A stretch of DNA of 43,656 bases, from positions 179,055 to 222,710 of the IMG/VR virus record IMGVR_UViG_3300010352_001565; one strand, written 5' to 3'. The translations under genes were made by a program, and so were the position numbers. Below, piece after piece: positions 1-43,656 of this stretch. Numbering within the stretch: position 1 is the stretch's first letter; every line of letters starts with the position of its first letter. This DNA is from a virus. The notes below the pieces were generated by a model, which made no database searches, had not been told where the DNA came from, and worked only from the letters and a program-made list of their open reading frames with translations.

Positions 1-34
1 AATCGTCCCTGGCGCAACTATCGCGCGTGTCGCG

Positions 35-316
35 CTAGGAACTCCGTCTAGTACTGACGATCGAATCAACGCCATGGGGTATGAACTCCTCACTGTAGGA
101 AAAATCACGATAAACAACCAAATCGATTGAGTTCTCCGTGGCATGAGAGAAATCTTTTACTACGGCGGATGCGCGGTCATTATCGCCGCATCCGCAATGG
201 CATGCCTTGGAGTCATCATATTTGGATGGTATTCGATCAAGTGGTCGGTCAGGCGCGTCTTCAAGACAGAAGTGTCTGCGGTTGAAATTGCGCATAAAGT
301 AACAACTTACTAGCAA
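35..316 (-). CDS. hypothetical Cys-rich protein (93 aa), transcribed away from promoter P1
   Basis: It is the only ORF longer than 60 aa in the first 350 bp. The plus strand has only an 18-aa ORF here. It has a CHCGCG Cys cluster. I recognise no homology. Confidence 0.25.
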   Translation of the reverse strand: MLVSCYFMRNFNRRHFCLEDAPDRPLDRIPSKYDDSKACHCGCGDNDRASAVVKDFSHATENSIDLVVYRDFSYSEEFIPHGVDSIVSTRRSS

Positions 317-353
317 ATAAATGTTTACAATTTCATGACGGCATGATAGAGTT
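311..353 (+). promoter_or_regulatory. conserved phage promoter copy 1 (variant -10)
   Basis: The sequence is agcaaataaatgTTTACAatttcatgacggcaTGaTAGAGT. It shares the A-rich upstream block, the TGTTTACAA -35 and a TGnTAnAGT extended -10 with the six other copies. The ATG of the first gene (359) lies 7 nt after the -10. Confidence 0.55.
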
Positions 354-358
354 CTGCC

Positions 359-1354
359 ATGAAATCTGTTTACATGGAACAGCGCGGATCATCCGGCGAT
401 GTTCAGCACAACAAGTTTTTTGAGCTCAAAGACGACGGTCGCACCGTGATCGCCACCTGGGGAGCCATTAACACCAAAGGACAATCAAAGGTCCTTGTGG
501 AATCGGAAGACCCTGCAGTACGCCAAGCGGCGTGGGACAAAAAGTTCAAGGAAAAAGCTCACCGCAAAGACAAGCCTTACGTCGTCATTAAAAAGGACGG
601 CGAACAGGTGGAAGACCGCCCATCTGCTGACGGGCGGCGATGGGGATTGGAAGTTGAGACCCACTCTAACCTGGAGCTTCGCGAGATCGCAAGGCGCATG
701 CAGGAACGCGGTCTTAAAGTCAACCTTGAATCGGGGCGCTACTTCCACTCGACAGGCGCAACATGGGATATTAAGCGCGACGGGTCATGCGGGTATGAGT
801 TCGCGAGCCCAATTTCCTCTGGGGAGCGCGGAATTTTCGACGCCAAAGTCGCGGTCGAAAAAATCCGAGAAGTTTGCCCGAACGCTGTGAACTCTAACTG
901 CGGCGTGCACGTGACTGTAGATGTCTCGGACCACAGCCCTCGAGACCTAAAGCGCCTTGCTGTTGGCTATCTCCGCGCACAGGAGCACTTCTACACTCAG
1001 TGCAACGAGTCGCGCCAGCAAAACCGCTACTGCAAGCGCAACCCGACGCAGAACATCAGCCAAATGATCGCCATGCACCCGGACAGCATCCAGCGCATTC
1101 TTGATCTTGCTGGTGGATGGAGAAACCACGATGACCGCTACCATGGTCTAAACTTCACCAGGGTCTTCTCGATCAAGGTTGTTGAGTTCCGCATGCTCGA
1201 ATCGACTGTGGCCATCCGCAAGGTTGGCGCGTGGATCGAGATGTGCGTGGGATTTGTGGACGGTCTCAAGAAATCCGGCGTCGAGTTCAAGTCAACGGGA
1301 CAGTTCTCAGAAGAGACTTTCAACCGCATACTTTCAGGAACCTTTACTGTCTAA
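359..1354 (+). CDS. amidoligase (GCS2 / COOH-NH2 ligase, glutamine-synthetase-like fold), paralog A
   Basis: Three motifs characteristic of the phage 'putative amidoligase enzyme' family are present in order: G-hEhE (WGLEVETH), G-hHhxh (CGVHVTVDV) and hEhR (VVEFRMLEST). ORFs 1739-3157 and 11647-12708 share the same three motifs in the same order. Confidence 0.6.
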   Translation: MKSVYMEQRGSSGDVQHNKFFELKDDGRTVIATWGAINTKGQSKVLVESEDPAVRQAAWDKKFKEKAHRKDKPYVVIKKDGEQVEDRPSADGRRWGLEVETHSNLELREIARRMQERGLKVNLESGRYFHSTGATWDIKRDGSCGYEFASPISSGERGIFDAKVAVEKIREVCPNAVNSNCGVHVTVDVSDHSPRDLKRLAVGYLRAQEHFYTQCNESRQQNRYCKRNPTQNISQMIAMHPDSIQRILDLAGGWRNHDDRYHGLNFTRVFSIKVVEFRMLESTVAIRKVGAWIEMCVGFVDGLKKSGVEFKSTGQFSEETFNRILSGTFTV

Positions 1355-1357
1355 CTT

Positions 1358-1732
1358 ATGGAAAAGAAGAAATCGCCAGGTCAACTCGCGTACGAAGCCC
1401 ACCACGCTTACCTCAATAGCAACCCCGATTTCAGGTATGATTCTAAATCGCCTTGGGAGAACGCTACTGAGGATGTGAAAAAGGCATGGGAACTTGGCGC
1501 GGCTGCGTGCCGCCGTCCTTTGGCTGAAAAGCTCTACAGCGCGAGGCATTACGTTACCCGTCTCCTTATCTGCTATCGGGATCACCTACTTGGGACCTGG
1601 TACGAAGACACCGCAAAAGGATGCGGCATCTCCGCGGATGGATGCGGGTTTCTCGAGCACACCTACCGCTGGGACAATCCTGGCGATAAAGGTGCCGATA
1701 AGGTTGTGGATGCGCTTGCCAGTTCTGACTGA
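1358..1732 (+). CDS. hypothetical protein (124 aa) inside the amidoligase cluster
   Basis: The ATG is 4 nt after the upstream stop. Composition is coding-like. I recognise no motif. Confidence 0.5.
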   Translation: MEKKKSPGQLAYEAHHAYLNSNPDFRYDSKSPWENATEDVKKAWELGAAACRRPLAEKLYSARHYVTRLLICYRDHLLGTWYEDTAKGCGISADGCGFLEHTYRWDNPGDKGADKVVDALASSD

Positions 1733-1738
1733 CGTGAT

Positions 1739-3157
1739 ATGCCTCGGACTAAGCTAACATACGGAATCGAGTTGGAGTGCACTAAGCTCATGCCCAACGC
1801 GGCTGAGATCATTGCACGCCGCGAGTTTGACAACCATTACGACAACTCCATCAAAGGAAACGATGGCGAGGATCTCCCGCGCGGAGAAGGTGGCGGATCT
1901 GAACTCGTCACCAAGCCTCTGATCATTGAAGCTTACTTGCACGATCGCAAAGCCGTGCTGAACGACCGGAACGATACCAAAGCGGTTGTCCGCGACCTGT
2001 GCAGCTGCGCGCAGTCCGTAAACAAATCGTGTGGTCTGCATATCCACATCGGCTGTCCGCTGGAGAGCACTGGGCGTAGCACTCAGATGAGGAGCCGCTG
2101 GAATCCAGAGCAGACGCGGACGTTTCTCGCCATCGCGCTTGCTCTCGAGGATAAGATGTTTGACCTCTGCCCTCCGAGCAGAAGGAACAACAGCTACTGC
2201 AAAACGATTCGCGAGTTATACACCAACGCAGAGCTTGAGGCCTTTCACCCCACGGGAGAAGTTGTCGCCCGTAAGTGGGACAACGCCAAGCGCTACTGCT
2301 GGTTTAACATCGTCGAGACTCTCCGGATTGACAACGTCCCGTCGTCTCCAGGAACCGTCGAGATTCGCATGCTTGGAGCAGTGCGCAGGTTTGAATACAT
2401 TTGGTCCTGGATTAACCTCTGGCTCAAGATCGGAACTTATGTGGCATTTGCTACTCCAGCTTCTGCGATAATGAGCTGCGTACATTCTGGGGCGCTAGAC
2501 GAGGACATTGAGGCAGTGAGGACCGCGAAGAATTCGAAAGTTTCTCCGGCCGCTGAGCGGTCTCCGAGCATTTCGCGAATTGACGACGAGCATCCGAGAA
2601 ACGGCAGGTCTTTGCCTGTGTTCAACCCTACTCACCAAGCGTGGGAAATTCCAGCGACTCCAAGCTGGTCAGAGTTTCCTGGTGGTGCTGAAGACGGCGG
2701 ATACTCGGGAACGCAGATCAGATACTCTGACAGTGCGGAGACCGACAGCCAGCGGCAACAACGAATGGTTCAGGATTTAGTGAACGCATCTCAGCGGTCT
2801 CGCGAGGTGGCCCAAGCGGCTCCAGCTCCTGCCGCAACTCCAGCTCCTGCCGCAACTCCTGCTCCCGCTCCAGAACCCGCACCTTTACCCCCTCCTCCGC
2901 AACGACGACGAGGGCTTAGGCCGATTCAAGAGCGCATTCGCGATGCTGTTCGAGCTGAGCGCGCAAATGCACAGCAGGAGAACGCGCAGCAAGAGGAGAA
3001 CGTTCAATCAACTCCTCCATCCTACCGCGTGGTTGGAACATCCACCGGTCGATTAACTTCTTCCGGATCGAACGTGACTAGCAGACCGCGAGAGGAGAGC
3101 GAGGGCGGAGACCACTTTAGCGTCCTTGACTACGATGGCTTTGGCGAGCACTATTAA
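1739..3157 (+). CDS. amidoligase paralog B with a Pro/Ala-rich low-complexity C-terminal extension
   Basis: Carries YGIELECT, CGLHIHIGC and VEIRMLGAV. In the amidoligase / gamma-glutamyl-cysteine-ligase-2 fold these correspond to the metal-binding Glu pair, the His pair and the ATP-binding Arg. About 150 C-terminal residues are AAPAPAATPAPAATPAPAPEPAPLPPPP-like, encoded by an 18-bp tandem repeat at about 2821-2870. Confidence 0.6.
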   Translation: MPRTKLTYGIELECTKLMPNAAEIIARREFDNHYDNSIKGNDGEDLPRGEGGGSELVTKPLIIEAYLHDRKAVLNDRNDTKAVVRDLCSCAQSVNKSCGLHIHIGCPLESTGRSTQMRSRWNPEQTRTFLAIALALEDKMFDLCPPSRRNNSYCKTIRELYTNAELEAFHPTGEVVARKWDNAKRYCWFNIVETLRIDNVPSSPGTVEIRMLGAVRRFEYIWSWINLWLKIGTYVAFATPASAIMSCVHSGALDEDIEAVRTAKNSKVSPAAERSPSISRIDDEHPRNGRSLPVFNPTHQAWEIPATPSWSEFPGGAEDGGYSGTQIRYSDSAETDSQRQQRMVQDLVNASQRSREVAQAAPAPAATPAPAATPAPAPEPAPLPPPPQRRRGLRPIQERIRDAVRAERANAQQENAQQEENVQSTPPSYRVVGTSTGRLTSSGSNVTSRPREESEGGDHFSVLDYDGFGEHY

Positions 3158-3202
3158 ATAGTTGCAAAAAAGTGTTTACAATTTTCCGTGGCGTGATATA
3201 GT
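3155..3202 (+). promoter_or_regulatory. conserved phage promoter copy 2
   Basis: The sequence is aatagttgcaaaaaagTGTTTACAattttccgtggcgTGaTATAGT. An ATG at about 3209 opens a 14-codon leaderless mini-ORF that overlaps the start of the GATase gene. Confidence 0.65.
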
Positions 3203-3240
3203 AACAATATGAATTTTGAATTTAACCAAAAGGATAAACG

Positions 3241-4278
3241 ATGTGCGCAATAATTGGTTGGGCCGGAAAGATCCCAAAAGGCCTGCTGACCCGCATGCTG
3301 ATCGGGGCTGAAACCCGAGGCAAGGATTCGACTGGACTCGCTTTTCGAGCAGTTGAAGATGGGAAGACATGCAATCTATGCTATCGCCACATCGTCCCTG
3401 CCCGCACCTTCGTTGACATCCACAAGGACTTCGTGGGAGACGCCCGGCGTTCATTCCGCGGCATTGCTCACACTCGCAATGCATCTCCTGGAATGCCGAT
3501 CGATAACTCGAACGCGCACCCATACGTCTATCCGTGGGAAAACATGGGCAAGTATTACTTTGCGCACAACGGGCGAATCCAAAACTGGAAAGTTATCAAA
3601 GCGGAGCAGATTGAAATCTACTCCAGAGAGCTGAACGAGCTGATCTCAGAATTTGTGGCGCTTACGGCATCTGGCGAGAAGCCAATGACCGCTGAAGAGG
3701 TTAAGGTCGTCCTGACTGCCCTTGCGAAAGCTGAGCGCGAGCCTGTCTCAAAAGAGCAGGATGCTCTGAAAGCACTCGCTGAGGACAAGTTCAACGCCGC
3801 TCAGGGAATCGCCGCCCGTCTTCGCTACGTCGAAAATGCGACAACAGACTCGATGATTCTCGGACCGTGCATCGAGAACCGCGACTTCAGCGAAGTTGAC
3901 GGTTGCATGGCGCTGGTCTGGATGAAAGCAGACAACGTCTATACCTTCAGGAGCGCTAAAGAAGCTGTTGCGGCGACCGTCGTTTGGAAATACAAAAAGC
4001 CAGCGTCCGGAGAACCGGCAGACGACCAGCTTGTCACCATTGTTGCCAGTACGAAAGAGATTATCGAGAAGTCATTCGACAAAATCGCGGACGCTGTTGA
4101 CTCTGACATCGCGTTCATCAACTACGACGAGGGGCGCATTTACCGGCTTATGCCCAACACCATGGTTGATGAAGGGCGCGTTCCTGTCCACCAGGCAATT
4201 GAGGACGAGTTTTCATCATCGGTCGTTGAAACCGAAACCGCTGAGCAGATCAAAATTGAAGACGCGGGAACCAAATGA
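3241..4278 (+). CDS. class-II (Ntn-hydrolase) glutamine amidotransferase-like protein
   Basis: The N-terminus is MCAIIGW, so Cys becomes residue 1 after Met removal, the nucleophile position in GATase type 2. It also has HTRNASPG and YFAHNGRIQNW (an HNG-I-N-like motif). An AAGGA RBS lies 8 nt upstream. Confidence 0.6.
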   Translation: MCAIIGWAGKIPKGLLTRMLIGAETRGKDSTGLAFRAVEDGKTCNLCYRHIVPARTFVDIHKDFVGDARRSFRGIAHTRNASPGMPIDNSNAHPYVYPWENMGKYYFAHNGRIQNWKVIKAEQIEIYSRELNELISEFVALTASGEKPMTAEEVKVVLTALAKAEREPVSKEQDALKALAEDKFNAAQGIAARLRYVENATTDSMILGPCIENRDFSEVDGCMALVWMKADNVYTFRSAKEAVAATVVWKYKKPASGEPADDQLVTIVASTKEIIEKSFDKIADAVDSDIAFINYDEGRIYRLMPNTMVDEGRVPVHQAIEDEFSSSVVETETAEQIKIEDAGTK

Positions 4279-4664
4279 TCTCTGAGCTTCATCCAACTAT
4301 CAAGTGCATCAAGTGCGGCTCTCTTGTAGAGATGGCGCGCGTCCGAATCTTCGGCGCGCACGATCCATCAGGGCGCACTTGCGCGGCGTGCGCCCACAAA
4401 GCGCAGCAGACGACGCTTGAAAGGATACGCGAGAAGAAAGCTCAAGCACAGAAAGTTCCTGACCACGAGGATCGCAAACCAAGGCAGCTGTCTTTCGGTA
4501 ACCAGATGCTAGAAGCGTTTGGCATTCCAGCGACCGCCGCTGCGGTTCGGCGCCAAAGGAAGTGGTCTCCCACCGTCTACGTATTACGGAATGGAAGATG
4601 GATACCAAAAAGCCAGGACGTTGGTAAGCCAAAAATCAATCGGATCTACGACGATGAACATTAA
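4275..4664 (+). CDS. small zinc-ribbon protein (CxxC...CxxC)
   Basis: An ATGA overlap with the GATase stop indicates translational coupling. CIKCGS ... CAACAH form a Cys4 ribbon. Confidence 0.5.
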   Translation: MISELHPTIKCIKCGSLVEMARVRIFGAHDPSGRTCAACAHKAQQTTLERIREKKAQAQKVPDHEDRKPRQLSFGNQMLEAFGIPATAAAVRRQRKWSPTVYVLRNGRWIPKSQDVGKPKINRIYDDEH

Positions 4665-5529
4665 AGAGCTTGCGTACGGCGCGTTTCAAAGTGGGATCTA
4701 CAAAAAGAACATCCACTACCTGTTCGACAACGACGACTCTATGCAGTTCATGATGGTCAAGCAGATGGCTGGGTCGCCAGGCATGACAACATGGATCACA
4801 CAGCGCGCCTATTCGAAAGCAGGAATCCAGATTCAAGTGGAGAAGGACGTCTCGCTGGATCTCGAGGCAACTGACTTTGTCGCTGAGGCGGCGACGGTTG
4901 AGAACGTCCAGTGGCCATCCCCTGTTATCGAACTCTACTTTCAGGACCCAAAGCTTCCGACCATTCTGCTGATGAAAACGTCGCCAGCGCAGGTTGCCGA
5001 GTGGTTTCCGTATCTTGAAGTCGCGCTAGAAGCTGAGTGGTACATCACCGCTTTGATTCAGGAAGGCTCGAATGAGCTGGGGAAAGTGCTCAGCGTCCAG
5101 CTAAAGCCAGATATGTGGGACGAGTTTCTGACAACCGGAGAAACCGAGAAAATGGCAACCGGTTTGATGAGCTACAACTTGTCTGAGGTGGACAACGCAT
5201 CGATGTCCTACATGCTGAACCTGGCGCTCAAGGTCCTTGCTCTCGCGTCCATTCCAGGGTACAAACCCACGCCGATGTCTCGAAAGCAGATGCACGAGGG
5301 AAAACCAGGCGTCAAAGGACGGCCGAACATGCCGTCATTCCTGCTCTCGTACGGCCAAGCTCCGCTTGCTCCTCCTGTACGGCACGAAACCTCCGGGCGC
5401 CTGTTCAAAGGACGTCGCGGGCACATCCGGTGGTACATGGACCCCCGCTATACGAACCGGAGATTCACCTGGGACTTCATTAGGCCTGTCAGGGATCCAA
5501 AGACAGGAAAGTATCCAGACAGGAGTTAA
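4654..5529 (+). CDS. hypothetical protein (291 aa); the ORF-track start at 4519 is probably too far upstream
   Basis: The in-frame ATG at 4654 (MNIKELAYG...) avoids a 145-nt overlap with the previous gene. I recognise no domain. Confidence 0.45.
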   Translation: MNIKELAYGAFQSGIYKKNIHYLFDNDDSMQFMMVKQMAGSPGMTTWITQRAYSKAGIQIQVEKDVSLDLEATDFVAEAATVENVQWPSPVIELYFQDPKLPTILLMKTSPAQVAEWFPYLEVALEAEWYITALIQEGSNELGKVLSVQLKPDMWDEFLTTGETEKMATGLMSYNLSEVDNASMSYMLNLALKVLALASIPGYKPTPMSRKQMHEGKPGVKGRPNMPSFLLSYGQAPLAPPVRHETSGRLFKGRRGHIRWYMDPRYTNRRFTWDFIRPVRDPKTGKYPDRS

Positions 5530-5535
5530 AAGCTC

Positions 5536-5553
5536 CCCAGGAACAATCCTGGG
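5536..5553. terminator. hairpin between convergent genes (CCCAGGA-acaa-TCCTGGG), likely a terminator for the minus-strand operon
   Basis: A 7-bp GC-rich stem sits immediately after the stop of the minus-strand gene and is followed on that strand by AGCTTTTAA. Confidence 0.4.
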
Positions 5554-5769
5554 TCACTTCACCATCATCTTGGCGATCTCTTCGCACCCGCGAACTAGTG
5601 CCACAAGCGCTAAGGATGCAATCACAAGCATCAGTAGCGACACCGCAGTCGACTTCCTCCTTTTTTCCATGGCTAGCTTTGGGTTCTCAGCGCACTCAGG
5701 ACACAGCTTACCGTTGGGTAATGGAGACGTCCTGTCACAGATCTCGCACGGGCCGTGAATTTCAACCAT
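5554..5769 (-). CDS. small zinc-ribbon protein with a C-terminal transmembrane helix (71 aa; the track ORF 5554-6033 is trimmed to the internal ATG)
   Basis: The ATG at 5769 lies 1 nt after the helicase stop. CEIC...CPEC is followed by the hydrophobic stretch LLMLVIASLALVALV. The longer 159-aa version overlaps the helicase by 260 nt. Confidence 0.4.
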   Translation of the reverse strand: MVEIHGPCEICDRTSPLPNGKLCPECAENPKLAMEKRRKSTAVSLLMLVIASLALVALVRGCEEIAKMMVK

Positions 5770-5770
5770 A

Positions 5771-7189
5771 TTATTTGAGCTCCTCAGGGACATCTTCACC
5801 CGGATCTTTCTTTTCAGTCCGGCTGTTTTTGCCTTTTCTGCGAGGCTTATTATCCTCTTCAGCGGCATCTGGGTCGTATTCGATCTCGCTGTCGATCGTG
5901 ATCTTGAAAACGGTAGGATCGACCTTGCCTTTAAAGTGGCCGCAAGCTGCTCCGTGACGGTTGATGAAGATGAAGAAACGAAGCACGTTTTGGACATACT
6001 CCTCTTCAGTGGAGCAGAGACCGATCGCCGCATCCACGATACCTGCTTTTTCGAACGCGCCCTGGAAGCTCGTCATATTTGGAACGGCTGCGTCAACCGT
6101 GTCGCGATTGCAGCGGTCGGGCATGATCACGCAGCAGCCAAGCTCCTTACCCATCGCGCGGGCTTCGGTATAAATGTCAGACTGCTGACGATGGTCCTTA
6201 ATGTCTTTGGTGGCGCTTGGCTTGATCGTTTCAGCGTAGTCGATGAATATCGCTTTTGGGTGCAGATTGAACTGTTTGATGCACGTCTTGGCGTGCGCCT
6301 TGATGTTGGCGATTGTCGCCTGTTTTGCAGCGAAGTCCTTGAAGAGAAGGTTTCCGGCTACGAGCGACCCGAACTTCTCGTGGCAAGCTTGCTTGAACTT
6401 TTCAGGATTCTCATACATGTAGTCCATCGTCTTGCCAGACAAATTAGACAGGGCGCGGCAGATGGCCAACTCCTTTGAAATTTCGCAGGTGTAGTAGAGG
6501 ACATCCTCGTGGATTAACGGGCTGATCATGTTCAGCGCCAGATTCAAGCACACCGCCGTTTTGTAGCGTTTAGGAGGAGCGAGTGGAACGATGAGCCACC
6601 CGGGATGCCAGCCATTTTTCCAAATGCCGTCTAGGAGCGGATAACCCGTGCGGATACCAAATCCTTTAGCAGTAATGTTGTCGACCGCATAGTCGGCGTG
6701 GGCATGCAGCACCCATCCAAGATCGTCAAGATTCTGACCGATAGAAAGAGCCTCTTCAAATATCTTAACGATGTTAGTCTCTTTGATCTTGCCCTCTTTT
6801 ATCGAGTCGATCGATTTGCGCACGGCGTTAACCACGGCTCGTTCGCGGCAGAAGTCCACGGTCTTCTGCACCACATACTCCTTATCTCCAGTGTCCATGT
6901 CCCTGAGCCGCGTGATGTAATCTGCGACGCGGTTGCTGGAATCTTCCTCACCAGCTTCAATGTGGCGAAGATACTCGGAGGACATTTGGTTGAGAGTCTC
7001 CCATCCCGGAAACCTCCCGTACTGCTCGTTGTATTCGATGGCTACCTTTGCCACGGCAGTTGCTTGAACACCGGAGAAAAACTTCGGCTCGACAATCTGT
7101 CCATAGCACTGAAAATCCTGCGGGTGCTTGATAAGGCAACTGAGCAGGAGGTCTTGAAATTCTGCTGTAAATCCAAACTGTTCCATCAC
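5771..7189 (-). CDS. DnaB-like replicative helicase (RecA-fold)
   Basis: It has a DnaB-like N-terminal domain, the loop GYPLLDGIWKNGWHPGWLIVPLAPPKRYKT (LD...G...G.L.h.A with a degenerate Walker A KT) and a Walker-B-like AIFIDYAE. Confidence 0.6.
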   Translation of the reverse strand: MMEQFGFTAEFQDLLLSCLIKHPQDFQCYGQIVEPKFFSGVQATAVAKVAIEYNEQYGRFPGWETLNQMSSEYLRHIEAGEEDSSNRVADYITRLRDMDTGDKEYVVQKTVDFCRERAVVNAVRKSIDSIKEGKIKETNIVKIFEEALSIGQNLDDLGWVLHAHADYAVDNITAKGFGIRTGYPLLDGIWKNGWHPGWLIVPLAPPKRYKTAVCLNLALNMISPLIHEDVLYYTCEISKELAICRALSNLSGKTMDYMYENPEKFKQACHEKFGSLVAGNLLFKDFAAKQATIANIKAHAKTCIKQFNLHPKAIFIDYAETIKPSATKDIKDHRQQSDIYTEARAMGKELGCCVIMPDRCNRDTVDAAVPNMTSFQGAFEKAGIVDAAIGLCSTEEEYVQNVLRFFIFINRHGAACGHFKGKVDPTVFKITIDSEIEYDPDAAEEDNKPRRKGKNSRTEKKDPGEDVPEELK

Positions 7190-8211
7190 ATCACTTTCTT
7201 CAAAAAGACTTCGTTGCGGCTGTTGTAGTATTCAAGCGTCCAGTATTGCTGGATGGCGTAGCCAATGCGGCGCCAGAATTCGAATGAATCATCTACAGTT
7301 TCTGTCGCGATCTCAAAATCAGAGGGAGAGAATCCGTGCTGATTAAGAACTGTCTTGACAGCAATCGGCATCATGCGCTCTTTCGTCTTGAAAACATACT
7401 GAGCTCTCCTGTTGCTTCTCTTTAGTTCCTTCAAAGTCTGACAAACGCTGAACCGGTGGCGCTGGACCATCGGAGTCCCAGTAGGCTCATTAAGGTGCGG
7501 GGTAAGAATGGTCTCAACATAGCAGGCGTCGGTGGCAAGCCAGATGGGGCTAAGAGAAAGCTCCTGCATATTGAACAGCATTGGAGCAGGATCTCCAGAC
7601 GACCTTATCTTGTATCCCACGATGAAACTTCCAGCGATGATTTCGCTATTGAGCATCTGTTTCTCGGCGTCGGACGTTTTCTCTTTTCCGAGAAGTGTGT
7701 CAATGGCCTCAAGGTCAAACGTCCCGTACTTCTGGACGCACACAGAGCGGTACAGCTCAAGCCGGTGATTGGCGCGATCTCCGAACAGCATGTTGGCGTA
7801 AAACTTCCTGTCTGGAGAAGCCTCGCGGTAGCCTATCATGTTGGTCAGGATGTATAGGCGAAGAGAGCAACCGGCGTCGCTAGCAGCCTGCTCGACTCGC
7901 TGCTTTGCATCTTTTACCCGAAGTAGAGAGTCACCTTTGGTTTTGTAGACAGTTTCGTAGCAGGATTCGTACAGCATCGCCAGACTGTCGGCCTCTGGGT
8001 CTTTAACTGGGAGATCTCGAAGCCCTTTTGGAACAAAGTTGAATCTCAGTTTGTCTAAAGGAATGCGTCCTTTTCGCCGTCCAAGAGCTTTCTGGCACTC
8101 TTCAGCATGTTCGCACTTTGAGCAAAGTTCGTCTTTTCCGAACTCGAATCCGTAGCAGGGGCGTGGAGTTTGTATGGGGATGCGTTCAAGCATTGCGTTC
8201 TTTGAGAACAT
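7186..8211 (-). CDS. helicase-associated protein with an N-terminal Cys4 zinc ribbon; possible primase
   Basis: It is coupled to the helicase by an ATGA overlap at 7186-7189. The zinc ribbon is CYGFEFGKDELCSKCEHAEEC. I found no clear TOPRIM or AEP motif, so the primase call rests on context only. Confidence 0.35.
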   Translation of the reverse strand: MFSKNAMLERIPIQTPRPCYGFEFGKDELCSKCEHAEECQKALGRRKGRIPLDKLRFNFVPKGLRDLPVKDPEADSLAMLYESCYETVYKTKGDSLLRVKDAKQRVEQAASDAGCSLRLYILTNMIGYREASPDRKFYANMLFGDRANHRLELYRSVCVQKYGTFDLEAIDTLLGKEKTSDAEKQMLNSEIIAGSFIVGYKIRSSGDPAPMLFNMQELSLSPIWLATDACYVETILTPHLNEPTGTPMVQRHRFSVCQTLKELKRSNRRAQYVFKTKERMMPIAVKTVLNQHGFSPSDFEIATETVDDSFEFWRRIGYAIQQYWTLEYYNSRNEVFLKKVM

Positions 8212-11200
8212 GGAAAGAGCCGCTCGAAAGCCAAAGCAGATATACCTTGACCCTCAGGGACAGCAGTTGAGTCTTAAAGATGTCGATAAGAAATGGCGAG
8301 ACACCATCATCTATCACAACGGAACTGAAAATCGTGGCGGAAACATCGTCACCACATTCGACCCAGAAAACCCGCTAGGAACGCGGCTCCTAGAGCCTGG
8401 TCCTGATTCTCCGGTGTGCGCTAAGTGCGCGCTTTACGAGCAAGGAGCTCAGCACCCGTTCATGAAGCCGTTTGGTGCCGAGGACCCACTAGTGACGGTG
8501 GTATTTGACTCGGTGTCTGGAAAGGAAGACTCGCGCGGCGAAATCGGATCTGATGGGCCTCCAATGCTGATTCGGAAGCTGGTTCAGGAAATGGGGTTTG
8601 ACGCATCTCGAATACGATGGGCGCCGGCGACTCTTTGCTCCGCCAGGACTGGAAAGCTTCCAAACTACTCGACTAAGGGAAACCACTGCAAAATCCATCT
8701 TATTCAAGACATCGAGCAGCACCCACCGAAGATGATCATGACCGTTGGAAGCGCCGCTCTCGGACTTCTGTCGTTCAAATCGAATGCTCAAGACTGGGGT
8801 GGCCGCGTGCTGACGTATCGCGGATGGCCGGATGACTGGCTGACAGATCCTGATTACATGCTTGACCGACCTGATCCGCGCGATCCAAAGACATCTCTCA
8901 CGCGCGGACATCCCATCATGGGAAAAGCTCCAGAAGGCTTCCGAATTCCCATCGTTCCGATTCAGAGCCCGCGCATGGTTTACATGACGCAAAACCAGAA
9001 TGTCATCAAGCGCTGGAAGTCTCACGTCAAGACCGCGTTCGAGATGGCACTTCAGGGAGTTCCTCCTAAGGTTTACGACCGCGCCTATTGGAACATGAGC
9101 GTCGATCCAGACGAGATTGCTGAAAATCTCCTCTACTTGATCAACCACCCAGGAACGCTCACCAGCTACGACACTGAAACAAACGGCGTCAGACCTTGGG
9201 CAGTGGACGCTGCGATCGTGTTCATGATGTTTCGATGGACTGATGAAGATGGCAACCCGAAATCGATTGGCTTCCCGTGGAACTACCCGAACAGCCCGCT
9301 GATCAACTATCTCCCAGAGCTCGCGCCGCTCGTCCTTGAAGCTCTGTATGCCTCAGACCTCATTGGACACAACATCACGTTCGACGTCTTGTTTACCTAC
9401 GCAAACGTGCCTGGGGCCAACCTGGTTAAGCTAGCGAATGCTGCAAAATGGGATACCTGGCATATGGCATACGTCATGCGCCAGCAGCGCGGAACGTTGG
9501 GCTTGGAAATGATCGCTTACGAGTGGGTGCCTGACCTTGCGGGCTACGAAGAGGACATGACCCTCTTGATTGAGCTGCTCAGAGACCTGTTACATCCGGG
9601 AGCCGGAAAGGGAGGCCACTACGCCAACTGCCCGCGCGATAAGTGGGACACCCACCTCAAGCCCTACGTCATGGGTGACGTCGAGGTGGCTTACTGCGCA
9701 AAACCGAAGATTGAGGCCAAGCTTGGAACTGCCAGAACTTACCGAATGCCGCTGGCAGACCCAACCCGACGCGGTCGATTTCGCTTGTTCGAGCCGCCAC
9801 CCCGAAGCTGGGTTTATCCGAACGTTGTATCTCCAGCCGCGCGGATGCTCATGAATATGATGGGTCGCGGCATGCACGTGGACATCGAGGAGCTAGCGCG
9901 CCAGGAAGACATTTTTCCGAAGAAGATTAGAGAAGCTCGCGACAAACTTCGAGCGGTCGACCCGAAGATTATCGAGTGGTGCCAGCAGATGGAGGAGACC
10001 GAGCCTGGATGGGAGCTTGACCTTGAAAAGAAAGAGCACCTCAAAACAATCCTGTTTGACAGCAGACTTCTAAATCTTCCAGTCAATCGCATCACTGAGA
10101 GCGGGCAGAAGCTCTTTGGAGATACCCCAGAAGACTTGCAAGGGCTTCCGCGCGAGAAGCTGGTCGAATACGCGGCGCTGGACAAGTTCACGCTGAACAT
10201 GCTGTCAGTCGAGCATCCTCAGGTTCGGCCTCTCCAGGAATACAAGAAAATATTCAAGGCGTATACCACCTACATTCGCCCACTTCGCAACGCTTTCTCA
10301 GACAAAAAGCATGGTGGCGTTGATAAGAAACGCCGCATGGAGATACAGCACCTTATGCGAGACGGCTGCGTGCACGCCAGCTTCAAGCTGACTGGAACGC
10401 GCGGAGGACGCTTGAGCTGCTCTGATCCGAACCTTCAGCAGCTACCTCGCGACGGTTTAATTAAACGCATTTACACCAGCCGCTTTGGAAAAAGAGGGTG
10501 CGTCTACCAAGGCGACCTTTCTCAGATCGAATTGCGCCTTCTGGCTGCAGCTTGCGGAGACTCCTCAATGGTGGATGCTTATCAGCGCGGCATCGACCTG
10601 CACGCCCTGACTCACAGCAAGATTTACAGCAAGGCATACGAGGAATGCACCAACGAGTTCATGGAATGGCTGCAGGCGCACGGCAGAGACTCTGAAGCAA
10701 AGAAAGTCAAGCTCGAGCGCAAAGCCGCAAAGGTCGTTAATTTCTTGACAGGCTACGGTGGAGGAGCTTTCGGTCTACAAACCGCTCTGGCAAACGACCA
10801 GATCTACAAGACGCTTGAAGAGTGCGAAGCTCTGCTTGAGGCGTTTTTCGATGGCTATCCAGCAATGCGCCGCTACCTGTCTTACTACAAGGACTTCATC
10901 CAGCAAAATGGCGTGGCCGTGTCGATTCTCGGACGCGTTCGCATCTTTGAAGAGGTGTTTGGCGATGATCCTAAGGCGAAAAACAAAGCGCTGCGCGCTG
11001 GTTGCAACCACCTGATTCAGTCCACTGCTTCTGACTTGATGCTTATCTGCTTGACGGCTATCGAGAACATCTTGACGAACGAGGGCCTTGAATCTCAGAT
11101 GGTCTGCACGGTGCACGACTCTCTTGTGGTTGACGCTGTGCGCGAAGAGCTGCCTGTTGTCCACGACATTGTCTACGGGGTGCTCAACAACATCCCTGAC

Positions 11201-11365
11201 GTGCTCAAGCTCACATTTGGTGACAACTATGACACGTCATGGTTGTCATTTGTTCCTCTGGCTGGAGATTGCGAAGTTGGTCTCAACTACCTCGATGCGA
11301 AGAAAGTTCCTCAGCACGGCGAGATTGACTGGGACAAGCTTTTGGCACCAGCAGCCGCTCACTAA
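8174..11365 (+). CDS. family A DNA polymerase with an N-terminal family-4 UDG-like domain and a 3'-5' exonuclease domain
   Basis: The exonuclease motif is SYDTETNG. The polymerase motifs are RLSCSDPNLQQLPR, KVVNFLTGYGGGAFGL (motif B) and VHDSLVVD (motif C). The N-terminal ~250 aa resemble UDG family 4 (GEIGSDGPPMLIRKLVQEMGF...WAPATLC, HPP), but the GEAPG-type motif A is degenerate (DSVSGKED). Confidence 0.85.
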   Translation: MGMRSSIAFFENMERAARKPKQIYLDPQGQQLSLKDVDKKWRDTIIYHNGTENRGGNIVTTFDPENPLGTRLLEPGPDSPVCAKCALYEQGAQHPFMKPFGAEDPLVTVVFDSVSGKEDSRGEIGSDGPPMLIRKLVQEMGFDASRIRWAPATLCSARTGKLPNYSTKGNHCKIHLIQDIEQHPPKMIMTVGSAALGLLSFKSNAQDWGGRVLTYRGWPDDWLTDPDYMLDRPDPRDPKTSLTRGHPIMGKAPEGFRIPIVPIQSPRMVYMTQNQNVIKRWKSHVKTAFEMALQGVPPKVYDRAYWNMSVDPDEIAENLLYLINHPGTLTSYDTETNGVRPWAVDAAIVFMMFRWTDEDGNPKSIGFPWNYPNSPLINYLPELAPLVLEALYASDLIGHNITFDVLFTYANVPGANLVKLANAAKWDTWHMAYVMRQQRGTLGLEMIAYEWVPDLAGYEEDMTLLIELLRDLLHPGAGKGGHYANCPRDKWDTHLKPYVMGDVEVAYCAKPKIEAKLGTARTYRMPLADPTRRGRFRLFEPPPRSWVYPNVVSPAARMLMNMMGRGMHVDIEELARQEDIFPKKIREARDKLRAVDPKIIEWCQQMEETEPGWELDLEKKEHLKTILFDSRLLNLPVNRITESGQKLFGDTPEDLQGLPREKLVEYAALDKFTLNMLSVEHPQVRPLQEYKKIFKAYTTYIRPLRNAFSDKKHGGVDKKRRMEIQHLMRDGCVHASFKLTGTRGGRLSCSDPNLQQLPRDGLIKRIYTSRFGKRGCVYQGDLSQIELRLLAAACGDSSMVDAYQRGIDLHALTHSKIYSKAYEECTNEFMEWLQAHGRDSEAKKVKLERKAAKVVNFLTGYGGGAFGLQTALANDQIYKTLEECEALLEAFFDGYPAMRRYLSYYKDFIQQNGVAVSILGRVRIFEEVFGDDPKAKNKALRAGCNHLIQSTASDLMLICLTAIENILTNEGLESQMVCTVHDSLVVDAVREELPVVHDIVYGVLNNIPDVLKLTFGDNYDTSWLSFVPLAGDCEVGLNYLDAKKVPQHGEIDWDKLLAPAAAH

Positions 11366-11412
11366 AAATAGTTGCAAATAAATGTTTACAAATTTTAGTT
11401 TCGTGATATAGT
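11363..11412 (+). promoter_or_regulatory. conserved phage promoter copy 3
   Basis: The sequence is aaaatagttgcaaataaaTGTTTACAaattttagtttcgTGaTATAGT. The -10 sits inside the palindrome CGTGATATagtcATATCACG. The ATG at 11422 is 9 nt after the -10. Confidence 0.7.
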
Positions 11413-11421
11413 CATATCACG

Positions 11422-11643
11422 ATGAGCACAGCAAACGTGGAAAACATGACATACGAGCAGCTTCCAAAGCAAGCTCGAATCATTGCCCAAATTTTAGTCC
11501 TTCATCCTGACGCTACCCGCGCCAAGCTTGAGGAGCTCGTTCAAGCGAGGATCACAACTCGCCAGCCTATCGCACGCGTGATCAACTACTATTGGTCCCT
11601 GCTTGTCAAGCTCGGATACACCACGCAACCTGTCGCCGCCTAA
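11422..11643 (+). CDS. small hypothetical protein (73 aa), first cistron of the operon that contains amidoligase C
   Basis: The start is leaderless, directly after promoter copy 3. Confidence 0.5.
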   Translation: MSTANVENMTYEQLPKQARIIAQILVLHPDATRAKLEELVQARITTRQPIARVINYYWSLLVKLGYTTQPVAA

Positions 11644-11646
11644 TTT

Positions 11647-12708
11647 ATGCCTAACAACGGACCCATACCTTCATACGCCAGTGAGAGACTCATTGGACTC
11701 GAGCTCGAGTACGACGCAAAAACCACCAAGCTCAGCTTGCCAACGACGACACCTTCTGGCTGGTCGCGGCAGTCTGACGGCAGCCTGCAGAATGGCGTTG
11801 AGATGGTGCTCAATCCTCCTCTGACGCTGACAGATGCAACTCCAGTGGTCAAAGAGTTCGCTGACGCTTTCAACCGAGCCCGGACAAACACCTTCAGCAG
11901 CGGCGGCTTCCACGTTCATGTTCAGGTTGCGGATTACACCGAGCATGACGCCGGAAATCTCGCTCGCCTCTACCACCATTTTCAGACGCAGATTAACCGG
12001 TTGCTTGGAAAATCTCGCCACAACAACCACTACTGCCCTCCGTTTACGCACTCCGTGACAGATGCCGATCTTTCGTCGAGATTTAATCTCGGCTCGCTTG
12101 CCAGCACGAGAGCCAGCGCCAAGTCTGCCCGCAAATACCAAGTGGTGAACTTCGCAATGATGCGGTGCACTCGCCACAGCGACCGCACGGTGGAATTTCG
12201 CCAAGGAAGCACCACAAAGCGGTTTGAGTGCATCATTGGCTGGGCGGCATTCTGCGTTGCCATGGTTGAAATCGCCAAGAACGACGCCATGACCAGCGCT
12301 TACATCGGTCAGCAAGCGTCGTGGGAAAACTTCGTGCAGATGCTTCGCGACCACGAATCCATGGTTGGTGCCAGCCACATTGCTGACTGGGTGGTTTGGA
12401 GACGCGAATATCTCGAAGAGACACCGAGCGACGAGCTCATCTCAAAAGCAGTTGCCGCTATGGGACGCCGTCCTCGCGGAATCTTTCACATCTCGCGCGC
12501 TCTCGACATCAACTTGCCGCTGAGCGAGCGGACTCTAAACGCCGCCGTTTCTCGCGGTCTGATTGCTAAGATCGGATCGAAATACCAAGCAAAGTTTGTC
12601 TCATTCGCGGGGTCAGATCTTGAGCAGCTTCAACAAGCCGCGGAAGCCAGGGAGGCAGCTATGCCCGCTGACCGCTCAGGCGAGGTTCTACCTGGAGAGG
12701 AACAATAA
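11647..12708 (+). CDS. amidoligase paralog C
   Basis: Carries IGLELEYD, GGFHVHVQV and VEFRQGSTT, the same three-motif architecture as ORFs 359-1354 and 1739-3157. Confidence 0.6.
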   Translation: MPNNGPIPSYASERLIGLELEYDAKTTKLSLPTTTPSGWSRQSDGSLQNGVEMVLNPPLTLTDATPVVKEFADAFNRARTNTFSSGGFHVHVQVADYTEHDAGNLARLYHHFQTQINRLLGKSRHNNHYCPPFTHSVTDADLSSRFNLGSLASTRASAKSARKYQVVNFAMMRCTRHSDRTVEFRQGSTTKRFECIIGWAAFCVAMVEIAKNDAMTSAYIGQQASWENFVQMLRDHESMVGASHIADWVVWRREYLEETPSDELISKAVAAMGRRPRGIFHISRALDINLPLSERTLNAAVSRGLIAKIGSKYQAKFVSFAGSDLEQLQQAAEAREAAMPADRSGEVLPGEEQ

Positions 12709-13067
12709 TGTTTGAGTCGCGAAAAGTATTCGGCGCCCTCGTTTTGACGCGCTGGCAAGACTTTCCTGAAGGTGGAGAAACCTTGGAAAGCCTTCAGAAC
12801 AAGCTCTACGAGTACTACCCGAGCATTCCGCGGCATGATCTCGAGTTGTTCCGAGAGGGGTTTCAGCAGTATCCGATGTGGGGCATGGCTTTTCCGACTG
12901 GCGGTGGGTTTCAGTTCAGGCACAAGCGCGACAGCGCAGCTCCAAGCCAGGATCCCGCGCCCGTGTCTTTAAGAGCAGTTGAAGAGCGCTTATTGAGCCA
13001 GATTCAGTCGCGGGTTCATGTCCCTGATCTTCCTCAGAACCCAGTAATGCCATGGGAGGAAGTGTGA
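12708..13067 (+). CDS. hypothetical protein (119 aa)
   Basis: A TAATG overlap couples it to the upstream gene. Confidence 0.5.
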   Translation: MFESRKVFGALVLTRWQDFPEGGETLESLQNKLYEYYPSIPRHDLELFREGFQQYPMWGMAFPTGGGFQFRHKRDSAAPSQDPAPVSLRAVEERLLSQIQSRVHVPDLPQNPVMPWEEV

Positions 13068-13316
13068 TTATCTCCAGCGCCCGTCAGAATGAGCCGCAAG
13101 ATCGTCGATCCACTGGGCAATCTCAGCGGCGTTCCCGTCTATGCGGTATCGGTTTAGCCACTGCTGGATCAATTCAACCACGTCTGACTGCTCTCTTAGC
13201 TGCATCCAGTTATTCTTCCAGTCAAGGCGTCCGACTTCTTGCTCCACGAACGAGCATGCCAGATCCTCAACCGAGTCCATGGACGCAATCCTTTCAATAA
13301 TGTCACGAGCAGCCAC
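13068..13316 (-). CDS. hypothetical protein (82 aa), a lone minus-strand gene
   Basis: Its composition is protein-like and balanced. The overlapping plus-strand ORF (13052-13300) is S/R/P-rich junk. It fits exactly between the flanking plus-strand genes. Confidence 0.35.
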   Translation of the reverse strand: MAARDIIERIASMDSVEDLACSFVEQEVGRLDWKNNWMQLREQSDVVELIQQWLNRYRIDGNAAEIAQWIDDLAAHSDGRWR

Positions 13317-13331
13317 AATCTACCTACAACT

Positions 13332-13790
13332 ATGAAACTCAGCGATCTTAAAGACGAAAACACATATTACGTCCAAAAGGCGCTGGATGACGGCAAGTTT
13401 CCGTGGGCCAAAGGAAAAGACCTCAAACGACACGGACACAGCCGGAGTCTGCGCCGGCTAAAGTCGGAAGACGAGAAAATTCCAGAATACTACTATCCCG
13501 TGCAGGTTGATGCGTCGGTCATCATCGCCGTCAAGCCATTCAGCAAGGAAGAGCGCGATGAGTTTCGAATGAAGTTTGTTCGCCCGAATTGGGAAACGGT
13601 GCATATGCACCAGACCACCCCGTTCGAACCTGTCTACGAGTCGATTCCAATTCCGAACCGCATGCCGAAAAAGAAGAGGTCAAGCCACTCTGCCAGCGTC
13701 ATCGTTGACGACGAGGAGTTTGACACCCTGGGAGCCATAAGAGCAGGAGCAGCTGTGTTCAAGCAGCTGCTTAAGTCGCACTGTTCTTAA
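13332..13790 (+). CDS. hypothetical basic protein (152 aa; the track ORF 13239-13790 is trimmed to the ATG at 13332)
   Basis: MKLSDLKDENTYY... The trimmed start avoids overlap with the minus-strand gene. Confidence 0.45.
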   Translation: MKLSDLKDENTYYVQKALDDGKFPWAKGKDLKRHGHSRSLRRLKSEDEKIPEYYYPVQVDASVIIAVKPFSKEERDEFRMKFVRPNWETVHMHQTTPFEPVYESIPIPNRMPKKKRSSHSASVIVDDEEFDTLGAIRAGAAVFKQLLKSHCS

Positions 13791-13796
13791 TAGGCA

Positions 13797-13955
13797 TGGA
13801 AGACAAAAATTTTGTACTCGTAAGAGACGGCAAGCGTATTTCTGAAAACCTCACCCAGAGCGACGCCACGGCTAAAGCCAACGAAATCAACAGCCGGCTG
13901 AACGAATCTGCTGGAGAAAAGCCCGTTGAAATCAAATCGGTTGTCAACGGTTAAT
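13797..13955 (+). CDS. small ORF (52 aa) not in the track
   Basis: MEDKNFVLVRDGKRISENLTQSDATAKANEINSRLNESAGEKPVEIKSVVNG. Its TAATG overlaps the start of the next gene, indicating translational coupling. Confidence 0.3.
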
Positions 13956-14694
13956 GCCTACCCAGCAACTTGACTTGGGGCTTCTACCTTCGGAACCGCA
14001 GCCCGGATCTGAAGGTGTTGTCGTCCCCACAGAGCTGATTGCTCCGGAGAACGCTGCGGACACCAACGCTCAGTTTCCTGACCACGTCGTGGATCAGCTT
14101 CTGACGCCGTGCACCGCCATCATCAGAGACACTCTCACAGAGCAAAACGGGGCTCCTAACCTCGAAAACCCACAGGAACCCCCAGAACATCCCCAGGCTG
14201 ACAAGCCTCTCCAGGTGATAGAGCAGGTGGTTGGAGCCATAAAAGATGGCCGAGACCTGTCTGCCATGAAACCGGACGTGCTCCGGTTGATCTCTAACCA
14301 GGAAGACAGAGCTCAGTTGATCTCTAACCTCCTGATGACCCACGACTACACCCGGGTTGCGAAGTACGCCAAGGCGCGAGAAAAGCTCGAAAACACCATC
14401 CTCGAAGCAATCGACCGCGGGCGTCTTACACCCACTCAGACCCTTGCCTTCTTGAAGCTCATTTCTGAGGAAACTGAAGTCATTTCTGGGCGCATTCGTG
14501 GCGGCGCCACGTCAGTCAAGGACCTGATGGCTCTGATAAATCGAGCAGATTACCAGATGCAGATGTCTGAAGGTGACATTCATAAGAAATTCACAGGAAC
14601 GTCGCCGCAAGGCAGAGAGATCATCAGGCGCTTAATTGGAAAGCTGTGCAAAGCGACAGCCTCTGACGCCAGACGCGACGTGGTTAGCGACTAA
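13954..14694 (+). CDS. putative terminase small subunit (assigned by position only)
   Basis: It lies immediately upstream of the large terminase and is coupled to it by a TAATG overlap. I recognise no motif. Confidence 0.3.
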   Translation: MPTQQLDLGLLPSEPQPGSEGVVVPTELIAPENAADTNAQFPDHVVDQLLTPCTAIIRDTLTEQNGAPNLENPQEPPEHPQADKPLQVIEQVVGAIKDGRDLSAMKPDVLRLISNQEDRAQLISNLLMTHDYTRVAKYAKAREKLENTILEAIDRGRLTPTQTLAFLKLISEETEVISGRIRGGATSVKDLMALINRADYQMQMSEGDIHKKFTGTSPQGREIIRRLIGKLCKATASDARRDVVSD

Positions 14695-16727
14695 TGAGTC
14701 CCACTGAGATTGAAAATGTCCTACTGCGGATCCTTGAAGGCGACAACGCTGACGAGCTAATCCGCAGCTTGTCTGAAAAAGAGCAGGGTCTCTTCTACAA
14801 CATTGTCACCGAGATTCGAAACGGTGCAGCACCAGAGCTTCTCGACGACCTGTGGAAAATCGATTACACCCGTCGCCCGCCGTCGATTGAAGAGTTTATC
14901 ACTGATCCGTACTGGCTTGGAAACACCATGGCCGCTACGGAAGAAAATCCCGGTATCTTTCCTGCTTGGAAAGAAGTGTTGCTTCAAGACTTTGATCTCG
15001 AGTCGCGCATCCACAACCTTGTCATTACAGGTTCACTCGGAACTGGAAAATCGTGGGTGAGCAGCGGCATCTTTCTTTACAGGCTGACACTTGCCACGCT
15101 TCTGAGAAACCCGCAGAACTTTCTAGGCTTGTCAGCAGGTTCAACTATCGTCTACATCGTCTTATCATTGAGCAAGGCGGTCGTTCAAGAAACGGTCTTT
15201 GGCGATGTCCAGAACTTCATGGGACACAGCGCCTACTTTCTCGAAGACTGCCATTTCAATCCAGAGCTGAAGTACAGCAATTTCAGAATTCCGCTAGGAA
15301 AAGGGATCATCCTTACGGCCGGTTCAAAAGGACAGCATATCATCGGTCGTAACACGATGGGTGTCTTCCTTGACGAAGGTAACTGGCGCCTTGAAGCAAA
15401 CCCGGACATGAAGGCGTACAAGCTGTACGACGAAGTTCGGACTCGTATTAAAAACCGCTTCCAGAAGGTCGCTGGGTTTCTACCCGCTATATCGATACTG
15501 TCCTCGTCTGCCCGCGATGAGTCGAGCTTTACTGAAAAGGTCATCTCAGACATCAACGCCATCAAGGACCCCAACGCCGAGAAAGTCTACCGCTTCGCAG
15601 TCTATAAGGTCAAACGCCACCTGCTCAAGCTTAAAAATCGCTGGTTCAAGGTTGCGTACGGTATCAAAAATGTTGATCCCGTTGTGCTTAGCGGTTTTTA
15701 CCTCGAAAACGGTACCCCGATAACCAACGATCCTGAGAATCCTGTTGAGGCGCCGCCTGATGGCTGTCAGACTGAGCTCGTTCCTGAGGACTATCTTGAC
15801 GCTTTCAAGCGCAACGCCAAATCAGGTCTGCAGAACGTCTGTGGTATCAGCACTGGAGGAAGCCACCTGCTTCTCTCGTCAACCATCGACGTGCTGAAAT
15901 GTGTTGAGCTCGGAGAGCGCTCAGGCGTGGTTAACCCGGTCCGCGGCAGAATGGCGCTGATTCCTATCTCCGACGAAGACGACCGTGAGATCTGGGACTA
16001 TCTTGACCACAAGTCATTCCTGACTTTGCGCCATAGCCAGGTCATCCCTATCAGGCATCCTTCAGCTACTCGGTTCGCTCACTTGGACTTGGCTACCGCT
16101 ACCAAAGCAGGTCTGGCAATTTGCCATCTTGTGGGCATGCAGAAAGTCGAGGGCCTTATCAAAAACGGCCAGATTTACGACGAGTACCGCCTGATCGTCG
16201 AATTCGACTTCATCCTCACAATCACTGCCGGTCGAACAAAGCCAATCAGCCTTGAAAAGATCCAGAAGTTCTTTTTCTGGCTCCGCGGCGAGTGCGGATA
16301 CCACTTCGGCAAGATAACGGCTGACACCTACCAGTCAGCCATGCCTCTTCAGATGATGTCTTCTAGAGGGTTCGAAACTGACGTGCTGTCCATTGACCGA
16401 AAGAAAGCTCCGTACTACGGGCTGCGGACTGGCATCGAGGAACTTCGCTTGCGCCTGTACCACCAGGGCGAAATGCTCACCGAGTTCGAGAAGCTGGTTG
16501 ACGGCCCAGAAAAAGTTGACCATCCTCCTGAAGGTTCGAAGGATACGACTGACGCGGTCTGCGGCGCATACACCAACGCCATCAACTCCGAGAACATTTC
16601 TGACTCCCAGTCTGGCACAGATCCATCGCTGCACGCTTCTTCGTCAGCCGATAAGCACGAAGAAGTTTCTCCCATATCCATTCCAATTCCGCGTCAGCCA
16701 CGCAAGTCCCAAGTGTTCCAGGCTTGA
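14694..16727 (+). CDS. terL: terminase large subunit (ATPase plus nuclease)
   Basis: Walker A is LVITGSLGTGKSW and Walker B is VFLDEGNW. The C-terminal region is RNaseH-like (HLDLATATKAG, D-rich). Its 677-aa length is typical. Confidence 0.85.
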   Translation: MSPTEIENVLLRILEGDNADELIRSLSEKEQGLFYNIVTEIRNGAAPELLDDLWKIDYTRRPPSIEEFITDPYWLGNTMAATEENPGIFPAWKEVLLQDFDLESRIHNLVITGSLGTGKSWVSSGIFLYRLTLATLLRNPQNFLGLSAGSTIVYIVLSLSKAVVQETVFGDVQNFMGHSAYFLEDCHFNPELKYSNFRIPLGKGIILTAGSKGQHIIGRNTMGVFLDEGNWRLEANPDMKAYKLYDEVRTRIKNRFQKVAGFLPAISILSSSARDESSFTEKVISDINAIKDPNAEKVYRFAVYKVKRHLLKLKNRWFKVAYGIKNVDPVVLSGFYLENGTPITNDPENPVEAPPDGCQTELVPEDYLDAFKRNAKSGLQNVCGISTGGSHLLLSSTIDVLKCVELGERSGVVNPVRGRMALIPISDEDDREIWDYLDHKSFLTLRHSQVIPIRHPSATRFAHLDLATATKAGLAICHLVGMQKVEGLIKNGQIYDEYRLIVEFDFILTITAGRTKPISLEKIQKFFFWLRGECGYHFGKITADTYQSAMPLQMMSSRGFETDVLSIDRKKAPYYGLRTGIEELRLRLYHQGEMLTEFEKLVDGPEKVDHPPEGSKDTTDAVCGAYTNAINSENISDSQSGTDPSLHASSSADKHEEVSPISIPIPRQPRKSQVFQA

Positions 16728-16742
16728 CGAATACTTATTGGT

Positions 16743-17054
16743 GTGATAGTCAACCTGCCACCCTATAGCATGTTTGCGTCTACTCCGGTCTACCAGGCCG
16801 GCGAAGACGTGGTATTCGGTCTGATGAGGGACGCTGTCATTCCTGACGCCACCGACACCATCTTTACCGTTACTCAGGCTTCTGAGTCGAGGTTCGATCT
16901 AATTTCGGATGCGTTCTATGGCACGCCGCATCTCTGGTGGGTCATCGCACGCGTGAACAACATTTTAGACCCGCTTTTGGGCGTGGCGGCTGGTACAACA
17001 CTTAGGATTCCAACCCGCGAGCGGATGTCGCGCGAAGGAGTGCTGAACGGATAA
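16743..17054 (+). CDS. LysM-like / tail-protein-X-like small protein
   Basis: FTVTQASESRFDLISDAFYGTPHLWWVIARVNNILDPLLGVAAGTTLRIP resembles the LysM / P2 gpX pattern. Confidence 0.3.
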   Translation: MIVNLPPYSMFASTPVYQAGEDVVFGLMRDAVIPDATDTIFTVTQASESRFDLISDAFYGTPHLWWVIARVNNILDPLLGVAAGTTLRIPTRERMSREGVLNG

Positions 17055-17055
17055 T

Positions 17056-17538
17056 ATGAGCGGATTTTTGACAGAAAAGAAACTAAACTCTACCATCGAC
17101 ATTCCTCTGAGCCTACCTCAGACGGAGCTCTACCCGACCAACTCGGTGGTGCTTGCAACTATCTGTCTTCAAGAGGGCCAGAGCCTCACTCACCAGGTGA
17201 TGCAGGTTCACGTGCTCGCCATCAATGGAGACGGACAAGCAGCCCCTTTGAATGACAACAGGTCTATACCCGCAAGAGGGCACATCTTCGTGAGCATTGA
17301 GGAAGTCTCAGGTTCGACATACGCTTCACTGGCAGACGGTTTTACGGAGAACTATACCCCAACTCTTGCCCTCGGACCGATCGCTAGGAACGTGAACACT
17401 CCTTGCGTGGCGTCAATACCAAAAGGAGGAGCGTCAAAGATTTATGTGGTCAAGGTCACGAATAACTGCACTGGAACGAACTCCAAGCTGTGCGTATGTG
17501 CGACCGGCTCAATCCGTTTAAACCTTAACGCATCATGA
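17056..17538 (+). CDS. hypothetical structural protein, paralog 1
   Basis: IPLSLPQTELYP matches IPVSLPQLELRP in the next ORF, so this is a tandem duplication. The genes are coupled by an ATGA overlap. Confidence 0.5.
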   Translation: MSGFLTEKKLNSTIDIPLSLPQTELYPTNSVVLATICLQEGQSLTHQVMQVHVLAINGDGQAAPLNDNRSIPARGHIFVSIEEVSGSTYASLADGFTENYTPTLALGPIARNVNTPCVASIPKGGASKIYVVKVTNNCTGTNSKLCVCATGSIRLNLNAS

Positions 17539-17975
17539 GCTACATCCTAGCCAGCAGATACGCAGGAATAACGACCATTCCGGTAAGCCTTCCTCAGCTT
17601 GAGCTGAGACCCGGAGACTCTGCTGTTGTTTCCATGCTTAAGATCGAGCAGAACCAGAAGATGATGCTGAGGTGGCTGAGTTTGAACCTTATCAAGCTTT
17701 GCGGGGTTAACGCTACAAACCCAACTCTTATCAACCCAGGTCTCGGGATAGTCTACGCTGGAGTCTACTCTTCTGGGTACAACTCGACGTATGGTCCGTG
17801 TGGAACTCCAATCGCTCTGGTTTCAGTAAAGTCCACAGGCACCTCAATGATTAACCCGTACCACCCTAGAAACTTTGAGAGTCCTGACACCTACTCAATT
17901 ATCGTGTCGAACAACACGCAGAGCACCACAGTTAACGTCGGAGTTTCAGGATCTATTCTGTACTACTTTTTATGA
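17535..17975 (+). CDS. hypothetical structural protein, paralog 2
   Basis: It is N-terminally similar to ORF 17056-17538. Confidence 0.5.
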   Translation: MSYILASRYAGITTIPVSLPQLELRPGDSAVVSMLKIEQNQKMMLRWLSLNLIKLCGVNATNPTLINPGLGIVYAGVYSSGYNSTYGPCGTPIALVSVKSTGTSMINPYHPRNFESPDTYSIIVSNNTQSTTVNVGVSGSILYYFL

Positions 17976-20900
17976 TACAGTCGGCAAGAGTCATAGCTCA
18001 AGCGGCGAGCATCCTGGCGCAGCAGTCGTCTGAGCCTGGTGTTGTTGCTGTTATCAACGCAGAAAATACCTCTCCGATCGTAATCACGACCGCTGAACCG
18101 ACTGGGCTTGCAACCGGGGACAAGGTCTCAGTTTCTGGAGTGCTTGGAAATCTTGCGGCAAACGTGACAGACTGCACCATCACAGTTCTGAGCTCGACAC
18201 GGTTCAGGCTTAACGGCACCACTGCGAGTGGCGCGTACACTTCTGGAGGGTGGGTTAGCGGCCACACTCTGTGTCCTGCGGCAACAACTGGGGACTTTAA
18301 TCCAACCACTTTTTCAAGGCGAGACAACGAGCTTCAGTACCGCGACCTCGTAGTTGCAGCCCACCTTATGGAGGTGTCAATGCGAGCGTCGACAGTGTGG
18401 TCGTTCGTCGCTCCGCGCATCCTCATACCGTCAGTTCCGTCTCCGAACCTCGACTATAAAACGCAAGATCTTGACGCGTCTCAAGCTGGAAAAGTTCTTC
18501 ACGTTCTGAACAGCTCGTTTCCAAGTGCCGCCGTAGCGACCGACAAGCAGCTTTATTACCGCGATACCATTCTCCTTGAAGCGCTTGCTCGAGCAGGTAA
18601 GGTGTTTGAGCCAGATTTTACGCTTCTTCCTGGAGGACAGCAGATCCCATCTGCAACAATATCCGATGCGTGGTCGCTCGCAGAAGGAGCACCTTCCAAT
18701 AGGAGCGTTTCAGGAGCGCACCAGCTCAACCGCGACTTGTTCAAAGTCCCTGACCAGAATCTTGCTGACCGTGACAACCAGATTGCGTCTGTTGCATCGC
18801 GTCTTATCGCCGTGCTGACAAGCCCGCTTGACTACGCAAACAGGCTATATGTCAAAATAGGAACGCGGGAACCTACTACGTTCGCCATTGTGGAGAATGA
18901 AAGCCGCGATGACACCAGAACGTGGGCTGGAATGCCGCAGTTATCAGCTGGAAGAAATCGACTGATCTACTCAAAGTCTCAGAAGACAATGACGTGGGTC
19001 CCTGAGGATGGGTCGGCGCCCATTGTTGCGCAGGCCGTCCCTCCGACGATGGACGCTAATGGATCCACAACTGCGATGACAGTCCAAAGCTCTGGAGGAT
19101 CCATGGACTTGGTAGCGAGCATCCCGGCGTCCCCGGATGCAGTAACCAGGCTAGATCGCGCGAAGCTTCTCAAATTTAGCGGGGCGTTGGAAATCGACGG
19201 AGTCTGCTACACTGGCGACGACTTTGGAGGTCCTCTTCTAGATGGAAGCAAGTGCCTCTACACCCCGTACAACATCAGCACCGGAGTCGGTTGGGGAGAG
19301 CTTCCAGCAGGAACTTATCGCGTTTCTATTCTTGTGCGACCAGGAAGCATCCTTGAATTTCCAGGAGCAAATCTGACTTCAGGCGCCTCGTACACATTTA
19401 CGCCTCTTATTTCGAGTAGCTCTTCTCGATGGAAGCTTTCCTTTGTCTACTCAAACTCTACCGCAACCTCATGCGAAGCTGGGACGTCTGGGGCTCCACA
19501 GATTCTATCCATTGTTGCTGGAAGTGGAACATCAAACCCTGTTTATTTCGATGGATCGCCGTTGCGCATCAAGCCTCTTAACGGAACTCTTAACATCAGC
19601 AAGGTGATCCTTACAGAAGAAAATTACACCGTAGATCCTCAGTACTCGATTCATGCTGTGCTTACGGATGACATGGGGTCGAACATGGGGTCGTCGCCCG
19701 TGGACATTACCATGTACGGGCGCCGCCAGCGGTACGACGTAGTAACGTTTGATTTTACAACAACGATCGCGTCAAGACACCCTATTTTGTGGCTTATCAC
19801 AGGAGTTCAACCATGCCCACTCGTGCTTAGCGCCATTCACATTCAGGCGGCAAACGCAGTGACTGGAACTCCCGAGACTGGAGGTCACGCCGCTTGGAAG
19901 TACGACTCCCTGATGAAAGCGCTCTCCGACGTCAAGGCATCGTACAGCCAGAAGATAAATTCTCCGATCGGTCAAGAGCACCAGCTTCCAGGGACTGACT
20001 ATTTCACAAACAGGTTTACACTGTCTTTCAACAAGTCGATCATACTGGCGGGATCTAACATCTCGTCGACCTCAGAGCCAGGAGAGCCAAATCATGGACC
20101 GCTCGGGGCGTATGGAGGAAAGTCGCTTTGGTGGGCGTGGACTGCTACGCACGACTGCACCGTCACGATCAACTACGACGGCAGTCTGATGGACGACGAA
20201 GGAGTGTGCTGGGCGTCTGTCGCGATATACACGGGAGAGTCGCTGCAGTCACTGCAAAGGGTGACAACGTCTTCTCCAGGACAAAATGCAATTTCATTCC
20301 AGGCAGTGAAAGGAACAGCGTACTCTATTGCAGTTGATGGAATTAACGGAGCATCCGGGTCGATCGTACTTGCCGTATCGCTAAGCACCGCCGCAAATAC
20401 CCTTCAGGAAAATGCGGTCCCGGTTTCAAACTTCTCCGTCCGTCAGCTTGTCAGCGAGACTCAGCTCTCGGTGCCGAACTACGCTTGGTACTTGTTCACC
20501 TCTCCGGTTAGCGGCTATGTGAAAGTGTACGTTGATGGAAGCGAAAATCAAGACAGCAGAAATCTTAAAGTCACTCAGAACGGAACAGACGTAGCCGCCG
20601 TTGTAACCACGTCAAGATCTATAGTGTTTAACGCTGAGTCTGGAGTTGACTACCTCATAAAGATAGGCGGCGATGGAAAGACCTGCCTTAGCATCTCCCC
20701 TTATTACTCGAACCCAGATGGAACGTGGGATAGGAACAGCATCGAGCGCTGGATGTCTGACATTGAGACGCTGCACGCGCGCATCAAGACAGCGTTCAGG
20801 CAGTCGCGCCCAGGCGACATCGGAAAACCGTGCCTGCTTCCCCGCGGTCTGTCGGTCACAGCTAACGGGTCTGTTCACGGAGAATACGGCTCTACTTGGA

Positions 20901-21028
20901 GCACTCCGACGATTGTGGCATTGCAGCCGTGGATGATTGCGATTGGAGCCTACGTGGCAGACCGCGAGTTCTGGCCAGCAGAAAGCACGATCGAGGTTTC
21001 GTCGATTACACAGGCTGGAATGCAGTAG
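17972..21028 (+). CDS. large S/T/G-rich virion protein, probably a tail fibre or receptor-binding protein
   Basis: It is 1018 aa, beta-rich and of low-charge composition. It is the last gene of a tightly coupled operon 16743-21028. I recognise no enzymatic motif. Confidence 0.4.
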   Translation: MIQSARVIAQAASILAQQSSEPGVVAVINAENTSPIVITTAEPTGLATGDKVSVSGVLGNLAANVTDCTITVLSSTRFRLNGTTASGAYTSGGWVSGHTLCPAATTGDFNPTTFSRRDNELQYRDLVVAAHLMEVSMRASTVWSFVAPRILIPSVPSPNLDYKTQDLDASQAGKVLHVLNSSFPSAAVATDKQLYYRDTILLEALARAGKVFEPDFTLLPGGQQIPSATISDAWSLAEGAPSNRSVSGAHQLNRDLFKVPDQNLADRDNQIASVASRLIAVLTSPLDYANRLYVKIGTREPTTFAIVENESRDDTRTWAGMPQLSAGRNRLIYSKSQKTMTWVPEDGSAPIVAQAVPPTMDANGSTTAMTVQSSGGSMDLVASIPASPDAVTRLDRAKLLKFSGALEIDGVCYTGDDFGGPLLDGSKCLYTPYNISTGVGWGELPAGTYRVSILVRPGSILEFPGANLTSGASYTFTPLISSSSSRWKLSFVYSNSTATSCEAGTSGAPQILSIVAGSGTSNPVYFDGSPLRIKPLNGTLNISKVILTEENYTVDPQYSIHAVLTDDMGSNMGSSPVDITMYGRRQRYDVVTFDFTTTIASRHPILWLITGVQPCPLVLSAIHIQAANAVTGTPETGGHAAWKYDSLMKALSDVKASYSQKINSPIGQEHQLPGTDYFTNRFTLSFNKSIILAGSNISSTSEPGEPNHGPLGAYGGKSLWWAWTATHDCTVTINYDGSLMDDEGVCWASVAIYTGESLQSLQRVTTSSPGQNAISFQAVKGTAYSIAVDGINGASGSIVLAVSLSTAANTLQENAVPVSNFSVRQLVSETQLSVPNYAWYLFTSPVSGYVKVYVDGSENQDSRNLKVTQNGTDVAAVVTTSRSIVFNAESGVDYLIKIGGDGKTCLSISPYYSNPDGTWDRNSIERWMSDIETLHARIKTAFRQSRPGDIGKPCLLPRGLSVTANGSVHGEYGSTWSTPTIVALQPWMIAIGAYVADREFWPAESTIEVSSITQAGMQ

Positions 21029-21095
21029 CCCTGTTCTTATAGGCGTGCTAAATCCTGATCACTACCCGAATTTTGCCGTCCAACACGTTCAAACG

Positions 21096-21389
21096 ATGTC
21101 TCAGATCCTGCAACACGCGGGGCCTGACCAGACTCGCCAAATGCTTGCGGCGTACCGAACAACTCTCAACCTGTTTACCGGAACCATTGAGACCCATCCG
21201 AAGTTCATCACGAAGCGCAGCGTTGTTGGTCCAAATGTGACTGCAATGTGCATTGACAACGCCACTGGAGAGTTCCTTCAGCTGTCTGGGCGCAGTGGAG
21301 AGCCCAAAAACACAACGATGACTACTGGCAAACTGACATCAATGGAAACTGTCAAGGACGGAGTTGCCGCCAGCATGCTCTGGACATAG
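21096..21389 (+). CDS. hypothetical protein (97 aa; the track ORF 20937-21389 is trimmed to the ATG at 21096)
   Basis: The trimmed start avoids a 90-nt overlap with the fibre gene. Confidence 0.35.
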   Translation: MSQILQHAGPDQTRQMLAAYRTTLNLFTGTIETHPKFITKRSVVGPNVTAMCIDNATGEFLQLSGRSGEPKNTTMTTGKLTSMETVKDGVAASMLWT

Positions 21390-22952
21390 TCACTTCTTTC
21401 TCCACACAAACGCTTCAGAATACCACGGTGGGAAAAACTGAGGATACCGCTCCCAGATCATCGTGAAGTCCGAATCAAGAATGTAGGTGACACCTTTGTC
21501 GGTGTCACTGCGCACAATTCGACCAGAGGCCTGGATGACCGTCATGACCGTCTGCATGACATACCAATCCGGGTCTTTTTCTTTTTTAGCGAGCACCTGA
21601 GCATCCCCAAGACTTGGCCACGGGATCTTCGCGATAATCTGCCAGGTGGCAAGATCGCTTGCGAAGTCAAATCCTTCTGTCATCGACGGGCTAATGATCA
21701 CTGTAGGAAATGGCGAATTTGCATGGTCGGCAAATGCGCGGTCGCGCTCATCAGCTGTGCGAGGAAACAGAAGGCGGTGAGGATATATTGGCGCAAAGTT
21801 TGCATAGATTAGCTCCCCAAGCGCGTAGCTGTTGCAGTGGATGATCCCTTTCTCGTCTTTGTGAAGATCCAGAATCTTTCGTGTGAGCCGCATGAATTCT
21901 GGGGTCGTCGCTTCGATGTTGCGCTTGCTCATAGATCCAGCAAACAGCATGACCACAGGGCGGTTCTCAACTGGGAACGTGGATCTTAGCGAGCACCACC
22001 CAACGTCAGCTGCTTTAAGACCGAGGTTGCGGCAAAACACCGACTTACTTCCAGGATACGCCGACATGTAGACTCGAATGTCGGCCATGTCTCGCACAAT
22101 ATCCACAAACGGAGCGGCGTCAAGAGGTCTTGCGATCGAGTCACGGTATCCTTCCTTGTCTTTCTCCTGCCAGTAGACCCAGTTTTTTGAGTCCTCCTTG
22201 ATGAGCTTCAAAGCGTGGAGCACCTTGTTGACGTGTTGCTCAAGTGCGTAGGCTTCGCGAATGGCTTGGTCGTCGTTACCCTCAGCCAGCGCGATAAGCA
22301 CCTCAGAGCGTTCCTTAATGGCAGAGACATAAGTTCCTTCGACCCACTCGACAAATTGCTCTAGAGTGTTCAGAACCGGAACCTCTTGGATGTCTGGGGC
22401 CCACTTCGGAAGGTCGCGTTCAGACACAGTCATGTCCATGTGGCGAATGAGCTGGCGCTCAAGGCTATGAGCCTCGTCGCACACCAAGATGCGACGCTTC
22501 GAGAACTTTCCGACGTGGATGCGCTCGGTTAGAAAATAGGGATAGTTCGTAACACCGGCTCTCGAGCTGGCGAACATGTTGCGCTGTCGACGGTAAGTGC
22601 AGTTGTCTCCGAGCTTGCACTTCTTGGAAGACTGACCGACGGAGCACTTTTTAAAACCGCTGGAGCACTCGTACTCGTTCGAAGACTTCAGCGACACGAT
22701 CTCCGGAAAGTCATCCGCGTACTGGTCTTGGAGCATCTTCTGGGTAGTAAGAATGTAGCCTCCAGGCTGAGCGCTCGACCGATTAGCTGCTCCCCAGTTG
22801 CACAGGGTCACGCCAACGGCTGACTTTCCAGACCCAGTTGGAGCAGCGAGAACAATGTCTTCACAGCCCATTCCAATGGCCTTATTGATGAAGTTGACAG
22901 CCGTGGTTTGCTTTTCGCGCGGTGTCAGTTGAGATGGAAAATATTCAAGCAC
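21390..22952 (-). CDS. DinG/Rad3(XPD)-like superfamily-2 helicase with an FeS-cluster insert
   Basis: Walker A is APTGSGKS and the DEAH box is VCDEAHSL. Four Cys residues lie between motifs I and II (CSSGFKKCSVGQSSKKCKLGDNC). Confidence 0.8.
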   Translation of the reverse strand: MLEYFPSQLTPREKQTTAVNFINKAIGMGCEDIVLAAPTGSGKSAVGVTLCNWGAANRSSAQPGGYILTTQKMLQDQYADDFPEIVSLKSSNEYECSSGFKKCSVGQSSKKCKLGDNCTYRRQRNMFASSRAGVTNYPYFLTERIHVGKFSKRRILVCDEAHSLERQLIRHMDMTVSERDLPKWAPDIQEVPVLNTLEQFVEWVEGTYVSAIKERSEVLIALAEGNDDQAIREAYALEQHVNKVLHALKLIKEDSKNWVYWQEKDKEGYRDSIARPLDAAPFVDIVRDMADIRVYMSAYPGSKSVFCRNLGLKAADVGWCSLRSTFPVENRPVVMLFAGSMSKRNIEATTPEFMRLTRKILDLHKDEKGIIHCNSYALGELIYANFAPIYPHRLLFPRTADERDRAFADHANSPFPTVIISPSMTEGFDFASDLATWQIIAKIPWPSLGDAQVLAKKEKDPDWYVMQTVMTVIQASGRIVRSDTDKGVTYILDSDFTMIWERYPQFFPPWYSEAFVWRKK

Positions 22953-22961
22953 GCGGTTTAG

Positions 22962-23026
22962 AACACAATTGTGTTGTTCTTGATTCCATAATTCGTATAC
23001 GTTATCGCACGAATGAAAATTCGTCC
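22962..23026. promoter_or_regulatory. cluster of palindromes in the divergent region between the DinG-like gene and the plus-strand operon
   Basis: A perfect 14-bp palindrome AACACAATTGTGTT lies at 22962-22975. CGTATACG lies at 22994-23001. ACGAAT-gaaa-ATTCGT lies at 23009-23024. The motif ATTCGT occurs three times. Confidence 0.3.
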
Positions 23027-23053
23027 CAGTTACCGAGAGCAGTAATTAAAGCG

Positions 23054-23653
23054 ATGAGAAACAAGACAAGCCATGACCTGATGACCTTTCTGTTTGGAAC
23101 GTCTCAGGAAGAGTCACACCAGGAAAGCATTGTTGAGGCTGCCGAGGAGATTTTCTCTCAAATGGGTCAGCAAGAGCGCCTTGAACCCAAGAAAAGTCCG
23201 CTGTCCGCCGCGCTCAAGAAGCTCGGGATTAAGGTTGAGAGCGGGCTGGATGTGGACCCCGACGGTTTCTGCTTGTCCACTGAAGACGTCGAGTCATACC
23301 GCGAAGCCAAGAAGTCGCTGTCCACTGCTGATGCCATGCACAAGCTTGCTGAGCTCGGCTGGGTGGTTGCTGACTGCGGCGACGAAGCAATGACCGGCGA
23401 AAAGCCCACATTCAAAATCCGTTTTATTGAGATTGTCACTCCTGAGTCTGATGATAAAGACGCGAAGGTCGATCTCGAGAAGATTGCAAAAGACGCCTAC
23501 GACTTCGTGAATGAGCCTGTGGTTGACGAGCCCGAGAATCCCAAGATTCCAAAGGGAGGCGTTGGTAAAGCCAAACCCGGTGACAAGGCGAAGCACGCCA
23601 TCGCCAAGGGTAAAACCACGGTCGAATCCCTGGTCAACCGCTTGATTGATTAG
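23054..23653 (+). CDS. hypothetical acidic protein (track ORF 22922-23653; the likely start is the internal ATG at 23054)
   Basis: The longer form would overlap the divergent DinG start and the palindrome cluster. Confidence 0.4.
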   Translation: MRNKTSHDLMTFLFGTSQEESHQESIVEAAEEIFSQMGQQERLEPKKSPLSAALKKLGIKVESGLDVDPDGFCLSTEDVESYREAKKSLSTADAMHKLAELGWVVADCGDEAMTGEKPTFKIRFIEIVTPESDDKDAKVDLEKIAKDAYDFVNEPVVDEPENPKIPKGGVGKAKPGDKAKHAIAKGKTTVESLVNRLID

Positions 23654-23654
23654 T

Positions 23655-24182
23655 ATGGTACACGATTACGAATCTCTGTGGAGGCGCCCCACGCCTCAGC
23701 GCTGCGAGGTGCTTGAGGCTTTCAGGGGAACTGACGTCGTACGCTGGTATGGCAACATCGAGCGCCAGCTTGACCGCCTTATCCAGGAGTACGAGGATGC
23801 CCGAAACGAGGCGTACGCCGACAAGATTCGCAAATACCGCCAGATCTGGAGGTCGAATGTGGTGACAGGCTCTGTCAACCGCGAAATCCTCGACACCCTA
23901 CTTTCTGCCGCTGAAATTTTGGCCGTCGACGACTGGCCGCTCCAGAATTACTTCTCCACTCTTCGCGACAGTCTGCGAGTGCTGATTGCCTCTGAAGAAG
24001 AGCTCCCGCGCCTTGCTCCTGACGAGCCCGCTCCAAAGGGTGGTGGAGGAGGCGGTGGACGCGCTCCTAAACCCTCTGATATGCCGGCAAGCGACTTTGG
24101 CCCTGAAAAGGATGCTCCTGAAGGCGCTGAGAATACGGACGCTGCCGTTGATCAGGCTGTCGACGAACCTCCTAAGATTTAA
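23655..24182 (+). CDS. hypothetical protein with a Gly7 tract
   Basis: The track start at 23646 is a TTG. The ATG is at 23655 (MVHDYESLW...). Confidence 0.45.
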   Translation: MVHDYESLWRRPTPQRCEVLEAFRGTDVVRWYGNIERQLDRLIQEYEDARNEAYADKIRKYRQIWRSNVVTGSVNREILDTLLSAAEILAVDDWPLQNYFSTLRDSLRVLIASEEELPRLAPDEPAPKGGGGGGGRAPKPSDMPASDFGPEKDAPEGAENTDAAVDQAVDEPPKI

Positions 24183-24186
24183 CAAC

Positions 24187-24645
24187 ATGAATACGAAACA
24201 ACTTGCACAAGCTATCCTTCAGCAACGCGCTCGCACTTCTGCGATCATTCCGTGTGGCGAAATGCGCCAGACGCTCGGGGTTGAAGGATTCGCCGAGGCC
24301 GTTCAGCGCCGATGGATCGTTCCAAACTATGAATCCGGTGAGCTGTCGGTCAACAACTCAGCGTCAGTCATTGAGGACATCCGCAACGCCGCCAAAGAAG
24401 ACTACAACGTCGGCGACTCTGTCACCGTTGTTGACGACGGCCAGTCCTACACTGGCGTGGTTCAGAAGGTTGGCCAGCAAGGCAAGTACACCATTTCGTT
24501 CAAGGACGACAACAAGCCAAAGTCCATTCGCGAGTACGCCAGCGAGGAGCTCAGCCGAACTGAGCAGAAGCCCAACGAACCGCATCCCGTCACGCGCGTG
24601 AATCCTGGCTCGTCCACCTTGAACTCAACCCCATTGAATCACTAA
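24187..24645 (+). CDS. hypothetical protein (152 aa)
   Basis: The in-frame ATG at 24187 follows the previous stop. The track ORF 23986-24645 overlaps the upstream gene. Confidence 0.45.
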   Translation: MNTKQLAQAILQQRARTSAIIPCGEMRQTLGVEGFAEAVQRRWIVPNYESGELSVNNSASVIEDIRNAAKEDYNVGDSVTVVDDGQSYTGVVQKVGQQGKYTISFKDDNKPKSIREYASEELSRTEQKPNEPHPVTRVNPGSSTLNSTPLNH

Positions 24646-24646
24646 C

Positions 24647-25120
24647 ATGAACGAGTTGTCAAACATCGAAAAGATCTGCTACGGAGAAGCCGGAAAGCTC
24701 TCTGCTGGTGACAAGAAGCTGCTAGCAAGCCTGGCCGCAGAGTTTGGAGTTTCTGAGCAGGCGGTTTATTCTGCCATTCAGCGAGCATGCGACAAGCTCG
24801 GGGATACCAATCCGACATCTGGTATGCGCGCTGAGTCTCGCAAGACGTCATCCCTGGTATCGAAGATCCTCGAGGGCTGCGAATGCGAGCACCCCGAATC
24901 CTCTAACGCCCCTGAAGAGAAGAAAGAGGTTCAGCTCGCCAAGAAGATCCTTGATGCCCTTGAAATTATGACCGCAGGCGGTCCTCAAAACAGAGAGGTT
25001 GAAGGCGAAAACCCTTACGAAGTGATCGAAAAAGCGGCCAAAGAGCTGATCAAGATGCACGGAGGTGAGGTGCCTGGTGGAAGCATGTCTGATGAGGAAC
25101 CTGAAGGCGATGAGAAATAA
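24647..25120 (+). CDS. hypothetical acidic protein
   Basis: It starts 2 nt after the upstream stop. Confidence 0.45.
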   Translation: MNELSNIEKICYGEAGKLSAGDKKLLASLAAEFGVSEQAVYSAIQRACDKLGDTNPTSGMRAESRKTSSLVSKILEGCECEHPESSNAPEEKKEVQLAKKILDALEIMTAGGPQNREVEGENPYEVIEKAAKELIKMHGGEVPGGSMSDEEPEGDEK

Positions 25121-25134
25121 CGACTTCGAGAAGA

Positions 25135-25812
25135 TTGATTGATCTCATGACCGACGCTCTATCATACGCGAAAGATAAGATGGCGCAGAGCCCGTTAAAA
25201 GAGCTCGCGCCGATTCTTGATTCCGTCAACTGGCAAAACAGCCAGATTCAGAAGGTGCCGTCTGACGTCGAGCTTTCGCGCGATGGAAAGATGATCACGG
25301 TCTACCCGTCGTTTGCAGCGCGCCCTGCTCCTTCTGGAGCCCATGCGCTTCTCACGGAAGTTGGCGGCATGGTGGCGTCCAAGTGGGTTTCTCAAAACCT
25401 TGCGACGCGGTGGAAGCACAAGCTTGTCCTGCCAACCAACGAGCAGATCGGCGCCATCCAGGATCGGATTACCGCCGGAAATCAGTACGCTCAGGTGGTT
25501 GAGTCTTTCGCTGGACCGGTTGACCGCCTTGTGGCGATCCACGTCGTGAATGCTTTGATCGCAAACAAGGTCCGCGTGGCTGAATGCCGAAACATCGACG
25601 TCCGCAAGTGGGGATCAACTGCTGACTTCTGTGGGCTCAAACGCTATTACAGCCTGACTCCTCTGATTTCAGCCTACTGCTCACGAGGTTTGTACGAGAA
25701 CTACGGGAGCGCTTTTGCCAACGTTGCTCTTGGTTTAGAGCTCGCGACTCACAGCGCGGTATCCTCTGCATTTAAGAAGCTTGTCGTAGAGCTTGCGCAA
25801 GCTGCTCGGTAA
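25135..25812 (+). CDS. hypothetical protein (225 aa)
   Basis: It is the last gene before a rho-independent terminator. Confidence 0.45.
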   Translation: MIDLMTDALSYAKDKMAQSPLKELAPILDSVNWQNSQIQKVPSDVELSRDGKMITVYPSFAARPAPSGAHALLTEVGGMVASKWVSQNLATRWKHKLVLPTNEQIGAIQDRITAGNQYAQVVESFAGPVDRLVAIHVVNALIANKVRVAECRNIDVRKWGSTADFCGLKRYYSLTPLISAYCSRGLYENYGSAFANVALGLELATHSAVSSAFKKLVVELAQAAR

Positions 25813-25872
25813 GGGGGACTTCAACCTCTTGGTTGCAGCACCCGAAGACTAGCACAGTTCCAGTTTCACCAA

Positions 25873-25903
25873 CGGCGCTCCGTAAGGGCGCCGATTTTAT
25901 TTC
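25873..25903 (+). terminator. rho-independent terminator
   Basis: CGGCGC-tccgtaagg-GCGCCG followed by ATTTTATTT. Confidence 0.5.
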
Positions 25904-26092
25904 CTTCTTGCACACTGGGCATATTGGGGGCTTCACACCTGTCAGTTGCTGCGCCGCACTCTTGATCGCGCCCATGGTCAAACGAACGCAGACGTAGAAG
26001 GTTACAGCAATGAGGGAAGCCAACCCACACATGAGGACTACCCAAAAGCTGATTTCGCGCGCAATATCCATACTCTTTTGGAGAACAAAACT

Positions 26093-26136
26093 TTTTTGCA
26101 AAAAAGTGTTTACAAATTTCCGAAACGTGATATAGT
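26093..26136 (+). promoter_or_regulatory. conserved phage promoter copy 4
   Basis: ttttttgcaaaaaagTGTTTACAaatttccgaaacgTGaTATAGT. The ATG at 26143 is about 8 nt after the -10. Confidence 0.7.
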
Positions 26137-26142
26137 CATCCC

Positions 26143-26358
26143 ATGATCGTGAACAACACAACTGAAAACGAAGTTAAAATGAGCCAATTTCGCTGCCCTC
26201 ATTGCGACGCCATTCTGCGCGTCCAAGAGCGCGGATCAGTGGTTCACATCTACTGCGCCAACGGTCCCTGCCCGCAGGTTTTGAACGACGGCGCGTCTGC
26301 CTCGTCCGAGGCTGAAGCTTTCGCGGCTCTTGAAAACAACTACGACGAACAAGCCTAA
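26143..26358 (+). CDS. small zinc-ribbon protein (CPHC...CANGPC)
   Basis: Its leaderless N-terminus MIVNNTTENEVK matches the mini-ORF MIANN... after promoter copy 5. An alternative start is the internal Met (MSQFRCPHC). Confidence 0.5.
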   Translation: MIVNNTTENEVKMSQFRCPHCDAILRVQERGSVVHIYCANGPCPQVLNDGASASSEAEAFAALENNYDEQA

Positions 26359-26359
26359 C

Positions 26360-26827
26360 ATGAAAACCATCGTCCTCGACATGCAGCCTGACCACAAGAA
26401 CACTTACGCCATGGCAGGAGTCGCAGAGAGCTCTTCTGGTCCTCACGGCCAAGTTCAGATCAACGTCGCCAAGCGGTTGGATTGCTGGGTTACCGCGCCA
26501 GAGCGAAAGCTGGTCCTTGCTCTTTCAAAGTCCACCACCAAGTATCAGGCTGATGACGCGGGCCACTACGGCGACCGCTGCAATCTGCAGCAACGAAAGC
26601 TGAAGCGAGTCATCTTCGAGTTTGAGGACTCTGAGGCTGAAACCCGCGCCGACGGCATGTATGTCGAGTGCGACAGCCTTAAAGTCTGTGGTGTCCAAGT
26701 CCACGGTCCGTTTGGAACTTTAGACGACGCGCGCGCTCACATCAAGACGCTGGTCTGCACTCAAGCCGACGTTGTGCTGATCAAAGACCACGAAACAATT
26801 GACCGTGTAAACATGTATCCATTTTGA
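26360..26827 (+). CDS. hypothetical protein (155 aa; the track start at 26330 is trimmed)
   Basis: MKTIVLDMQ... Confidence 0.5.
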   Translation: MKTIVLDMQPDHKNTYAMAGVAESSSGPHGQVQINVAKRLDCWVTAPERKLVLALSKSTTKYQADDAGHYGDRCNLQQRKLKRVIFEFEDSEAETRADGMYVECDSLKVCGVQVHGPFGTLDDARAHIKTLVCTQADVVLIKDHETIDRVNMYPF

Positions 26828-27011
26828 GCGCGCACAGGTTGACGAGAATCGGCTGCGATGGCGTAGGCAGACGCCAGTCGATTCTCAGACGCAGCGCTCA
26901 GTTGCGGGTTGTATCGCCGATCCGCAACACTAATTTGGTTAAATTATGGCGTCGGCAGCGGCGAGAAACTCCGCTACCTGAAATGCCAAGAATGCGACCG
27001 ATTTTTGAGAT

Positions 27012-27086
27012 GCTCCCGTAGCATAGTGGTTATGCGCCAGACTCTAAATCTGTTTTACGCCGGTTCAATCCCGGCCGGGAGCACCA
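27012..27086 (+). tRNA. tRNA with anticodon CUA (amber suppressor; identity unknown)
   Basis: Manual cloverleaf: 7-bp acceptor stem (GCTCCCG/CGGGAGC), D-arm gcat-agtggtt-atgc, anticodon stem ccaga/tctgt with loop C-T-CTA-A-A (U33 and A37 are canonical), a 5-nt variable loop, T-arm gccgg-TTCAATC-ccggc, discriminator A and an encoded CCA. Confidence 0.7.
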
Positions 27087-27103
27087 ACTTTTGTAGGTAA
27101 AGT

Positions 27104-27466
27104 ATGAAAAAACAGAAACCAGGAAGTAAATCTCGTAAGCTCATTGAGGCAGCGGAAAAGTCGCAGACGCCGCAGACGCTGTTGCCCGGCGACTACGTCC
27201 GCCTGATCGGCGGCGAAGAGATCCCTGATGAGTTCGGAGTGATCGAGTGGGATGAGGGAATATCACCGCTTGGTGAGCATTTTTACGTGGTGCAGGTTGA
27301 TCCAAAATGCATCCACGACGAGGACGATGATGGCGCGCGTGAGGTCACGCAAGATCAGATCCAGTTCATCCGCCGTGGAAAGGGAACATTCACCGGTAAG
27401 CAATCTGCCGGCGTCAAGAGGGTGAGAGACTACCTTCAGGCGCACGGACAGGACCAGAAAAACTAG
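27104..27466 (+). CDS. hypothetical protein (120 aa) ending in TAG, in frame with the downstream PTH2 gene
   Basis: Its ATG is 18 nt after the tRNA. Its TAG stop is at 27464-27466. Confidence 0.5.
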   Translation: MKKQKPGSKSRKLIEAAEKSQTPQTLLPGDYVRLIGGEEIPDEFGVIEWDEGISPLGEHFYVVQVDPKCIHDEDDDGAREVTQDQIQFIRRGKGTFTGKQSAGVKRVRDYLQAHGQDQKN

Positions 27467-27520
27467 TGTACAACTCAACAAAGAAAGCATATTCTTATGA
27501 ACATGAATACCCACACGTAG

Positions 27521-27907
27521 GTGTCTGAACCGGCCGCTGATCAAACCATGCGGCTGTACGCCATCGCTCATGCCAACCTCGGCATGGGAACTGGCAAACT
27601 CGCTTCTCAATGCGGTCACGCATTCACTGAAGCGCTTCTTCACTCACAAGAGTTTCAACCTGCTCGTTTTAAGGAATACCGCTCAGACGGGATGGGCACT
27701 AAAGTGGCCCTCTCTGCGAATTCCACCGACGAGATCCACAGCATCAAGTCCAAGTGCGACGAAGCTGGCATTCCGGCGACGATCATCACGGATTCTGGGT
27801 GTGCTAATTTCTTCAACGGAGCCCCGACGATAACCGCCATCGGCGTGGGACCTGCGAAGAGACACGAAGTCAAAAAGATCCTCGGGCGGTTAAAACTGAT
27901 CAACTGA
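27521..27907 (+). CDS. peptidyl-tRNA hydrolase, PTH2 family
   Basis: LGMGTGKLASQCGHA and GTKVAL...GIPATIITDSGCANFFNGAPTITAIGVGP...ILGRLKL align motif by motif with archaeal and eukaryotic PTH2 (LGMGKGKVAAQCSHAA ... [21 protein letters not shown]...VTGHLKL). The track start is a GTG. The first ATG is at about 27548 and has no obvious SD. Confidence 0.8.
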   Translation: MSEPAADQTMRLYAIAHANLGMGTGKLASQCGHAFTEALLHSQEFQPARFKEYRSDGMGTKVALSANSTDEIHSIKSKCDEAGIPATIITDSGCANFFNGAPTITAIGVGPAKRHEVKKILGRLKLIN

Positions 27908-27945
27908 ACTATTAAAATTCAACAAACTGATAGGAAACTAATAAT

Positions 27946-28251
27946 ATGACAACGACAACGAATATCGCTAGCACACCGCTGACCTTCACCACCCGCGAAC
28001 AATACGTCGCTTGGCGCGCCCAGTGGCGCAAGGAATACGCCGAACTCAGCTCCAGAATCCGAAAGGAAAACCTCGCGCTCAAGGACGCCTTCCGCGGAAA
28101 AGGAACGGCTTCCACGTGGACAATCCGGCATAACCTGGTGGTTCTCCGCAGCACCGCCAGAGCCATGCTTGAGATGCGCGCCGCATCGAAGGTCCGCGCT
28201 CAAGAGCAGCATAAAGCGGCTCATCCGACAGAGCTGCTTGTCAGTGAATAA
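27946..28251 (+). CDS. hypothetical protein (101 aa)
   Basis: AGGAAACTAATAAT lies upstream of the ATG. Confidence 0.45.
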   Translation: MTTTTNIASTPLTFTTREQYVAWRAQWRKEYAELSSRIRKENLALKDAFRGKGTASTWTIRHNLVVLRSTARAMLEMRAASKVRAQEQHKAAHPTELLVSE

Positions 28252-28271
28252 ACCCGTGTCTGACTGCACCG

Positions 28272-28301
28272 CGCGCCTGAATGGTAACCCGTTCAGGCGC
28301 G
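28272..28301 (+). promoter_or_regulatory. stable hairpin (10-bp stem CGCGCCTGAA / TTCAGGCGCG, 10-nt loop) between genes
   Basis: There is no T-tract. It sequesters the first in-frame ATG (28281) of the downstream ORF. Confidence 0.35.
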
Positions 28302-28316
28302 TGTAGTTATGGCACG

Positions 28317-29432
28317 ATGTACAAACCTTCACTAGTTGAACAGCTTACCGGAGTACGAATCCCGACTCCGAAGAGCCTGATCGAGTCATTCTGGCGCGAT
28401 GGACAGGCTATCGATATTTTCGTCCCGTTGTATTACACCGCCAATCTTAAAGAGAATGACGGCATGATGACGACGCTCGAGTACATCTCGGCGATTGACG
28501 AGAAAACCGGGTCAACCCTCAAGCAAGATGTCGCTCAGCATTGGGCTGGCATGCAAGAAGATGAGGGCGAAGACGAAGAAGGAGACGAGGATCCTTCTTC
28601 GCGAGGAGACGGACGCGTCGACCGGCATGACTGGCGCTACGAAGGCGAGGACATGACTGACGAGCAGTGGGACGACGCCTTCAACAGCTACGTTAACGAG
28701 AATGGCGGATGGCACCGCTGGTTGGAAGGTTGGAGAGAAAAGAAATCGCCTGCAGCTGACTTTGAAGACGAGAGCGTTATTGAAGGAGTGCTTGAAGCTG
28801 CTCAGGACGACTGGAATGAATCCAACATGGCGCAGTACGCTGAAGATGTTCCCGGTCTGAAGAGCATCCAATGTGTGGACTACGGCCGCGTTGATAAGAA
28901 GGAAAAAGGCGCCATCGGCATCCTGCTGCGCGCTGAGTTCGACACCACCCCCGATGACGCCACTACCAAAGCGCTGGTTGGATGGGTGTCTGGTCAGATG
29001 AGCGACGGTTGGGGTGAGGGCTTCGAGCAGAACGAGTTCGGAAGCCGGCGTGGTGGCATGGGAATCGTTCCTGACGACGAAATCTACGAGTACTGTTCCA
29101 CTTCTGGGCGAGCGGACTATGACTCCAGCTACACAGCAAAATCCACATTCGGCACTGGCGAGAATGGAGTCCGCAACGATTATTCAGTTCCAAGAATGCG
29201 CGACCGCAAGACCATTCCGAGCGGCGTGAAGCAGCTTCCAGGCAAAATGGCGCAGGGAGCCAGAGACATCGGCCGAAAACTTGGTGGTCGCTTTATGAAC
29301 TCTGCGCCGGTTACGCACACAGCGCGAGTTGCAAAGGAGATTCAGCGCCGAGCGACAAACATGGGAAAAGCCATGCGTGGTGAGTCTGAATCTAAAGCGT
29401 CAAAGCTTGTCAGTAAGCTGGTCGAAGAATAA
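28317..29432 (+). CDS. highly acidic, Trp-rich protein (371 aa); candidate DNA mimic
   Basis: Long D/E runs (EDEGEDEEGDEDP, EDMTDEQWDD, EAAQDDWNES). The track ORF 28281-29432 would start inside the hairpin loop, so the ATG at 28317 is preferred. Confidence 0.5.
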   Translation: MYKPSLVEQLTGVRIPTPKSLIESFWRDGQAIDIFVPLYYTANLKENDGMMTTLEYISAIDEKTGSTLKQDVAQHWAGMQEDEGEDEEGDEDPSSRGDGRVDRHDWRYEGEDMTDEQWDDAFNSYVNENGGWHRWLEGWREKKSPAADFEDESVIEGVLEAAQDDWNESNMAQYAEDVPGLKSIQCVDYGRVDKKEKGAIGILLRAEFDTTPDDATTKALVGWVSGQMSDGWGEGFEQNEFGSRRGGMGIVPDDEIYEYCSTSGRADYDSSYTAKSTFGTGENGVRNDYSVPRMRDRKTIPSGVKQLPGKMAQGARDIGRKLGGRFMNSAPVTHTARVAKEIQRRATNMGKAMRGESESKASKLVSKLVEE

Positions 29433-29449
29433 GTCTAAAACAACGCACT

Positions 29450-29478
29450 GGCGCCGTTCAAAAGACGGCGCCTTTTTA
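29450..29478 (+). terminator. rho-independent terminator
   Basis: GGCGCCGT-tcaaaag-ACGGCGCC followed by TTTTT. Confidence 0.55.
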
Positions 29479-29480
29479 GT

Positions 29481-29532
29481 CTCAAAAATAGTTGCAAATA
29501 AATGTTTACAAATTTCCGTAGCGTGATATAGT
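29481..29532 (+). promoter_or_regulatory. conserved phage promoter copy 5
   Basis: aaaatagttgcaaataaaTGTTTACAaatttccgtagcgTGaTATAGT. A leaderless 13-codon mini-ORF (MIANNPASALRAA) starts at about 29539. Confidence 0.7.
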
Positions 29533-29577
29533 AGCGCCATGATCGCGAACAATCCCGCAAGCGCATTACGCGCCGCA

Positions 29578-31668
<2,091 letters not shown>

Positions 31669-31680
31669 CTAGGAGGAAAT

Positions 31681-31893
31681 ATGGAAATTGAAATCCCAAT
31701 GCTATCCAACGCTCACGACACGTGCGATGCGCTCTGGCAACAGATCAGGAGCGGGCGGAGAGTTTCTGTAGTCTACCTGAACGAGGAGCCGAAAGCGATT
31801 GACGCCGCCCGCGTCTGGTGCACCCATCTTCAAGTCAGGACTGGCGGCGTGTGGGAGCCAGTCCCGAGCGGGACAAAGTTCAGCGCGGTCTAG
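31681..31893 (+). CDS. small hypothetical protein (70 aa)
   Basis: It has a strong AGGAGGAAAT RBS. Confidence 0.5.
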   Translation: MEIEIPMLSNAHDTCDALWQQIRSGRRVSVVYLNEEPKAIDAARVWCTHLQVRTGGVWEPVPSGTKFSAV

Positions 31894-32186
31894 AGGCTTG
31901 CGCTGTAAGATTCTCCTTCATCTTCATCGTCGGAGCAAACGGCCACTCCTCGGAGCGGCTGGAAGTGCGATGACAGCTCAGGATTTCCAATCCTCTCAAA
32001 ACTTCTGCGATCCCGTCTTGGCCCTTCGAACTGTTGGATTGGCTGGGCAACCGGGACAAGCTTCTTTTTGCGCTCCACGAAATGGATCAGGACGGCGTAC
32101 GGACTGCGCGAGATGTCGTGCTCTGACAGCATGCGGACGATTTCAAGTGACTCTTCGGCGTTTTTAGGACGTTGGCGTTGTTTCAT
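31890..32186 (-). CDS. hypothetical protein downstream of the HNH gene
   Basis: It overlaps the 3' end of the HNH gene by 23 nt. I recognise no motif. Confidence 0.3.
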   Translation of the reverse strand: MKQRQRPKNAEESLEIVRMLSEHDISRSPYAVLIHFVERKKKLVPVAQPIQQFEGPRRDRRSFERIGNPELSSHFQPLRGVAVCSDDEDEGESYSASL

Positions 32187-32607
32187 GGTCGCAAAGAACT
32201 GGTTGAATTGAACTTAGACGCGCGCGCAAATCACTTTCGATTGCCGCGACTGTGTCGTTACTGAGAACAAAAGGCTGTTTGGCCTTAACTATCAGCTCAT
32301 CGCAGCGTTCATTTCCAATTGTTTGCCTTAACCACGCTACCGATTCCAATGGGCTTCCATGCCAGCTTGTCCCTCGCTTCTTATGGCACGAAAAGCATAG
32401 CGCAACGGCGTTGGAGGGATCCCAGCGGAGCACTAGGATCTCGCGTGGGATGATGTGGGAGGTGTCTACCTTAACATCTGGAACTCCGCGCCCGCACCAC
32501 TGGCAGACCCGGTCGTCGCGCTCTAGGATGAGCTGGGAGAATAACCGGTCAAGCTTCCGCTTGGCTTTTGCAGGGTTTAGCTTCTTGGGCTTTTTAGATT
32601 TCGCCAT
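32164..32607 (-). CDS. HNH homing endonuclease
   Basis: CQWCG ... HIIP ... N ... LCFSCH (the HNH and zinc ligands). The N-terminus is basic. Confidence 0.75.
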   Translation of the reverse strand: MAKSKKPKKLNPAKAKRKLDRLFSQLILERDDRVCQWCGRGVPDVKVDTSHIIPREILVLRWDPSNAVALCFSCHKKRGTSWHGSPLESVAWLRQTIGNERCDELIVKAKQPFVLSNDTVAAIESDLRARLSSIQPVLCDHETTPTS

Positions 32608-32641
32608 AGCTAGTTAAGAATAAATTCTGTTCTACTAGAGC

Positions 32642-33619
32642 ATGTCTACACAGAGTACTTCGCCACTGCTTAAAACGCAAGAAGAACAACAGCTAGCGCA
32701 GCAGCTAGGATTTCGTCCTCCCGTCGCGCCGGCGCCGATTCTAGCCCCTAAAAAGGGAGCCACCACCCAAGTGGTAGGATATTTCAACGGAAATCCGTGG
32801 CCGGTTCATATTTCAATTTCAGCCCTTGGAATCTCGATCCATCTCGACCAGCGCGGCGAGTATGTCACCTCCAACGGCCAGAAGGTCAATGACCCCATAT
32901 TGGACCAGTACGCCGGTCCCGGACAGCTCTCTCGCGAGCTTTCAAAGACTCCTGTCCCTGTCATCCGCATCATCCCTGTGTCGGTGTCTGCGCCGAACCA
33001 GCAGCACTCTGTGCACGGCACCCAGACGCTCGACAAAAACAAAGAAGGCATCGTGATCAAGCCGATCATGACCCCGGTCGTGGATCCAACGGCATCCGTT
33101 CCTCTCCCGAGCTCTGCACCCGTGGTTGGAATGACTATGGAGGCCGCTCGCAGAATGCGCCTCGTTCGCCAGACGGTAGACCCTGGTGAATCGAACGTTG
33201 TTGACACGTTTGGAAATCCTGCCGATTCAAAGTCAATCCCCACCATTGACGATGTCATGCCGCGCGATATTACCCCTGGCGAGCAGCGCCGCCTGAACCG
33301 CGAAGCCCAGACTGCTCATCCCGCTCTTTCCGCTCCTGAATCCGACGCGCAGGCAGTCCTTCAGCAAGCTCTGAGAAAAGCCGGAAAGAACAACGTTATC
33401 GTTGACGATGCCGTCAAAGCCGCTCTCATGGCCTCCGCTCCTGAAGTCGACCCGACAGCAAATCTTCCTCGCCCGAACCTGACCGAATCCGCTGACAAGT
33501 TTGTCTGTTCGCTGGACGGTGAAGAGTTCGACTTCCGCTCAGAACTCGAGAAGCACGCCAAGAGCAAGTTCCCGGACAGCGTTGAAGAGATCATGGCGCC
33601 GTACCCTGCCGCGCCCTAG
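32642..33619 (+). CDS. hypothetical Pro/Ala-rich protein (325 aa)
   Basis: The palindrome AGAATaaATTCT lies in the 34-bp divergent gap upstream. Confidence 0.5.
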   Translation: MSTQSTSPLLKTQEEQQLAQQLGFRPPVAPAPILAPKKGATTQVVGYFNGNPWPVHISISALGISIHLDQRGEYVTSNGQKVNDPILDQYAGPGQLSRELSKTPVPVIRIIPVSVSAPNQQHSVHGTQTLDKNKEGIVIKPIMTPVVDPTASVPLPSSAPVVGMTMEAARRMRLVRQTVDPGESNVVDTFGNPADSKSIPTIDDVMPRDITPGEQRRLNREAQTAHPALSAPESDAQAVLQQALRKAGKNNVIVDDAVKAALMASAPEVDPTANLPRPNLTESADKFVCSLDGEEFDFRSELEKHAKSKFPDSVEEIMAPYPAAP

Positions 33620-33629
33620 TATTTAGGGC

Positions 33630-34454
33630 ATGAGTGCTGAGCCACTTCAAACGTCCGCCAATAGCCCAGATTCGCTTCCGCTGGTCGGTTACACAATCGA
33701 CCAGCTTAAAGCTTATATCCTTCGATCGCTTGGATCTCCGATGTGGAGCGTGGAGGTCACCCAACAGCAAGTCCTTGATTGCATAAACGACGCGCTTGGG
33801 AAGTTTTCTCAGTGGTGCCCTCAGCCAAAGTTTGGGTCGGTCAAGATGGTTGAGGGCCAATCAGCCTACCTCAAAGGAGTCGACGTTGGCCAGGGAATCG
33901 CCCAGATTGACTTTGTCGAGCCGATGCCGCTCCAGTACGAGCTCTTCTACGGCAACCTTTTCAACAACGGTCCGCTTGTTGGACGCGGTCTCGAGGAGAT
34001 GGACATGTGGCTCAGGTGGAGAAAGACCTGGAAGCGGGTCATGTCAGTTCAGCCAGACTGGATCTACGACGAGGTCAACAGGGTCCTTCTGATACACAAT
34101 CCGATTGACCGGTACCATGCAGGGATCATTTGTTACGGCAACTATGAGCGGACAGAGCGCCTGCCAATGACAGGAGCCCAGTGGGTCAAGGAGTTTGCCC
34201 TAGAGAAAGCCCGGTACCAGTATGGCGAGAATATGTCCAAGTTCAGCGGCGCCATTCCTGGTCCGCTTAAAGACCTTCAGATGGACACCTCCAAGCGCGA
34301 CAAAGCCGAAGCCCGCATGGAGAAGCTGCTCGAGAAGCTCCAGGGAATGCAGACCAGCACCCCCATCATGATCGATACCATCTTAGCTTTACTGATTCCA
34401 GCAGGCTTGGCAGTATCTAGTCTGTGGAATACTATGTTTACGAGTTGGTGTTAA
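33630..34454 (+). CDS. hypothetical protein (274 aa), possibly virion-associated
   Basis: I recognise no motif. The CCCTA-gtatt-TAGGG hairpin lies just upstream. Confidence 0.45.
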   Translation: MSAEPLQTSANSPDSLPLVGYTIDQLKAYILRSLGSPMWSVEVTQQQVLDCINDALGKFSQWCPQPKFGSVKMVEGQSAYLKGVDVGQGIAQIDFVEPMPLQYELFYGNLFNNGPLVGRGLEEMDMWLRWRKTWKRVMSVQPDWIYDEVNRVLLIHNPIDRYHAGIICYGNYERTERLPMTGAQWVKEFALEKARYQYGENMSKFSGAIPGPLKDLQMDTSKRDKAEARMEKLLEKLQGMQTSTPIMIDTILALLIPAGLAVSSLWNTMFTSWC

Positions 34455-35287
34455 TGCCTGACAACCGCGTCCTTTACGTCGGAAAAGGACACGGTTCGCG
34501 GATGAGTTTTCACCAAAAAGTTATTGACCATCCTCAAAATAAGCTGAATCAGCGTCCGATGTACCAAGGGCTGCGCGCTGAGCTCACACCTGGAAAGTCG
34601 TTTATCGCGCGAAAGGTGTTTGAGTCCGCCGACGAGATCGTGTGCCTTCTCGAAGAGCAACGGCGAATCCACGAATACGGATTCGATAATCTGTTAAACG
34701 TGGCTTCTCACGCCTTCACTGGACGCCGAATGAAACCAGCTGTTGGAAGGCTTATCGCTTCTAAGCTCAAAGCCTATGTTCAACGCTGTCGCGATCAGTA
34801 CGGATCTGGGCACCCTCCAGAAGTTGCTGCCAAAATCGCGGCGTCAAACCGCGGAAAGCAGCTAAGCTCAGAGCACATTCAGAAAATTCGTGATCTCCAT
34901 GCGTCTGGAAAGATGGACCACGTTCATGTTGTGTTTACTGACGCCGGACGCCGAGCGCAGTCTGAACGCGGCTTCTCTGAAGAGCACCGCAAGGCGCTGT
35001 CCATATCCTGCCGCGGTAGGAAGTACCCAAACAGAAGGCGTCCTGGAATCATTCAAAAACAGGATAAAATGAGGTACAAAGGAGTGTCGCTGTTTAAAGG
35101 AAAGTGGGTGGCTAGGATCACAATCGAAGGCAAGGTAAAGATGGTTGGAGTGAGGTCAGATGACCGCCAAGCAGCCGTGCTGTACGACAACGCGGCTGAG
35201 AAGCTGTTCGGAAAGAGACCGAACGCCACAGAGCGCTCAGAGCAGGTCCAATCTGCGTGGGCAACGGCGTCAAGTTTGAAATGGTAG
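34424..35287 (+). CDS. GIY-YIG homing endonuclease with NUMOD3 and AP2 DNA-binding domains
   Basis: The N-terminus YYVYELV...NRVLYVGKG is GIY-YIG-like. KIAASNRGKQLSSEHIQKI is NUMOD3-like. YKGVSLFKGKWVARITIEGKVKMVGVRSDDRQAAVLYDNAA is an AP2 domain. The start is a GTG that overlaps the upstream gene by 31 nt. Confidence 0.7.
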   Translation: MEYYVYELVLMPDNRVLYVGKGHGSRMSFHQKVIDHPQNKLNQRPMYQGLRAELTPGKSFIARKVFESADEIVCLLEEQRRIHEYGFDNLLNVASHAFTGRRMKPAVGRLIASKLKAYVQRCRDQYGSGHPPEVAAKIAASNRGKQLSSEHIQKIRDLHASGKMDHVHVVFTDAGRRAQSERGFSEEHRKALSISCRGRKYPNRRRPGIIQKQDKMRYKGVSLFKGKWVARITIEGKVKMVGVRSDDRQAAVLYDNAAEKLFGKRPNATERSEQVQSAWATASSLKW

Positions 35288-35302
35288 TTAGGTTAGCGCG
35301 GC

Positions 35303-35345
35303 AATACTAAAAAGTGTTTACAAAATGCTGAAAGCGTGATATAGT
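35303..35345 (+). promoter_or_regulatory. conserved phage promoter copy 6
   Basis: actaaaaagTGTTTACAaaatgctgaaagcgTGaTATAGT. The spacer is 17 bp. Confidence 0.65.
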
Positions 35346-35364
35346 GGGTGCGTGAAGAAATAGC

Positions 35365-35952
35365 ATGAGAATCGACGACTACATCTTGCAGTGCGGTGTT
35401 CGATCGCTGTGCGAATCTGAGTCTTCAGATACGCCTCCGACGCCGCAAGAAGTGGCTGAACTCTTGGCCTACCTTCGGAAGTTCAAGCTGAACCCTGTCA
35501 TTGTCGGTGGAGTCGCCGTGTTCCACCACTTGAAGTCGGCTAAGTCAAGCGATTTCCGTCCTACTGTGGACATCGACGTCCATGTCACCAGGCCTCTTCC
35601 TCCTCCGCCTTCCGGGTGGAGTGACAACAACCATGAAGGAATTGACAGCTGGAAAAGCCCGTCTGGCGGCAACGTCGATTTTATCATCGGCGGTCAGGTC
35701 CTGTCTGGGACGTATCGCACTCTAAAGAGTGTCAAGGTAGCTCCAGATTCACCCCAGGAGTATCCTGTGGCTGCGCTTGATGACTTGCTAAGGATGAAGC
35801 TTGGGACCTTCAGAGAGAAGGACCAGAGAGATCTTATCTCGCTTGCTCACGCCTATGAGTTTCCTGAGCTCAGCGGACTGACAAGGAATCAGAAAGAAGA
35901 CTACGACTTCTTCAAAGGTTACGCAGCGAGCATCAAGGCGCGGAAGGAGTAG
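35365..35952 (+). CDS. nucleotidyltransferase-fold protein (AbiEii / DUF1814 / MNT-like)
   Basis: VIVGGVAVFHHLKSAKSSDFRPTVDIDV matches the Pol-beta superfamily hG[GS]...D.D signature, with AbiEii-like spacing. It is the first gene after an early promoter. Confidence 0.4.
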   Translation: MRIDDYILQCGVRSLCESESSDTPPTPQEVAELLAYLRKFKLNPVIVGGVAVFHHLKSAKSSDFRPTVDIDVHVTRPLPPPPSGWSDNNHEGIDSWKSPSGGNVDFIIGGQVLSGTYRTLKSVKVAPDSPQEYPVAALDDLLRMKLGTFREKDQRDLISLAHAYEFPELSGLTRNQKEDYDFFKGYAASIKARKE

Positions 35953-36205
35953 TAGGAGGTTCGGCTTTGGCTTTCACCGGAGGTTGCTCGGCTTTCACCG
36001 CGGTAACCTCATTCACCAGCTCTTGGTAGTCTGCGATAATGGCTTGGGCTTCCTGAAGCATCGCCGCAGTCATGATCATCACATTGGCTCTAGCATTAAA
36101 TTGTGCGGCGCGGCGGCCAAGAGTTAGTTTATCCACATTCTTTAGAACATGTCGATTAAATTTTCGCTGTGCTACACGTCGTGCAGAGCGCACCTGATCA
36201 AGCAA
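35933..36205 (-). CDS. possible small minus-strand protein in the gap upstream of the GT2 gene
   Basis: The plus strand has a 195-bp ORF-free gap here. The minus ORF has a coiled-coil-like sequence. Its low-complexity end overlaps the stop of the NTase gene. Confidence 0.25.
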   Translation of the reverse strand: MLDQVRSARRVAQRKFNRHVLKNVDKLTLGRRAAQFNARANVMIMTAAMLQEAQAIIADYQELVNEVTAVKAEQPPVKAKAEPPTTPSAP

Positions 36206-37747
36206 ACCGTTAACCTCTGGAAATCCAGGGCAAAAGATCCCAGCCAGGTCGAGGTCATCGTTGCTGTCGATGCCACTGATACAGCCGGCATCGAGGTCTG
36301 CGAGCAGATGAGAAAGAGCAACGGAGACAACGACACGTTCGACTTCGTTATCCAGGGGTCAGAGCCGTTCAATTGCGTCAAGGGCTGGAACCTTGCAGCT
36401 GAATACTGCCGCGGCGACGTCCTGATCGCGATCTCTGATGACTTCTCACCTCCTGGACACTGGGACTCTCAGCTCATCGGAAGCTTAAGACCTGGATGGT
36501 GGTCTGAAGAGTGCGTGGTCCACGTAAACGATGGCTATGTGAAGACCATATGCACTCTTCCGATTATCACCAGAAAGCGCTATGACAAGTTTGGGTACAT
36601 CTACCACCCAAGATACCAGTCGATGTTCTGCGACACTGAGCTTACAGAGCGCGCATACCAAGACGGAGTGGTTATCGAAGCCATGCACCTCCTGTTTGAA
36701 CACGAGCACCCTGACTGTGGCAAGCGGTCCGGAGACGCTTTTGACGCCCACCACGCTTCAAAACAGAGGTGGAACGAGGGAGAGGCGATTTTCAACGAGA
36801 GGAAGAAACTCGGTTTCCCAAGTGACTCTGAGCTTGAGCAGCGCAACTCGTTTGTGGCATATTTCCAAGTCACGAAAGATGACTTCTGCTTGCTTGAAGT
36901 TTGCTTGAGGCTTGTCAGCGAGGGAGTAAAGTCGTTCCGGTTCTGCATCCCAAGCGAGTACTGGTCTGGAAAGGTGGTAAGCCAAGAAGAAATCGCGCAG
37001 GTCGAAGACGTTCATAAGCGCCTGGTCGCTGACGGACTCAACTCAAAGCTGAAGATCTTTGACGTCAAGAGTCACCGCACAGGAAAGGGACTGCTGGTAG
37101 ACGTTGAGGCCGGTGTCCGTAATGATTCTCTGGAGTGGATCCGCAGCGACGGCTTTAAGCACATCCTCGTGGTTGATGGGGACGAGCTATGGCGCACTGG
37201 GACGCTCACGCTAATCCAGCGCTGCATTAACAGCGTTCAACCGGATTCCATCAGCTGCAGGTGCATTCCAACCATCGGCCTTCCAGGACTTCCGATCGAA
37301 GGGGCTCAGGATCTCGTTGGGGTGTACATCGGAAACGGAAAAATCTTCGATAGCTGCAGGACTCCTCGCGGGAACAAGAAAGCTCTGATTGACTCGCATA
37401 ACGTCATCCATTTTACAGCCACGCGGAAAACGATGGATGAGATCATCAAGAAGCACCGAGAATCAGGTCACTACGACGACCCAAACTACGACTTCGAGGG
37501 ATGGATCTCCAGAGTGCTTCCAAACGTGCATCCAGGGATGCGCAACGCCCACATGTACAGGCCTTACCAAATCTGGCCGTTGATCAGAGCATGGACTGAC
37601 GATGAACTCGCAGACATCCCTGAATCAGTTAAAAAGTACCTTTCGCTCGCTAAGCTTGAACCTGTAAAGACTGCCAAGCAGCCAAAACGCCGCATGATAC
37701 CGTTTGCGGAGTCCCTGTCGCGCCCCAGCAACTACCGGCACGTCTAA
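36149..37747 (+). CDS. GT-A fold (GT2-like) glycosyltransferase with a C-terminal extension
   Basis: N-terminal SIKFSLCYTS ... EVIVAVDATD ... KGWNLAAEYCRGDVLIAISDDF matches the GT2 NxGxAxARNxGxxxAxGxYIxFLDxDD block. It is 532 aa. A second DGDE lies in the C-terminal half. Confidence 0.55.
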   Translation: MSIKFSLCYTSCRAHLIKQTVNLWKSRAKDPSQVEVIVAVDATDTAGIEVCEQMRKSNGDNDTFDFVIQGSEPFNCVKGWNLAAEYCRGDVLIAISDDFSPPGHWDSQLIGSLRPGWWSEECVVHVNDGYVKTICTLPIITRKRYDKFGYIYHPRYQSMFCDTELTERAYQDGVVIEAMHLLFEHEHPDCGKRSGDAFDAHHASKQRWNEGEAIFNERKKLGFPSDSELEQRNSFVAYFQVTKDDFCLLEVCLRLVSEGVKSFRFCIPSEYWSGKVVSQEEIAQVEDVHKRLVADGLNSKLKIFDVKSHRTGKGLLVDVEAGVRNDSLEWIRSDGFKHILVVDGDELWRTGTLTLIQRCINSVQPDSISCRCIPTIGLPGLPIEGAQDLVGVYIGNGKIFDSCRTPRGNKKALIDSHNVIHFTATRKTMDEIIKKHRESGHYDDPNYDFEGWISRVLPNVHPGMRNAHMYRPYQIWPLIRAWTDDELADIPESVKKYLSLAKLEPVKTAKQPKRRMIPFAESLSRPSNYRHV

Positions 37748-37992
37748 TGGACACCGACCACCTCATTTGGGAAGAGAAGAAGATCCTCGACGACTTAAGA
37801 GACTTAAGGCCAGGAGAGATCAAGCTATGGACGCTTATAAACAAAGCCTCGGCTGATCTTCCAAACCTCGGTCAAACCGCTCGTGAGAATCGCCAGGTGG
37901 TGACGTCGCTAGTTAGCCGACTCATGCGCGAGAAAAAGATCAAGCGAAACAGAAAAACAAACATGGTTCGCATTAGCGAGGTCTTCGCATGA
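37747..37992 (+). CDS. small basic protein (81 aa), possible winged-helix regulator
   Basis: A TAATG overlap couples it to the GT2 gene. The helix-turn-like segment is KLWTLINKASADLPNLGQTARENRQVVTSLVSRL. Confidence 0.35.
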   Translation: MDTDHLIWEEKKILDDLRDLRPGEIKLWTLINKASADLPNLGQTARENRQVVTSLVSRLMREKKIKRNRKTNMVRISEVFA

Positions 37993-38005
37993 AGTTCTTT
38001 TAGCA

Positions 38006-39262
38006 ATGAGCGACACCAAAAAACGCACCCCTCACAATTCTCAGTGGTCAATCGTAACTCTTAAAGAGCCAGTCCTGTGGTCCAGGACGGACAGCGAAGT
38101 GTGGATGCTGAATCCAACAGTTCGATACGTCATGAACTCAGATCAGCTCGAGCACCTCAACCACCTTGTTGACACTTGCTCAGACCTGCGAAATTCCGCG
38201 TTCCACAAGCCTCTTAACGGCCTTGCGAATCTCGCTCAGAAAAAGATTCTTGTCGAGCGCTATCGCGGACGCGGAGTCGGAGACCTGCTATTCATGACAG
38301 GTCCTCTGAATTACATCCGGCACATTTCAGGACACAGCGCGAAAATAGAGTTTTATGCTCTCGCTGAGAGGTCGCAAGTTCTCCAGCTGCATCCCGCTCT
38401 CGCTCACAAGAGCACGCTTGCTGGACCGCTGATCTACGACACCATCAACCAGTATGACTACCAGTGGTTCTCGGACTGCGTAACTGAATACGACGAAGAG
38501 AAGGATCAGCTCAACGTGTACGACGCGCTGTTCAAGCAAATCGGCATCGATCCGCAGAGCGTCGGAGCAGAGTTCAAGCGACCAAGCATTCACCTTGACG
38601 AACAGGACTTCGCGAATCTTGACACTTTCTACTACTTTGTATATGGAGATCGGCACATCGACTTGCGCAAGACAGGCTACTACGTGGTGGCTCCTCTGAG
38701 CAATGGGACGCTGAGATCGCTGCCGTACGCCTCCTGGCTAGAAATCATCTCTGAGCTGTCGAAGAAGCGCCCTGTAGTTGTGATCGGCCAGATGTCTGAA
38801 AGAGTTCCTCCGATGGACATGACTGGTGGAGAATTCTACTCCCAGGTTAACCAGCTTGCTCCGAACGTTATCAATGCCATGGGAAACACCCAGCTTCGCG
38901 TCGTGTCAGCCATTATCGCGAGAGCAACTGGCGTGGTGTGCCTGGACTCTGGCCCACTCTATATTAGCCAAGCTTTGCGCACGCCTGCCATCTCAATCTG
39001 GGGACCGCATCATCCTGGCGTTCGCATCGGATACGACAAGGACTACATGGAGCTTGCTATCTGGAATTCGAGTGCATGCAGCTACGCACCGTGCTTCGCG
39101 TACCACGGGTTTCCGACTCAAAAATGCCCACAAGGAGATTCTCAGCGCATTTGCGAAGTTCTAAAGGTCTCGCCCGTCGAAAGCGTGATAAATAAGCTTG
39201 AGAAAATCGAATCTGGAAATCCGTCCGTCACATCTTTCAAGGCCGCTAAACCCACCAAGTAA
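38006..39262 (+). CDS. GT9-family (ADP-heptose:LPS heptosyltransferase-like, GT-B fold) glycosyltransferase
   Basis: GVGDLLFMTGPL is the GT9 N-terminal motif. NAMGNTQLRVVSAIIARATGVVCLDSGPLYISQALRTPAISIWGPHHP matches the RfaF/WaaC C-terminal donor-binding block. Confidence 0.6.
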   Translation: MSDTKKRTPHNSQWSIVTLKEPVLWSRTDSEVWMLNPTVRYVMNSDQLEHLNHLVDTCSDLRNSAFHKPLNGLANLAQKKILVERYRGRGVGDLLFMTGPLNYIRHISGHSAKIEFYALAERSQVLQLHPALAHKSTLAGPLIYDTINQYDYQWFSDCVTEYDEEKDQLNVYDALFKQIGIDPQSVGAEFKRPSIHLDEQDFANLDTFYYFVYGDRHIDLRKTGYYVVAPLSNGTLRSLPYASWLEIISELSKKRPVVVIGQMSERVPPMDMTGGEFYSQVNQLAPNVINAMGNTQLRVVSAIIARATGVVCLDSGPLYISQALRTPAISIWGPHHPGVRIGYDKDYMELAIWNSSACSYAPCFAYHGFPTQKCPQGDSQRICEVLKVSPVESVINKLEKIESGNPSVTSFKAAKPTK

Positions 39263-39263
39263 T

Positions 39264-39722
39264 ATGCCTGAGCGCGAACTACCACAGCTTCCTCCCATTG
39301 ACATGGGAGATGACTTTAAATTGGATCTGTCATACTATTTGACCCAAAGCTACGACGACATAGGGCAGGCTTCAAGCGAGCTCCCTGCGGTCATCGAGTG
39401 GGTCAACATGAAGCTCCAGGAGATGGTTGAATCTCGGCTGATCGCGAAACAGCGCATAAAGGAGCTTGAAGCTGAAGCCTACTTCGATCTTAAAGGAGGA
39501 AGGTTTGCTGAGAATTACTCAGACAAGATGACAGAGACCTCCTTGGCGATGGCTGTAGCGCTTGACGAAAAGGTCAAATCAGCTCACCGAAAGCATGCTG
39601 TTCTGGCTGGGTGGGTTGAAAGACTGTCAAATTTACAAGGTTCTCTCGTGGCGAAGCTTGACCTTACTCGGTCATCCGAAGCCACTCGCCGCCAACTGAT
39701 AAGCAAACACGATTCTGAATAG
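39264..39722 (+). CDS. hypothetical protein (152 aa) ending in TAG, in frame with the SSB gene
   Basis: The ATG at 39264 follows the GT9 stop. The track ORF 39198-39722 overlaps the GT9 gene. Confidence 0.45.
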   Translation: MPERELPQLPPIDMGDDFKLDLSYYLTQSYDDIGQASSELPAVIEWVNMKLQEMVESRLIAKQRIKELEAEAYFDLKGGRFAENYSDKMTETSLAMAVALDEKVKSAHRKHAVLAGWVERLSNLQGSLVAKLDLTRSSEATRRQLISKHDSE

Positions 39723-39731
39723 TACAAATTT

Positions 39732-41243
39732 ATGAGTAATCAAGAAAAAAGTCCAGCATATCTGTCTCTCCTCGAGGAAGAGACAAGTTACATGCAAGCT
39801 AACACCTCTAACAAGGTGAAGCGCATCAAGATCCCTCTCGGACACGCGTGGCTCATGCGGTTCCTTCCGGTTGAACTGGGCCCGCGCAAATCGTTTTTTG
39901 CTCGCGTCGCAAATCACTGGGTTAATCGCCGTCCCATTCCTTGCCGACGCCACACTCATCCCGACTTTGGCGGAGACCCTCACGCTCCCTGCGCCATGTG
40001 CGATGCTTCCGAAGAGCTTAATGGCCACGGATCTCAGCGCATCTCGTCGATTGGATACGGCGCGCGGTCCATCAGCCAGTGGGTTTTGTTCGCACTGGTC
40101 TTCGAAAAAGATGACGGCGAGCGCAGCGACGTTATTAAAGCTCCTGACATGTGGGACGCTCATGAGTTTCAGATCACGAAAAACTCGTTTGAGGATCTCC
40201 TGAGCATCTTCAGAAAGGGAACGCGCCGCTGCCCGCTGAGCATCCTTGACCTCGTTCAAGGTCAGGACATTTGGGTTACGCAGAAGAAAACTGGCATACG
40301 CTTCGCTCCTGAAATGCCGAGCGCGATAACCAACAACCAAGACAAGATGCAGTCGATCGTCGACAAAATCTGGTCCGGAATTAAGTTCCAAGAGCCAAAG
40401 TTCCTTAGCTCTCGCGAACTTGAAGACGCCGCTGACAAGCTGCGAGACTCAGCTGAAGACGCTGGTCGTGGCCGTGGAGACGACCGTGATCGTGGTCGCC
40501 GAGGTGAAGACGAAGTTGAAGACTACGGGCGCGGACGCCGAGACGACAGAGGTCGCGGGCGCGACGATGACCGCGGAAGTCGCGGGCGTGACGACGATCG
40601 AAGCAGGGGCGGATACGACTCTGAAGACGATGCTCCTCGCGGGCGTCGCGGCGATGACGCTCCTCGCAGCAGGCGCGGAGAAGATGACGATGCTCCTCGC
40701 GGGCGCCGTGGAGATGATGAAGATGCTCCTCGCGGACGACGCGAAGAAGAGCCAAGAGGCCGGCACGACGACGAAGATGACGCTCCTCGCGGGAGGCGCG
40801 AGCGAGACGCCGATTCCGGACGAGATGACCGAGGGCGCGAAGATGACGACCGTGGGTCAAGAGGACGCAGTGACGATCGAGGACGCGGCGAAGACGACAA
40901 CGAAGAACGCTCTGCTCCGTCTGCTTCTCGCCGAAGCATGACTCCTCCGTCGGTGTCTCAGACTCCGCGCCAGGCACCTCCGTCTGCTTCAAAAACGCTT
41001 CCTCCTCCACCTGCGCGCGGCGGGACTAACGGAGCGCAAGAGCAGTCGATTGATGATGACGAAGCCATTCCAGAGGAACGCAGAGATCCCGCTCCTCCAG
41101 AGTCTATGCCAGAGCCCGAGCCTGAAGCTCAAGCTCCTGCAGACGCTCCTCCGCCCGTGGCTGCAGCTGGCGCTACGCCGTCAGCTCCCCGCTTGTCGCA
41201 GCGCATCCGCTCTGGAATAAACAGCCTTGACACCAGGAAATAA
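39732..41243 (+). CDS. T4 gp32-like zinc-binding ssDNA-binding protein with a long RG/D-rich disordered C-terminal tail
   Basis: RFLP at residues 43-46. Zinc ligands C71, H74/H76, C87 and C90 (CRRHTHPDFGGDPHAPCAMC); C87 and C90 are exactly as in gp32. The tail (residues 245-392) contains six DDAPRGRRG(D/E)D repeats. Confidence 0.65.
   Translation: MSNQEKSPAYLSLLEEETSYMQANTSNKVKRIKIPLGHAWLMRFLPVELGPRKSFFARVANHWVNRRPIPCRRHTHPDFGGDPHAPCAMCDASEELNGHGSQRISSIGYGARSISQWVLFALVFEKDDGERSDVIKAPDMWDAHEFQITKNSFEDLLSIFRKGTRRCPLSILDLVQGQDIWVTQKKTGIRFAPEMPSAITNNQDKMQSIVDKIWSGIKFQEPKFLSSRELEDAADKLRDSAEDAGRGRGDDRDRGRRGEDEVEDYGRGRRDDRGRGRDDDRGSRGRDDDRSRGGYDSEDDAPRGRRGDDAPRSRRGEDDDAPRGRRGDDEDAPRGRREEEPRGRHDDEDDAPRGRRERDADSGRDDRGREDDDRGSRGRSDDRGRGEDDNEERSAPSASRRSMTPPSVSQTPRQAPPSASKTLPPPPARGGTNGAQEQSIDDDEAIPEERRDPAPPESMPEPEPEAQAPADAPPPVAAAGATPSAPRLSQRIRSGINSLDTRK
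40464..40908 (+). repeat. imperfect tandem ~33-bp repeats in coding sequence (gacgatgctcctcgcgggcgccgtggagatgat) encoding the SSB tail
   Basis: All six frames are open here, which explains the spurious overlapping ORFs 40405-41010(-), 40523-40939(-) and 40420-40941(+). Confidence 0.55.
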
Positions 41244-41245
41244 AT

Positions 41246-42643
41246 ATGGCCAAAGCTGCGCCTGAAAAGCCAACGAAGCCAACCAAGAAACTCAAGGCTG
41301 GCTTCTCTAACAGCGACCTTAAAGATCGAATCGTAGCCAGCGTCAAGAGGATTGCTCCTCGCAATAAAGACGCTGGATCTATTGAGGTTTGCCGCACTAA
41401 CAAGGAAATCTTGTCAAGGGTTCGCTACGTCCTGACCACTGGCATAAAGCCATTCGACGATGCTGTCGGCGGTTTTCCATTTGGACGCGTAGTCGAGCTC
41501 TACGGGTTGGAGTCTTGCGGTAAGACTGCAGTCTGCATGCGCTCTGCAGTCAGAGCTCAGAAGCGTGAGATCTACGAGCGCATCAAAGTCGAGGACACCG
41601 AAAAGATCGAGTATGTCTTGCGCAAGATCCCGAATGACGCTGACGTGACAGTGCTCTACATTGACAACGAGCAGTCCCTTGAAGATGACGAGAAGATTGT
41701 CATTGAGGACGTTGAAATCGATGCCGTGCTTGCTCGCTGCGACACCGTGGAGCTTCTGTTCAAGACGATTGACAAGACTCTCGACGAGATCTCAGCGTTC
41801 GAGAAACAGACTGGACGCCAGCAGTTCGTGGTAGTCATCGTAGACACCATCGCAGGAACATCTTCGAAAGAAGAAATGACGAAGGACTGGGGAAAAGACG
41901 ACTACTCTCGCCAGCCAAAGCAGCTCCGCGAAGCGTTCCGCAGAATGACGCGCAAGATCAACCGCCAGAACGTCTGCATGATCTGCACCAACCAGGTGTC
42001 GGACTCTTACAAGGCCGCCCAGGCTGGAAAGAAGGGTAACAAGTCGACGCTTCCACGAGACCAGGACTTCTCAACGTTCGGTGGAAGGGCACTGAAGTTC
42101 TACGCGACTGTCCGCATCTTCATGTTCAAGATTCCTGACGTCAAGTATACGCTTGTCAAAGGAGCCCAGTTTGCCGCTGGTTTCTTGGTGGGTTTCTTCA
42201 CATCAAAAAACAGGCAGGTAAAACCGCTGCGCGAAGGTCGCATGGCGCTGCTATTCGATCGCGGGCTTGATAACACATTCAGCATCCTTGAGAGCTTGAT
42301 CTACTACGGATTCGCGGTGTATGACAAGGAAAATGGAGGTTACGCGTTCAGGTTTAACGCTTGGAAGATTCCAATGACCACCTTCGGTGGGTCTAACGCG
42401 ATTGACCTTGAAGAGGGAGATGCTGCTGAGGAGGAAAGCCGATCAGAGCGCAAGAAGAATCCGCGCATCGAATCTCGAGCTGAATGGCCCGCGTTTTACG
42501 AGGCCCACAAAGCAGACTTCGACGCCATGTGGGCTGCGGCAAAGAATTACATCTTCGCCACTGAGGGCATTGGCGGTTTCGTTGCTTCTCGCGAAGATGC
42601 AGAAGATGACACCGACGCTGACAGCACTGTAGTTGAAGATTGA
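41246..42643 (+). CDS. RecA/UvsX-like recombinase
   Basis: LTTGIKPFDDAVGGFPFGRVVELYGLESCGKT is the RecA P-loop signature. VVVIVDTIAGT is Walker-B-like. The C-terminal tail is acidic. Confidence 0.7.
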   Translation: MAKAAPEKPTKPTKKLKAGFSNSDLKDRIVASVKRIAPRNKDAGSIEVCRTNKEILSRVRYVLTTGIKPFDDAVGGFPFGRVVELYGLESCGKTAVCMRSAVRAQKREIYERIKVEDTEKIEYVLRKIPNDADVTVLYIDNEQSLEDDEKIVIEDVEIDAVLARCDTVELLFKTIDKTLDEISAFEKQTGRQQFVVVIVDTIAGTSSKEEMTKDWGKDDYSRQPKQLREAFRRMTRKINRQNVCMICTNQVSDSYKAAQAGKKGNKSTLPRDQDFSTFGGRALKFYATVRIFMFKIPDVKYTLVKGAQFAAGFLVGFFTSKNRQVKPLREGRMALLFDRGLDNTFSILESLIYYGFAVYDKENGGYAFRFNAWKIPMTTFGGSNAIDLEEGDAAEEESRSERKKNPRIESRAEWPAFYEAHKADFDAMWAAAKNYIFATEGIGGFVASREDAEDDTDADSTVVED

Positions 42644-42644
42644 T

Positions 42645-43160
42645 ATGCCAAGAATTATTGAATACGAAGACTCTCCCGACCTTCAGACGATGATCGTCGG
42701 GATGGTAACCAACACATCCTACGCCGAATTTGCTCCTCTACGCGAGCATGAAGTGCGAATCACATCATGCTTCAAGTGCGCGTACAAGGAGCAGTCGGAG
42801 GATGCTGACCCACAAACTGCTATCTCTGGGCCGCACCCAGCGAAGCTCCAGCAATTCAAAGGTCCGATCAAGCTGCAAGTCAGCTCAGACTACTGCGTTG
42901 TCATGGACTACTGCTTCTGGTTGAATGCTCCTCAGAACAAGAAGGTGGCGGCAGTTCACCACGCGCTGATGCAGATCGAGGTGCGCACAAAGCGTGAAAC
43001 CGTAGAGCTCAAGACCCGCAGACCGGATGTCGTTGAGTTCTCGCACACCATCACGCGGTTTGCCAACGACGTGGACTCCATATCTGGACTCCTACCGGTC
43101 CTCATGCAAGCTGGTGAGCGCTTCCGCGCGCAAATCAGTTCTAACCAGCAGACCGCTTAA
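42645..43160 (+). CDS. hypothetical protein (171 aa), possibly a recombination accessory protein
   Basis: The ATG is 2 nt after the recA-like stop. The track start at 42633 is a TTG. Confidence 0.45.
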   Translation: MPRIIEYEDSPDLQTMIVGMVTNTSYAEFAPLREHEVRITSCFKCAYKEQSEDADPQTAISGPHPAKLQQFKGPIKLQVSSDYCVVMDYCFWLNAPQNKKVAAVHHALMQIEVRTKRETVELKTRRPDVVEFSHTITRFANDVDSISGLLPVLMQAGERFRAQISSNQQTA

Positions 43161-43162
43161 AT

Positions 43163-43208
43163 AAAAGTTAACAAAAAGTGTTTACAAATTCTAAGTTCGT
43201 GTTAAATT
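43163..43208 (+). promoter_or_regulatory. conserved phage promoter copy 7 (variant -10 TGtTAAATT)
   Basis: gttaacaaaaagTGTTTACAaattctaagttcgTGtTAAATT. Confidence 0.55.
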
Positions 43209-43241
43209 AGAGGTTGTTAACAGTAACACATTCAACAAATT

Positions 43242-43656
43242 ATGAGTACAGCTACCACTGCTACACCCGCTATTGCGGATCCCACCATGCCAACAGTCGC
43301 ACGCGTATCTCGCGTGGAAAGCATCTTAACAGGCGAGCCTGCTTTTAAAGGCAAGCTCGGTGCCAAATCCGAAACGCTCTCCAAGCGCGACGGAACAAAG
43401 GTCAAATTCGCCCTGGGCGTTGTTCAAGTCGCGAAAGCGATTCACGCTGAAGGCAAGGACGCCGTGGCGCTCGGCAAGAACGACATCCTGAAGATTGCGA
43501 TGAAGGTCCTCGGAGTCGGAGACGGAACACCCGTTGCTCCTGGCGCCGAAGCACCCGCCGCTGAAGCACCTGCTGAAACCTCCGAAAGTTCTGCTCCGGT
43601 CGCCGAAGCCGAAACCTCGGAAGCTCCTGCTGAAGCTCCCGCTGGCGACGCCAAAA
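43242..43656 (+). CDS. partial CDS (5' part only), an Ala/Pro/Glu-rich protein that runs off the window end
   Basis: MSTATTATPAIADPTMPTVARV ... PAAEAPAETSESSAPVAEAETSEAPAEAPAGDAK. There is no stop before the window ends. The track shows only the antisense ORF 43442-43654. Confidence 0.45.
   Translation, partial: MSTATTATPAIADPTMPTVARVSRVESILTGEPAFKGKLGAKSETLSKRDGTKVKFALGVVQVAKAIHAEGKDAVALGKNDILKIAMKVLGVGDGTPVAPGAEAPAAEAPAETSESSAPVAEAETSEAPAEAPAGDAK

What the first reader, a model, noticed from the sequence alone, without database searches (positions are those of the whole stretch)
311..43208. Seven copies of a ~45-bp conserved near-consensus sigma70 promoter with an UP element and an extended -10, all on the plus strand
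The consensus (A)AATAGTTGCAAAtAAaTGTTTACAAaTTtccg.agcgTGaTATAGT occurs at about 311, 3155, 11363, 26093, 29481, 35303 and 43163. It has -35 TTTACA, a 16-17 bp spacer and TGnTATAGT, the hallmarks of strong host-RNAP (early or middle) promoters. Conservation extends well beyond the hexamers: TTGCAAA upstream, and ATTTCCG..GCG in the spacer of four copies. This suggests an additional factor-binding site, for example for a phage or host regulator. The copies are spaced to head the operons for the amidoligase genes, GATase, amidoligase C, the zinc-ribbon and tRNA/PTH2 block, ligase, the NTase and glycosyltransferase genes, and the final partial gene.
Basis: seen in the sequence. Interest (0 to 1): 0.6.

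Follow-up and report, generated by a model that had tools for sequence, protein, structure and literature searches.

The report
T4-style early promoters fused to start codons
Seven near-identical strong bacterial-type promoters sit in front of gene blocks in an uncultured T4-related phage, and most are placed so that transcription should begin on the start codon itself, giving messenger RNAs with no leader; this is a tidy example of a known kind of phage control signal rather than a new kind.

Summary
There are exactly seven copies, all on the + strand and all between genes. They score 51-66 bits against a matrix built from the same seven sites, and nothing else on either strand exceeds -5 bits.

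Each copy has an A/T-rich upstream tract, G+TTTACA, a 16-17 bp spacer, TGn and TATAGT (TAGAGT in P1, TAAATT in P7). This is the published anatomy of T4-type early promoters: GTTTAC at -36..-31, an A-rich -40s, a GT/TG extension and -10.

The phage carries T4-type gp13, gp21 and gp23 homologues but uses a family A DNA polymerase.

An ATG or GTG lies exactly 6 nt after the -10 in five of seven copies, and 9 nt after in a sixth, so the predicted +1 is the start codon. Three of these open real genes. Three open 3-14 codon mini-ORFs that end at or just past the next gene's start codon.

Relatives with 43-63% PolA identity keep GTTTACAA, a -10 and an ATG about 6 nt downstream, but not the spacer. 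That argues against an extra factor site.

Best reading: promoters for the host primary-sigma RNA polymerase that produce leaderless mRNAs. No transcription data exist and the host is unknown.

The parts
303..352 (+). P1. A/T-rich upstream tract 303-322, G+TTTACA 323-329, 17-bp spacer, TGA, -10 TAGAGT 347-352. Predicted +1 is 359, the ATG of the WGR+Amidoligase_2 gene 359-1354.
   Evidence: In Pfam the WGR domain starts at residue 4, which fixes the start codon.
3154..3202 (+). P2. G+TTTACA 3174-3180, 16-bp spacer, TGA, TATAGT 3197-3202. Predicted +1 is 3209.
3209..3253 (+). Leaderless 14-codon mini-ORF (MNFEFNQKDKRCAQ). It overlaps the start of the class-II GATase gene (ATG 3241, preceded by AAGGA).
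11364..11412 (+). P3, immediately after the PolA stop codon. TATAGT 11407-11412. The ATG of the 73-aa gene is at 11422, 9 nt after the -10. The -10 lies within the inverted repeat CGTGATAT-AGTC-ATATCACG (11402-11421).
25873..25893 (+). Intrinsic-terminator-like hairpin (8 pairs, 7 G-C, then a T-rich tail). It closes the P3 block about 200 bp before P4.
26088..26136 (+). P4. TATAGT 26131-26136. Predicted +1 is 26143, the ATG of the 71-aa Cys-rich gene 26143-26358. This block also holds the tRNA(CUA) and PTH2.
29450..29472 (+). Intrinsic-terminator-like hairpin GGCGCCGTTCAAAAGACGGCGCC followed by TTTTT, directly upstream of P5.
29484..29532 (+). P5. TATAGT 29527-29532. Predicted +1 is 29539. It matches a copy upstream of the window (L014 position 4523) across the whole promoter core.
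29539..29580 (+). Leaderless 13-codon mini-ORF (MIANNPASALRAA). Its stop overlaps the ATG (ATGA) of a 39-codon ORF, 29577-29696, which ends 4 nt before the ligase ATG at 29701.
   Evidence: The 39-aa gene was called in L007.
35296..35345 (+). P6. 17-bp spacer, TATAGT 35340-35345. Predicted +1 is 35352 (GTG).
35352..35363 (+). Leaderless 3-codon mini-ORF (GTG AAG AAA TAG). It ends 1 nt before the ATG of gene 35365-35952.
43160..43208 (+). P7, the most divergent copy. -10 is TAAATT, preceded by TGT. There is no start codon at +1; the next gene starts at 43242, giving a leader of about 27 nt. It is bracketed by GTTAAC palindromes at 43167 and 43216.
   Evidence: Gene call in L009 and L161.

Best explanation
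These are strong promoters of the sigma70 / primary-sigma type and of the T4 early design. They have an A/T-rich UP-like tract, a -35 region reading GTTTACA, a 16-17 bp spacer, a TGn extension and a -10 TATAGT. RNA polymerase holoenzyme carrying the host's primary sigma most likely reads them before or during replication. They drive the rightward blocks of DNA-modification, replication and repair genes.

Transcription should start about 7 nt after the -10. In most copies that position is the A or G of a start codon. The first cistron would then be translated from a leaderless mRNA by direct ribosome binding to the 5'-terminal AUG. In three copies this first cistron is only 3-14 codons long and ends at or just past the next start codon. 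I infer that it hands ribosomes on to the real gene by termination-reinitiation.

Shown here: the sequence architecture, strand, placement, copy number and conservation in relatives. Inferred: which polymerase and sigma read the sites, the timing, the exact +1, leaderless translation, and the coupling.
For: 1. Architecture. All seven sites match the sigma70 consensus hexamers at 9-10 of 12 positions, and all have TGn. The scores are far above anything else in the window.

2. Placement. All seven are intergenic, co-oriented with the downstream genes, and absent from coding sequence and from the - strand.

3. More copies in the same genome. Outside the window there are two full copies upstream (L014 positions 2573 and 4523), one on the unlinked fragment L117, and one degenerate copy downstream. 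The 8 kb leading into the gp21-like and gp23-like head genes has none. That fits a pre-late promoter class.

4. Conservation across the clade. Phages with 43-63% PolA identity carry T-run + GTTTACAA + 16-17 bp + (G)GTAnnnT. Some sit at the same positions as here: directly after PolA in L017, L137, L140, L144, L145 and L152, and in front of the GATase gene in L017, L138, L145, L149 and L152.
   - A control that does not presuppose the -10: of 37 GTTTACA sites with an AT-rich upstream in relatives, 27 have NANNNT at 16-18 bp. Only 18 of 87 sites without an AT-rich upstream do.

5. Start codon at the predicted +1.
   - ATG or GTG lies exactly 6 nt after the -10 in 8 of 11 copies of this genome and in 13 of 28 copies in relatives. 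The background frequency is 0.031 per position, giving P about 1e-10 and 6e-13.
   - In 17 of 28 relatives' copies the codon opens an ORF of at least 40 codons.
   - The start codons are pinned by protein domains. WGR starts at residue 4. Amidoligase_2 starts at residue 7. In L017, L145 and L149 the GATase begins Met-Cys directly 6 nt after the -10, and the N-terminal Cys is the nucleophile of class-II amidotransferases (established knowledge).

6. A TA-like -10 signal about 10 bp upstream of a start codon is the published signature of leaderless genes (PMC3160421).

7. The predicted 5' ends fold weakly: mean -4.5 against -7.1 kcal/mol for background 40-mers, P = 0.01.

8. Shine-Dalgarno-like cores precede only about 11 of 54 starts, which I estimate is about the chance level. 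The phage does not depend on them.
Against: - There is no transcript mapping, and no host is known. Both the +1 position and the polymerase are inferred.
- The phage appears to encode a DNA hypermodification pathway: a thymidylate-synthase-like gene, four amidoligases, a GATase and glycosyltransferases. The injected DNA that polymerase meets may therefore carry modified bases, which a plain consensus match does not take into account.
- GTTTACAA is invariant across phages of 48-61% G+C, while the -10 drifts to CAAGAT or TAGGAT in relatives. That pattern would also suit a phage-encoded factor that recognises the -35 region.
- The copies within this genome are not independent. They share a spacer and even downstream bases (CCATGATCGYGAACAA in P4 and P5). 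The within-genome statistics are therefore inflated, and the argument rests mainly on the relatives.
- My list of relatives' sites was partly curated by eye.
- Low folding energy at the 5' ends is confounded by low G+C there.
Confidence: 0.7

Rival explanations
1. The sites depend on a phage-encoded factor. This could be a phage sigma, an activator replacing the sigma region 4 contact (as in MotA/AsiA-type appropriation), or a modified polymerase. GTTTACAA would be that factor's box, and the class would be middle rather than immediate-early.
For: - GTTTACAA is the only strictly invariant block across the clade, while the -10 and the spacer drift.
- The genes driven are replication and DNA-modification genes, which in T4 are largely middle-class (PMC2988021).
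- A 157-aa protein (24647-25120) has an N-terminal helix-turn-helix with a sub-threshold match to sigma70 region 4 (E 0.0026, 17.8 bits against a cutoff of 25.7).
- The genome is Shine-Dalgarno-poor, and one relative was binned with a Flavobacteriales MAG. If the host were a Bacteroidota member, from my own knowledge its primary sigma would not be expected to read this consensus.
Against: - The full set of UP-like tract, -35, TGn and -10 at canonical spacing is what host holoenzyme reads unaided. TTTACA is 5 of 6 to TTGACA.
- T4 early promoters carry the same GTTTAC and need no phage protein (PMC1524935, PMC2988021).
- T4 middle promoters lack a -35 and have the MotA box centred at -30. That is not seen here.
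- The HTH match is below threshold and nothing links that protein to the motif.
- The MAG bins conflict (Azonexus, Flavobacteriales) and are weak evidence of host.
Confidence: 0.15
2. The conserved sequence around and upstream of the -35 is an operator for a dimeric regulator. In this genome TTGCAAA-N6-TTTACAA forms an imperfect inverted repeat that overlaps the -35.
For: - TTGCAAA and the complement of TTTACAA agree at 6 of 7 positions in most copies of this genome.
- P7 is additionally bracketed by two GTTAAC palindromes.
- An HTH protein is encoded in the P3 block.
Against: - The left half-site and the spacer block are absent from relatives, which keep only a T-run before GTTTACAA.
- The half-site spacing of 13 bp is unusual for a dimeric HTH site (my own knowledge).
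- The A-rich tract fits an alpha-CTD UP-like element and the A-rich -40s of T4-type early promoters (PMC1524935).
Confidence: 0.1
3. The ATG or GTG 6 nt after the -10 belongs to the promoter or initial transcribed sequence and is not a translation start. The transcripts would begin elsewhere and are not leaderless.
For: - In P2, P5 and P6 the ORFs opened at that codon are only 14, 13 and 3 codons long.
- P4 and P5 share 15 nt downstream of the -10, so the ATG could have been copied passively with the cassette.
- P7 has no such codon.
Against: - In P1, P4, both upstream copies and L117, and in 17 of 28 relatives' copies, the codon opens the gene itself.
- The N-termini are fixed by domains and by the catalytic Cys of the GATase.
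- These gene starts leave no room for a Shine-Dalgarno sequence or a leader between the -10 and the ATG.
- All three mini-ORFs end within 12 nt of the next start codon, which passive copying would not be expected to produce.
Confidence: 0.1
4. The repeats matter mainly as recombination cassettes like the PeSL promoter-terminator modules of T4-type phages. They would mediate gene shuffling, with promoter activity secondary.
For: - The copies are near-identical over 45-60 bp and show mosaic sharing of segments. P5 matches the upstream copy at L014 4523. L117 shares its spacer with P2 and its downstream bases with P5.
- PeSLs are built on exactly this kind of strong early promoter with an AT-rich upstream region (PMC2839356, PMC4122927).
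Against: - Only P5 has an adjacent stem-loop terminator, and P4 has one about 200 bp upstream. The other five have none.
- Every other contig recovered for this genome is 99.99-100% identical to the window, so no insertion or deletion boundary could be examined.
- Two promoter positions are conserved next to core genes (PolA, GATase) across the clade, which points to a regulatory role.
Confidence: 0.05

Closest known systems
T4-type early promoters (Pe) of T4 and T4-like phages (RB69, RB49, 44RR, Aeh1)
   Same: Both are sigma70-type promoters with all four elements (UP-like A-rich tract, -35, TGn, -10), called 'uber' promoters in PMC2988021. Both have the unusual -35 region GTTTAC at about -36 to -31, an A-rich -40 to -44, and a GT-rich stretch just before -12 (PMC1524935). 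Both occur as many near-identical copies in front of early genes and ORFans. For example, T4 position 11866 on the - strand reads GTTTACAAG...TGTTATAGT. The phage here also carries T4-type gp13, gp21 and gp23 homologues.
   Different: From my own knowledge, T4 early transcripts normally carry a leader with a Shine-Dalgarno sequence; here the start codon sits at the predicted +1. The phage replicates with a family A polymerase that is only about 25% identical to that of any cultured phage. No Alt, ModA, MotA or AsiA homologue was seen in the roughly 65 kb available. Activity and timing are untested.
PeSL cassettes (promoter-early stem-loop) of RB49/phi1, PST and nt-1
   Same: Both are repeated strong sigma70-like early promoters with an AT-rich upstream region, and both show high identity between copies within one genome (PMC2839356, PMC4122927).
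   Different: The defining adjacent stem-loop is present at only one of the seven copies, or two if the hairpin about 200 bp upstream of P4 is counted. The link to insertion and deletion boundaries could not be tested.
Leaderless genes with a -10 box abutting the ORF (Actinobacteria, Deinococcus-Thermus; lambda cI from PRM)
   Same: A TANNNT box lies about 6-10 nt upstream of the start codon with no room for a Shine-Dalgarno sequence. This is the signature used to call leaderless genes (PMC3160421, PMC12340547). The lambda cI example is from my own knowledge.
   Different: Here the -10 is part of a complete, highly conserved UP-like/-35/TGn/-10 promoter repeated through a phage genome. In three copies the leaderless cistron is a mini-ORF that abuts or overlaps the next gene's start.

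Membership tests
T4-type early promoter | -35 and -10 hexamers of the sigma70 type, separated by 16-18 bp | tested here: met
   TTTACA and TATAGT (or TAGAGT, TAAATT) with a 16- or 17-bp spacer in all seven copies.
T4-type early promoter | -35 region reads GTTTAC (about -36 to -31) rather than TTGACA (PMC1524935) | tested here: met
   G precedes TTTACA in all seven copies. GTTTAC spans -35..-30 (16-bp spacer) or -36..-31 (17-bp spacer), counted from the predicted +1. The +1 itself is inferred.
T4-type early promoter | TGn extended -10, or a GT-rich stretch 5' of -12 | tested here: met
   GTGA or ATGA precedes the -10 in six copies and GTGT in P7.
T4-type early promoter | A-rich UP-like tract around -40 to -44 | tested here: met
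   AAAWAART lies directly upstream of GTTTAC in all copies. In relatives the tract is T-rich instead.
T4-type early promoter | Located 5' of ORFs in the right orientation, in a phage of the T4 group | tested here: inconclusive
   Orientation and placement are met. gp13-, gp21- and gp23-type genes are present. However, the replication module is PolA-based and far from any cultured T4-like phage.
T4-type early promoter | Used by unmodified host sigma70 holoenzyme immediately after infection, without phage protein synthesis | not testable with these tools
   There is no host, no transcript data and no biochemistry.
PeSL promoter-terminator cassette | Stable stem-loop terminator adjacent to the promoter | tested here: not met
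   Only P5 has one directly upstream (29450-29472). P4 has one about 200 bp upstream (25873-25893). The other five have none.
PeSL promoter-terminator cassette | Copies mark insertion, deletion or replacement boundaries between close relatives | tested here: inconclusive
   All twelve other contigs of this genome are 99.99-100% identical to the window, so there is no variation to examine.
Leaderless gene (TA-led) | -10-like TANNNT signal about 10 bp upstream of the true start codon, with no Shine-Dalgarno sequence | tested here: met
   The gap between the -10 and the start codon is 6 nt in P1, P4 and both upstream copies, and 9 nt in P3. It is 5-7 nt in 17 of 28 relatives' copies that open real ORFs. 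Start codons are pinned by domain boundaries.
Leaderless gene (TA-led) | The 5' end of the mRNA coincides with the start codon | not testable with these tools
   Needs 5'-end mapping.

The most novel reading that the evidence does not exclude
A whole clade of uncultured T4-related large phages (contigs up to about 260 kb) may run its pre-late programme on promoter-start-codon fusions in a genome that almost lacks Shine-Dalgarno sequences. This would imply a dedicated translation strategy: 70S/leaderless initiation followed by termination-reinitiation through mini-ORFs and tightly packed genes. It might be supported by phage functions that remodel host translation, since an amber-suppressor tRNA and a PTH2 hydrolase sit in one of these blocks. 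The shared GTTTAC -35 variant in T4 and in this distant PolA-using clade would then be an ancestral or convergent device for capturing host polymerase, and not a peculiarity of E. coli phages tied to Alt.
Probability: 0.15. Interest if true: 0.65.

Novelty: new variant of a known kind. Interest (0 to 1): 0.4.

Why it matters
If correct, the T4 early-promoter design, including its odd GTTTAC -35, extends well beyond the cultured T4-like phages into an uncultured clade with a different replication module. That clade would couple the promoter directly to leaderless translation.

This gives a simple sequence rule for annotating operon starts and true start codons in these genomes. Gene callers disagreed on several starts: for example, in L017 a gene was called 78 nt downstream of the promoter-linked ATG.

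It also supplies compact, strong promoter-plus-start cassettes that could be tested in heterologous hosts. Otherwise it remains an ordinary regulatory feature of a phage.

Tried and rejected
- An exact motif scan of IMG/VR gave five single hits in unrelated contigs of 31-64% G+C. These are chance matches.
Only one fragment, L117, held a real extra copy, so a genome-wide count was not obtained.
- A close-relative search of IMG/VR with PolA found nothing. An alignment-based search then gave 23 relatives.
- The GTDB genome scan gave one 9-kb contig binned as Flavobacteriales. Another relative is labelled Azonexus. These bins conflict and I do not treat either as a host assignment.
- Scanning 50 kb of T4 with this phage's matrix found look-alike sites on the gene strand, but their scores (26.5, 25.3) were matched by shuffles of that AT-rich sequence (up to 25.6). 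This is an illustration, not a test. The T4 record carries no promoter features.
- The strain comparison for PeSL-like shuffling failed because all contigs are identical.
- PHROGs gave no hit for ten proteins. Pfam found no sigma factor, RNA polymerase subunit or ADP-ribosyltransferase in the window.
- Rfam found only the tRNA.
- I considered Bacteroidota-type promoters (TTTG / TAnnTTTG, from my own knowledge) because of the Shine-Dalgarno-poor genome, and rejected them: no TTTG follows the TA in any copy.
- I considered N4-type hairpin promoters and rejected them: only P3 has a hairpin.

Full report
**Observation.** The motif is real and sharply defined.
- TTTACA-N15-19-TATAGT occurs five times against zero expected. 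The upstream 20-mer with up to 3 mismatches also occurs five times against zero expected.
- A two-block weight matrix built from the seven sites and scanned on both strands returns exactly those seven at 51-66 bits. The next best position anywhere is below -5 bits. The matrix was trained on these sites, so what is informative is the gap and the absence of weaker copies.
- The -35 hexamers start at 324, 3175, 11385, 26109, 29505, 35317 and 43181. Spacers are 16 bp (P2-P5, P7) or 17 bp (P1, P6). TGn precedes every -10. The -10 is TATAGT, except TAGAGT in P1 and TAAATT in P7.
- All copies are on the + strand, in intergenic gaps of 45-268 bp, facing + strand genes. No other dispersed repeat family of comparable size exists in the window.

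**What the window is.**
- It has no near match among 50,697 GenBank phage records. Its family A DNA polymerase is at most about 25% identical to any of them.
- Pfam finds several replication and repair genes:
  - DnaB-like and DEAD/Helicase_C_2-type helicases on the - strand;
  - PolA, NAD-dependent ligase and a RecA-like ATPase;
  - PTH2 and an HNH endonuclease.
- Pfam also finds three Amidoligase_2 genes, a class-II GATase and glycosyltransferases.
- The same genome, 99.99-100% identical, occurs in ENA, JGI and Logan assemblies. In one sample it is split into contigs of 68 kb and 82.8 kb.
- Ten kilobases beyond the window lie a Peptidase_S77 (T4 gp21-type) gene and a Gp23-type capsid gene. 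A gp13-type gene is inside the window. This is therefore a distant member of the T4 structural supergroup with a different replication module.
- PolA homologues at 43-63% identity sit on many uncultured contigs of up to 230-260 kb.

**More copies, and where they stop.**
- Upstream of the window there are two further full copies (L014 positions 2573 and 4523). Downstream there is one degenerate copy (L009 position 13690). An unlinked 1.9-kb fragment, L117, has another.
- No copy lies in the 8 kb that runs into the head genes.
- The divergent gaps in front of PolA (7978-8173) and in front of the - strand helicase (22872-23080) have no copy. At least one other promoter class must exist.

- In P1, P2, P4, P5 and P6 an ATG or GTG lies exactly 6 nt after the -10. 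In P3 it lies 9 nt after. A sigma70-type polymerase usually starts about 7 nt after the -10, so the predicted +1 is the first base of the start codon.
- In P1, P3 and P4 that codon opens the annotated gene. The same holds for both upstream copies and for L117.
- The start codons are fixed by protein features. WGR begins at residue 4 of the P1 gene. Amidoligase_2 begins at residue 7 of the gene behind L014 position 2573.
- In P2, P5 and P6 the codon opens ORFs of 14, 13 and 3 codons. All three end close to the next start codon.
  - The P2 mini-ORF stops 10 nt past the GATase ATG.
  - The P5 mini-ORF stop overlaps an ATG (ATGA). That ATG opens a 39-codon ORF ending 4 nt before the ligase ATG.
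  - The P6 mini-ORF stops 1 nt before the next ATG.
- Only about 11 of 54 gene starts have a Shine-Dalgarno-like core at a plausible distance, which I estimate is about the chance level.
- The predicted 5' ends fold weakly: mean -4.5 against -7.1 kcal/mol, P = 0.01. This is confounded by low G+C there.

**Comparative evidence.**
- L017 (58% PolA identity) has five copies of TTTTTGTTTACAA, 16-17 bp, yAnGAT, then 6-9 nt to an ATG or GTG. Four of these codons are called gene starts; the fifth is in frame 78 nt upstream of the called start.
- The same architecture recurs in L137, L138, L140, L144, L145, L149, L154 and L156, and more loosely in others.
- The clade consensus is tTttTGTTTACAAa, about 11 unconserved positions, gGTAnnnT, 6 nt, ATG. 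Neither the spacer nor the TAGTTGCAAA block of the window genome is conserved.
- Two positions are shared across genomes: directly after PolA, and directly before the GATase gene. In L017, L145 and L149 the GATase starts Met-Cys 6 nt after the -10. The N-terminal Cys is the catalytic nucleophile of this enzyme class, so this is a strong constraint on the start codon.
- Statistics:
  - A start codon at exactly 6 nt occurs in 8 of 11 copies of this genome and in 13 of 28 copies in relatives.
  - The background is 0.031 per position, giving P about 1e-10 and 6e-13.
  - 17 of 28 relatives' copies open ORFs of at least 40 codons.
- A control that does not presuppose the -10, comparing GTTTACA sites in relatives:
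  - With an AT-rich upstream, 27 of 37 have NANNNT at 16-18 bp; without one, 18 of 87 do.
  - With an AT-rich upstream, 15 of 37 have a start codon 35-37 nt downstream; without one, 9 of 87 do.
- Copies within one genome are not independent, and part of the relatives' list was curated by eye. I rest the argument mainly on the relatives and on this control.

**Comparison with what is known.**
- Hinton's review describes T4 early promoters as 'uber' UP/-35/TGn/-10 promoters with additional regions of consensus, read by unmodified host polymerase (PMC2988021).
- Nolan et al. state that early promoters of T4 and five T4-like phages share GTTTAC at -36 to -31, an A-rich -40 to -44 resembling an UP element, and a GT-rich stretch 5' of -12 (PMC1524935). 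The motif here matches each of these points.
- PeSL cassettes of RB49/phi1 combine such promoters with a stem-loop terminator and mediate gene shuffling (PMC2839356, PMC4122927). Here only P5 has an adjacent terminator (29450-29472), and P4 has one about 200 bp upstream. I therefore do not file the copies as PeSLs.
- The -10-next-to-ORF signature of leaderless genes is established (PMC3160421; PMC12340547).

**Explanation and rivals.**
- I commit to host primary-sigma promoters of the T4 early design that yield leaderless first cistrons, with mini-ORF coupling where the gene start is set back (confidence 0.7).
- The main rival is dependence on a phage factor that recognises GTTTACAA (0.15). 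Three things suggest it: the invariance of that block across 48-61% G+C, a sub-threshold sigma-region-4-like HTH protein, and uncertainty about the host.
- The remaining rivals are that the +1 ATG is not translated (0.1) and that the repeats are chiefly recombination cassettes (0.05).
- A further caveat: the phage seems to hypermodify its DNA, so the template that polymerase meets may not be plain DNA.

**Verdict.** This is a well-known kind of element in a new lineage, with a leaderless twist that is conserved across the clade. Interest is moderate (0.4).

Noticed in passing
window 27012-27086 (+); 27521-27907 (+): A tRNA with anticodon CTA (an amber suppressor; ARAGORN labels it Pyl, Rfam tRNA 64 bits) lies in the P4 block. 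A PTH2-type peptidyl-tRNA hydrolase lies 0.4 kb downstream. TAG is nevertheless the stop codon of 12 of 53 genes in the window.
   Followed up: partly
whole window (54 gene starts): The genome is Shine-Dalgarno-poor. Only about 11 of 54 starts have a GGAG, GAGG, AGGA or AAGG core at -17 to -7, which I estimate is about the chance level. Many genes abut or overlap the previous stop codon. This hints at a host or a strategy with little dependence on Shine-Dalgarno sequences.
   Followed up: partly
L014 1755-3603 and 5845-7392; window 359-4278, 11647-12708, 35365-39262: A gene set typical of DNA base hypermodification is present: a thymidylate-synthase-like gene, four Amidoligase_2 genes (one fused to WGR), a class-II GATase, a weak NTase-like match (DUF6036, sub-threshold) and several glycosyltransferases.
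   Followed up: no
window 33630-34454; L161 18571-20070 and 20109-20516: T4-type structural homologues (gp13-like, Peptidase_S77/gp21-like, Gp23 capsid) occur in a phage that uses a family A polymerase. That polymerase is at most about 25% identical to any cultured phage's, and none of ten tested proteins hits a PHROG.
   Followed up: partly
window 24647-25120 (+): A 157-aa protein has an N-terminal helix-turn-helix (LASLAAEFGVSEQAVYSAIQRA) and a sub-threshold match to sigma70 region 4 (E 0.0026). It is a candidate small transcription regulator encoded in the P3 block.
   Followed up: partly
window 43165-43174 and 43214-43223: P7, the most divergent copy, is bracketed by an 8-bp inverted repeat containing GTTAAC palindromes (AAGTTAACAA ... 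TTGTTAACAG), roughly at -48 and +3. These may be operator sites specific to this promoter.
   Followed up: no
window 11402-11421: The -10 of P3 lies inside a perfect inverted repeat, CGTGATAT-AGTC-ATATCACG. This also accounts for the 9-nt rather than 6-nt gap to the ATG.
   Followed up: no
window 32164-32607 (-); 34454-35287 (+): An HNH endonuclease gene lies on the opposite strand among + strand genes. A sub-threshold GIY-YIG-like domain lies in the gene just before P6. Both are likely homing-endonuclease-type insertions.
   Followed up: no
window 40542-40800, inside gene 39732-41243: Imperfect tandem repeats of 27-60 nt encode an Asp/Arg-rich repetitive segment. Gene callers gave 483 or 503 aa for this gene in identical DNA.
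   Followed up: no
PolA relatives P0002, P0005, P0007, P0012, P0018 and others: Many PolA homologues of the clade are 300-800 aa longer and carry intein or LAGLIDADG domains (PF14890, PF14528, PF05204). JGI names several of them as fused to a uracil-DNA-glycosylase-like region.
   Followed up: no
L139 15074, L142 15863, L146 15096, L153 17667: A subgroup of more distant relatives shares a different upstream block (AGCATAAWTTTT) before GTTTAC and has no start codon at +1. This may be a second, orthologous promoter type.
   Followed up: no

Follow-up and report, generated by a model that had tools for sequence, protein, structure and literature searches.

Four amidoligases and a glutamine amidotransferase in a large T4-like phage: a possible hypermodification module for 5-hydroxymethylcytosine DNA

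One phage enzyme O-carbamoylates 5-hydroxymethylcytosine (5hmC; PMC8670742), and a ligase of another family uses ATP to amidate 5cxmC with glycine (PMC12783734). Furthermore, Lee et al. (2021; PMC8989533) reported uncharacterised amidoligase and amidotransferase genes within thymidine-hypermodification clusters.

The phage studied here is large (roughly 220 kb), T4-like and uncultured, and in it we found four diverged Amidoligase_2 ligases (AmiA to AmiD) and one glutamine amidotransferase (GAT). AmiA, AmiB, AmiC and GAT lie in the window, i.e., the whole stretch of 43,656 nucleotides that was analysed (Table 1), and AmiD lies just outside it. No member of this system has been characterised, and it has no cultured relative or isolate. 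A first-pass annotation of the window had tied the genes to the theme of phage amidoligases with class-II GAT of Iyer, Aravind and co-workers, and our results support this tie. We predict that the block makes up most of a gene set for DNA hypermodification, in a phage that would make 5hmC DNA. Our preferred reading, held tentatively and with a little less than even confidence, is a post-replicative 5hmC hypermodification module made of glutamine-synthetase (GS)-like ligases. The likeliest product of the ligase set is an undescribed decoration on the phage cytosines, because two of the ligases are fused to domains of DNA-binding type and AmiD lies beside a predicted 5-hydroxymethyl-dCMP synthase.

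Table 1. Features of the amidoligase block, with positions in the window.
Feature	Position	Strand	Description
Promoter copy 1	308..352	+	-35 TTTACA 324-329, -10 TAGAGT 347-352; repeat family D1/D4/D5
AmiA	359..1354	+	WGR domain fused to GS-like Amidoligase_2 catalytic domain
WGR domain of AmiA	359-628		aa 1-90, N-terminal
orf124	1358..1732	+	Small lineage-specific ORF between AmiA and AmiB
AmiB	1739..3157	+	Amidoligase_2 domain (about aa 1-240, nt 1739-2458) and lineage-specific, disordered Pro/Ala-rich, basic tail
Promoter copy 2	3154..3202	+	-35 TTTACA, TG-extended -10 TATAGT 3197-3202; ahead of GAT operon
GAT	3241..4278	+	Stand-alone class-II (Ntn, Cys1) glutamine amidotransferase / gamma-glutamyl amidohydrolase domain
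Zinc-ribbon protein	4275..4664	+	C4, DksA/TraR-like; ATGA-coupled to GAT
orf291	4654..5529	+	291 aa; lineage-specific
Promoter copy 3	11364..11412	+	Ahead of orf73-AmiC-orf119
orf73	11422..11643	+	Small ORF heading AmiC operon
AmiC	11647..12708	+	Amidoligase_2 catalytic domain and C-terminal winged helix
Winged helix of AmiC	12430-12591		aa 262-315
orf119	12708..13067	+	1-nt TAATG overlap with AmiC

Ligases, amidotransferase and small ORFs

The three window ORFs that had been singled out for their amidoligase motifs all carry them as described: WGLEVETH, CGVHVTVDV and VVEFRM in AmiA, YGIELECT, CGLHIHIGC and VEIRML in AmiB, and IGLELEYD, GGFHVHVQV and VEFRQG in AmiC. All three exceeded the Pfam gathering score of Amidoligase_2, with E-values far beyond chance (5e-21, 1.3e-9 and 4.5e-13, respectively), and matches of the window ligases to the PHROG 'amidoligase enzyme' reached down to 8.5e-26. 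The catalytic-type residues (GxExE, D..GxE, GxH, RxxNxYC and ExR) are retained, being invariant across the three window paralogs, AmiB included, and AmiD. The proposed amidoligase/GS fold was recovered by Foldseek with AF2 models of AmiA (pLDDT 93.9), which matched YbdK (1r8g; 2e-6), GmaS, GCL and GS, and of AmiC (pLDDT 90.4), which matched YbdK (9e-5) and Dop. The paralogs are ancient (23-30% identical), and each belongs to a separate conserved group of orthologs, in keeping with distinct, non-redundant steps.

The first-pass annotation did not mention the additional domains of AmiA and AmiC. The N-terminal WGR domain of AmiA (Pfam E = 3.6e-5) resembled PARP2 WGR bound to 5'-P DNA (TM about 0.53, prob 1.0), and its fusion is conserved throughout the AmiA family, for which 69 metagenomic homologs were found (lowest identity 27%; 66 at at least 39%). 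The C-terminal part of AmiC was modelled with an H-H-H-beta-hairpin topology and resembled the winged helices of IclR, Sso10a, Z-alpha (TM 0.83, rmsd 1.4) and FtsK-gamma. This segment is conserved in the AmiC family (23 homologs, 22 aligned). Because of these domains both proteins look DNA-binding.

GAT had been assigned to the class-II Ntn amidotransferases from its MCAIIGW and YFAHNGRIQNW motifs, and we concur. Its class-II (Cys1) glutaminase is complete, and GAT matched the GlmS N-terminal model (1.4e-11) and EgtC (4.9e-6), with a marginal Pfam score (GATase_6, 3.7e-6; 27.4 bits vs a cut-off of 27). Four phage orthologs keep Cys1, RGxDSxG, HTR, NAHP, HNG and xDS; a helical insertion at about aa 125-205 is lineage-specific. 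GAT is always the next gene after the AmiB orthologs (L010, L014; 43-45% identical). These orthologs are just 359 aa (L010) and 326 aa (L014) long, and the Pro/Ala tail is absent from them.

The small ORFs were less conserved. Zinc-ribbon ORFs had been reported in the plural, but the block has one clear case. It matched Pfam zf-dskA_traR weakly (0.0056), has a weak homolog 3' of GAT in L014 (E 4e-4), is absent in L010, and probably has an accessory, regulatory role. orf124 had no Pfam or PHROG match, and no homolog in L007, L009, L010 or among the ORFs downstream of AmiA in relatives; it is probably not part of the core. Likewise, orf291 had no family match in Pfam or PHROG and no counterpart in relatives, and is probably outside the core; both ORFs are missing from a relative with 58% AmiA identity. 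The start of orf291 is more likely at 4654, as called on four public contigs, than at 4519. The Pro/Ala tail and the small zinc-ribbon ORFs had been proposed as carriers or targets of the ligases; with the poor or absent conservation of the tail, the zinc-ribbon protein, orf124 and orf291, this idea is unsupported. In the AmiC operon, orf73 gave a single sub-threshold Pfam match (HTH_WhiA, 0.076; 13.9 bits vs a cut-off of 27).

Promoter copies 1 and 2, to which expression of the block had been attributed, proved genuine members of a seven-copy family (TTTACA-N16/17-TA(T/G)AGT with an upstream TG). The -10 of copy 1 ends 6 nt 5' of the AmiA ATG. Of the ATGA couplings noted earlier, the one between GAT and the zinc-ribbon gene (4275-4278) was found to be the sole true ATGA stop/start overlap in the block. 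The zinc-ribbon gene and orf291 overlap by 11 nt, and the gap between AmiA and orf124 is 3 nt.

Genomic linkage of the ligases

The earlier statement that no hmU or hmC synthase is visible holds inside the window, but a candidate lies upstream on contigs on which AmiA and a flanking ORF are 100% identical to the window. There, AmiD is located 6-7 kb upstream of the window, directly 3' of a methyltransferase (MT23), a P-loop kinase-UDG fusion (KinUDG) and a thymidylate-synthase homolog (TS-like); the four genes together lie 6-8 kb upstream. TS-like has D143, D169 and D177, the signature of 5-hydroxymethyl-dCMP synthases, which is diagnostic for dCMP as substrate and for a hydroxymethyl rather than a hydroxy or methyl product (PMC13326640). 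Its best PDB matches were MilA and T4 dCMP hydroxymethylase, and the same phage has a separate canonical ThyA with Asn177. Judged by these residues, TS-like is a predicted 5-hydroxymethyl-dCMP synthase. Since contigs with identical genes carry this synthase-type homolog and, with it, a dNMP-kinase-like protein and AmiD, the support for a DNA (cytosine) target of the ligases is real, but it is contextual rather than direct. Among the ORFs scanned, aGPT-Pplase, 5-HMUDK and CmoX had no match and no installer of a base amine or carboxylate was found, which counts against hypermodification of 5hmC.

In an AmiD-seeded search of IMG/VR, TS-like with the three aspartates (DDD) and KinUDG were present within 6 kb in 6 of the 6 AmiD-ortholog loci, whereas none of the 74 loci with generic phage amidoligases had them (Fisher p = 3e-9, or 7e-7 with the orthologs grouped into 4 lineages). 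All TS-adjacent amidoligases were AmiD orthologs, and the linkage survives rearrangement, as in the divergent orientation of L016. The 0/74 count implies that the family as such is not DNA-specific. Moreover, an amidoligase is absent from most genomes with the MT23-KinUDG-TS-like cassette, and hence the cassette works without one. Both points weigh against the preferred reading.

Tight linkage to the cassette was specific to AmiD. AmiA, AmiB, AmiC and GAT lie 6-20 kb off, among baseplate and replication genes, and AmiA had no cassette within 10 kb in L009, L012 and L013, which likewise speaks against that reading. Relatives whose AmiA is 58-61% identical retain the gene order AmiD-BpJ-AmiA-AmiB-GAT-DnaB-PolA(-AmiC), and PolA is directly 5' of AmiC in the source phage and L014. 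In a 230-kb UViG the genes fall into two sites, the first with AmiA and GAT and the second with AmiC, KinUDG, TS-like(DDD) and AmiD. Homologs of AmiA, AmiB, AmiC, GAT and KinUDG occur in a 92.9-kb relative together with an AmiD-like paralog, whereas a closer AmiD ortholog lies beside the cassette on L016.

AmiA relatives are paired with either GAT or GGACT (gamma-glutamyl(amine) cyclotransferase), a hint of gamma-glutamyl chemistry. In L012 AmiA is translationally coupled to GGACT, and in Bacillus phage 055SW001 the distance between an amidoligase and a gamma-glutamyl cyclotransferase is about 1 kb. The similarity of GAT to EgtC is a further hint of this kind.

Competing explanations

A generic amidoligase and GAT-II (or GGACT) system might act on soluble amines, peptides or host metabolites, for example by adding gamma-glutamyl groups to polyamines or amino acids, and removing them, in host takeover. 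DNA modification would then not involve AmiA, AmiB, AmiC or GAT, and AmiD alone would be nucleotide-linked. We consider this rather unlikely. Many unrelated phages combine Amidoligase_2 with GATase in the absence of a TS-like gene, as the generic loci illustrate; 055SW001 has no hmC cassette within 5 kb on either side of its gene pair; and the lack of a cassette near AmiA in three lineages also fits. In addition, small molecules are the substrates of all structural relatives (YbdK, GCL, GmaS, GS), and OM43 phages carry Amidoligase_2 with GATase (PMC10580990). However, a generic system leaves unexplained the conserved WGR and winged-helix fusions, the presence of AmiD and the cassette in AmiA/AmiC-bearing genomes where enough sequence was available, and the fixed place of AmiC directly after PolA.

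A point against the preferred reading is that WGR and winged-helix domains could just as well bring an enzyme to proteins bound to DNA, which it would then modify. In that case the ligases would attach glutamate or another amino acid to side chains of host nucleoid, RNA-polymerase or phage replication proteins, and GAT or GGACT would edit or reverse the tag. Early sigma-70-type promoters are expected of host-takeover genes, AmiC is structurally similar to the depupylase Dop, and T4 ADP-ribosylates host RNA polymerase early in infection. Eukaryotic COOH-NH2 ligases were described by Iyer et al. as 'chromatin protein amino acid ligases' (PMC2938197). Nevertheless, we find a protein target improbable: it gives no reason why AmiD should be strictly adjacent to the 5-hydroxymethyl-dCMP synthase and kinase, and no conserved small target or carrier protein was found alongside the ligases.

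It is quite improbable that the system tailors folate, with gamma-glutamyl ligases building, and GAT or GGACT trimming, poly-gamma-glutamyl tails on the folate of the TS-like hydroxymethylase and ThyA. Kozloff and co-workers reportedly found folyl-polyglutamate in the T4 baseplate. AmiD adjoins folate-dependent TS-family enzymes, a baseplate-J-like gene lies directly 5' of AmiA in three lineages, and the hints of gamma-glutamyl chemistry would fit. In contrast, the folylpolyglutamate synthases known so far are members of the Mur-ligase family. The claims on T4 baseplate folate are not mentioned in a 2010 review of the T4 tail. Moreover, AmiD tracks the hydroxymethylase-type TS rather than the canonical ThyA or ThyX of the same genomes, and the DNA-binding fusions would be left unexplained.

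Alteration of peptidoglycan or another envelope polymer by the ligases and GAT, blocking superinfection, is very improbable: GT2 and GT9 (heptosyltransferase-like) genes also lie inside the window and the ligase and glutaminase MurT/GatD can amidate peptidoglycan, but no signal peptide or membrane segment was evident in the ligase and GAT translations, and both the DNA-binding fusions and the linkage to the cassette suggest a cytoplasmic site of action and nucleic acid as target. For phiEco32-type phage systems, PMC10580990 attributes the envelope idea to Iyer et al. 2009.

Proposed route of cytosine modification

For the preferred reading, hypermodification of 5hmC, we infer the following substrate, step order and chemistry. 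TS-like would convert dCMP to 5hm-dCMP, as predicted from its diagnostic residues, and the P-loop dNMP-kinase-like protein with its fused UDG fold would take 5hm-dCMP towards 5hm-dCTP, for incorporation by the phage PolA. AmiD would activate a carboxylate with ATP to an acyl-phosphate, which to our knowledge is common to all GS/GCS2-fold enzymes. The carboxylate is probably that of an amino acid, most likely glutamate via its gamma-carboxyl, and AmiD would couple it either with the hydroxymethyl-cytosine moiety or with a group that this moiety already bears. A point against this reading is that 5hmC offers just a hydroxyl, and we know of no GS/GCS2-fold enzyme that acylates an alcohol.

Subsequently, the other three ligases would attach amide-linked units to the adduct on the DNA or lengthen those present, with AmiA bound to DNA through its WGR domain and AmiC through its winged helix. 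GAT might supply glutamine-derived ammonia to AmiB, by which a free carboxylate would be capped as a carboxamide. Alternatively, it might cleave a gamma-glutamyl amide and expose an amine, like EgtC, which GAT resembles, and like GGACT, which replaces GAT in one relative. Transcription of these genes, along with that of the replication genes, would start at early promoters of the host sigma-70 type. If this reading is correct, the modified phage DNA would be shielded from host nucleases.

The amidoligase paralogs and their amidotransferase

Every ORF and motif that the first-pass annotation had listed for three amidoligase paralogs (AmiA, AmiB and AmiC) was found in the sequence. All three proteins gave matches to 'amidoligase enzyme' families of PHROG and exceeded the curated Pfam cut-off of 22 bits for Amidoligase_2, as did AmiD, a fourth paralog encoded upstream of the window. 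The Glu, His and Arg positions of the proposed active site were also borne out, as G-x-E-x-E, D..G-x-E, G-x-H, R-x-x-N-x-Y-C, N and E-x-R were invariant in an alignment of all four paralogs. These catalytic-type positions were likewise invariant across 46 AmiA-family and 22 AmiC-family sequences. AlphaFold2 models of AmiA (pLDDT 93.9) and AmiC (pLDDT 90.4) agreed with the suggested glutamine synthetase (GS)-like fold, with YbdK (1r8g) as the top Foldseek match (2e-6 for AmiA and 9e-5 for AmiC) and further matches to GmaS (gamma-glutamylmethylamide synthetase), plant glutamate-cysteine ligase, glutamine synthetases and Dop. The structural relatives all form a gamma-glutamyl (or other acyl) phosphate, followed by transfer to an amine. 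The predicted activity of the phage ligases is ATP-dependent formation of an amide bond via an acyl-phosphate.

Features of the amidoligase block and of the upstream cassette (window positions, or positions in L015, a locus of the same phage upstream of the window)
Feature	Position	Match or content
Promoter family	308-352, 3154-3202, 11364-11412, 26088-26132, 29484-29528, 35309-35333, 43160-43204	
AmiA	359-1354	Pfam Amidoligase_2 (PF12224), 5e-21, 76.1 bits
orf124	1358-1732	
AmiB	1739-3157	Pfam Amidoligase_2, 1.3e-9, 38.8 bits
GAT	3241-4278	predicted class-II (Cys1) amidotransferase
Zn-ribbon	4275-4664	
orf291	4654-5529	
AmiC	11647-12708	Pfam Amidoligase_2, 4.5e-13, 50.1 bits
AmiD	outside the window, upstream	Pfam Amidoligase_2, 7e-21, 75.6 bits
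Cassette	L015:8863-11715	order ~6-8 kb before the window: Methyltransf_23 methyltransferase, kinase-UDG fusion, TS homolog (271 aa); AmiD follows
Canonical ThyA	L015:7555-8484	309 aa

Residues 1-90 of AmiA form a WGR domain (Pfam WGR 24.2 bits, cut-off 22). In Foldseek this domain resembled the PARP2 WGR-DNA complexes 6f5b/6f5f, which contain 5'-phosphorylated DNA (TM ~0.53, probability 1.0), and also 2ra8. The segment aligned in 46 of 46 AmiA-family sequences, with W34-G35 invariant, and Pfam flagged a WGR domain in about 27 of 69 AmiA homologs. In the AlphaFold2 model of AmiC, residues 262-315 comprise three helices and a beta-hairpin, i.e. a winged helix, which resembled IclR-, Sso10a-, Z-alpha- and FtsK-gamma-type DNA-binding domains in Foldseek and was kept across the AmiC family. 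Hence, two of the three ligases in the window carry a fused nucleic-acid-binding fold, from which DNA binding by AmiA and AmiC is predicted. A ligase-like nucleotidyltransferase of the ATP-dependent type (~195-240 aa), with a KxDG motif (KLNGD in L003) and without an OB domain, was encoded a few kb from AmiD or AmiA in four viral loci (L003:4573-5160; L020:13187-13912; L115:13132-13713, minus strand; L013:5157-5855). Since the WGR fold recognises 5'-phosphorylated breaks, this enzyme might be part of the same system.

The gene following AmiB had been read as a class-II glutamine amidotransferase (GAT), a claim that held up. The protein starts MC- (MCAIIGW), and Cys directly follows Met also in its orthologs in three viral loci (L010, L014 and L018). 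Its score was at threshold for GATase_6 (27.4, cut-off 27), with further matches to the GlmS N-terminal model (1.4e-11) and EgtC (4.9e-6). GAT and three phage orthologs keep Cys1, R-G-x-D-S-x-G, H-T-R, N-A-H-P, H-N-G and x-D-S, which together make up the full class-II glutaminase site, and RGKDSTG, HTR, HNG and TDS of GAT align with the equivalents of Arg26, Arg73, Asn98/Gly99 and Asp123 in a GlmS guide sequence. A PDB sequence search with the GATase returned nothing significant, so that the assignment is based on profile HMMs and on the conserved motifs. GAT is a stand-alone protein, and its kept adjacency to AmiB suggests that it has a partner. By every test that sequence and modelled structure allow, the window proteins are members of the Amidoligase_2, class-II GATase and WGR families.

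In contrast, the idea that the Pro/Ala-rich tail of AmiB and the small ORFs serve as carriers or targets was rejected, because relatives that have retained AmiA, AmiB and GAT do not conserve these elements. The AmiB orthologs (326-359 aa) have no tail, orf124 and orf291 have no counterpart in these relatives, and the Zn-ribbon protein, a DksA/TraR-type finger, is weakly conserved. Of the ATGA overlaps noted in the cluster, only the one between GAT and the Zn-ribbon gene is true; the last ORF of the block most likely starts at 4654. The two promoter copies assigned to the block proved to be members of a seven-copy family of strong sigma-70-like promoters, in which a spacer of 16-17 nt separates TTTACA from a TG-extended TA(T/G)AGT and an A/T-rich stretch lies upstream. 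Because the -10 element of copy 1 ends 6 nt before the start codon of AmiA, the AmiA mRNA from this promoter would be leaderless or nearly so.

The upstream cassette and its linkage to AmiD

The first-pass annotation saw no hmU or hmC synthase. This is correct inside the window, but a predicted 5hm-dCMP synthase is encoded about 6-8 kb upstream in the same phage, on contigs tied to the window by AmiA (100% identity) and by a common flanking ORF of 93 aa. Here, a methyltransferase (MT23, weakly UbiG-like), a kinase-UDG fusion (KinUDG) and a thymidylate-synthase homolog (TS-like) form a cassette that is followed by AmiD. Another 3 kb upstream is a canonical ThyA, which has ~40 inserted residues compared with the E. 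coli enzyme.

The best PDB relatives of the TS homolog were the CMP hydroxymethylase MilA and T4 dCMP hydroxymethylase. In ThyA numbering, N177D indicates dCMP as substrate, L143D/E a hydroxymethyl product and D169N a 5-hydroxy-dCMP synthase (Lee et al. 2026, PMC13326640). TS-like has D143 (DVTC), D169 and D177 (RSNDVVLGLVFD), as in T4 gp42, and the other TS of the phage has L/D/N at these positions, in an alignment guided by T4 gp42 and E. coli ThyA sequences, of which only the Asp177 column was confirmed independently (PDB 1b49). From these residues, the phage is predicted to make 5-hydroxymethyl-dCMP; in sequence terms, the upstream TS homolog fits the definition of a 5hm-dCMP synthase. 5-Hydroxycytosine of the RB69/DLP3 type was ruled out as product, since position 169 is Asp and not Asn. 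A dUMP substrate (hmU) was ruled out by Asp177, which aligned with T4 Asp179 in PDB 1b49.

The P-loop part of KinUDG, which carries a fused UDG-fold domain, matched dTMP-kinase models under their cut-offs (Pfam 3.2e-5, TIGR00041 1e-5). KinUDG was rejected as a candidate 5-HMUDK: its phage matches were annotated thymidylate kinases or unannotated, and ViI, M6 and SP10 were absent among the 25 matches listed. Among the 37 window and 10 upstream ORFs scanned, many of them without assignment, there was no Pfam or PHROG match to 5-HMUDK or aGPT-Pplase. Likewise, these ORFs gave no matches to CmoA, a DNA C5-methyltransferase or an asparagine-synthase, and no T4 alpha- or beta-glucosyltransferase was recognised. 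A hidden aGPT-Pplase in the window was rejected for lack of matches among the ORFs scanned. Genes of GT2 and GT9 (heptosyltransferase-like) type (window 36149-37747 and 38006-39262) and a DUF5672+GT90 gene (L003:5845-7392) are present in this phage; no match to a known DNA glycosyltransferase was obtained for any of them, and they are possible candidates for DNA glycosylation. A uronic-acid sugar as carboxylate handle lacks support, because GDP-L-fucose synthase (in L104) was the only sugar-nucleotide enzyme found near the minimal cassette.

A search seeded with KinUDG retrieved 80 IMG/VR loci, nearly all with MT23, KinUDG and TS-like. TS-like had Asp at all three positions (D/D/D) in 84 of the 84 cassette copies readable by motif search and, by alignment, in locus L017; eight further motif readings were canonical ThyA-type copies, the control TS (L/D/N) and a regex mis-hit in L017. 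The cassette is self-standing, because most of these loci (about 80 viral contigs, L019-L098, mostly of 20-57 kb) have no amidoligase at all. Where an amidoligase directly follows or divergently abuts TS-like, it is always an AmiD ortholog (38-55% identity), as in the window's phage and L020, in L016, in L018/L024/L025 and in L103-L107.

The reverse search, seeded with AmiD, yielded six loci of orthologs (at least 36% identity) and 74 of generic phage amidoligases (at most 29%). TS-like (D/D/D) and KinUDG were found within 6 kb in all six ortholog loci, in contrast to none of the 74 generic loci (Fisher p = 3e-9, or p = 7e-7 with near-duplicates collapsed to four lineages); these statistics count loci rather than independent evolutionary events, and several lineages belong to one broad TubZ-encoding large-phage clade. 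TS genes near AmiA in L006, L101 and L102 were considered as extra linkage and left out of the count, as they appear to be canonical ThyA-type. The TS copy of L007 aligns with Asn177, and the others of this AmiA-near set show the ThyA-like RTGxGT motif. Tight linkage to the cassette is confined to AmiD, and some AmiA relatives have no cassette within 10 kb.

The paralogs also occur together at the genome level. A 230-kb UViG has AmiA and a GATase at one site, and AmiC, TubZ, KinUDG, RNR, TS-like (D/D/D) and AmiD at another. A 92.9-kb relative encodes homologs of AmiA, AmiB, AmiC, GAT and KinUDG plus an AmiD-like paralog, and a 13-kb contig related to it (L016) has a closer AmiD ortholog beside its TS-like gene. 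The order AmiD-baseplateJ-AmiA-(small ORF)-AmiB-GAT-...-DnaB-orf341-PolA persists in relatives with 58-61% identity in AmiA, and in L014 PolA is followed by AmiC. We found no description in the literature of the MT23-KinUDG-TS-like cassette, nor of the four-paralog expansion, the DNA-binding fusions or the strict linkage of AmiD to the cassette.

Several other genes were observed near the cassette in relatives. AcrVA2-like and DMP19-like (DNA-mimic) genes adjoin it, as do genes of DUF6734 proteins in two relatives. A GSP_synth ATP-grasp amidoligase is encoded 10 kb from a cassette without AmiD. The positions recorded for the AcrVA2-like, DMP19-like and GSP_synth genes are L016:11556-12716 (minus strand), L115:11250-12413 and L112:1-555, and those for the DUF6734 and GDP-L-fucose synthase genes are L104:7255-8241 and L112:6560-7972.

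The phage and its relatives

The window corresponds to the region of early and replication genes of an uncultured, highly diverged phage, and it encodes a DnaB helicase, PolA, an XPD-like helicase, an NAD-dependent ligase, RecA/UvsX and two glycosyltransferases. Megablast of the window against 50,697 phage records gave no match. A search for close cultured relatives ended with none: the best amidoligase identities were 23-32%, and PolA showed ~25% identity to SP-10/SPO1-like Bacillus phages. Public metagenome contigs, the longest of 222,710 bp, encode proteins identical to those of the window. Genes for a T4-type Gp23 capsid protein and an S77 prohead protease on the 90-230 kb contigs of relatives point to a large T4-like myovirus clade. 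Among 185,579 cellular species genomes, no homolog of the AmiA family was found.

Some further features were recorded. PolA has an N-terminal extension of ~330 residues (residues 1-330, window 8174-9160) with a CxxC motif and without a Pfam match, and its phage matches leave the first ~240 residues uncovered. An ORF of 1018 aa (window 17972-21028) weakly matched the ubiquitin-E1 FCCH domain (9e-7, just under the cut-off). Four direct repeats of ~46 nt each (window 40605-40800), encoding an acidic and Arg-rich stretch, lie in a 503-aa ORF without family match (39732-41243) that immediately precedes the RecA/UvsX-like gene (41246-42643). Upstream in the same phage, an AAA ATPase is encoded beside a prokaryotic YEATS-domain protein of 111 aa (L015:964-2432 region), and the DnaB gene of relatives contains an intein (Hom_end_hint; L010:15762-18110, minus strand).

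Known systems and possible chemistry

Iyer, Abhiman, Burroughs and Aravind reportedly predicted in 2009 that phage COOH-NH2 ligases (Amidoligase_2, GCS2/YbdK-like) form systems with class-II GATases. Such genes have been catalogued since then and annotated in many phages, and to our knowledge none has a demonstrated function. The present block likewise has both protein families, phage-borne and adjacent (AmiB-GAT). It differs in having four diverged paralogs instead of one, two of them with DNA-binding fusions (WGR, winged helix), and an AmiD group strictly linked to the 5hm-dCMP-synthase cassette, a linkage seen in none of the 74 generic loci. The pairing itself was already predicted; the four paralogs, the fusions and the AmiD linkage appear to be new. 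Should its chemistry be borne out, the system would come closer to a new class of DNA modification.

The cassette resembles the T4 5hmC pathway (gp42, gp1 dNMP kinase and DNA glucosyltransferases) in its TS homolog with D143/D169/D177, closest in PDB to T4 gp42 and MilA, and in the adjacent dNMP-kinase-like gene; the virion genes of relatives are also T4-like (Gp23, prohead protease S77). In contrast to T4, the kinase carries a UDG-fold domain, its gene comes after that of a conserved SAM methyltransferase, and the linked tailoring enzymes are amide ligases rather than glycosyltransferases alone.

Thymidine hypermodification (5-HMUDK, aGPT-Pplase and PLP/radical-SAM enzymes; Lee et al. 2018, 2021) also starts from a nucleotide-level 5-hydroxymethylpyrimidine that receives amino-acid-derived tailoring, and uncharacterised amidoligase and amidotransferase genes occur in its clusters (Lee et al. 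2021, PMC8989533). However, the base predicted here is cytosine instead of thymine/uracil, and the kinase is nearer to dTMP kinases. Because no 5-HMUDK or aGPT-Pplase homolog was detected among the ORFs scanned, the gene set is, judged by its gene content, not a member of this system.

Another parallel is CmoA/CmoX/CmoY of Synechococcus phage S-B43, where CmoY is a glycine ligase acting on 5-carboxymethylcytosine and some CmoY relatives have a glutamine-hydrolysing domain (PMC12783734). An ATP-dependent amide bond on a C5-substituted cytosine is made there and predicted here. CmoY is asparagine-synthetase-type and AMP-forming, whereas the ligases described here are predicted from their GS fold to be of the acyl-phosphate type. 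Moreover, the carboxymethyl handle derives from Cx-SAM there, whereas CmoA and CmoX were not found here. Again by gene content, as judged from the ORFs scanned, the set is not a member of the CmoXY system. A 5hmC carbamoyltransferase (PMC8670742) offers a precedent for tailoring of a C5-substituted cytosine.

The partner enzymes of the ligases bear on their chemistry. In L012, a locus with 68% identity, AmiA overlaps a gene for a GGACT gamma-glutamyl(amine) cyclotransferase, which takes the place of the downstream AmiB and GAT (AmiA/GGACT 10001-11589, translationally coupled). An amidoligase also lies ~1 kb from an annotated gamma-glutamyl cyclotransferase in the cultured but unrelated Bacillus phage 055SW001 (L110, MN176229.1:32136-34544), so that amidoligase plus gamma-glutamyl(amine) cyclotransferase may be a general alternative to amidoligase plus GATase. 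Stand-alone GAT also resembles EgtC in its profile.

In ergothioneine synthesis, EgtA is a GCS2-type gamma-glutamyl ligase and EgtC is a class-II GATase that removes a gamma-glutamyl group; in butirosin synthesis, BtrJ is the gamma-glutamyl ligase and BtrG the gamma-glutamyl cyclotransferase. Here too, a putative gamma-glutamyl ligase has as its partner either a hydrolase of the class-II amidotransferase fold or a GGACT-type cyclotransferase, the two partner types of AmiA relatives, an analogy based on general knowledge and the weak match to the EgtC model. The ergothioneine and butirosin routes are bacterial small-molecule pathways, whereas the present ligases are encoded by a phage, have multiplied and include fusions to DNA-binding domains. 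Taken together, the AmiB-GAT adjacency, the GGACT interchange and the EgtC likeness imply that the partner enzyme is either an ammonia donor for carboxylate amidation, as favoured by the adjacency, or a gamma-glutamyl-amide hydrolase, as favoured by the interchange.

The best-supported reading is that the block is part of a 5hmC-based cytosine hypermodification pathway, in which AmiD would work beside the nucleotide cassette, AmiA and AmiC would use their binding domains to act on DNA, and AmiB and GAT would finish the adduct. We hold this reading just short of an even chance, because 5hmC provides only a hydroxyl, no amine- or carboxyl-installing enzyme was found, AmiD alone is tightly linked to the cassette and some AmiA relatives lack the cassette within 10 kb; we know of no GS-fold enzyme that acylates an alcohol. 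Slightly less likely is the fuller version, with Amidoligase_2 proteins as DNA-tailoring enzymes. In this version, 5hmC would carry an amino-acid, gamma-glutamyl-peptide-like or amine side chain, made after replication by four GS-fold ligases, two of them docked on DNA, with the class-II amidotransferase acting last.

A generic gamma-glutamyl-amine or small-molecule system, which would leave the DNA-binding fusions unexplained, is unlikely, though it deserves consideration. DNA-bound proteins as targets would fit these fusions, and this reading, which leaves the cassette beside AmiD aside, is improbable. Folate polyglutamylation is more improbable still, and envelope modification is the least likely of these readings.

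The three-gene cassette of methyltransferase, kinase-UDG and 5hm-dCMP synthase is very widespread in viral metagenomes and apparently unstudied. With AmiD always beside the 5hm-dCMP synthase and two other ligases carrying DNA-binding domains, the locus is the clearest testable lead in this analysis, and Bacillus phage 055SW001 is a possible tractable model. If cytosine hypermodification is confirmed, it would bring a new enzyme class and probably new chemistry (amide- or ester-linked amino-acid or gamma-glutamyl groups, or derived amines) to cytosine, which would be relevant to how phages evade restriction and CRISPR, to biased sequencing of viromes and to enzymatic tools to functionalise 5hmC. 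If the ligases are indeed DNA-tailoring enzymes, natural DNA modifications would gain a new chemical class, and the widespread family of phage amidoligases would receive its first assigned function.

Follow-up and report, generated by a model that had tools for sequence, protein, structure and literature searches.

Leaderless initiation is known but uncommon, with precedents in lambda cI, phage phiYS40, Actinobacteria and Deinococcus, and it is usually seen either as a curiosity of single genes, as in lambda cI, or as a trait of certain phyla. The lambda cI mRNA made from PRM has the A of its AUG as first base and is translated without a Shine-Dalgarno (SD) sequence. In phage T4, early transcripts carry 5' UTRs and the genes rely on SD sequences; its early promoters are not known to have a start codon at +1. 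These promoters are composed of UP, -35, TGn and -10 elements plus extra conserved positions (PMC2988021). The signature of bacterial leaderless genes is a TANNNT motif whose first base lies 12 bp ahead of the start codon (PMC3160421, PMC12340547), and in Caulobacter the determinants of leaderless initiation are accessibility, an AUG start and a leader of zero length (PMC8459731). AUG is strongly preferred in this mode of initiation, and a 3-nt leader reduces it several-fold in the systems tested (PMC8459731). Lambda cI is cited as a leaderless mRNA (PMC12340547, PMC5312081), and short ORFs at leaderless 5' ends are reported for mycobacteria (PMC4633059). For the Thermus thermophilus phage phiYS40, middle and late transcripts are described as mostly leaderless, with a reported shift of the host IF2/IF3 balance that favours them (PMC3594737, citing Sevostyanova et al. 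2007). Scanning by 70S ribosomes is presented as a third initiation mode in a review (PMC9031893).

The DNA analyzed here, hereafter the window, is a stretch of 43,656 nt corresponding to positions 179,055-222,710 of IMG/VR record IMGVR_UViG_3300010352_001565. Its source is an uncultured jumbo phage, T4-like and 222 kb or more in size. Besides the features collected in Table 1, this phage, with a GC content of 53%, encodes a DNA_pol_A polymerase (Pfam), a DnaB-like helicase, a RecA/Rad51-like ATPase and a heptosyltransferase-family protein.

Results

The window contains seven copies, P1 to P7, of one sigma-70-type promoter, all of them intergenic and on the plus strand, which is the coding strand. 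The consensus consists of an A/T-rich upstream box, a -35 hexamer TTTACA, a spacer of 16-17 nt, TGn and a -10 hexamer TATAGT; six exact matches were found versus 0.05 expected in shuffled sequences. Three more copies were fetched later from flanking DNA of the same phage, and alignment of the ten copies showed the elements of T4-type early promoters (-35, TGn, -10 and A/T-rich upstream element) to be all present and conserved.

Table 1. Promoters, terminators and genes discussed in the text, in window coordinates; gap, distance from the last base of the -10 hexamer to the ATG.
Feature	Coordinates	Strand	Remarks
Promoter P1	303..352	+	A/T-rich box; -35 TTTACA 324-329; 17-nt spacer with TGn; -10 TAGAGT 347-352; gap 6 nt (ATG 359)
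Amidoligase gene (WGR-amidoligase, Pfam)	359..1354	+	331 aa; ATG at predicted +1
Promoter P2	3154..3202	+	-35 3175-3180; -10 TATAGT 3197-3202; gap 6 nt (ATG 3209)
14-codon mini-ORF	3209..3253	+	MNFEFNQKDKRCAQ; starts at predicted +1; stop TAA 3251-3253, 10 nt past ATG 3241
Class-II glutamine amidotransferase (GATase) gene	3241..4278	+	starts MC...; SD-like AAGGA, -5.4 kcal/mol, among few in window
Promoter P3	11364..11412	+	-35 11385-11390; -10 TATAGT 11407-11412; gap 9 nt (ATG 11422)
ORF 11422	11422..11643	+	73 aa; predicted leader 0-3 nt
Terminator-like hairpin, intrinsic, with T-run	25873..25893	+	upstream of P4
Promoter P4	26088..26136	+	-35 26109-26114; -10 TATAGT 26131-26136; gap 6 nt (ATG 26143)
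ORF 26143	26143..26358	+	71 aa, zinc-ribbon-like (MIVNN...); in-frame TGA 26128-26130
Peptidyl-tRNA hydrolase gene	27521-27907		phage-encoded
Strong intrinsic terminator	29450..29472	+	9-bp stem, T-run; directly upstream of P5
Promoter P5	29484..29532	+	-35 29505-29510; -10 TATAGT 29527-29532; gap 6 nt (ATG 29539)
13-codon mini-ORF	29539..29580	+	MIANNPASALRAA; at predicted +1; TGA overlaps next ATG (ATGA 29577-29580)
39-codon ORF	29577..29696	+	ATGA overlap with mini-ORF; ends 4 nt before ligA; called gene in L039/L040
NAD-dependent DNA ligase gene (ligA)	29701..31668	+	strongest SD-like sequence of window: GGGGAGG, -11.7 kcal/mol
gp13 neck-protein homologue	33630-34454		T4-like marker
Promoter P6	35309..35345	+	-35 35317-35322; -10 TATAGT 35340-35345; gap 19 nt (ATG 35365)
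3-codon ORF	35352..35363	+	GTG AAG AAA TAG; GTG exactly 6 nt after -10; missed by first-pass annotation
Promoter P7	43160..43208	+	-35 43181-43186; -10 TAAATT 43203-43208; gap 33 nt (ATG 43242)

A first-pass annotation of the window had placed an ATG 7-10 nt after the -10 hexamer in five of the seven copies. This is right when the count includes the A of the ATG, the gaps in P1 to P5 being 6, 6, 9, 6 and 6 nt. An ATG at one exact position in at least four of seven copies is expected by chance with P = 2e-6, and inside a 4-nt window in at least five of seven with P = 1.8e-5. The flanking copies, used as a test of the prediction, had their ATGs at 6, 6 and 5 nt (chance of at least two exact in three, 7e-4), and two of these ATGs open called genes, of 326 and 195 aa. 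The 6-nt register was thus found in six of all ten copies and a distance of 5 nt in a seventh. Across the alignment the discriminator varies, whereas 7-8 of the ten copies retain ATGA at +1 to +4; the start codon at or near +1 is ATG in eight and GTG in one, and G is found at +3 in eight. The predicted start of P1, P2, P4 and P5 combines a 6-nt discriminator, a pyrimidine at -1 and A at +1, and in these four and two of the flanking copies the first T of TANNNT stands exactly 12 nt before the ATG (15 nt in P3). Wherever the gap is 6 nt, the TGn of the extended -10 provides a TGA stop in frame with the ATG and 15 nt ahead of it, so that translation in that frame can begin no earlier than at this ATG. 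Called genes of 71-331 aa are opened by the ATG at or near +1 in five copies, namely P1, P3, P4 and two flanking ones. We consider it probable that the repeat is a strong T4-early-like promoter that puts +1 on the ATG, with a leaderless first cistron according to the predicted transcription start; leaderless expression of the promoter-proximal genes is, as a prediction, well supported.

The best supported of the predicted leaderless starts is that of the amidoligase gene at 359. A conserved N-terminus, M-x-x-[VI]-Y-x-E-x-R-G, with a nearly invariant Y5, was observed in more than 60 homologues, and the next ATG of the gene lies downstream of Y5. Since there is an in-frame stop at 347 and no other start codon before Y5, ATG 359 is the sole remaining start and, on this conservation, is the true start of the amidoligase. 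At six of 14 distinct orthologous loci, 52-66% identical in protein sequence, the ATG is preceded at 5-6 nt by a TANNNT motif, which in turn has a -35-like hexamer 16-17 nt ahead of it, in promoters whose sequence has diverged (P ~1e-8). The motif stands at 12 nt before the orthologue ATG in L005, L010, L011, L014 and L023, and at 11 nt in L018. L005 shows the promoter-ATG arrangement also at a third amidoligase gene and at the GATase gene, where the GATase ATG itself follows the -10 at 6 nt. The same geometry was found one gene upstream in L017, and in L016 the amidoligase gene has a leader of ~36 nt.

For ORF 11422, the conserved N-terminus of an orthologue in L045/L046 indicates that the ATG is a genuine protein start; codons 3 and 6 differ synonymously between the two genes, and in the orthologue TATAGT is followed by 6 nt and the ATG. 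The best-placed start of P3 itself is an A at the seventh base, preceded by C, which predicts a leader of 3 nt. Near-identity of the DNA that follows P4 and P5 had been noted in the first-pass annotation and was borne out: positions +1 to +15 are identical at 14 of 15, whereas the discriminators differ at four of six positions and the sequence beyond +15 is unrelated. The N-termini MIVNN (26143) and MIANN (29539), taken there as conserved, do occur; however, because one belongs to a real 71-aa ORF and the other to a 13-codon ORF, they reflect conservation of DNA and not a shared protein family. No homologues of ORF 26143, which has an internal ATG at codon 13, were found outside this phage. 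The 13-codon ORF described upstream of ligA is present as well, but the 39-codon ORF that sits between the two had been missed. In the more distant relatives L042 and L043, ligA has leaders of 31-90 nt and no start codon at +1.

The 14-codon ORF behind P2 spans ATG 3241 and hence overlaps the GATase start, as had been described. At P6, the TAG of the 3-codon ORF (35361-35363) is followed by a C and then by the ATG of a 195-aa gene. P7 is the sole copy that lacks a start codon at +1, and the gene behind it has a leader of ~27 nt and no SD. The stops of the three mini-ORFs fall in a geometry of coupling or reinitiation (ATGA at 29577-29580; TAG-C-ATG at 35361-35367; TAA 10 nt after ATG 3241), all of them within 10 nt of the next start, with a joint chance that we roughly estimate at ~0.01. 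Folding gave no attenuator-like structure after the mini-ORFs: the 50-nt stretch that begins at 3209 reaches no more than -1.6 kcal/mol, the one from 29539 forms only two short hairpins (-9.3 kcal/mol) without a T-run, and no terminator was predicted between mini-ORFs 3209 or 29539 and their genes. With stops at or near the next start codon, coupling or reinitiation fits the mini-ORFs, for which the first-pass annotation had suggested a possible regulatory role, better than attenuation.

Usage of SD sequences and structure of the putative 5' ends were also assessed. The 42 genes of the window showed no SD enrichment, with a mean of -1.9 versus a background of -2.7 kcal/mol, and none was found in the relatives either. 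For the putative 5' ends, each folded as 50 nt, the energy needed to open the first 16 nt is 0, 0, 2.4, 1.2, 1.7, 3.7 and 0 kcal/mol in the seven copies, a median of 1.2 versus 4.4 kcal/mol for all 655 ATGs of the window (Mann-Whitney P = 6e-4). The systematic leaderless arrangement of first cistrons put forward in the first-pass annotation thus gains from the geometry, the new flanking copies, the diverged relatives, the N-termini, the accessible 5' ends and the lack of SD use, and is at the same time a prediction made from sequence alone.

Discussion

According to our preferred reading, the promoter would most likely be recognized by the primary sigma factor of the host; a phage sigma factor is also a possible reader, since a relative (L044) encodes a sigma-70-family protein, of which tblastn found no homologue in the window. 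RNA polymerase would start at the seventh base after the -10, a purine after a pyrimidine; in most copies this base is the first of the ATG. Such a transcript, headed by AUG, would lack a 5' UTR, and ribosomes would bind this 5'-terminal AUG directly to translate the first cistron. In P1, P3, P4 and two flanking copies the +1 ATG would be the start of a real protein gene. In P2, P5 and P6, the last with GTG, the +1 start would open an ORF of 3-14 codons whose stop lies on, or at most 10 nt from, the start of the first real gene. Such ORFs may be remnants left by the promoter cassette or, alternatively, may load ribosomes that reinitiate at the adjacent start.

It is possible, though we think it rather unlikely, that the promoters are real and the +1 ATG is a mere passenger of a duplicated cassette, either as a start element or initial transcribed sequence or copied along with it, the mini-ORF starts at 3209, 29539 and GTG 35352 having no translational function. 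The block shared by P4 and P5, followed by unrelated sequence, would be expected in this case; a relative, L045, carries a similar sequence, ATGACGACGAACAAC, and no homologues were found for the mini-ORF peptides. Also, C, A and T at -1, +1 and +2 match a pyrimidine-purine-pyrimidine 'start element' that is reported to govern where and how strongly transcription starts (PMC12641261), but such an element of 3 bp leaves the G at +3 and the A at +4 unexplained. A passenger ATG does not account for the called genes that open at or near +1, two of which, 359 and 11422, have a conserved N-terminus. The ATG is found at the same position in relatives whose promoter and downstream sequences differ, which indicates that the arrangement is not one inherited cassette, and the divergence of the P4 and P5 discriminators next to a preserved +1 to +15 block is unlike a recent neutral duplication. 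The proximity of all three mini-ORF stops to the next start likewise argues against a passenger role.

A more far-reaching reading, which we deem unlikely, is that a clade of T4-like jumbo phages has dropped SD initiation altogether and loads ribosomes at the 5'-terminal AUG of early transcripts, the leaderless mini-ORFs of 3-14 codons serving, where +1 is not the start of the first real gene, as loading pads that hand the 70S ribosome on by reinitiation. The +1 to +15 block (ATGAYSRYGAACAA) would then be an enhancer of leaderless translation, and the phage peptidyl-tRNA hydrolase could handle peptidyl-tRNA drop-off from the minigenes.

Less likely again is that the genes are translated mainly as internal cistrons of read-through transcripts in the SD-independent manner of the other genes, the contact between promoter and ATG resulting from genome compaction in a phage that can do without 5' UTRs and the leaderless share being small. 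No terminator was detected by terminator prediction ahead of P1, P2 or P3, so that the genes behind them could also ride read-through transcripts as internal cistrons, and in P2 and P3 the promoter directly adjoins the stop codon of the gene before it. By contrast, P4 and P5 follow strong terminators and therefore begin transcription units of their own. The many adjoining or overlapping genes of the phage (TAATG, ATGA) fit coupling, and the 42 genes without SD enrichment must be translated somehow; however, compaction predicts nearness, not an exact register with a pyrimidine at -1, let alone one conserved in relatives, nor does it predict 5' ends that are selectively unstructured.

That the repeat is not a promoter but another repeated site, such as a protein-binding or recombination element, is highly improbable: the upstream TTGCAAA box and the spacer AATTTCCGT.GCG, conserved in the ten-copy alignment, do exceed the minimal requirement of sigma-70, but extra conserved positions are typical of T4 early promoters too (PMC2988021), every copy has the full -35, 16-17 nt, TGn and -10, copies are always intergenic and on the coding strand and twice lie just after terminators, and relatives retain -35, -10 and their spacing while the rest diverges.

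The leaderless reading of this promoter family has practical consequences. It offers a rule for recognizing true starts from sequence, namely to take the first ATG that stands 6 nt behind TGnTATAGT and has a TGA in frame ahead of it, and it flags SD-based gene callers as unreliable for these metagenomic phages. Compact cassettes of promoter plus start become available for in vitro work, and a host with SD-independent translation is hinted at. Should the mini-ORFs indeed hand ribosomes to the next gene, this would represent a new use of leaderless initiation.

Termination-reinitiation coupling and 70S scanning resemble the mini-ORF arrangement in that the stops overlap or abut the next start; in known coupling, however, an ordinary gene that has a ribosome-binding site takes the upstream place, whereas here the upstream ORF would be leaderless and of 3-14 codons. 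With lambda cI, one regulatory gene is concerned, in a temperate phage whose host uses SD sequences; here it would be a whole promoter family, with ten or more copies, in a jumbo phage of lytic type without SD use. Similar to phiYS40, this is a large phage with systematic leaderless mRNAs, here predicted, but the leaderless classes of phiYS40 are middle and late, while here the class is T4-early-like and has a -35. The leaderless genes of Actinobacteria and Deinococcus-Thermus show the same register, with the first T of the -10 located 12 nt before the A, an AUG start and no SD; they differ in relying on the -10 alone, whereas the phage has a multi-copy promoter with a full, strongly conserved -35, TGn and upstream box. 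T4 early promoters share all four elements with the phage repeat. In the latter, a family of at least ten copies, the start codon falls on the predicted +1 to the exact nucleotide, as is likewise seen in relatives with diverged promoters.

Start codons at the predicted +1 of a repeated promoter

Seven copies of a single sigma-70-type promoter (P1–P7, numbered along the + strand) occur in the window, against a chance expectation of 0.05 such sites. In every copy an A/T-rich upstream box (AAAATAGTTGCAAAWAAATG) is followed by TTTACA, a 16–17-nt spacer ending in TGn and a −10 hexamer, and all copies are intergenic and directed into genes. This UP/−35/TGn/−10 layout is common to P1–P7 and the T4 early promoters, for which it has been described (PMC2988021). 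Pattern scans of IMG/VR for the promoter returned matches that tblastn and reading of the sequences attributed to chance. No terminator was detected before P1–P3 and, therefore, the genes behind these copies may also be carried on read-through transcripts.

The gap between the last base of the −10 hexamer and the ATG, read from the sequence, is 6 nt in four copies (see the table), which places the ATG at the predicted +1. The probability of at least four of seven ATGs occupying this exact position by chance is 2e-6. A pyrimidine precedes the ATG in all four, so that the A of the ATG would lie at the normal start position of RNA polymerase and the transcript would begin at the start codon, without a 5' UTR (a leaderless start). 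With a 6-nt gap, moreover, the extended −10 supplies an in-frame TGA stop 15 nt 5' of the ATG, which is therefore the earliest possible start codon in its frame. The first-pass annotation had proposed leaderless first cistrons behind five of the seven copies; its coordinates and peptide readings all proved correct, while its account of the ORFs opening at +1 missed the GTG at P6, the ATGA overlap at 29577 and the in-frame TGA.

The prediction was tried on flanking DNA taken from further assemblies of this phage, in which additional copies were sought. Three were found, two of them with the exact gap (P = 7e-4). Alignment of the ten copies showed that all six discriminator positions are variable and that ATGA is kept at +1 to +4 in 7–8 of the ten. 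Variable discriminators beside a persistent ATGA suggest that the constraint acts on the start codon itself and not on a block-copied cassette. A search among the 42 starts for leaderless genes with only a −10, beyond the promoter copies, yielded three candidates versus about 1.3 matches expected among all 42, which was not convincing.

Promoter copies and the ORFs that open behind them (gap, nt between the −10 hexamer and the ATG)
Copy	−35 position	Strand	−10	Gap (nt)	Start codon	Remarks
P1	324	+	TAGAGT	6	ATG 359	amidoligase gene
P2	3175	+	TATAGT	6	ATG 3209	14-codon ORF; stop 10 nt past ATG 3241
P3	11385	+	TATAGT	9	ATG 11422	
P4	26109	+	TATAGT	6	ATG 26143	after intrinsic terminator
P5	29505	+	TATAGT	6	ATG 29539	after intrinsic terminator; 13-codon ORF; stop overlaps ATG 29577 (ATGA)
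P6	35317	+	TATAGT		GTG 35352, at +1	3-codon ORF (GTG AAG AAA TAG, then C); stop 1 nt before ATG 35365
P7	43181	+	TAAATT			
Flanking			TATAGT	6 (tctgat)	ATG	opens 326-aa amidoligase gene
Flanking			TATAGT	6 (cctccc)	ATG	opens 195-aa gene
Flanking, weaker			TTAGAT	5	ATG	TTTACT-16-TTAGAT; opens 27-codon ORF

A sigma-70-family protein, complete with regions 2, 3 and 4, is encoded at 3252–4160 of L044, a contig of a relative, two genes downstream of a gene for NAD-dependent ligase (ligA) with about 51% identity to that of the window. The sigma gene is followed directly by a TTTACA-17-TAAGAT promoter, whose −10 lies 9 nt before an ATG. No homologue of this protein was found in the window by tblastn, and window ORF 24647–25120 gave only a weak sigma region-4 match (E = 0.003).

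Start codons and promoter geometry in relatives

Judged by its sequence, ATG 359 is the true start of the amidoligase gene. More than 60 homologues of its product share the N-terminus M-x-x-[VI]-Y-[LMAG]-E-[NQ]-R-G, with Y5 nearly invariant and E7 and R9 invariant in the family, and no start codon other than ATG 359 lies between Y5 and the in-frame stop at 347. ATG 11422 is probably a true start as well. Homologues of its product start 6–10 residues ahead of a conserved LPKQA motif, and the nearest one, P0194, begins MTTNNVDE versus MSTANVEN in the window, the two genes differing synonymously at codons 3 and 6. In the contigs encoding P0194 (L045 and L046), a near-identical promoter is followed by gccccc and then ATG, a 6-nt gap; at the 9-nt gap of the window, the predicted leader of 11422 is 0–3 nt. 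The ORF with its predicted start at 26143 has no homologue outside this phage, only identical copies being found, and the contigs carrying it are 99.96–99.98% identical to the window. An internal ATG at codon 13 is a possible alternative start of this ORF.

The upstream regions of 14 distinct loci with an orthologous amidoligase were compared. Six of them (L005, L010, L011, L014, L018 and L023; 52–66% protein identity) have TANNNT 5–6 nt before the amidoligase ATG and a −35-like hexamer 16–17 nt higher, a shared register with P of about 1e-8, and their −10-like hexamers all differ (TAGTAT, TATACT, TACTCT, TATTGT, TATATT and TATCCT). In L005, the gene for a class-II glutamine amidotransferase (GATase) starts 6 nt past a TAGGAT, and another amidoligase gene 9 nt past a TAGGAT; in L017, the gene immediately upstream of the amidoligase has TATCAT, 6 nt and ATG. 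Outside the pattern are the amidoligase of L016, with a leader of about 36 nt, and those of two other jumbo phages, in which the gene is an internal cistron. Relatives with about 50% ligA identity have 31–90-nt leaders before ligA, or ligA as an internal cistron.

Mini-ORFs at the predicted +1

The short ORFs that open at +1 of P2, P5 and P6 encode no recognisable protein, and all three stop on or close to the first genuine start codon. The one at 29539 is not conserved in the relatives with about 50% ligA identity; the 39-codon ORF that its stop overlaps (29577–29696) is also predicted by gene callers. P4 and P5 are identical at 14 of 15 positions from +1 to +15 and differ at four of six discriminator positions, and a similar block is present in L045, hinting that the +1 to +15 block may be under selection. 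Two readings of the mini-ORFs remain: they may serve as leaderless loading pads, handing ribosomes on by reinitiation, or they may be relics of a promoter-plus-start cassette. Regulatory mini-ORFs had been suggested before ligA and the GATase gene, and a classical leader-peptide switch appears unlikely, since no attenuator-like structure was found 3' of the mini-ORFs.

Translation signals and other upstream motifs

Shine-Dalgarno (SD) sequences are not enriched upstream of the 42 window genes, whose mean anti-SD energy is −1.9 kcal/mol versus −2.7 kcal/mol for random 20-mers. Starts at or below −6 kcal/mol amount to 9.5% of window genes versus 11% of random 20-mers, and are found only at ligA (GGGGAGG), 31799, 12708 and 17056. 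No SD enrichment was observed in L005, L042, L043 and L044 either. SD-based gene callers will place starts wrongly in this phage clade. The predicted leaderless 5' ends have unusually little structure, with a median unfolding cost of 1.2 kcal/mol for their first 16 nt versus 4.4 for all 655 window ATGs (P = 6e-4). Three determinants of leaderless initiation have been measured, namely accessibility, an AUG start and a zero leader (PMC8459731), and TANNNT beginning 12 bp before the start codon has been published as the genomic mark of leaderless genes (PMC3160421; PMC12340547).

A tRNA with anticodon CTA, an amber suppressor, is encoded at 27012–27086 (+) (ARAGORN label Pyl; Rfam tRNA, 64 bits). 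Directly downstream, a 120-aa ORF (27104–27466) ends in TAG and is in frame with the PTH2 gene (27521–27907), 17 codons lying between them with a TAG at each end. The test for TAG readthrough prompted by this tRNA gave that pair as the only suggestive case, and 4279–4519 appears non-coding. TAG stops occur in 7 of 41 genes, and readthrough or recoding is not established elsewhere in the window.

The pentamer RTTCT lies 12–30 nt before 15 of the 42 gene starts (about 2 expected), mostly at −12 to −14. Sites include 8197–8209, 29688, 32629, 36137, 37994, 22964(−) and 32621(−); others occur in L042–L044 and before orthologous genes of relatives, e.g. the polymerase genes of three phages. Some occurrences form half of a palindrome, as in GTTCT-TTG-AGAAC immediately 5' of the polymerase ATG 8210. 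RTTCT might mark a second class of promoter, an operator or a ribosome signal unrelated to SD. Another recurring motif, GTA(T/G/A)TTA(G/A)(G), is found 3–12 nt before many start codons across the clade, among them starts in L042, L043 and L044 and, in the window, sites at 33610–33629 (before the gp13-like gene) and 27090–27103; the neck-protein gene of the window and that of L043 are each preceded by AGTATTTAGGGC-ATG. Its likeness to the T4 late promoter TATAAATA lies in its position and, if it acts like that promoter, transcripts would again start at or near the ATG. The CATG palindrome at 8209–8212 contains the overlapping starts of the polymerase gene (+, ATG 8210) and a 341-aa gene (−, ATG 8211), so that the promoter of each divergent gene must sit within the other gene. 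Divergent leaderless promoters at this site were rejected, no −10-like hexamer being present at leaderless distance.

The phage and its gene content

The window encodes a family-A DNA polymerase, a DnaB-like helicase, a RecA/Rad51-like ATPase, three amidoligase-family proteins, a class-II GATase, glycosyltransferases, the NAD-dependent ligase and the PTH2 peptidyl-tRNA hydrolase. A 222,710-nt contig is recorded as encoding exact copies of two window proteins, one window gene is homologous to an L044 gene carrying the Pfam Phage_T4_gp13 domain (neck protein), and L006, an amidoligase-carrying jumbo contig of 230 kb, encodes T4 Gp23. Combined, these data identify the window as a piece of an uncultured T4-like jumbo phage, which was recovered in several metagenome assemblies. 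Twelve kb of the window had no megablast match in GenBank phages, among which tblastn with the polymerase detected only relatives at about 25% identity; no match to the polymerase was found in IMG/VR, and a scan of GTDB genomes for the host gave a single irrelevant match.

Four genes of the amidoligase family, among them a WGR-domain fusion, form a cluster with a class-II amidotransferase, several glycosyltransferases and, just beyond the window, a thymidylate-synthase-family gene (window 359–4278, 11647–12708 and 36149–39262; L050 1755–3603). Such a gene set suggests a pathway of DNA-base hypermodification. One and the same amidoligase moves among jumbo phages that are otherwise unrelated (L006, L008). 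Imperfect direct repeats of several families (27–46 nt, 65–78% identical) at 40542–40898 fall inside a 503-aa ORF with no assigned function (39732–41243). A lone HNH endonuclease gene on the − strand (32164–32607) separates the ligase unit from the next operon. The DnaB and polymerase genes of L005 (13368–15776; 16660–20994) carry intein/homing-endonuclease domains, which the window genes lack.

Comparison with known leaderless systems

The lambda cI transcript is a well-known leaderless mRNA, and leaderless mRNAs themselves are thus nothing new. The system described here is best regarded as a putative family of T4-early-like promoters joined to start codons, in a clade of SD-free jumbo phages. 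Among bacteria, leaderless genes make up a fifth or more of the total in Deinococcus-Thermus and Actinobacteria; in the Acidobacteria analysed their share is about 13% (PMC3160421). Among phages, the large Thermus phage phiYS40 is reported to use leaderless mRNAs systematically for its middle and late genes (PMC3594737). By contrast to the leaderless starts predicted here, none are reported in two transcript-mapping studies of jumbo phages, dRNA-seq of phiKZ being without any leaderless transcript (PMC8244752) and the UTRs of AR9 spanning 26–491 nt (PMC5312081).

Follow-up and report, generated by a model that had tools for sequence, protein, structure and literature searches.

The window, which here denotes the whole 43,656-nucleotide stretch of viral DNA that was analyzed, encodes a replicative family A DNA polymerase fused to an N-terminal UDG-like domain (UDG-PolA). 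The ATG at 8174 is preceded by GGAG 5 nt upstream. A cluster member with at least 90% identity is 1051 residues long, the length expected from an alternative start at M13, and three metagenome contigs carry a protein identical to that of the window. The features of the gene are as follows.

8174..11365, plus strand: whole UDG-PolA gene, a single uninterrupted ORF of 1063 aa
8210, plus strand: alternative start M13, giving a product of 1051 aa
8222..8398, plus strand: clade-specific N-terminal extension (aa 17-75) of strands and one helix, missing from canonical UDG4
8399..9058, plus strand: UDG family-4-like alpha/beta fold (approximately aa 76-295)
8417..8428, plus strand: C82-x2-C85, first two putative [4Fe-4S] ligands, invariant in the clade
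8504..8530, plus strand: motif A equivalent F111-D-S-V-S-G-K-E-D119 (canonical G-E-A-P-G-x-x-E-D), placed by column counts
8621..8632, plus strand: A150-P151-A-T153, equivalent of the canonical T-N-A-V strand end, with Pro for the uracil-contacting Asn
8636-8638, plus strand: C155, putative [4Fe-4S] ligand
8687-8689, plus strand: C172, putative [4Fe-4S] ligand
8786..8941, plus strand: clade-specific insert (aa 205-256), where canonical domains are gapped in hhalign
8957..8986, plus strand: probable motif B equivalent P262-I-Q-S265-P266-R-M-V-Y-M271 (canonical P-x-x-H-P-[AS]-[YF]-x-L-R)
9161..9853, plus strand: 3'-5' exonuclease domain (aa ~330-560), with Exo I D333-T-E335 and invariant N400..D404 and Y498..D502
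9854..11362, plus strand: family A polymerase domain, with motif A D781-LSQIELR, motif B R849..K853..F857..Y861-G and motif C V980-H-D982

The order UDG4 fold, 3'-5' exonuclease and PolA within one polypeptide was found in the window protein and in all full-length homologues. The N-terminal fusion of a UDG-family-4-like domain to a family A polymerase, proposed in an earlier note on this DNA, was confirmed by the single ORF and by agreement between profile and structure searches. Pfam DNA_pol_A covers aa 665-1009. The full-length AF2 model (pLDDT 88.4, pTM 0.86) predicts, by its pTM, that the UDG, exonuclease and polymerase domains adopt a defined arrangement. The interval 8380-8930 previously given for the domain ends too early, leaving out the final core strand and the C-terminal helix; the fold spans approximately 8399-9058.

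Single-sequence Pfam and PHROGs scans of the window protein detected the polymerase only and returned no UDG match, and a single-sequence phmmer search against the PDB returned no match. A word-indexed search recovered only three relatives, and an exhaustive HMMER search was required for the remainder. A clade profile built from 27 members and run against solved structures matched the family 4 UDGs 1L9G/1VK2 (E = 5e-8), 4ZBX (7e-7) and 1UI0 (1.6e-6), as well as UdgX. Comparison with 28 canonical GEAPG/HPx domains by hhalign gave a probability of 99.9% (E = 1.7e-36), with the match beginning at aa 74. An AF2 model of aa 1-330 (pLDDT 92.2) matched UdgX, 1UI0 and 4ZBX in Foldseek at E ~6e-9. The fold, the UDG-superfamily alpha/beta architecture with a four-stranded parallel sheet, is essentially complete, 178 of 191 UDG4 residues superposing with the window domain. 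The resemblance to UDG4 is far above chance and is visible only at the profile or structure level, which corrects the annotation given by single-sequence Pfam/PHROGs scans. Aligning the domain to the UDG4/UdgX families, the check that the earlier note had suggested, gave the same result by profile, hhalign and Foldseek, with catalytic motifs that are degenerate.

All 27 of 27 clade members carry the same four cysteines in this domain: C82, C85, C155 and C172. Canonical domains carry Cys at the C82, C85 and C172 columns in 28/28 cases and at the C155 column in 27/28, and the spacing C-x2-C-x69-C-x16-C is similar to that of family 4 UDGs, in which conserved Cys bind a 4Fe-4S cluster (PMC4787834).

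The catalytic and uracil-recognition residues follow a different pattern. The first reading of DSVSGKED as the counterpart of motif A was borne out, F111-D-S-V-S115 falling on G-E-A-P-G and G-K-E118-D119 on x-x-E-D; the G-x-GPP-x-L-x-R-x-L block corresponds to the helix after motif A, and W..A..C to the strand that bears TNAV..C in canonical enzymes. GE(A/G)PG itself is absent from the window domain, which has F-D-S-V-S in its place. The five columns, nearly uniform among the 28 canonical domains (G28, E27, A25, P28, G27), read V/T/F/M/L/Y, D22/E17, S/G/A, V27/I6/P5 and S25/T8 in the clade, a pattern of hydrophobic-[DE]-[SGA]-[VIP]-[ST] with E118 and D119 kept. Residue 112, in the column of the motif A Glu, is acidic (D or E) in all 39 of the 39 clade sequences having a residue there. 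Position 151 is Asn in 28/28 canonical domains and P23, S5, T3, A2 in the clade; position 157 changes from Pro (28 canonical domains) to N/A/V; and position 125, the Phe of PFVG in 27 canonical domains, is G or A in the clade and G125 in the window. L/I124 was considered as a substitute for the stacking Phe and dropped, since the gapless alignment places G125 there.

In UdgX/family 4 enzymes, N91 and H178 hydrogen-bond the uracil so that the uracilate forms, and R184 aids substrate binding (PMC10359453), and the catalytic residues of phiLo PolA are E53, P55 and H178 (bioRxiv 10.1101/2025.03.26.645540). The degeneracy of these motifs noted earlier extends consistently throughout the clade by column counts. 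Canonical UDG motifs are retained in most of the outgroups whose polymerases are nearest to the clade, which points to a derived loss. The earlier suggestion that the domain binds uracil appears unlikely because the family 4 residues that hydrogen-bond or stack on uracil, namely the Asn of TNAV, the motif B His and the Phe of PFVG, are all replaced.

Of these residues, the motif B His is the one whose assignment is only probable. A gapless match at P262-M271 retains Pro at -3 and +1, and in the AF2 models the helix 266-271 starts in this segment, after the hydrophobic core strand 258-263. Position 265 is S11, A7, T5, N2, Q1, H1 in the clade, and position 271, the column of the motif B Arg, is A/G/S/M, with M271 in the window. 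In conflict with this structure- and anchor-based placement, hhalign pairs the canonical HPA with H246-P247-I, which is why the assignment stays at probable; the segment preceding H246 is polar and forms no core strand. By structure and anchors, and not by hhalign, the motif B His is thus probably replaced by Ser265 and the Arg by Met/Ala. Q264 was an initial candidate for the His replacement and gave way to S265 after anchoring on the prolines. The later HPP read as a UDG4 motif in the earlier note (aa 183-185, nt 8720-8728) is instead the loop before strand beta3 ('..kPk-vivaLG') by both profile and hhalign, and the motif B position, from P262 to the Arg column, lies beyond the interval first assigned to the domain.

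The segment between these motifs sets the clade apart. The insert contains the invariant residues W208, G210, R216-G-W-P-D220, W222 and G250 and a near-invariant H246-P247 (26/27 each) in an H246-P247-x-[FY] pattern. It is more strongly conserved than any other part of the N-domain (59% mean identity, 17% invariant columns), compared with clade-wide means of 48% for the UDG region, 57% for the exonuclease and 59% for the polymerase. The N-terminal extension is the least conserved (32% mean identity) and lies outside the hhalign match, and it is confidently modelled by AF2. Across the domain, 21 columns are invariant among 27 sequences that are 39-56% identical to that of the window. Because conservation of the insert matches that of the exonuclease and polymerase domains, the UDG domain appears to have been repurposed and not to be decaying. 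The Trp-rich, acidic character of the insert (WPDDW) would suit a protein interface better than a base pocket.

UDG-PolA fusions, some with an inactivated UDG domain, have been described previously (PMC10201439; bioRxiv 10.1101/2025.03.26.645540), in three subfamilies (N4-, SPO1- and SP15-like) of which one is inactive and two are reported active. The N4-like enzymes, cluster #17 of Czernecki et al. 2023, have an inactivated UDG suggested to be a processivity module (PMC10201439). They share with the window protein a phage family A replicase, an N-terminal UDG4-derived domain and non-conserved catalytic residues, but their polymerase similarity to the window is very low (58-59 bits for N4, against ~205 for SPO1-like enzymes). 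The N4 UDG domain lacks one helix and a beta-hairpin and its N-terminus lacks the C-x2-C, whereas the window clade keeps the whole fold with its four Cys and has gained a highly conserved insert of ~50 aa and an N-extension of ~60 aa.

The SPO1-like enzymes (SPO1, SP-10, CP-51 and related Bacillus phages) are the closest cultured polymerases (~25-27% identity, ~205 bits) and have the same UDG-like, exonuclease, polymerase order; the CP-51 N-domain is detectably similar to that of the window (E = 3e-4). They differ in length (~900 aa), in having neither the insert nor the N-extension, and in coming from phages that infect Bacillus and have hmU or derivatives in their own DNA. Their UDG residues are conserved according to the literature, yet our translations read QENPY..HPN in CP-51 and TDTAS..GPD in SP-10. 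Polymerase bit scores are at least 379 within the clade and drop sharply to 207 (CP-51) and 205 (SP-10). By these scores, and not by CLANS-type clustering, the window clade appears to fall outside both the N4-like and the SPO1-like groups.

SP15-like UDG-PolAs (YerA41, phiLo, SP-15; PDB 9QLH, 9QHS), for which cryo-EM structures are published, retain both motif A and motif B and excise dU from the template (bioRxiv 10.1101/2025.03.26.645540). They also carry a C-terminal domain of ~80 aa and Inserts 1 and 2. In the window clade motif A is lost and motif B probably lost, no PolX was found in the window, and the clade profile matched 9QHS over the polymerase core only. Free-standing family 4 UDG/UdgX (1UI0, 1L9G, 4ZBX, 6AIL) keep GE(A/G)PG, the TNAV Asn, the PFVG Phe, CRPP and HPS..R, all of which are replaced in the window clade (HPS..R by the probable assignment); the window domain is, in addition, fused to a polymerase and extended by the insert and N-extension. 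On these comparisons the clade would be a separate, fourth UDG-PolA subfamily, and its loss of the uracil pocket is apparently a second one, independent of that in N4-like enzymes.

Scans of ~45 ORFs in the window with Pfam and PHROGs, most of which gave no match, identified three amidoligases, a GATase and two glycosyltransferases (GT2/GT9), in agreement with the earlier report of amidoligases and glycosyltransferases nearby. Among the same ORFs no thymidylate-synthase-like protein, dUTPase, dCTP deaminase, 5-HMUDK or aGPT-Pplase was found, nor any AP endonuclease. [quoted passage not shown] In one clade relative no amidoligase lies beside the polymerase. The proposed connection to non-canonical bases is not supported here: nothing in the window indicates base modification, and no hmU-pathway gene was detected among the ORFs scanned.

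From the residues replaced, the UDG4 domain of the window replicase would no longer excise uracil. We judge its most likely role, with reasonable though not strong confidence, to be that of a non-catalytic DNA-handling or scaffold module of the replicase, putatively stabilized by an Fe-S cluster. Such a module could guide or hold the single-stranded template, contribute to processivity or dock replisome partners. This would match the role suggested for the inactive N4-like UDG and would parallel the processivity subunit of poxviruses. Glycosylase activity of the poxvirus UDG is dispensable for its replication role. In vaccinia D4 / mpox E4 a UDG fold is built into the architecture of a viral replicase and lies on the template in front of the polymerase (bioRxiv 10.1101/2025.03.26.645540); this UDG differs in being family 1-like, in serving a family B polymerase in trans and in being still catalytically active.

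Two observations weigh against a non-catalytic module, the strictly acidic residue 112 and the near-invariant H246-P247 that hhalign matches to motif B; together they make a rearranged active site possible. The domain could then still be a glycosylase of new specificity, acting in front of the fork on, for instance, unmodified thymine, 5-hmU or a lesion and using D/E112 and H246 as a relocated His in a remodelled, wider pocket. UDG superfamily families 2, 3 and 6 do operate with different motifs, the changes of Phe to Gly/Ala and Asn to Pro would widen the pocket, SP15-like relatives act on template dU (bioRxiv 10.1101/2025.03.26.645540), and the NAD-dependent ligase is at hand. We nevertheless consider this unlikely: the hydrophobic strand 258-263 and helix 266-271 suit motif B better than the polar segment before H246 and carry Ser there, all three of the uracil-type recognition residues have disappeared together, and neither AP endonuclease nor PolX was found in the window.

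Loss of the catalytic residues with retention of the fold, the Fe-S ligands and a strongly conserved insert would also suit a non-excising read-ahead sensor, which binds a flipped-out non-canonical or unmodified template base and modulates the polymerase through stalling or exonuclease switching. Analogues are the uracil read-ahead of archaeal family B polymerases and the tight uracil binding of UdgX. In phiLo, the UDG domain is located ~5 nt in front of the active site, where it contacts the 5' template strand (bioRxiv 10.1101/2025.03.26.645540), and the amidoligases, GATase and glycosyltransferases could in principle serve DNA modification. Such a sensor is improbable in our view, given that the window offers no sign of modified phage DNA, that amidoligases are unlinked to the polymerase in one relative and that the WPDDW insert is more like a protein interface.

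A joint version, in which the fold has been rebuilt around the insert (W208..R216-GWPDDW222..GH246P) into a read-ahead sensor or glycosylase for a non-canonical or unmodified template pyrimidine in a jumbo phage with modified DNA, seems quite improbable; if true, base identity would be linked to replication in a way without counterpart among the N4-, SPO1- or SP15-like enzymes. That the domain is an evolutionary relic carried by fusion to an essential enzyme is highly improbable, as lost motifs and a lower identity than the exonuclease and polymerase domains are outweighed by the 21 invariant columns, the four retained Cys, an insert as conserved as the catalytic domains and the presence of the domain in all 23 IMG/VR relatives and every full-length homologue.

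UDG-PolAs are a recently recognized phage coupling of replication to base surveillance. As a non-catalytic module, the domain would offer a natural separation-of-function case for what a UDG fold, possibly with its Fe-S cluster, does in a family A replicase besides uracil excision; unless some new activity emerges, the practical impact would be modest. The clade is known from metagenomes only, on viral contigs of up to ~240 kb (jumbo phages); IMGVR_UViG_3300032770_000002 and IMGVR_UViG_3300037264_008423 are examples of relatives in the 200-240-kb range. P0001, the single homologue that looked split and a 375-aa prediction that was considered as a free-standing UDG domain, is a frameshifted call overlapped by the polymerase ORF. 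Extra domains were likewise ruled out for homologues of 1300-1900 aa, whose size is explained by inteins and LAGLIDADG endonucleases within the polymerase domain.

The UDG-PolA gene, encoding a family A DNA polymerase with an N-terminal UDG-family-4-like (UDG4) domain, is a single ORF (8174..11365, + strand, 3192 nt, 1063 aa). Pfam matched only the family A polymerase domain in this protein (aa 665-1009, E = 1e-57), PHROGs matched only 'DNA polymerase' (aa 166 onward), and aa 1-320 as a single sequence had no match in Pfam, PHROGs or PDB. An exhaustive HMMER scan of 1.84 billion representatives returned 36 close homologues of the N-domain (E < 1e-30), nearly all polymerases of 1000-1900 aa, and ~100 additional weaker matches, many with canonical GEAPGxxED and HP[AS]xxxR motifs in stand-alone proteins of ~200 aa or at the N-terminus of ~860-900-aa polymerases. 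A profile of 27 members of the clade, the metagenome-only homologues of the window protein, matched solved family 4 UDGs (TM0511 1L9G/1VK2, E = 5e-8; S. tokodaii 4ZBX, 7e-7; T. thermophilus 1UI0, 1.6e-6) and UdgX (~3e-3), and was aligned by hhalign to 28 canonical domains over aa 74-306 (99.9% probability, E = 1.7e-36). The AlphaFold2 model of aa 1-330 (pLDDT 92.2, pTM 0.84) gave UdgX, 1UI0 and 4ZBX as top Foldseek matches (E ~6e-9, target TM 0.67-0.76) and also retrieved the phiLo UDG-PolA, 9QHS. Homology to UDG4, with an essentially complete fold, is therefore established. The fusion proposed in the earlier note is real; its interval, 8380-8930, truncates a fold that hhalign follows to aa 306.

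Family 4 hallmarks are motif A GE(A/G)PG, the Asn of T-N-A-V, motif B HPS(S/A)(L/V)(L/V)R and four Cys with a 4Fe-4S cluster (PMC10359453, PMC4787834). Uracil is hydrogen-bonded by N91 and H178, with R184 assisting substrate binding (PMC10359453), and the catalytic residues of phiLo PolA are E53, P55 and H178 (bioRxiv 10.1101/2025.03.26.645540). The Cys residues are conserved in the clade, and uracil-recognition residues are consistently lost.

Pocket and motif columns: canonical set of 28; clade; window protein.
Cys 82, 85, 155, 172: conserved; conserved; C
Position 111: G28; V/T/F/M/L/Y; F
Position 112: E27; D22/E17; D
Position 113: A25; S/G/A; S
Position 114: P28; V27/I6/P5; V
Position 115: G27; S25/T8; S
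Positions 118-119: E-D; kept; E-D
Position 125: F27; G19/A12; G
Position 151: N28; P23/S5/T3; P
Position 157 (second P of CRPP): P28; N/A/V; A

Motif A is degenerate, as had been noted, with F-D-S-V-S against canonical GEAPG. The 'HPP' previously read as a later UDG4 motif (aa 183-185) falls, in the alignments, on the loop ahead of strand beta3 and was rejected as motif B. One candidate for motif B is the hydrophobic core strand 258-263 (IPIVPI) leading into helix 266-271, which aligns without gaps to the canonical strand-HP-helix and preserves Pro at -3 and +1; its His position is S265 (clade S11, A7, T5, N2, Q1, H1) and its Arg position M271. In the other, given by hhalign, canonical H-P-A falls on H246-P247-I, a near-invariant part of a 'GHPxFG' element. 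S265 is the more likely equivalent of the motif B His, because H246 is preceded by a polar segment, not by a core strand, and three separate gaps are needed for the hhalign pairing. By secondary structure, the favoured position lies 19 residues beyond the element.

The G-H-P-x-[FY]-G element itself (GHPIMG in the window, aa 245-250, 8906-8923) is near-invariant, lies within a clade-specific insert (8786-8941) and mimics canonical motif B (H-P-A-[YF]). It may represent a catalytic His that has moved, or what is left of a local duplication.

Conservation of UDG-PolA regions (mean identity to the window protein across 22 full-length homologues; invariant columns).
UDG core, aa 76-204: 46%; 8.5%
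Clade-specific insert, aa 205-256: 59%; 17%
Last strand and C-terminal helix, aa 257-295: 45%; 2.6%
Exonuclease: 57%; 14%
Polymerase: 59%; 9%

The N-terminal extension (aa 17-75), also clade-specific, is far less conserved (32%). The insert had no counterpart in the 28 canonical domains by hhalign; invariant or near-invariant residues in or beside it include K202, W208, G210, R216-G-W-P-D220, W222, H246-P247 and G250. Shorter clade members are without the hairpin at ~aa 230-243 and retain WPDDW and GHPxFG. These comparisons showed that the UDG-like domain is not decaying and that purifying selection extends to the new insert.

The degenerate UDG4 domain is probably inactive on uracil, as previously suggested. 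With moderate confidence, we propose that it would not excise uracil and would serve the replicase as a non-catalytic module, probably stabilised by an Fe-S cluster, that handles template, supports processivity or docks partners. The N4-like enzymes offer a parallel, as does the poxvirus D4/E4 UDG subunit, which does not need its glycosylase activity for its part in replication. A glycosylase of new specificity, for which the always acidic residue 112 and the conserved H246 would speak, is unlikely, and a non-excising base sensor is doubtful to a like degree. A functionless relic is very improbable for a domain conserved in this way.

In BLAST comparison of the exonuclease and polymerase part, clade members scored at least 379 bits, a 901-aa metagenomic UDG-PolA with GESPG 249, CP-51 207, SP-10 205, many canonical-motif UDG-PolAs 50-130 and N4 59. 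By this score gap (at least 379 against 249 and below), the clade would thus form a subfamily set well apart, with the SPO1-like enzymes as its nearest relatives. Pocket loss in the clade is apparently derived and independent of the N4-like loss, because most outgroups keep canonical motifs. Czernecki et al. listed SPO1, SP-10 and SP-15 as further UDG-PolAs, found that every model placed the UDG domain at a fixed site between exo and pol, and suggested a processivity role for inactive UDG domains (PMC10201439). Missoury et al. 2025 solved the YerA41 and phiLo structures and demonstrated dU excision by the UDG domain from the 5' template strand ~5 nt ahead of the active site, repair being finished by PolX and ligase (bioRxiv 10.1101/2025.03.26.645540). 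Neither PMC10201439 nor bioRxiv 10.1101/2025.03.26.645540 mentions an Fe-S cluster or a comparable clade. A degenerate, inactive UDG domain is already a published concept for other phage polymerases; new here is a separate subfamily, probably of jumbo phages, in which a highly conserved novel insert accompanies a UDG4 fold that is intact, putative Fe-S ligands included, and a uracil pocket that has been dismantled.

The UDG domains of CP-51 PolA (L005:3513-6290; QENPY...HPN) and SP-10 PolA (L006:1159-3843; TDTAS...GPD, with no C-x2-C from the annotated start) have non-canonical motifs A and B, in contrast to the statement in recent papers that SPO1-like enzymes keep catalytic residues.

Three metagenome contigs (ENA, JGI, Logan; longest 82.8 kb) encode the identical UDG-PolA protein, contigs of 222 kb and 232 kb encode cluster mates with >=90% identity, and relatives of the N-domain occur on 23 viral contigs of IMG/VR, the largest 238 kb. 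The gene can therefore be placed in a phage lineage that is uncultured and probably jumbo. Contigs of 200-240 kb carry window proteins or their >=90% cluster mates, and also clade relatives. The INPHARED phage collection held no close relative; its best polymerase matches were the SPO1-like Bacillus phages SP-10, Nachito, CP-51 and SPO1 (~25% identity). GGAG lies 5 nt upstream of ATG 8174, with an alternative start at 8210 (M13). Residues 1-17 are unconserved with low pLDDT, and the 1051-aa length of one cluster mate would fit M13 as the start. The divergent upstream ORF (7186-8211, - strand) has 341 aa in the mechanical ORF list and 263 aa as called on contigs, which removes the apparent overlap. 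Inteins, one or two per protein and in some cases carrying a LAGLIDADG homing endonuclease, interrupt the polymerase domain of most clade homologues and extend them to 1300-1900 aa (P0004, P0005, P0019, P0024, P0030); the window's gene is intein-free.

Amidoligases and glycosyltransferases, reported earlier for this genome, were confirmed, and the Amidoligase_2 and class II GATase-like genes flank the replication module:
359-1354, Amidoligase_2 with N-terminal WGR domain
1739-3157, Amidoligase_2
3241-4278, class II GATase-like (glutamine-amidotransferase-like) protein
5771-7189, - strand, DnaB
11647-12708, Amidoligase_2, directly downstream of the polymerase
14694-16727, 677-aa ORF downstream of the polymerase, precomputed MJ0330_N match
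17972-21028, 1018-aa ORF downstream of the polymerase, weak E1_FCCH match near Pfam's threshold
21390-22952, - strand, XPD/Rad3-like helicase
27521-27907, PTH2-type peptidyl-tRNA hydrolase (Pfam E = 1e-23)
29701-31668, NAD-dependent ligase
32164-32607, - strand, HNH endonuclease
36149-37747, GT2-like glycosyltransferase
38006-39262, GT9-like glycosyltransferase
41246-42643, RecA

In Pfam and PHROGs scans of about 45 window ORFs, no gene resembling thymidylate synthase was detected, nor any dUTPase, dCTP deaminase, free-standing UDG, PolX or AP endonuclease; most ORFs of the window match neither database. In a relative, the order DnaB (-), ~265-aa ORF (-), PolA (+) is conserved with NAD ligase nearby, and no amidoligase adjoins the polymerase locus. 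The proposed link between the degenerate domain and base modification is therefore not supported by these data but may still hold, because the window covers only about one fifth of a genome of ~220 kb or larger.

Both large ORFs downstream of the polymerase also occur on the identical-protein ENA contig (L001). The peptidyl-tRNA hydrolase is an unusual auxiliary gene for a phage. The HNH gene, present in the window and on the JGI and Logan contigs and missing from the ENA contig, which is otherwise collinear (L008 vs L009/L010), looks like a presence/absence polymorphism of a mobile homing endonuclease.

Follow-up and report, generated by a model that had tools for sequence, protein, structure and literature searches.

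A conserved winged-helix amidoligase behind its own promoter in a family of uncultured phages

The window, meaning the whole 43,656-nt stretch of IMG/VR record IMGVR_UViG_3300010352_001565 that was analysed, contains three amidoligase genes, of which the third (amidoligase C) lies apart from A and B behind a promoter and a first cistron of its own. A sequence-only reading had taken this layout as a hint of separate timing or regulation, or of a distinct substrate, and the question raised by the locus is thus whether C has really been set apart from its paralogs. The features of the locus are the following:

11364..11421, plus strand: promoter copy 3, from a family of 45–61 nt repeats with at least 7 copies
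11402..11421, no strand assigned: inverted repeat CGTGATAT-AGTC-ATATCACG, which covers both the -10 box and the start site, a candidate operator
11422..11643, plus strand: S, the 73-aa first cistron, with its ATG 9 nt past the -10 box
11647..12708, plus strand: amidoligase C, 353 aa, Amidoligase_2, lacking a Shine-Dalgarno sequence
11647..12366, plus strand: catalytic domain of C, about residues 1–240
12418..12600, plus strand: C-terminal winged helix-turn-helix domain of C, about residues 258–318
12708..13067, plus strand: ORF119, the third cistron, whose ATG overlaps the TAA stop of C (TAATG), with GGAGAGGA upstream
13068..13280, minus strand: convergent 70-aa ORF, bounding the S-C-ORF119 transcription unit and called as a gene in loci L001, L003 and L004

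C matched the Pfam model PF12224 (Amidoligase_2; E 4.5e-13, 50.1 bits, gathering score 22) and the PHROG amidoligase families (E 9.5e-21), and none of the NCBIfam models matched it. Its fold is that of the carboxylate-amine ligases (glutamine synthetase/glutamate-cysteine ligase), and the best fold matches were small-molecule ligases, namely YbdK-like proteins, glutamate-cysteine ligase and glutamine synthetase. With these and other YbdK/GCS2-type ligases it shares the Glu, His and Arg residues typical of ATP/metal-dependent acyl-phosphate chemistry, but the identity is only 7–17% and C has an extra winged helix. Seven residues (E19, E21, E52, H89, R124, E183 and R185) are invariant both in 22 homologs of C and across the A, B, C and D paralog clades, and probably form the active site, a role assigned from the fold and not from residue-by-residue mapping. 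The conserved C-terminal domain displays the winged-helix topology of MarR/ArsR-like proteins (helix, strand, helix, helix and a beta-hairpin wing), and its 61 residues carry a net charge of +2.9 on average. C is accordingly described here as a predicted catalytically intact ATP-dependent carboxylate-amine ligase fused to a conserved winged helix. Two special forms of winged helix were tried and rejected: the Z-alpha domain, whose signature Asn and Tyr (helix 3) and Trp (wing) are not conserved in C, and the RiPP recognition element (a PqqD-like winged helix), for which we found neither an adjacent conserved precursor-peptide gene nor a PqqD-like fold match. No experimental work on any PF12224 member was found in the literature searched; a paper on a Klebsiella fimbrial 'amidoligase' deals with an ATP-grasp enzyme outside this family.

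To place C among its paralogs, the following further features of the window are needed:

308..1354, plus strand: promoter copy 1 and amidoligase A (A at 359-1354), with the -10 box TAGAGT at 347-352
1739..3157, plus strand: amidoligase B, 472 aa, PF12224 E 1.3e-9
3154..4278, plus strand: promoter copy 2 and a class II (Ntn) glutamine amidotransferase (gene 3241-4278), Pfam GATase_6 and GATase_4

Amidoligase A matched PF12224 with an E-value of 5e-21 and bears an N-terminal WGR domain (PF05406, E 3.6e-5), whereas B, which has orthologs in L006, L009, L022 and L027, ends in a proline-rich, low-complexity, disordered C-terminal tail. A fourth amidoligase, D, was found on the larger contig, upstream just beyond the window. 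The amidotransferase begins with MCAIIGW and matched an NCBIfam model of the GlmS N-terminal region; it provides C with an amidotransferase-type partner in the window, and in L022/L023 the two genes are adjacent. A, B and C are 24–29% identical to one another, whereas their orthologs in other phages are 40–61% identical, and a neighbour-joining tree resolved four clades corresponding to A, B, C and D. The comparison of identities and phylogeny that had been called for thus points to old duplications: going by this divergence, A to D are four ancient paralog lineages and C is no recent stray duplicate. Together with the class II amidotransferase, the four make up a single gene set that is conserved across this family of uncultured phages. 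Given the four old clades and the different domains added to A (WGR), B (disordered tail) and C (winged helix), the suggestion that C has a distinct substrate is plausible.

A comparable pairing of an amidoligase with a class II amidotransferase is seen in the early/replication module of LUZ24-like Pseudomonas phages such as tf, UFV-P2 and PaP3 (PMC3890496). C shares its family and fold with the enzymes of those phages, and its top Foldseek match is the amidoligase of Pseudomonas phage tf (E 2.5e-11). However, the identity is only 14–21%, and the present family differs in having four diverged paralogs instead of one or two, a winged helix on C and a WGR domain on A, and a division of the genes among several transcription units that are all headed by copies of one promoter.

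The surroundings of C are set by two further genes:

8174..11365, plus strand: family A DNA polymerase (Pfam DNA_pol_A, E 1e-57), directly upstream of promoter copy 3
14694..16727, plus strand: large terminase subunit (aligned by tblastn with annotated large terminases along 92% of its length, 26% identity, E 2e-42)

C therefore does lie between the DNA polymerase and packaging genes, as had been noted from the letters. The distance of 6 kb from A and B fits if measured from the last gene of the cluster, 6.1 kb before the start of C, but the end of B is 8.5 kb away. To call C detached is nevertheless misleading, since eight other distinct phages show the same order of polymerase, TTTACA-type promoter and C (C comes after the polymerase in L006, L009, L012, L021, L022/23, L024 and L025), and elsewhere C stands beside the amidotransferase or, as in L027, belongs to an uninterrupted run of four genes (D-like, C, B, amidotransferase). 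L007 and L008 form a counter-case, with glycosyltransferases and not the polymerase preceding C. Judged by this gene order, the position of C right after the DNA polymerase, behind its own promoter, is the ancestral one.

In viral contigs an alignment-based search was needed; searches there with the single protein C or S gave no match, nor did a megablast of 11300-13300 against isolated phages. The alignment of C also found no match in 185,579 species genomes, which yields no prophage and hence no clue to the host. ORF119 had no Pfam or PHROG match, no homologs outside this phage in our searches and no resemblance to the genes that follow C in the relatives. The ORF at 13954-14694 was considered as a sigma factor and dropped, as it is not the one at the equivalent place in L011. 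Recoding of TAG was also rejected: this codon ends 4 of the 33 called genes, despite the presence of a suppressor tRNA.

Our overall explanation, to which we assign a probability of roughly 0.6, is that C belongs to an ancient conserved set and occupies its ancestral position, that S was inserted ahead of it, that C is co-expressed with its paralogs, and that the set acts on nucleic acid. The parts of this explanation are taken up below.

Promoter copy 3 comprises an A/T-rich upstream element (TAGTTGCAAATAAATG), a -35 box TTTACA (11385-11390), a 16-nt spacer, the TG of an extended -10 element (11404-11405) and a -10 box TATAGT (11407-11412). It is 76–91% identical to the copies at 3154, 26088, 29484 and 43160, and scored 10/12 in a consensus scan, with the TG ahead of the -10 box; both lines of evidence uphold the placement of the transcription unit of C behind this promoter. 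Transcription would be expected to start near A11419, giving S a leader of 0–3 nt. The ATG of S lies 9 nt past the -10 box, as against 6 nt at copies 1, 2, 4 and 5, the ATG of A being exactly at this distance from copy 1. The description of S as a leaderless first cistron consequently holds as regards a real gene in first place (see below), but at 9 nt a 3-nt leader is just as probable as none. An Rfam search detected no RNA element in the region, and the 5' end of the S mRNA showed no significant folding (z -1.6).

The same type of promoter is found ahead of C or S in L006, L009, L011, L012, L014 and L022-L026. Where it precedes C in the relatives it consists of a TTTACA box, a 16–17 nt spacer and a -10 box, with the ATG of C following the latter at 6 nt (L009, L022/L023, L026), 7 nt (L024, L025), 8 nt (L006) or 12 nt (L012), so that in most relatives C itself is predicted to be the first gene, leaderless or nearly so. 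The amidotransferase ATG in L006 and L009 is likewise 6 nt past the -10 box, and that of S is 6–11 nt past it in L011, L014, L019 and L020 (6 nt in L011 and L014). Leaderless mRNAs are known from lambda cI, transcribed from PRM, and from many genes of actinobacteria and their phages. As in those, the ATG here lies at or very close to the predicted start, with no Shine-Dalgarno sequence ahead of it. Unlike those, the layout here is systematic, involving the first gene of nearly every promoter copy throughout a whole phage family, and in this phage most internal genes also lack a Shine-Dalgarno sequence.

S is a real gene, with 6 true homologs (P0026 at 58% identity, P0027, P0028, P0030, P0031 and P0032) among 1.84 billion representative proteins; a further hit, P0029 (1627 aa, 6 matched stretches), was discarded because of its Ig-like repeats. 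Twelve residues are invariant in the family: L14, Q17, A18, I21, L36, T46, Q48, P49, R52, Y56, Y57 and G65. A single-sequence AlphaFold model (pLDDT 83) has helices at 16–27, 33–43 and 50–64, and its weak fold matches (E about 1) are mostly to winged-helix DNA binders; on this model S would be a three-helix, HTH-like protein. No match to S was found in Pfam or PHROG, and S resembles neither the C-terminal domain of C nor the small ORFs that precede C in L007 and L008.

The homologs of S bear on whether it is tied to C. They occur near C in two close relatives (L011 and L014), marking S as lineage-specific, and most C-bearing phages are without it. Since S homologs are also found without any amidoligase nearby, S is no obligatory partner, and the partnership with C that the suggested pull-down implied is not supported. 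We consider it nearly an even chance that S has no functional link to C and is a small early gene of another kind, for instance a host-takeover factor or one regulating other targets, that has become promoter-proximal by chance. An S homolog with no neighbouring amidoligase stands behind such a promoter in both L019 and L020, P0032 follows a UvrD-type helicase, unrelated 100-aa ORFs intervene between S and C in L011 and L014, and a profile comparison of the S family with the C family was empty, all of which speak for such an independent gene. On the other hand, three of the six contexts with data have S one or two genes upstream of C, and in the window the junction is tight: the ATG of C is 3 nt past the TAA stop of S and in frame. 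This junction suggests translational coupling, and as C also has no ribosome-binding site, it is probably translated in this way. Returning to the favoured explanation, the change in this lineage would be that S slipped between the promoter and C and took over the leaderless slot, and S may act on its own promoter by binding the inverted repeat there.

As for the chemistry, a role of the set on nucleic acid, possibly in DNA hypermodification, is suggested by the winged helix on C, the WGR domain on A and the placement of D beside a hydroxymethylase-like gene. The WGR domain is predicted to bind nucleic acid (PMC4275035). D adjoins an enzyme of the thymidylate-synthase family in L017 and L026, and both the enzyme gene and D lie outside the window; the best solved relatives of this enzyme are CMP/dCMP hydroxymethylases (E 2e-13, versus 2e-6 for thymidylate synthase), and it has Asp where thymidylate synthase has Asn. 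A general link between hydroxymethylases and amidoligases was ruled out, in that 18 other viral loci of the same hydroxymethylase-like family had no amidoligase within 8 kb and the adjacency is confined to this lineage (L017, L026). Known systems of this kind include the hydroxymethyl-cytosine pathway of T4 and the thymidine hypermodifications of M6, ViI, SP10 and phiW-14. The present phages resemble such clusters in having a pyrimidine hydroxymethylase-like gene, glycosyltransferases and amide-forming enzymes near replication genes, but the first of these is located outside the window. The 5-HMUDK kinase and aGPT-Pplase had no match among about 45 proteins of the window and L017 in a general Pfam/PHROG/NCBIfam scan, in which many proteins matched nothing. 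Amidoligase and amidotransferase genes of unknown role have been reported in DNA hypermodification clusters (Lee et al. 2021, PMC8989533).

We propose that the paralogs may catalyse distinct amide-forming steps on a substrate linked to nucleic acid; most likely this would be a post-replicative DNA base hypermodification on hydroxymethyl-cytosine, for which the amidotransferase would supply ammonia. A fuller version of this scheme is offered tentatively, as a possibility that we would not bet on: A to D, the amidotransferase, the dCMP-hydroxymethylase-like enzyme and the glycosyltransferases might together build an undescribed amide-linked cytosine hypermodification, attaching an amino acid, a peptide-like group or an amidated sugar acid, with the winged helix holding C and the WGR domain holding A on DNA, and with S acting as a small repressor at the inverted repeat of its own promoter.

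Winged helices also bind peptides and proteins and can act as peptide-recognition elements, and the Pfam description of PF12224 predicts a peptide-type ligation. Both points, along with the interleaving of genes of the amidoligase set with baseplate and terminase genes, count towards a modification of phage or host proteins, in which amino acids or a small tag would be ligated onto them, as by PafA or as proposed for amidoligase-amidotransferase operons, with the winged helix recognising a peptide and S or ORF119 as possible substrates. We nonetheless regard this as unlikely, because no small substrate gene is conserved (S being missing from most phages with C, the C-termini of its homologs not being conserved and ORF119 having no homologs) and because A carries a predicted nucleic-acid binder. 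The Pup ligase PafA and Dop themselves have only the fold in common with C (12% identity); no Pup-like gene was found near C in any locus, there is no proteasome context, and the S homologs show no conserved C-terminal Gly-Gly-Gln/Glu of the Pup type.

With regard to timing, promoter copy 3 shares its -35 box, spacer and extended -10 element with copy 1 (ahead of A) and copy 2 (ahead of the amidotransferase), and the same promoter precedes D just outside the window. In L006 and L009, too, one type of promoter is found ahead of A or B, the amidotransferase and C. This common promoter class predicts co-expression and does not support the proposed separate timing or regulation of C, which is probably switched on together with its paralogs and not at a separate time. 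Promoters of a host sigma-70-type class would thus drive A, D, the amidotransferase and C, and the amidoligase set would most likely be expressed with the genes of replication and nucleotide metabolism.

The inverted repeat is the feature that could still set C apart. It had been described as a perfect palindrome over the -10 box: the 8-nt arms (CGTGATAT at 11402-11409 and ATATCACG at 11414-11421) are indeed perfect, but the 4-nt centre AGTC is asymmetric. CGTGATAT occurs 7 times in the window against 0.6 expected, six times on the plus strand, where five of the copies are promoter -10 regions; the right arm is its only minus-strand copy, and the next-best inverted-repeat site in the window has 3 mismatches. 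At the S promoters of relatives the repeat is present as 5/6 in L014 and L020 and absent in L011, so it is not conserved as a perfect repeat. From these comparisons, the 8+8 bp inverted repeat is the only regulatory feature specific to C. One could accordingly envisage a separate temporal control of C, in which its promoter, the repeat and the different first cistron would give it a time or level of expression unlike that of A and B. Over the -10 box and start site such a repeat is unique to copy 3, an HTH-like S could act on it, and the ATG is shifted to 9 nt there. We consider this quite unlikely, given that the core promoter elements equal those of A, D and the amidotransferase, and that relatives without S or the palindrome equip C with the same promoter type as its paralogs. 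Furthermore, a terminator scan found no terminator-like site between the polymerase gene and promoter copy 3, so that read-through transcription from the polymerase gene is also possible.

An auxiliary metabolic role, whether the making of amide metabolites (gamma-glutamyl-type or others) or a boost to host nitrogen assimilation, has in its favour that the top fold matches of C are small-molecule ligases and that amidoligase and amidotransferase genes of Phage-ZRK32 were interpreted as auxiliary metabolic genes, from indirect evidence (eLife 2024, PMC10945688), but it is the least probable of the accounts weighed here, since four diverged paralogs, two of them with nucleic-acid-type domains, are hard to square with bulk metabolism and the genes sit in the replication module and share its promoters.

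What looked like a detached paralog with a promoter of its own is thus, in terms of gene order, an ordinary and conserved organisation. Phage amidoligase-amidotransferase cassettes have been annotated since 2009 in many phages, including the LUZ24-group candidates for phage therapy, and in the literature searched we found no substrate assigned to them. The family described here offers a tractable case, with four diverged paralogs of which two have domains of nucleic-acid-binding type and one stands beside a cytosine-hydroxymethylase-like gene. If the proposed modification is true, it would be the first biochemical role for this widespread cassette. The family could also serve to model how leaderless genes are expressed in a host that makes little use of Shine-Dalgarno sequences.

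Amidoligase C lies between the DNA polymerase and the packaging genes, as the sequence-only reading had placed it, with a family A polymerase and the large terminase as its flanks; that reading's observation on C is confirmed with small corrections. The phage drew 0 megablast matches to isolated phages and is thus without a close cultured relative, and its DNA polymerase shares only ~25% identity with its best matches.

Features of the window and of L017, a viral locus from the same phage
Window, ends at 130: 787-aa baseplate-J-like protein
Window 359-1354: amidoligase A, same Amidoligase_2 family match as C
Window 1739-3157: amidoligase B, same Amidoligase_2 family match as C
Window 3241-4278: class II glutamine amidotransferase
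Window 8174-11365: family A DNA polymerase
Window 11647-12708: amidoligase C (353 aa), Pfam Amidoligase_2 (E 4.5e-13) and PHROG amidoligase families
Window 14694-16727: large terminase
Window 16770-17054: gp25-like baseplate wedge protein
Window 29701-31668: NAD-dependent DNA ligase, all domains
Window 36149-37747: glycosyltransferase-like protein
Window 41246-42643: UvsX-like recombinase
L017 1755-3603: thymidylate-synthase-family protein (271 aa), then D
L017 2623-3603: D, fourth amidoligase (326 aa), upstream of window position 1

In addition, ORF 39732-41243 contains clustered direct repeats at 40542-40898 (27-46 nt long; families D3 and D8), a sign that part of its protein is repetitive.

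A, B and C share a pairwise identity of only 24-29%, over part of their length, and each has orthologs in related phages at 40-61% identity. Four loci (L015-L018) are 100% identical to window positions 1-11354 and reach further upstream, indicating that the window is part of a larger contig. Neighbour joining of 28 sequences, drawn from 15 loci, gave a tree with four clades corresponding to A, B, C and D. These low identities, separate clades and private sets of orthologs, the kind of comparison that the sequence-only reading had proposed for dating the duplications, show that the paralogs are old. Twelve residues (G17, E19, E21, G50, E52, G87, H89, R124, C130, N168, E183 and R185 in C numbering) are invariant in all four clades, so that all the paralogs look catalytically competent.

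Comparisons with related viral loci suggest that the position and promoter of C are ancestral. C follows the polymerase in L006, L009/L010, L012/L013, L021, L022/L023, L024 and L025, and in most of these loci the stretch from the polymerase stop codon to C holds TTTACA and a -10 box, separated by a spacer of 16-17 nt. The ATG of C in relatives stands only a few nt past the -10 box (6 nt in L009, L022/L023 and L026, 7 nt in L024 and L025, 8 nt in L006 and 12 nt in L012). The gene call for C in L009 was shortened because a ribosome-binding site is absent, and its real N-terminus, MLDAPIPT..., aligns to MPNNGPIPS... of the window protein. Elsewhere gene order is fluid: the amidotransferase lies directly 3' of C in L022/L023; a D-like gene, C, B and the amidotransferase form one contiguous run in L027; and glycosyltransferases, not the polymerase, precede C in L007 and L008. 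The persistence of this linkage across rearranged genomes indicates a single pathway. Two of the loci have further features. The L021 polymerase gene (4217-9655) matches that of the window in three pieces with gaps of ~1.1-1.2 kb, a pattern suggestive of inteins or introns with homing endonucleases. L011, the closest relative of the phage bearing C, encodes a sigma-70-family protein with regions 2 and 4 (2397-3218), flanked by the homolog of window ORF 13332-13790 and by the genes that come after it; no counterpart was detectable at the equivalent place in the window, and window ORF 24647-25120 gave a weak match only, to sigma region 4.

The promoter-like repeat, 45-61 nt long, occurs in at least 7 copies in the window, and copy 3 precedes S, the 73-aa ORF (11422-11643) that stands before C.

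Elements of promoter copy 3
11385-11390: -35 box, TTTACA, followed by a 16-nt spacer
11404-11405: TG
11407-11412: -10 box, TATAGT
11402-11421: inverted repeat CGTGATAT-AGTC-ATATCACG

The -10 box had been described as embedded in a perfect palindrome; this holds for the two arms, which are perfect, and not for the centre, AGTC, which is not symmetric. The left arm, CGTGATAT, belongs to the promoter consensus, the right arm, ATATCACG, is the sole minus-strand copy of that 8-mer within the window, and no second comparable site was found there. The promoter copies have in common TTGCAAAnAAnTGTTTACAA upstream of the -35 box (11369-11392 in copy 3), an imperfect palindrome, TTGYAAA-N6-TTTRCAA, that may serve as a site for a second regulator or as an UP-like element. 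L014 and L020 show a comparable element, TTGCA(A/C)A, and most relatives have only a T-tract.

The separate timing or regulation proposed for C is not borne out by the distribution of this promoter. The ATG of A comes exactly 6 nt past the -10 box of copy 1, copy 2 is upstream of the amidotransferase, and copy 4, with a 6-nt gap too, is upstream of a 71-aa zinc-ribbon ORF (26143-26358). Further copies in L017 precede D, which is predicted to be leaderless, and a 195-aa gene, each at 6 nt. In L006 and L009 this type of promoter is found again before A or B, before the amidotransferase and before C, with the amidotransferase showing an MCAIIGW start at +1. All amidoligase units appear to share one host-type promoter class, which predicts the same timing for them. 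Almost all copies have an ATG exactly 6 nt past the -10 box (347-361, 3197-3211, 26131-26145 and 29527-29541 in the window; also L006, L009 and L017). Some of these ATGs begin real genes, namely A, the zinc-ribbon ORF, D and the amidotransferase of relatives, and others begin only mini-ORFs of 13-14 codons in front of a gene (the amidotransferase for the one at 3209, the DNA ligase for the one at 29539). Most called window genes lack a Shine-Dalgarno sequence (exceptions include 3241, 12708, 17056 and 29701), a pattern suggesting that the host makes little use of such sequences and probably tolerates leaderless and Shine-Dalgarno-independent initiation. No relatives were found with the C alignment across 185,579 species genomes.

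The ATG of S at 11422 is 9 nt 3' of the -10 box. With S as query, a word-indexed comparison against 5.8 billion proteins recovered only S itself, and HMMER, run exhaustively on 1.84 billion representatives, recovered six true homologs, with the signature LPKQA..IA ... L ... T(K/R)QP..R...YY ... G. Conservation of the N-terminus (MSTANVEN in the window, MTTNNVDE in L011) argues that ATG 11422, and not the downstream GTG or ATG chosen by some gene callers, is the real start. S is predicted to form three helices (pLDDT 83), and its fold matches are weak and mostly to winged-helix DNA binders. In L011 and L014 S is likewise first behind the promoter, with its ATG 6 nt past the -10 box, and an unrelated 100-aa ORF intervenes between S and C. 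S-like genes in L019 and L020 follow the same kind of promoter at gaps of 11 and 9 nt that end in ...TCACG(AT)ATG like that of the window, with no amidoligase nearby; another homolog (P0032) is downstream of a UvrD-type helicase. Given its absence from most C-bearing phages, S appears to be a lineage-specific insertion and not an obligatory partner of C.

Within the S-C-ORF119 unit, bounded by a convergent ORF (13068-13280), C starts 3 nt past the TAA of S, in frame and without a Shine-Dalgarno sequence, and the ORF119 start overlaps the stop of C (TAATG). S and C (11422-12708) occupy one frame with TAA TTT as sole separator. Readthrough of this TAA would yield an S-C fusion; the shared frame is probably a coincidence, because the suppressor tRNA of the phage reads UAG, not UAA. 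This amber suppressor (27012-27086, + strand, anticodon CUA) is labelled tRNA-Pyl by ARAGORN and scores 64 bits as a tRNA in Rfam. The window shows no sign of TAG being recoded genome-wide, since TAG still ends 4 of its 33 called genes, and the tRNA may allow selective read-through of some genes.

The model of C (pLDDT 90.4, with 22 homologs as alignment) matches, over residues 1 to ~240, the fold of ATP-dependent carboxylate-amine ligases, including glutamine synthetases, and its top matches among predicted viral structures are phage amidoligases. C is a fresh version of a known yet uncharacterised kind of phage enzyme; our literature search turned up no experiments on any protein of its family. 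Residues 258-318 form a winged helix-turn-helix in the predicted model, mildly basic and kept in all full-length homologs. A Z-alpha identity was rejected, as the family does not conserve the signature residues, and the domain was classed as a generic winged helix. A has at its N-terminus a WGR domain, predicted to bind nucleic acid (PMC4275035), and B has a long tail rich in proline.

A nucleic-acid target is suggested by the extra domains of C (winged helix) and A (WGR), by the siting of the genes in the replication module with shared promoters, and by the hydroxymethylase-like neighbour of D, and we infer that the amidoligase pathway acts on such a target. That neighbour, the thymidylate-synthase-family protein directly before D in L017, recurs with D in the 230-kb viral contig L026. 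Among proteins of solved structure it comes closest to CMP and dCMP hydroxymethylases (E 2e-13 and 2e-12), as against only 2e-6 for thymidylate synthase, and it has Asp at the position of thymidylate synthase Asn177. In established work on thymidylate synthase and T4 dCMP hydroxymethylase, this Asp is the mark of specificity for cytosine. The window and L017 both contain glycosyltransferase-like genes. Three points count against this reading: the hydroxymethylase family mostly occurs without amidoligases, the gene order of L007 and L008 has C behind glycosyltransferases, and the amidoligase fold is equally compatible with ligation of a protein or metabolite. A distinct substrate for C, as suggested earlier, is plausible. 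DNA hypermodification clusters are reported to contain amidoligase and amidotransferase genes with no assigned role (Lee et al. 2021, PMC8989533). This possible link to DNA hypermodification is the most valuable lead to come from C.

Follow-up and report, generated by a model that had tools for sequence, protein, structure and literature searches.

What does a tRNA that reads a stop codon do in a phage whose genes are written in the standard code? The question is raised by the sole tRNA gene of a 43,656-nt stretch of viral DNA from IMG/VR record IMGVR_UViG_3300010352_001565, which as a whole is called the window below. An earlier note, made from the sequence alone, had folded this gene by hand and described it as a phage-encoded amber suppressor.

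A CUA tRNA in a phage of standard code

ARAGORN, the check that the earlier note had proposed, called one tRNA in the window, at exactly the positions of the hand-made fold and with the anticodon CTA:

27012..27086, + strand: tRNA gene, anticodon CUA, reads UAG (ARAGORN; Rfam RF00005; family covariation)

The whole Rfam model RF00005 aligned to positions 27012-27083, at 64.2 bits for a gathering score of 29 (E = 8e-12), and the alignment contains one non-standard pair, C27-U43. Read from the sequence, the tRNA has U8, A14, G18G19, U33, C34-U35-A36 and A37, a 5-nt variable loop (UUUAC), the T-loop UUCAAUC, the discriminator A73 and an encoded CCA. The canonical cloverleaf of the earlier note, with its U33, A37, T-loop and encoded CCA, therefore agrees with both programs. 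Its reading of the anticodon is likewise upheld, as the anticodon loop CUCUAAA has the normal 7 nt and ARAGORN and Rfam place CUA in the identical register. With the conserved residues and the 4-5 nt variable loop of elongator class I, 27012-27086 is a genuine class-I elongator tRNA with a CUA anticodon.

Two special kinds of tRNA were considered and rejected. The tRNA-Pyl scaffold has a 6-bp anticodon stem, a 3-nt variable loop, a small D-loop without G18G19 and a single base separating the acceptor and D stems, and it goes with the genes pylS and pylBCD. In the window tRNA the anticodon stem is of 5 bp and the variable loop of 5 nt, G18G19 and the two bases U8-A9 are present, and no synthetase-like gene was found among the ~40 window ORFs scanned; the label tRNA-Pyl that ARAGORN gives merely reflects the anticodon. 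Bacterial initiator tRNAs combine a 1:72 mismatch with three consecutive G-C pairs at the base of the anticodon stem. G1 and C72 are paired here, as in 44 of 48 related CUA tRNAs, and the anticodon stem CCAGA/UCUGU lacks the three G-C pairs, so an amber initiator was rejected as well. The anticodon arm (CAGACUCUAAAUCUG) is presumably the same as that of E. coli supF, which we take as a lead only; other family members have unrelated stems.

The 48 distinct related CUA tRNAs were aligned. Compensatory double changes occur at 19 of the 20 cloverleaf pairs and U33-C34-U35-A36-A37 is invariant, so that both the fold and the CUA anticodon are under selection and a chance match is excluded. The discriminator is A, G or occasionally U among these relatives. 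The earlier note had excluded Leu, Ser and bacterial Tyr identities; the short variable arm does rule out those scaffolds, whereas A73, its other argument, is not a feature of the family. Because the discriminator varies, nothing firm follows about the amino acid carried, and the TAGs found inside the PTH2 domain of some relatives (see below) gave no inference on it either, as they fall in variable loop columns (G/D/E and E/Q/S/D). The nearest phage tRNAs in GenBank are other CUA tRNAs, not a sense isoacceptor; they come from Phosso, cluster-C mycobacteriophages and Aeromonas phages, carry the labels tRNA-Pyl, OTHER or TERM, and include the tRNA(cta) of Phosso, which is 82% identical to one family member. 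A CUA tRNA alone is thus not novel, as such phage tRNAs are already annotated in GenBank and XacN1 has two.

The genome around the tRNA is of standard code. A greedy map under code 11 gave 40 ORFs of 100 aa or more, which together cover 89% of the window and end in TAA (21), TGA (12) or TAG (7), and coverage with TAG as sense was 87%, that is, without gain. The marks of a code 15 phage (TAG-interrupted genes, TAG depletion and a coding gain) are all absent from the window, which bears out the earlier note in its view that there is no wholesale recoding. Searches with PHROG and Pfam gave the following landmarks, together with amidoligases, baseplate pieces and homing endonucleases:

5771-7189, - strand: DnaB
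8174-11365: PolA
21390-22952, - strand: helicase
29701-31668: NAD-ligase
41246-42643: UvsX-like recombinase

Structural and replication genes are intact. The early-amber signature was not found in other window genes above the TAA/TGA background, and ACRTAGGT occurs a single time in the window, at the PTH2 leader described below. One candidate junction, the TAG between 39198-39722 and 39732-41243, was rejected as an ordinary stop (GAA TAG TAC) with an ATG 9 nt later. Neither the tRNA nor the window from 20 to 32 kb had a match, near or distant, in E. coli or the phages of GenBank; scanning IMG/VR for the exact pattern of the tRNA core returned nothing, and an IMG/VR search with the NAD-ligase protein returned no relative. 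The window represents the replication and structural region of a large phage that has been sampled poorly.

The PTH2 gene and its leader

Downstream of the tRNA lies a gene for a PTH2-family peptidyl-tRNA hydrolase (PTH2). The region contains:

26109..26136, + strand: promoter-like site TTTACA-16-TATAGT with TG (consensus scan; 2 sites against 1.6 expected)
27104..27466, + strand: ORF120, 120 aa, between the tRNA and PTH2; ends in TAG and is in frame with the PTH2 leader
27497..27517, + strand: PTH2 leader ATG AAC ATG AAT ACC CAC ACG (MNMNTHT), from the sequence and homologous leaders
27518..27520, + strand: in-frame amber codon, proposed site of the CUA tRNA (context ACG-TAG-GTG; frame test)
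27521..27907, + strand: PTH2-family peptidyl-tRNA hydrolase (Pfam PF01981, 1.1e-23)

By its sequence the enzyme looks intact. PF01981 matched with 84.1 bits against a cut-off of 23 over profile positions 2-115 of 115, and NCBIfam arch_pth2 scored 81 bits, just under its equivalog cut-off of 82. The protein aligns over its full length with the solved archaeal and human Pth2 structures 2zv3, 1rlk, 1xty and 1q7s, beginning at residue 1 of archaeal 2zv3 (MKMVVVIRNDLGMGKGK versus MRLYAIAHANLGMGTGK). The motifs GK..(A/S)Q..HA and D-x-G and the N-terminal strand beta1 are kept, and the invariant columns of the clade alignment are G, K, S, Q, G, H, A, D, S and G. The catalytic domain begins near 27545-27548 (TMRLYAIAHANLGMGTGKLASQCGHA...), and TGA at 27905-27907 ends the gene.

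The leader starts at ATG 27497 or ATG 27503. Between its TAG and the domain stand about 8-9 codons, GTG TCT GAA CCG GCC GCT GAT CAA ACC. The PTH2 gene lies ~410 nt downstream of the tRNA, and the tRNA 432 nt upstream of the TAG. Homologous leaders were found in two relatives, ATG AAT ACC GAC ACG TAG GTT TCC in L003 and ATG AAT ATG ACA TCA GCA GAC ACG TAG GTT TCC in L012, both with synonymous differences. The window thus has the full arrangement of the related loci described below, namely a stop at most 25 codons 5' of beta1, the context ACR-stop-RTN (ACG TAG GTG, 27515-27523) and a matching tRNA. The earlier note had pictured a free-standing suppressor without a target; its CUA tRNA is real, and a putative, conserved target lies close to it in TAG 27518-27520 of the PTH2 leader.

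Two window starts would not need read-through, GTG 27521, which abuts the TAG, and ATG 27548, exactly at the domain start, so PTH2 could be made here without it. The read-through case for the window therefore rests on the homology of its leader with those of L003 and L012 and on the family pattern, and the claim of gating is weaker for the window than for the family.

ORF120 has no Pfam, PHROG or NCBIfam match. It is absent between the tRNA and PTH2 in L012, which is the closest relative apart from the near-identical L008, and is probably an insertion into the tRNA-PTH2 module. Double read-through that would fuse ORF120 to PTH2 was considered and is unlikely to matter, as the ORF120 stop (AAC TAG T) looks like any other terminator and related modules lack the ORF. 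The promoter-like site at 26109..26136 lies upstream of the ORF at 26330-26827, the tRNA, ORF120 and PTH2, and is a weak candidate for the start of a shared transcript.

Linkage, reading frame and context in related loci

The only IMG/VR relative from a single-protein search, L001, is a 279-kb contig with a PTH2 40% identical to that of the window and a CUA tRNA upstream. Its PTH2 starts AGGAAACAT ATG AAA CAA TAG GAT AAC ACA TAC CGC CTT TAC, with TAG as codon 4. A good ribosome-binding site precedes the ATG, and the next possible start removes the first beta strand. All nine protein-database homologues have one or two in-frame TAGs just 5' of the domain (inside it in L012), and a CUA tRNA is near on most of the nine contigs.

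About 145 related PTH2 loci were collected with a clade alignment (80 metagenome, 40 IMG/VR and 7 genome-assembly loci, plus regions of isolated phages). ARAGORN found 91 CUA tRNAs in the first 136 loci; the next commonest anticodon occurred 18 times. Among the 99 loci with non-redundant PTH2 sequences of the clade and enough upstream DNA, 87 (~88%) have an in-frame TAG at most 25 codons upstream of the domain or inside it. A CUA tRNA lies within a few kb in 68 of these 87 loci versus 2 of the 12 without the TAG (Fisher p = 5.5e-5, a value that, like the other statistics here, ignores phylogeny), usually 30-60 nt upstream. Clustering at 70% identity gave 34 PTH2 clusters, with the TAG in 30 and the tRNA in 19 of those 30. 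The association of the two parts across many lineages is directly observed. The first in-frame stop 5' of the ORF is TAG in 59 of 63 PTH2 genes versus 85 of 422 neighbouring genes (20%).

The strongest single test concerns the reading frame. In a search of the 90 nt 5' of the domain that presupposed no frame, the motif ACR-TAG-RT occurred 65 times, at 16 distances (9-87 nt), and all 65 occurrences are in frame with PTH2. Counted by frame (0/1/2) upstream of the domain, TAG is enriched in frame (100/11/23), while TAA (10/49/34) and TGA (24/101/85) are depleted there. As the motif distances are all multiples of three, the stretch from stop to domain is constrained to the PTH2 frame, which is what a translated leader predicts and a bare nucleotide motif or an independent upstream mini-ORF does not.

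The sequence context also sets these TAGs apart. In 104 distinct gating contexts, the -1 codon is ACG (55) or ACA (16) in 68%, the +1 codon is mostly GTT (56), GTA (13), ATT or ATC (13) or GTG (4), and +4 is a purine in 92%. Where TAG truly ends a gene in these loci, +4 is a pyrimidine in 59% and the -1 codon shows no preference; among the 8 TAG-terminated genes of the window, 7 have a pyrimidine there, and two have a second TAG within 0-2 codons. Ordinary TAG terminators, which differ in context, would be less affected by the suppressor. A -35/-10 pair ending 6-7 nt before the ATG was found in 22 of 30 'ATG NNN TAG' leaders versus 44 of 2634 random ATGs (1.7%). The largest clade has ~60 nt from the tRNA to ATG-ACG-TAG, and a TTGACx-16-TAxxxT promoter lies in this spacer. 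A promoter 6-7 nt from the ATG implies a leaderless mRNA, with UAG as its predicted codon 3.

The stop type follows the anticodon where it departs from TAG, and this holds in isolated phages:

L103: leader TAA, twice (FT*VSD...DFT*IPDP); UUA tRNA immediately upstream
L118: leader TGA (NDNY*VPT); UCA tRNA
Atu_ph07, isolated Agrobacterium jumbo phage: leader TGA (M I G E H F * I N Y E E...); one tRNA-Sup-TCA
Phosso, isolated Sinorhizobium jumbo phage and relative of Atu_ph07: leader TAG (M K Y * V E E K...); annotated tRNA(cta)

In Phosso 34 open codons stand between the TAG and the PTH2 domain. The GenBank PTH2 CDS of Phosso (XYS97424) and of Atu_ph07 (AUZ95035) begin at an internal ATG, which removes strand beta1. 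tRNA-Sup-TCA is the only suppressor of Atu_ph07 (PMC6102473). The final table contains no locus with a leader stop and a non-matching suppressor, and no suppressor was found near a PTH2 with an ordinary start (phiCbK, phiM12, Xoo-sp13, Myrna, Baka, XacN1 ORF295, archaeal Pth2 and L060). XacN1, taken up as a possible solved case, was negative: it has two CUA tRNAs, yet its Pth is ungated, with an ordinary start. Not every phage CUA tRNA therefore belongs to the module.

Exceptions within the clade fall into several kinds. No CUA tRNA was found within a few kb of the locus in 19-22 TAG-bearing members; their contigs measure 50-250 kb, and the tRNA could stand at a distance from PTH2, as it does in Phosso. 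A gated PTH2 with no tRNA nearby is found, for example, on L003 (248 kb), L074 (51 kb), L100 (172 kb) and L106 (543 kb), where a matching suppressor is predicted farther along the contig. In a short-spacer class (L009, L047, L049, L056, L083, L096 and L101), no canonical start is present between the tRNA 3' end and the TAG, and here the dedicated tRNA might join an unconventional translation start at the stop codon. L059 and L092 have kept the tRNA and lost the TAG through in-frame deletions, and the TAG leader of L126 is 1 nt out of frame with the domain.

The module was found in jumbo phages (Phosso, Atu_ph07 and many IMG/VR contigs of 90-540 kb), in plasmid- or transposon-like neighbourhoods (a Rep3 initiator and topoisomerase in L082, a TnpB-like gene in L049) and in three Verrucomicrobiota MAGs, in one of them on a 1.83-Mb contig with ordinary cellular genes and PIN-domain proteins. 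Among the metagenomic loci, the annotated neighbour genes pointed partly to phage and partly to cellular DNA. The module behaves as a portable two-gene unit that is not confined to phages and extends to plasmid-like DNA and some soil bacteria.

Proposed gating of PTH2, alternatives and precedents

From the two parts, their linkage, the frame constraint, the distinct context and the match of stop and anticodon, all of them direct observations, we infer read-through, its efficiency and its purpose. It is likely that the CUA tRNA and the PTH2 gene form a conserved module in which the suppressor decodes the early UAG against release factor 1 and so gates PTH2. A host synthetase would charge the CUA tRNA, and which amino acid is inserted probably matters little, the site being in a leader that is not conserved. 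The charged tRNA and release factor 1 would compete for the early UAG of this leader; ribosomes that win would make full-length PTH2, and the others would release a short peptide. PTH2 output would then be set by the amount of charged suppressor, with the stop as a lock and the tRNA as its private key. Our leading guess at the purpose is a dosage or timing control that may tie peptidyl-tRNA recycling to suppressor activity.

Whether the module goes further, as a self-contained, portable and orthogonal switch re-keyed to UAG, UAA and UGA and maybe a feedback device rather than a simple gate, is a possibility that we hold with considerable doubt. A stop at codon 3-8 favours drop-off of short peptidyl-tRNAs, so the peptidyl-tRNA recycled by PTH2 could be that of its own suppressor, or of the tRNA-Thr that reads the conserved ACG. 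PTH2 synthesis would on such a feedback view be autocatalytic, or would sense termination or tRNA pools, for example during tRNA-targeting immunity.

Gating by read-through has to be weighed against an unlikely explanation in which MNMNTHT* is a regulatory leader peptide or minigene, PTH2 is re-initiated at the GTG or at ATG 27548, and the tRNA has another role. A tiny ORF would be apt ahead of a gene for a peptidyl-tRNA hydrolase, many leaders have no more than 2-7 codons, and a GTG directly follows the TAG in the window and in L011, with ATG 27548 in addition in the window. At most loci, however, the codon after the stop is GTT, GTA or ATT, and many (L001, L006, L007 and L010) have no start codon between the stop and beta1, the strand at which the archaeal structure 2zv3 begins. 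Five loci have the TAG inside the PTH2 domain itself. Re-initiation does not require the spacing in multiples of three that was found in 65 of 65 cases, and it leaves unexplained why TAG is used over TAA and TGA and why the stop switches together with the anticodon.

Quite improbable is a general switch of the code 15 type, in which many TAG-bearing late genes would lie outside the 43.7-kb window and PTH2 would be one target among them. Such a strategy is established in crAss-like, Lak and other gut phages (10.1101/2021.08.26.457843), and most of this phage genome is unseen, given that relatives sit on 145-280 kb contigs. Against it, ORFs read with code 11 fill 89% of the window, and TAG closes 7 of its 40 large ORFs and is the true terminator of 18% of 422 neighbouring genes in related loci, so the related genomes are not recoded. 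The window has no other early-amber gene and one ACRTAGGT, and its structural and replication genes are intact. Re-keying the stop to TAA or TGA along with the tRNA would also be very costly if many genes depended on it.

It is very improbable that the tRNA is a free-standing suppressor aimed at the host or at immunity, one that reads TAG terminators of host or phage, for instance to disturb host proteins or evade a defence, while PTH2 mitigates the side effects and its own TAG is incidental. A suppressor would indeed act at every accessible UAG, and jumbo-phage PTH2 often lies near RNA-repair genes (RNA ligase, kinase/phosphatase; PMC7824862). A TAG that is present in 30 of 34 clusters, has a dedicated context and covaries with the anticodon is not incidental, however, and such activity is compatible with leader read-through rather than an alternative to it. 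Decay into a nonsense pseudogene of PTH2 and a mutated sense tRNA, both functionless, could fit one locus with a single in-frame stop and an odd anticodon, but is practically dismissed, as over 80 non-redundant loci share the arrangement and keep the PTH2 motifs, the compensated tRNA fold and the strict frame.

Suppressor tRNAs of phages are already known, and so is regulation by stop-codon recoding. Code 15 and code 4 phages (crAss-like, Lak, Agate and Jade) are recoded with suppressor tRNAs, for which a post-transcriptional switch has been proposed (Borges et al., 10.1101/2021.08.26.457843; see also Peters et al., PMC9523058). Common to them and the proposed module is a suppressor tRNA, encoded by the phage, that decodes in-frame stops in phage genes while the host keeps the standard code. 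The recoding of those phages affects many structural and lysis genes of the late phase, and TAG or TGA has become scarce at gene ends. Here the code is standard, TAG is a common terminator and a single translation-recycling gene is concerned, whose one or two stops stand at the very start of the frame, within a constant context and usually beside the tRNA. All three stop types occur here with matching anticodons, and the module is found outside phages as well.

Regulation through a tRNA or an early stop has further precedents. The Streptomyces bldA gene, a tRNA-Leu(UAA), gates TTA-containing regulators such as adpA. There too, a few specific genes depend on one dedicated tRNA whose availability is the regulatory input, but the codon is a rare sense codon without release-factor competition, and the targets are scattered developmental regulators, not the adjacent gene. 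The release factor 2 gene prfB is autoregulated through an early in-frame UGA at codon 26. It is likewise a termination or recycling factor whose level is set by bypass of an early in-frame stop; its bypass is a +1 frameshift that senses RF2, with no dedicated tRNA gene. The lambda bar minigenes cause the peptidyl-tRNA drop-off that Pth must clear. They resemble the AUG-ACG-UAG leaders as very short stop-ended ORFs linked to Pth via drop-off, and differ in that they are not fused in frame to a Pth gene and have no suppressor tRNA.

The same kind of tRNA (CUA or UCA) is present in XacN1, Atu_ph07, Phosso and cluster-C mycobacteriophages, and the apparently gated PTH2 of Phosso and Atu_ph07 was found here. 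The authors of the XacN1 genome sought a target of its CUA tRNAs and found none (PMC5852040), and the target of the Atu_ph07 suppressor was assumed to be ordinary UGA terminators (PMC6102473). PTH2 of jumbo phages had been noted earlier (PMC7824862). In the literature searched, outside which most subscription journals lie, no paper linked PTH2 with suppressor tRNAs.

Suppressor tRNAs of standard-code phages have so far been an annotation curiosity, and the loci described here suggest a specific and conserved target for them in a translation-recycling enzyme. If this is true, many annotations as tRNA-Pyl, Sup or OTHER would gain a testable function, and truncated PTH2 gene models such as Phosso XYS97424 and Atu_ph07 AUZ95035 would be corrected. 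Two cultured test systems exist, Atu_ph07 on Agrobacterium tumefaciens C58 and Phosso on Sinorhizobium meliloti. The tRNAs and the read-through-prone context ACG-UAG-GUN would be natural parts for genetic-code engineering. The module would be a natural minimal stop-codon lock with a tRNA key, re-keyed to three stop codons and carried by jumbo phages, plasmid-like elements and Verrucomicrobiota chromosomes, and in the last of these a chromosomal nonsense suppressor would persist in standard-code bacteria.

Leaders and stops of related PTH2 genes

The PTH2 genes of two isolated jumbo phages, Sinorhizobium phage Phosso and its Agrobacterium relative Atu_ph07, have annotated counterparts in GenBank.

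PTH2 locus of Phosso (L136): PV764938, 176.6 kb, CDS XYS97424
PTH2 locus of Atu_ph07 (L137): MF403008, 198.6 kb, CDS AUZ95035

Both CDSs are annotated from an internal ATG, which leaves out the first beta strand. Read further upstream, the homologous frame passes a stop codon (TAG in Phosso, TGA in Atu_ph07) and reaches another ATG. Atu_ph07 also carries a second, ungated PTH2 at 466381-466674, that is, one lacking the upstream in-frame stop proposed to be decoded by a matching suppressor tRNA.

At seven other related loci (L009, L047, L049, L056, L083, L096 and L101), the in-frame TAG lies only 9-25 nt past the tRNA 3' end. A search of these loci for ATG, GTG or TTG found none between the tRNA 3' end and the TAG, and none from the TAG to strand beta1, the first beta strand of the PTH2 domain. 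In L059 and L092, the ACG-TAG-GTT motif looks to have been lost by in-frame deletion. Four divergent IMG/VR loci (L105, L111, L113 and L119) have a second in-frame TAG inside the PTH2 domain at a common variable-loop site, column 48 of the alignment; here too the codon that follows specifies Ile, Val or Leu. The leader of locus L126 (about 2960-3000), 'ATG ACC TCA TAG', is offset by 1 nt from the domain frame, in which the stop is TGA; the adjoining tRNA has an irregular anticodon stem and the loop TTCTAAA. Either a frameshift or an indel in the assembly accounts for the offset.

ORF120 and additional tRNAs at PTH2 loci

One open reading frame separates the tRNA from PTH2 in the window.

27104-27466, + strand: ORF120, 120 aa

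ORF120 ends in TAG, shares the frame of the PTH2 leader and has no family match in Pfam, PHROG or NCBIfam. It is missing from the equivalent site of the related locus L012 and is therefore probably an insertion into the tRNA-PTH2 module.

After CUA, the commonest tRNAs at PTH2 loci are tRNA-Thr(CGU) and tRNA-His(GUG) (L016, L017, L022, L034, L038, L040-L043, L045 and others), usually immediately 3' of PTH2 and convergent. The conserved codon directly 5' of the gating stop is ACG, the codon decoded by tRNA-Thr(CGU). Between the CUA tRNA and PTH2 of locus L001 (5380-5960) lie five pieces resembling tRNA 3' halves (GGTTCRAnTCC...CCA), none of which was called by ARAGORN or Rfam; these could be tRNA genes that have decayed or been interrupted.

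Other features of the window

Two TAG-terminated genes in the window have back-up stops, TAG TAG at 35950-35955 and TAG TTA GGT TAG at 35285-35296. A CUA suppressor would not be halted by tandem TAG, and the back-up codons are therefore either coincidental or unrelated to suppression.

PolA and DnaB are flanked by three amidoligase-like genes and one glutamine-amidotransferase-like gene (359-5529 and 11647-12708).

359-1354: amidoligase-like gene
1739-3157: amidoligase-like gene
3241-4278: glutamine-amidotransferase-like gene
11647-12708: amidoligase-like gene

The group looks like a cluster for modifying nucleotide, DNA or peptide.

The module in a Verrucomicrobiae chromosome

A chromosomal CUA tRNA with an amber-gated PTH2 is present on a 1.83-Mb contig of a Verrucomicrobiae MAG (L143), and the pair recurs at L142 and L144. 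Around the pair are two genes for PIN-domain proteins as well as cellular genes (GxGYxYP hydrolase, amidohydrolase and M50 peptidase). The arrangement suggests that a bacterium with an apparently standard code has retained a nonsense suppressor in its chromosome.
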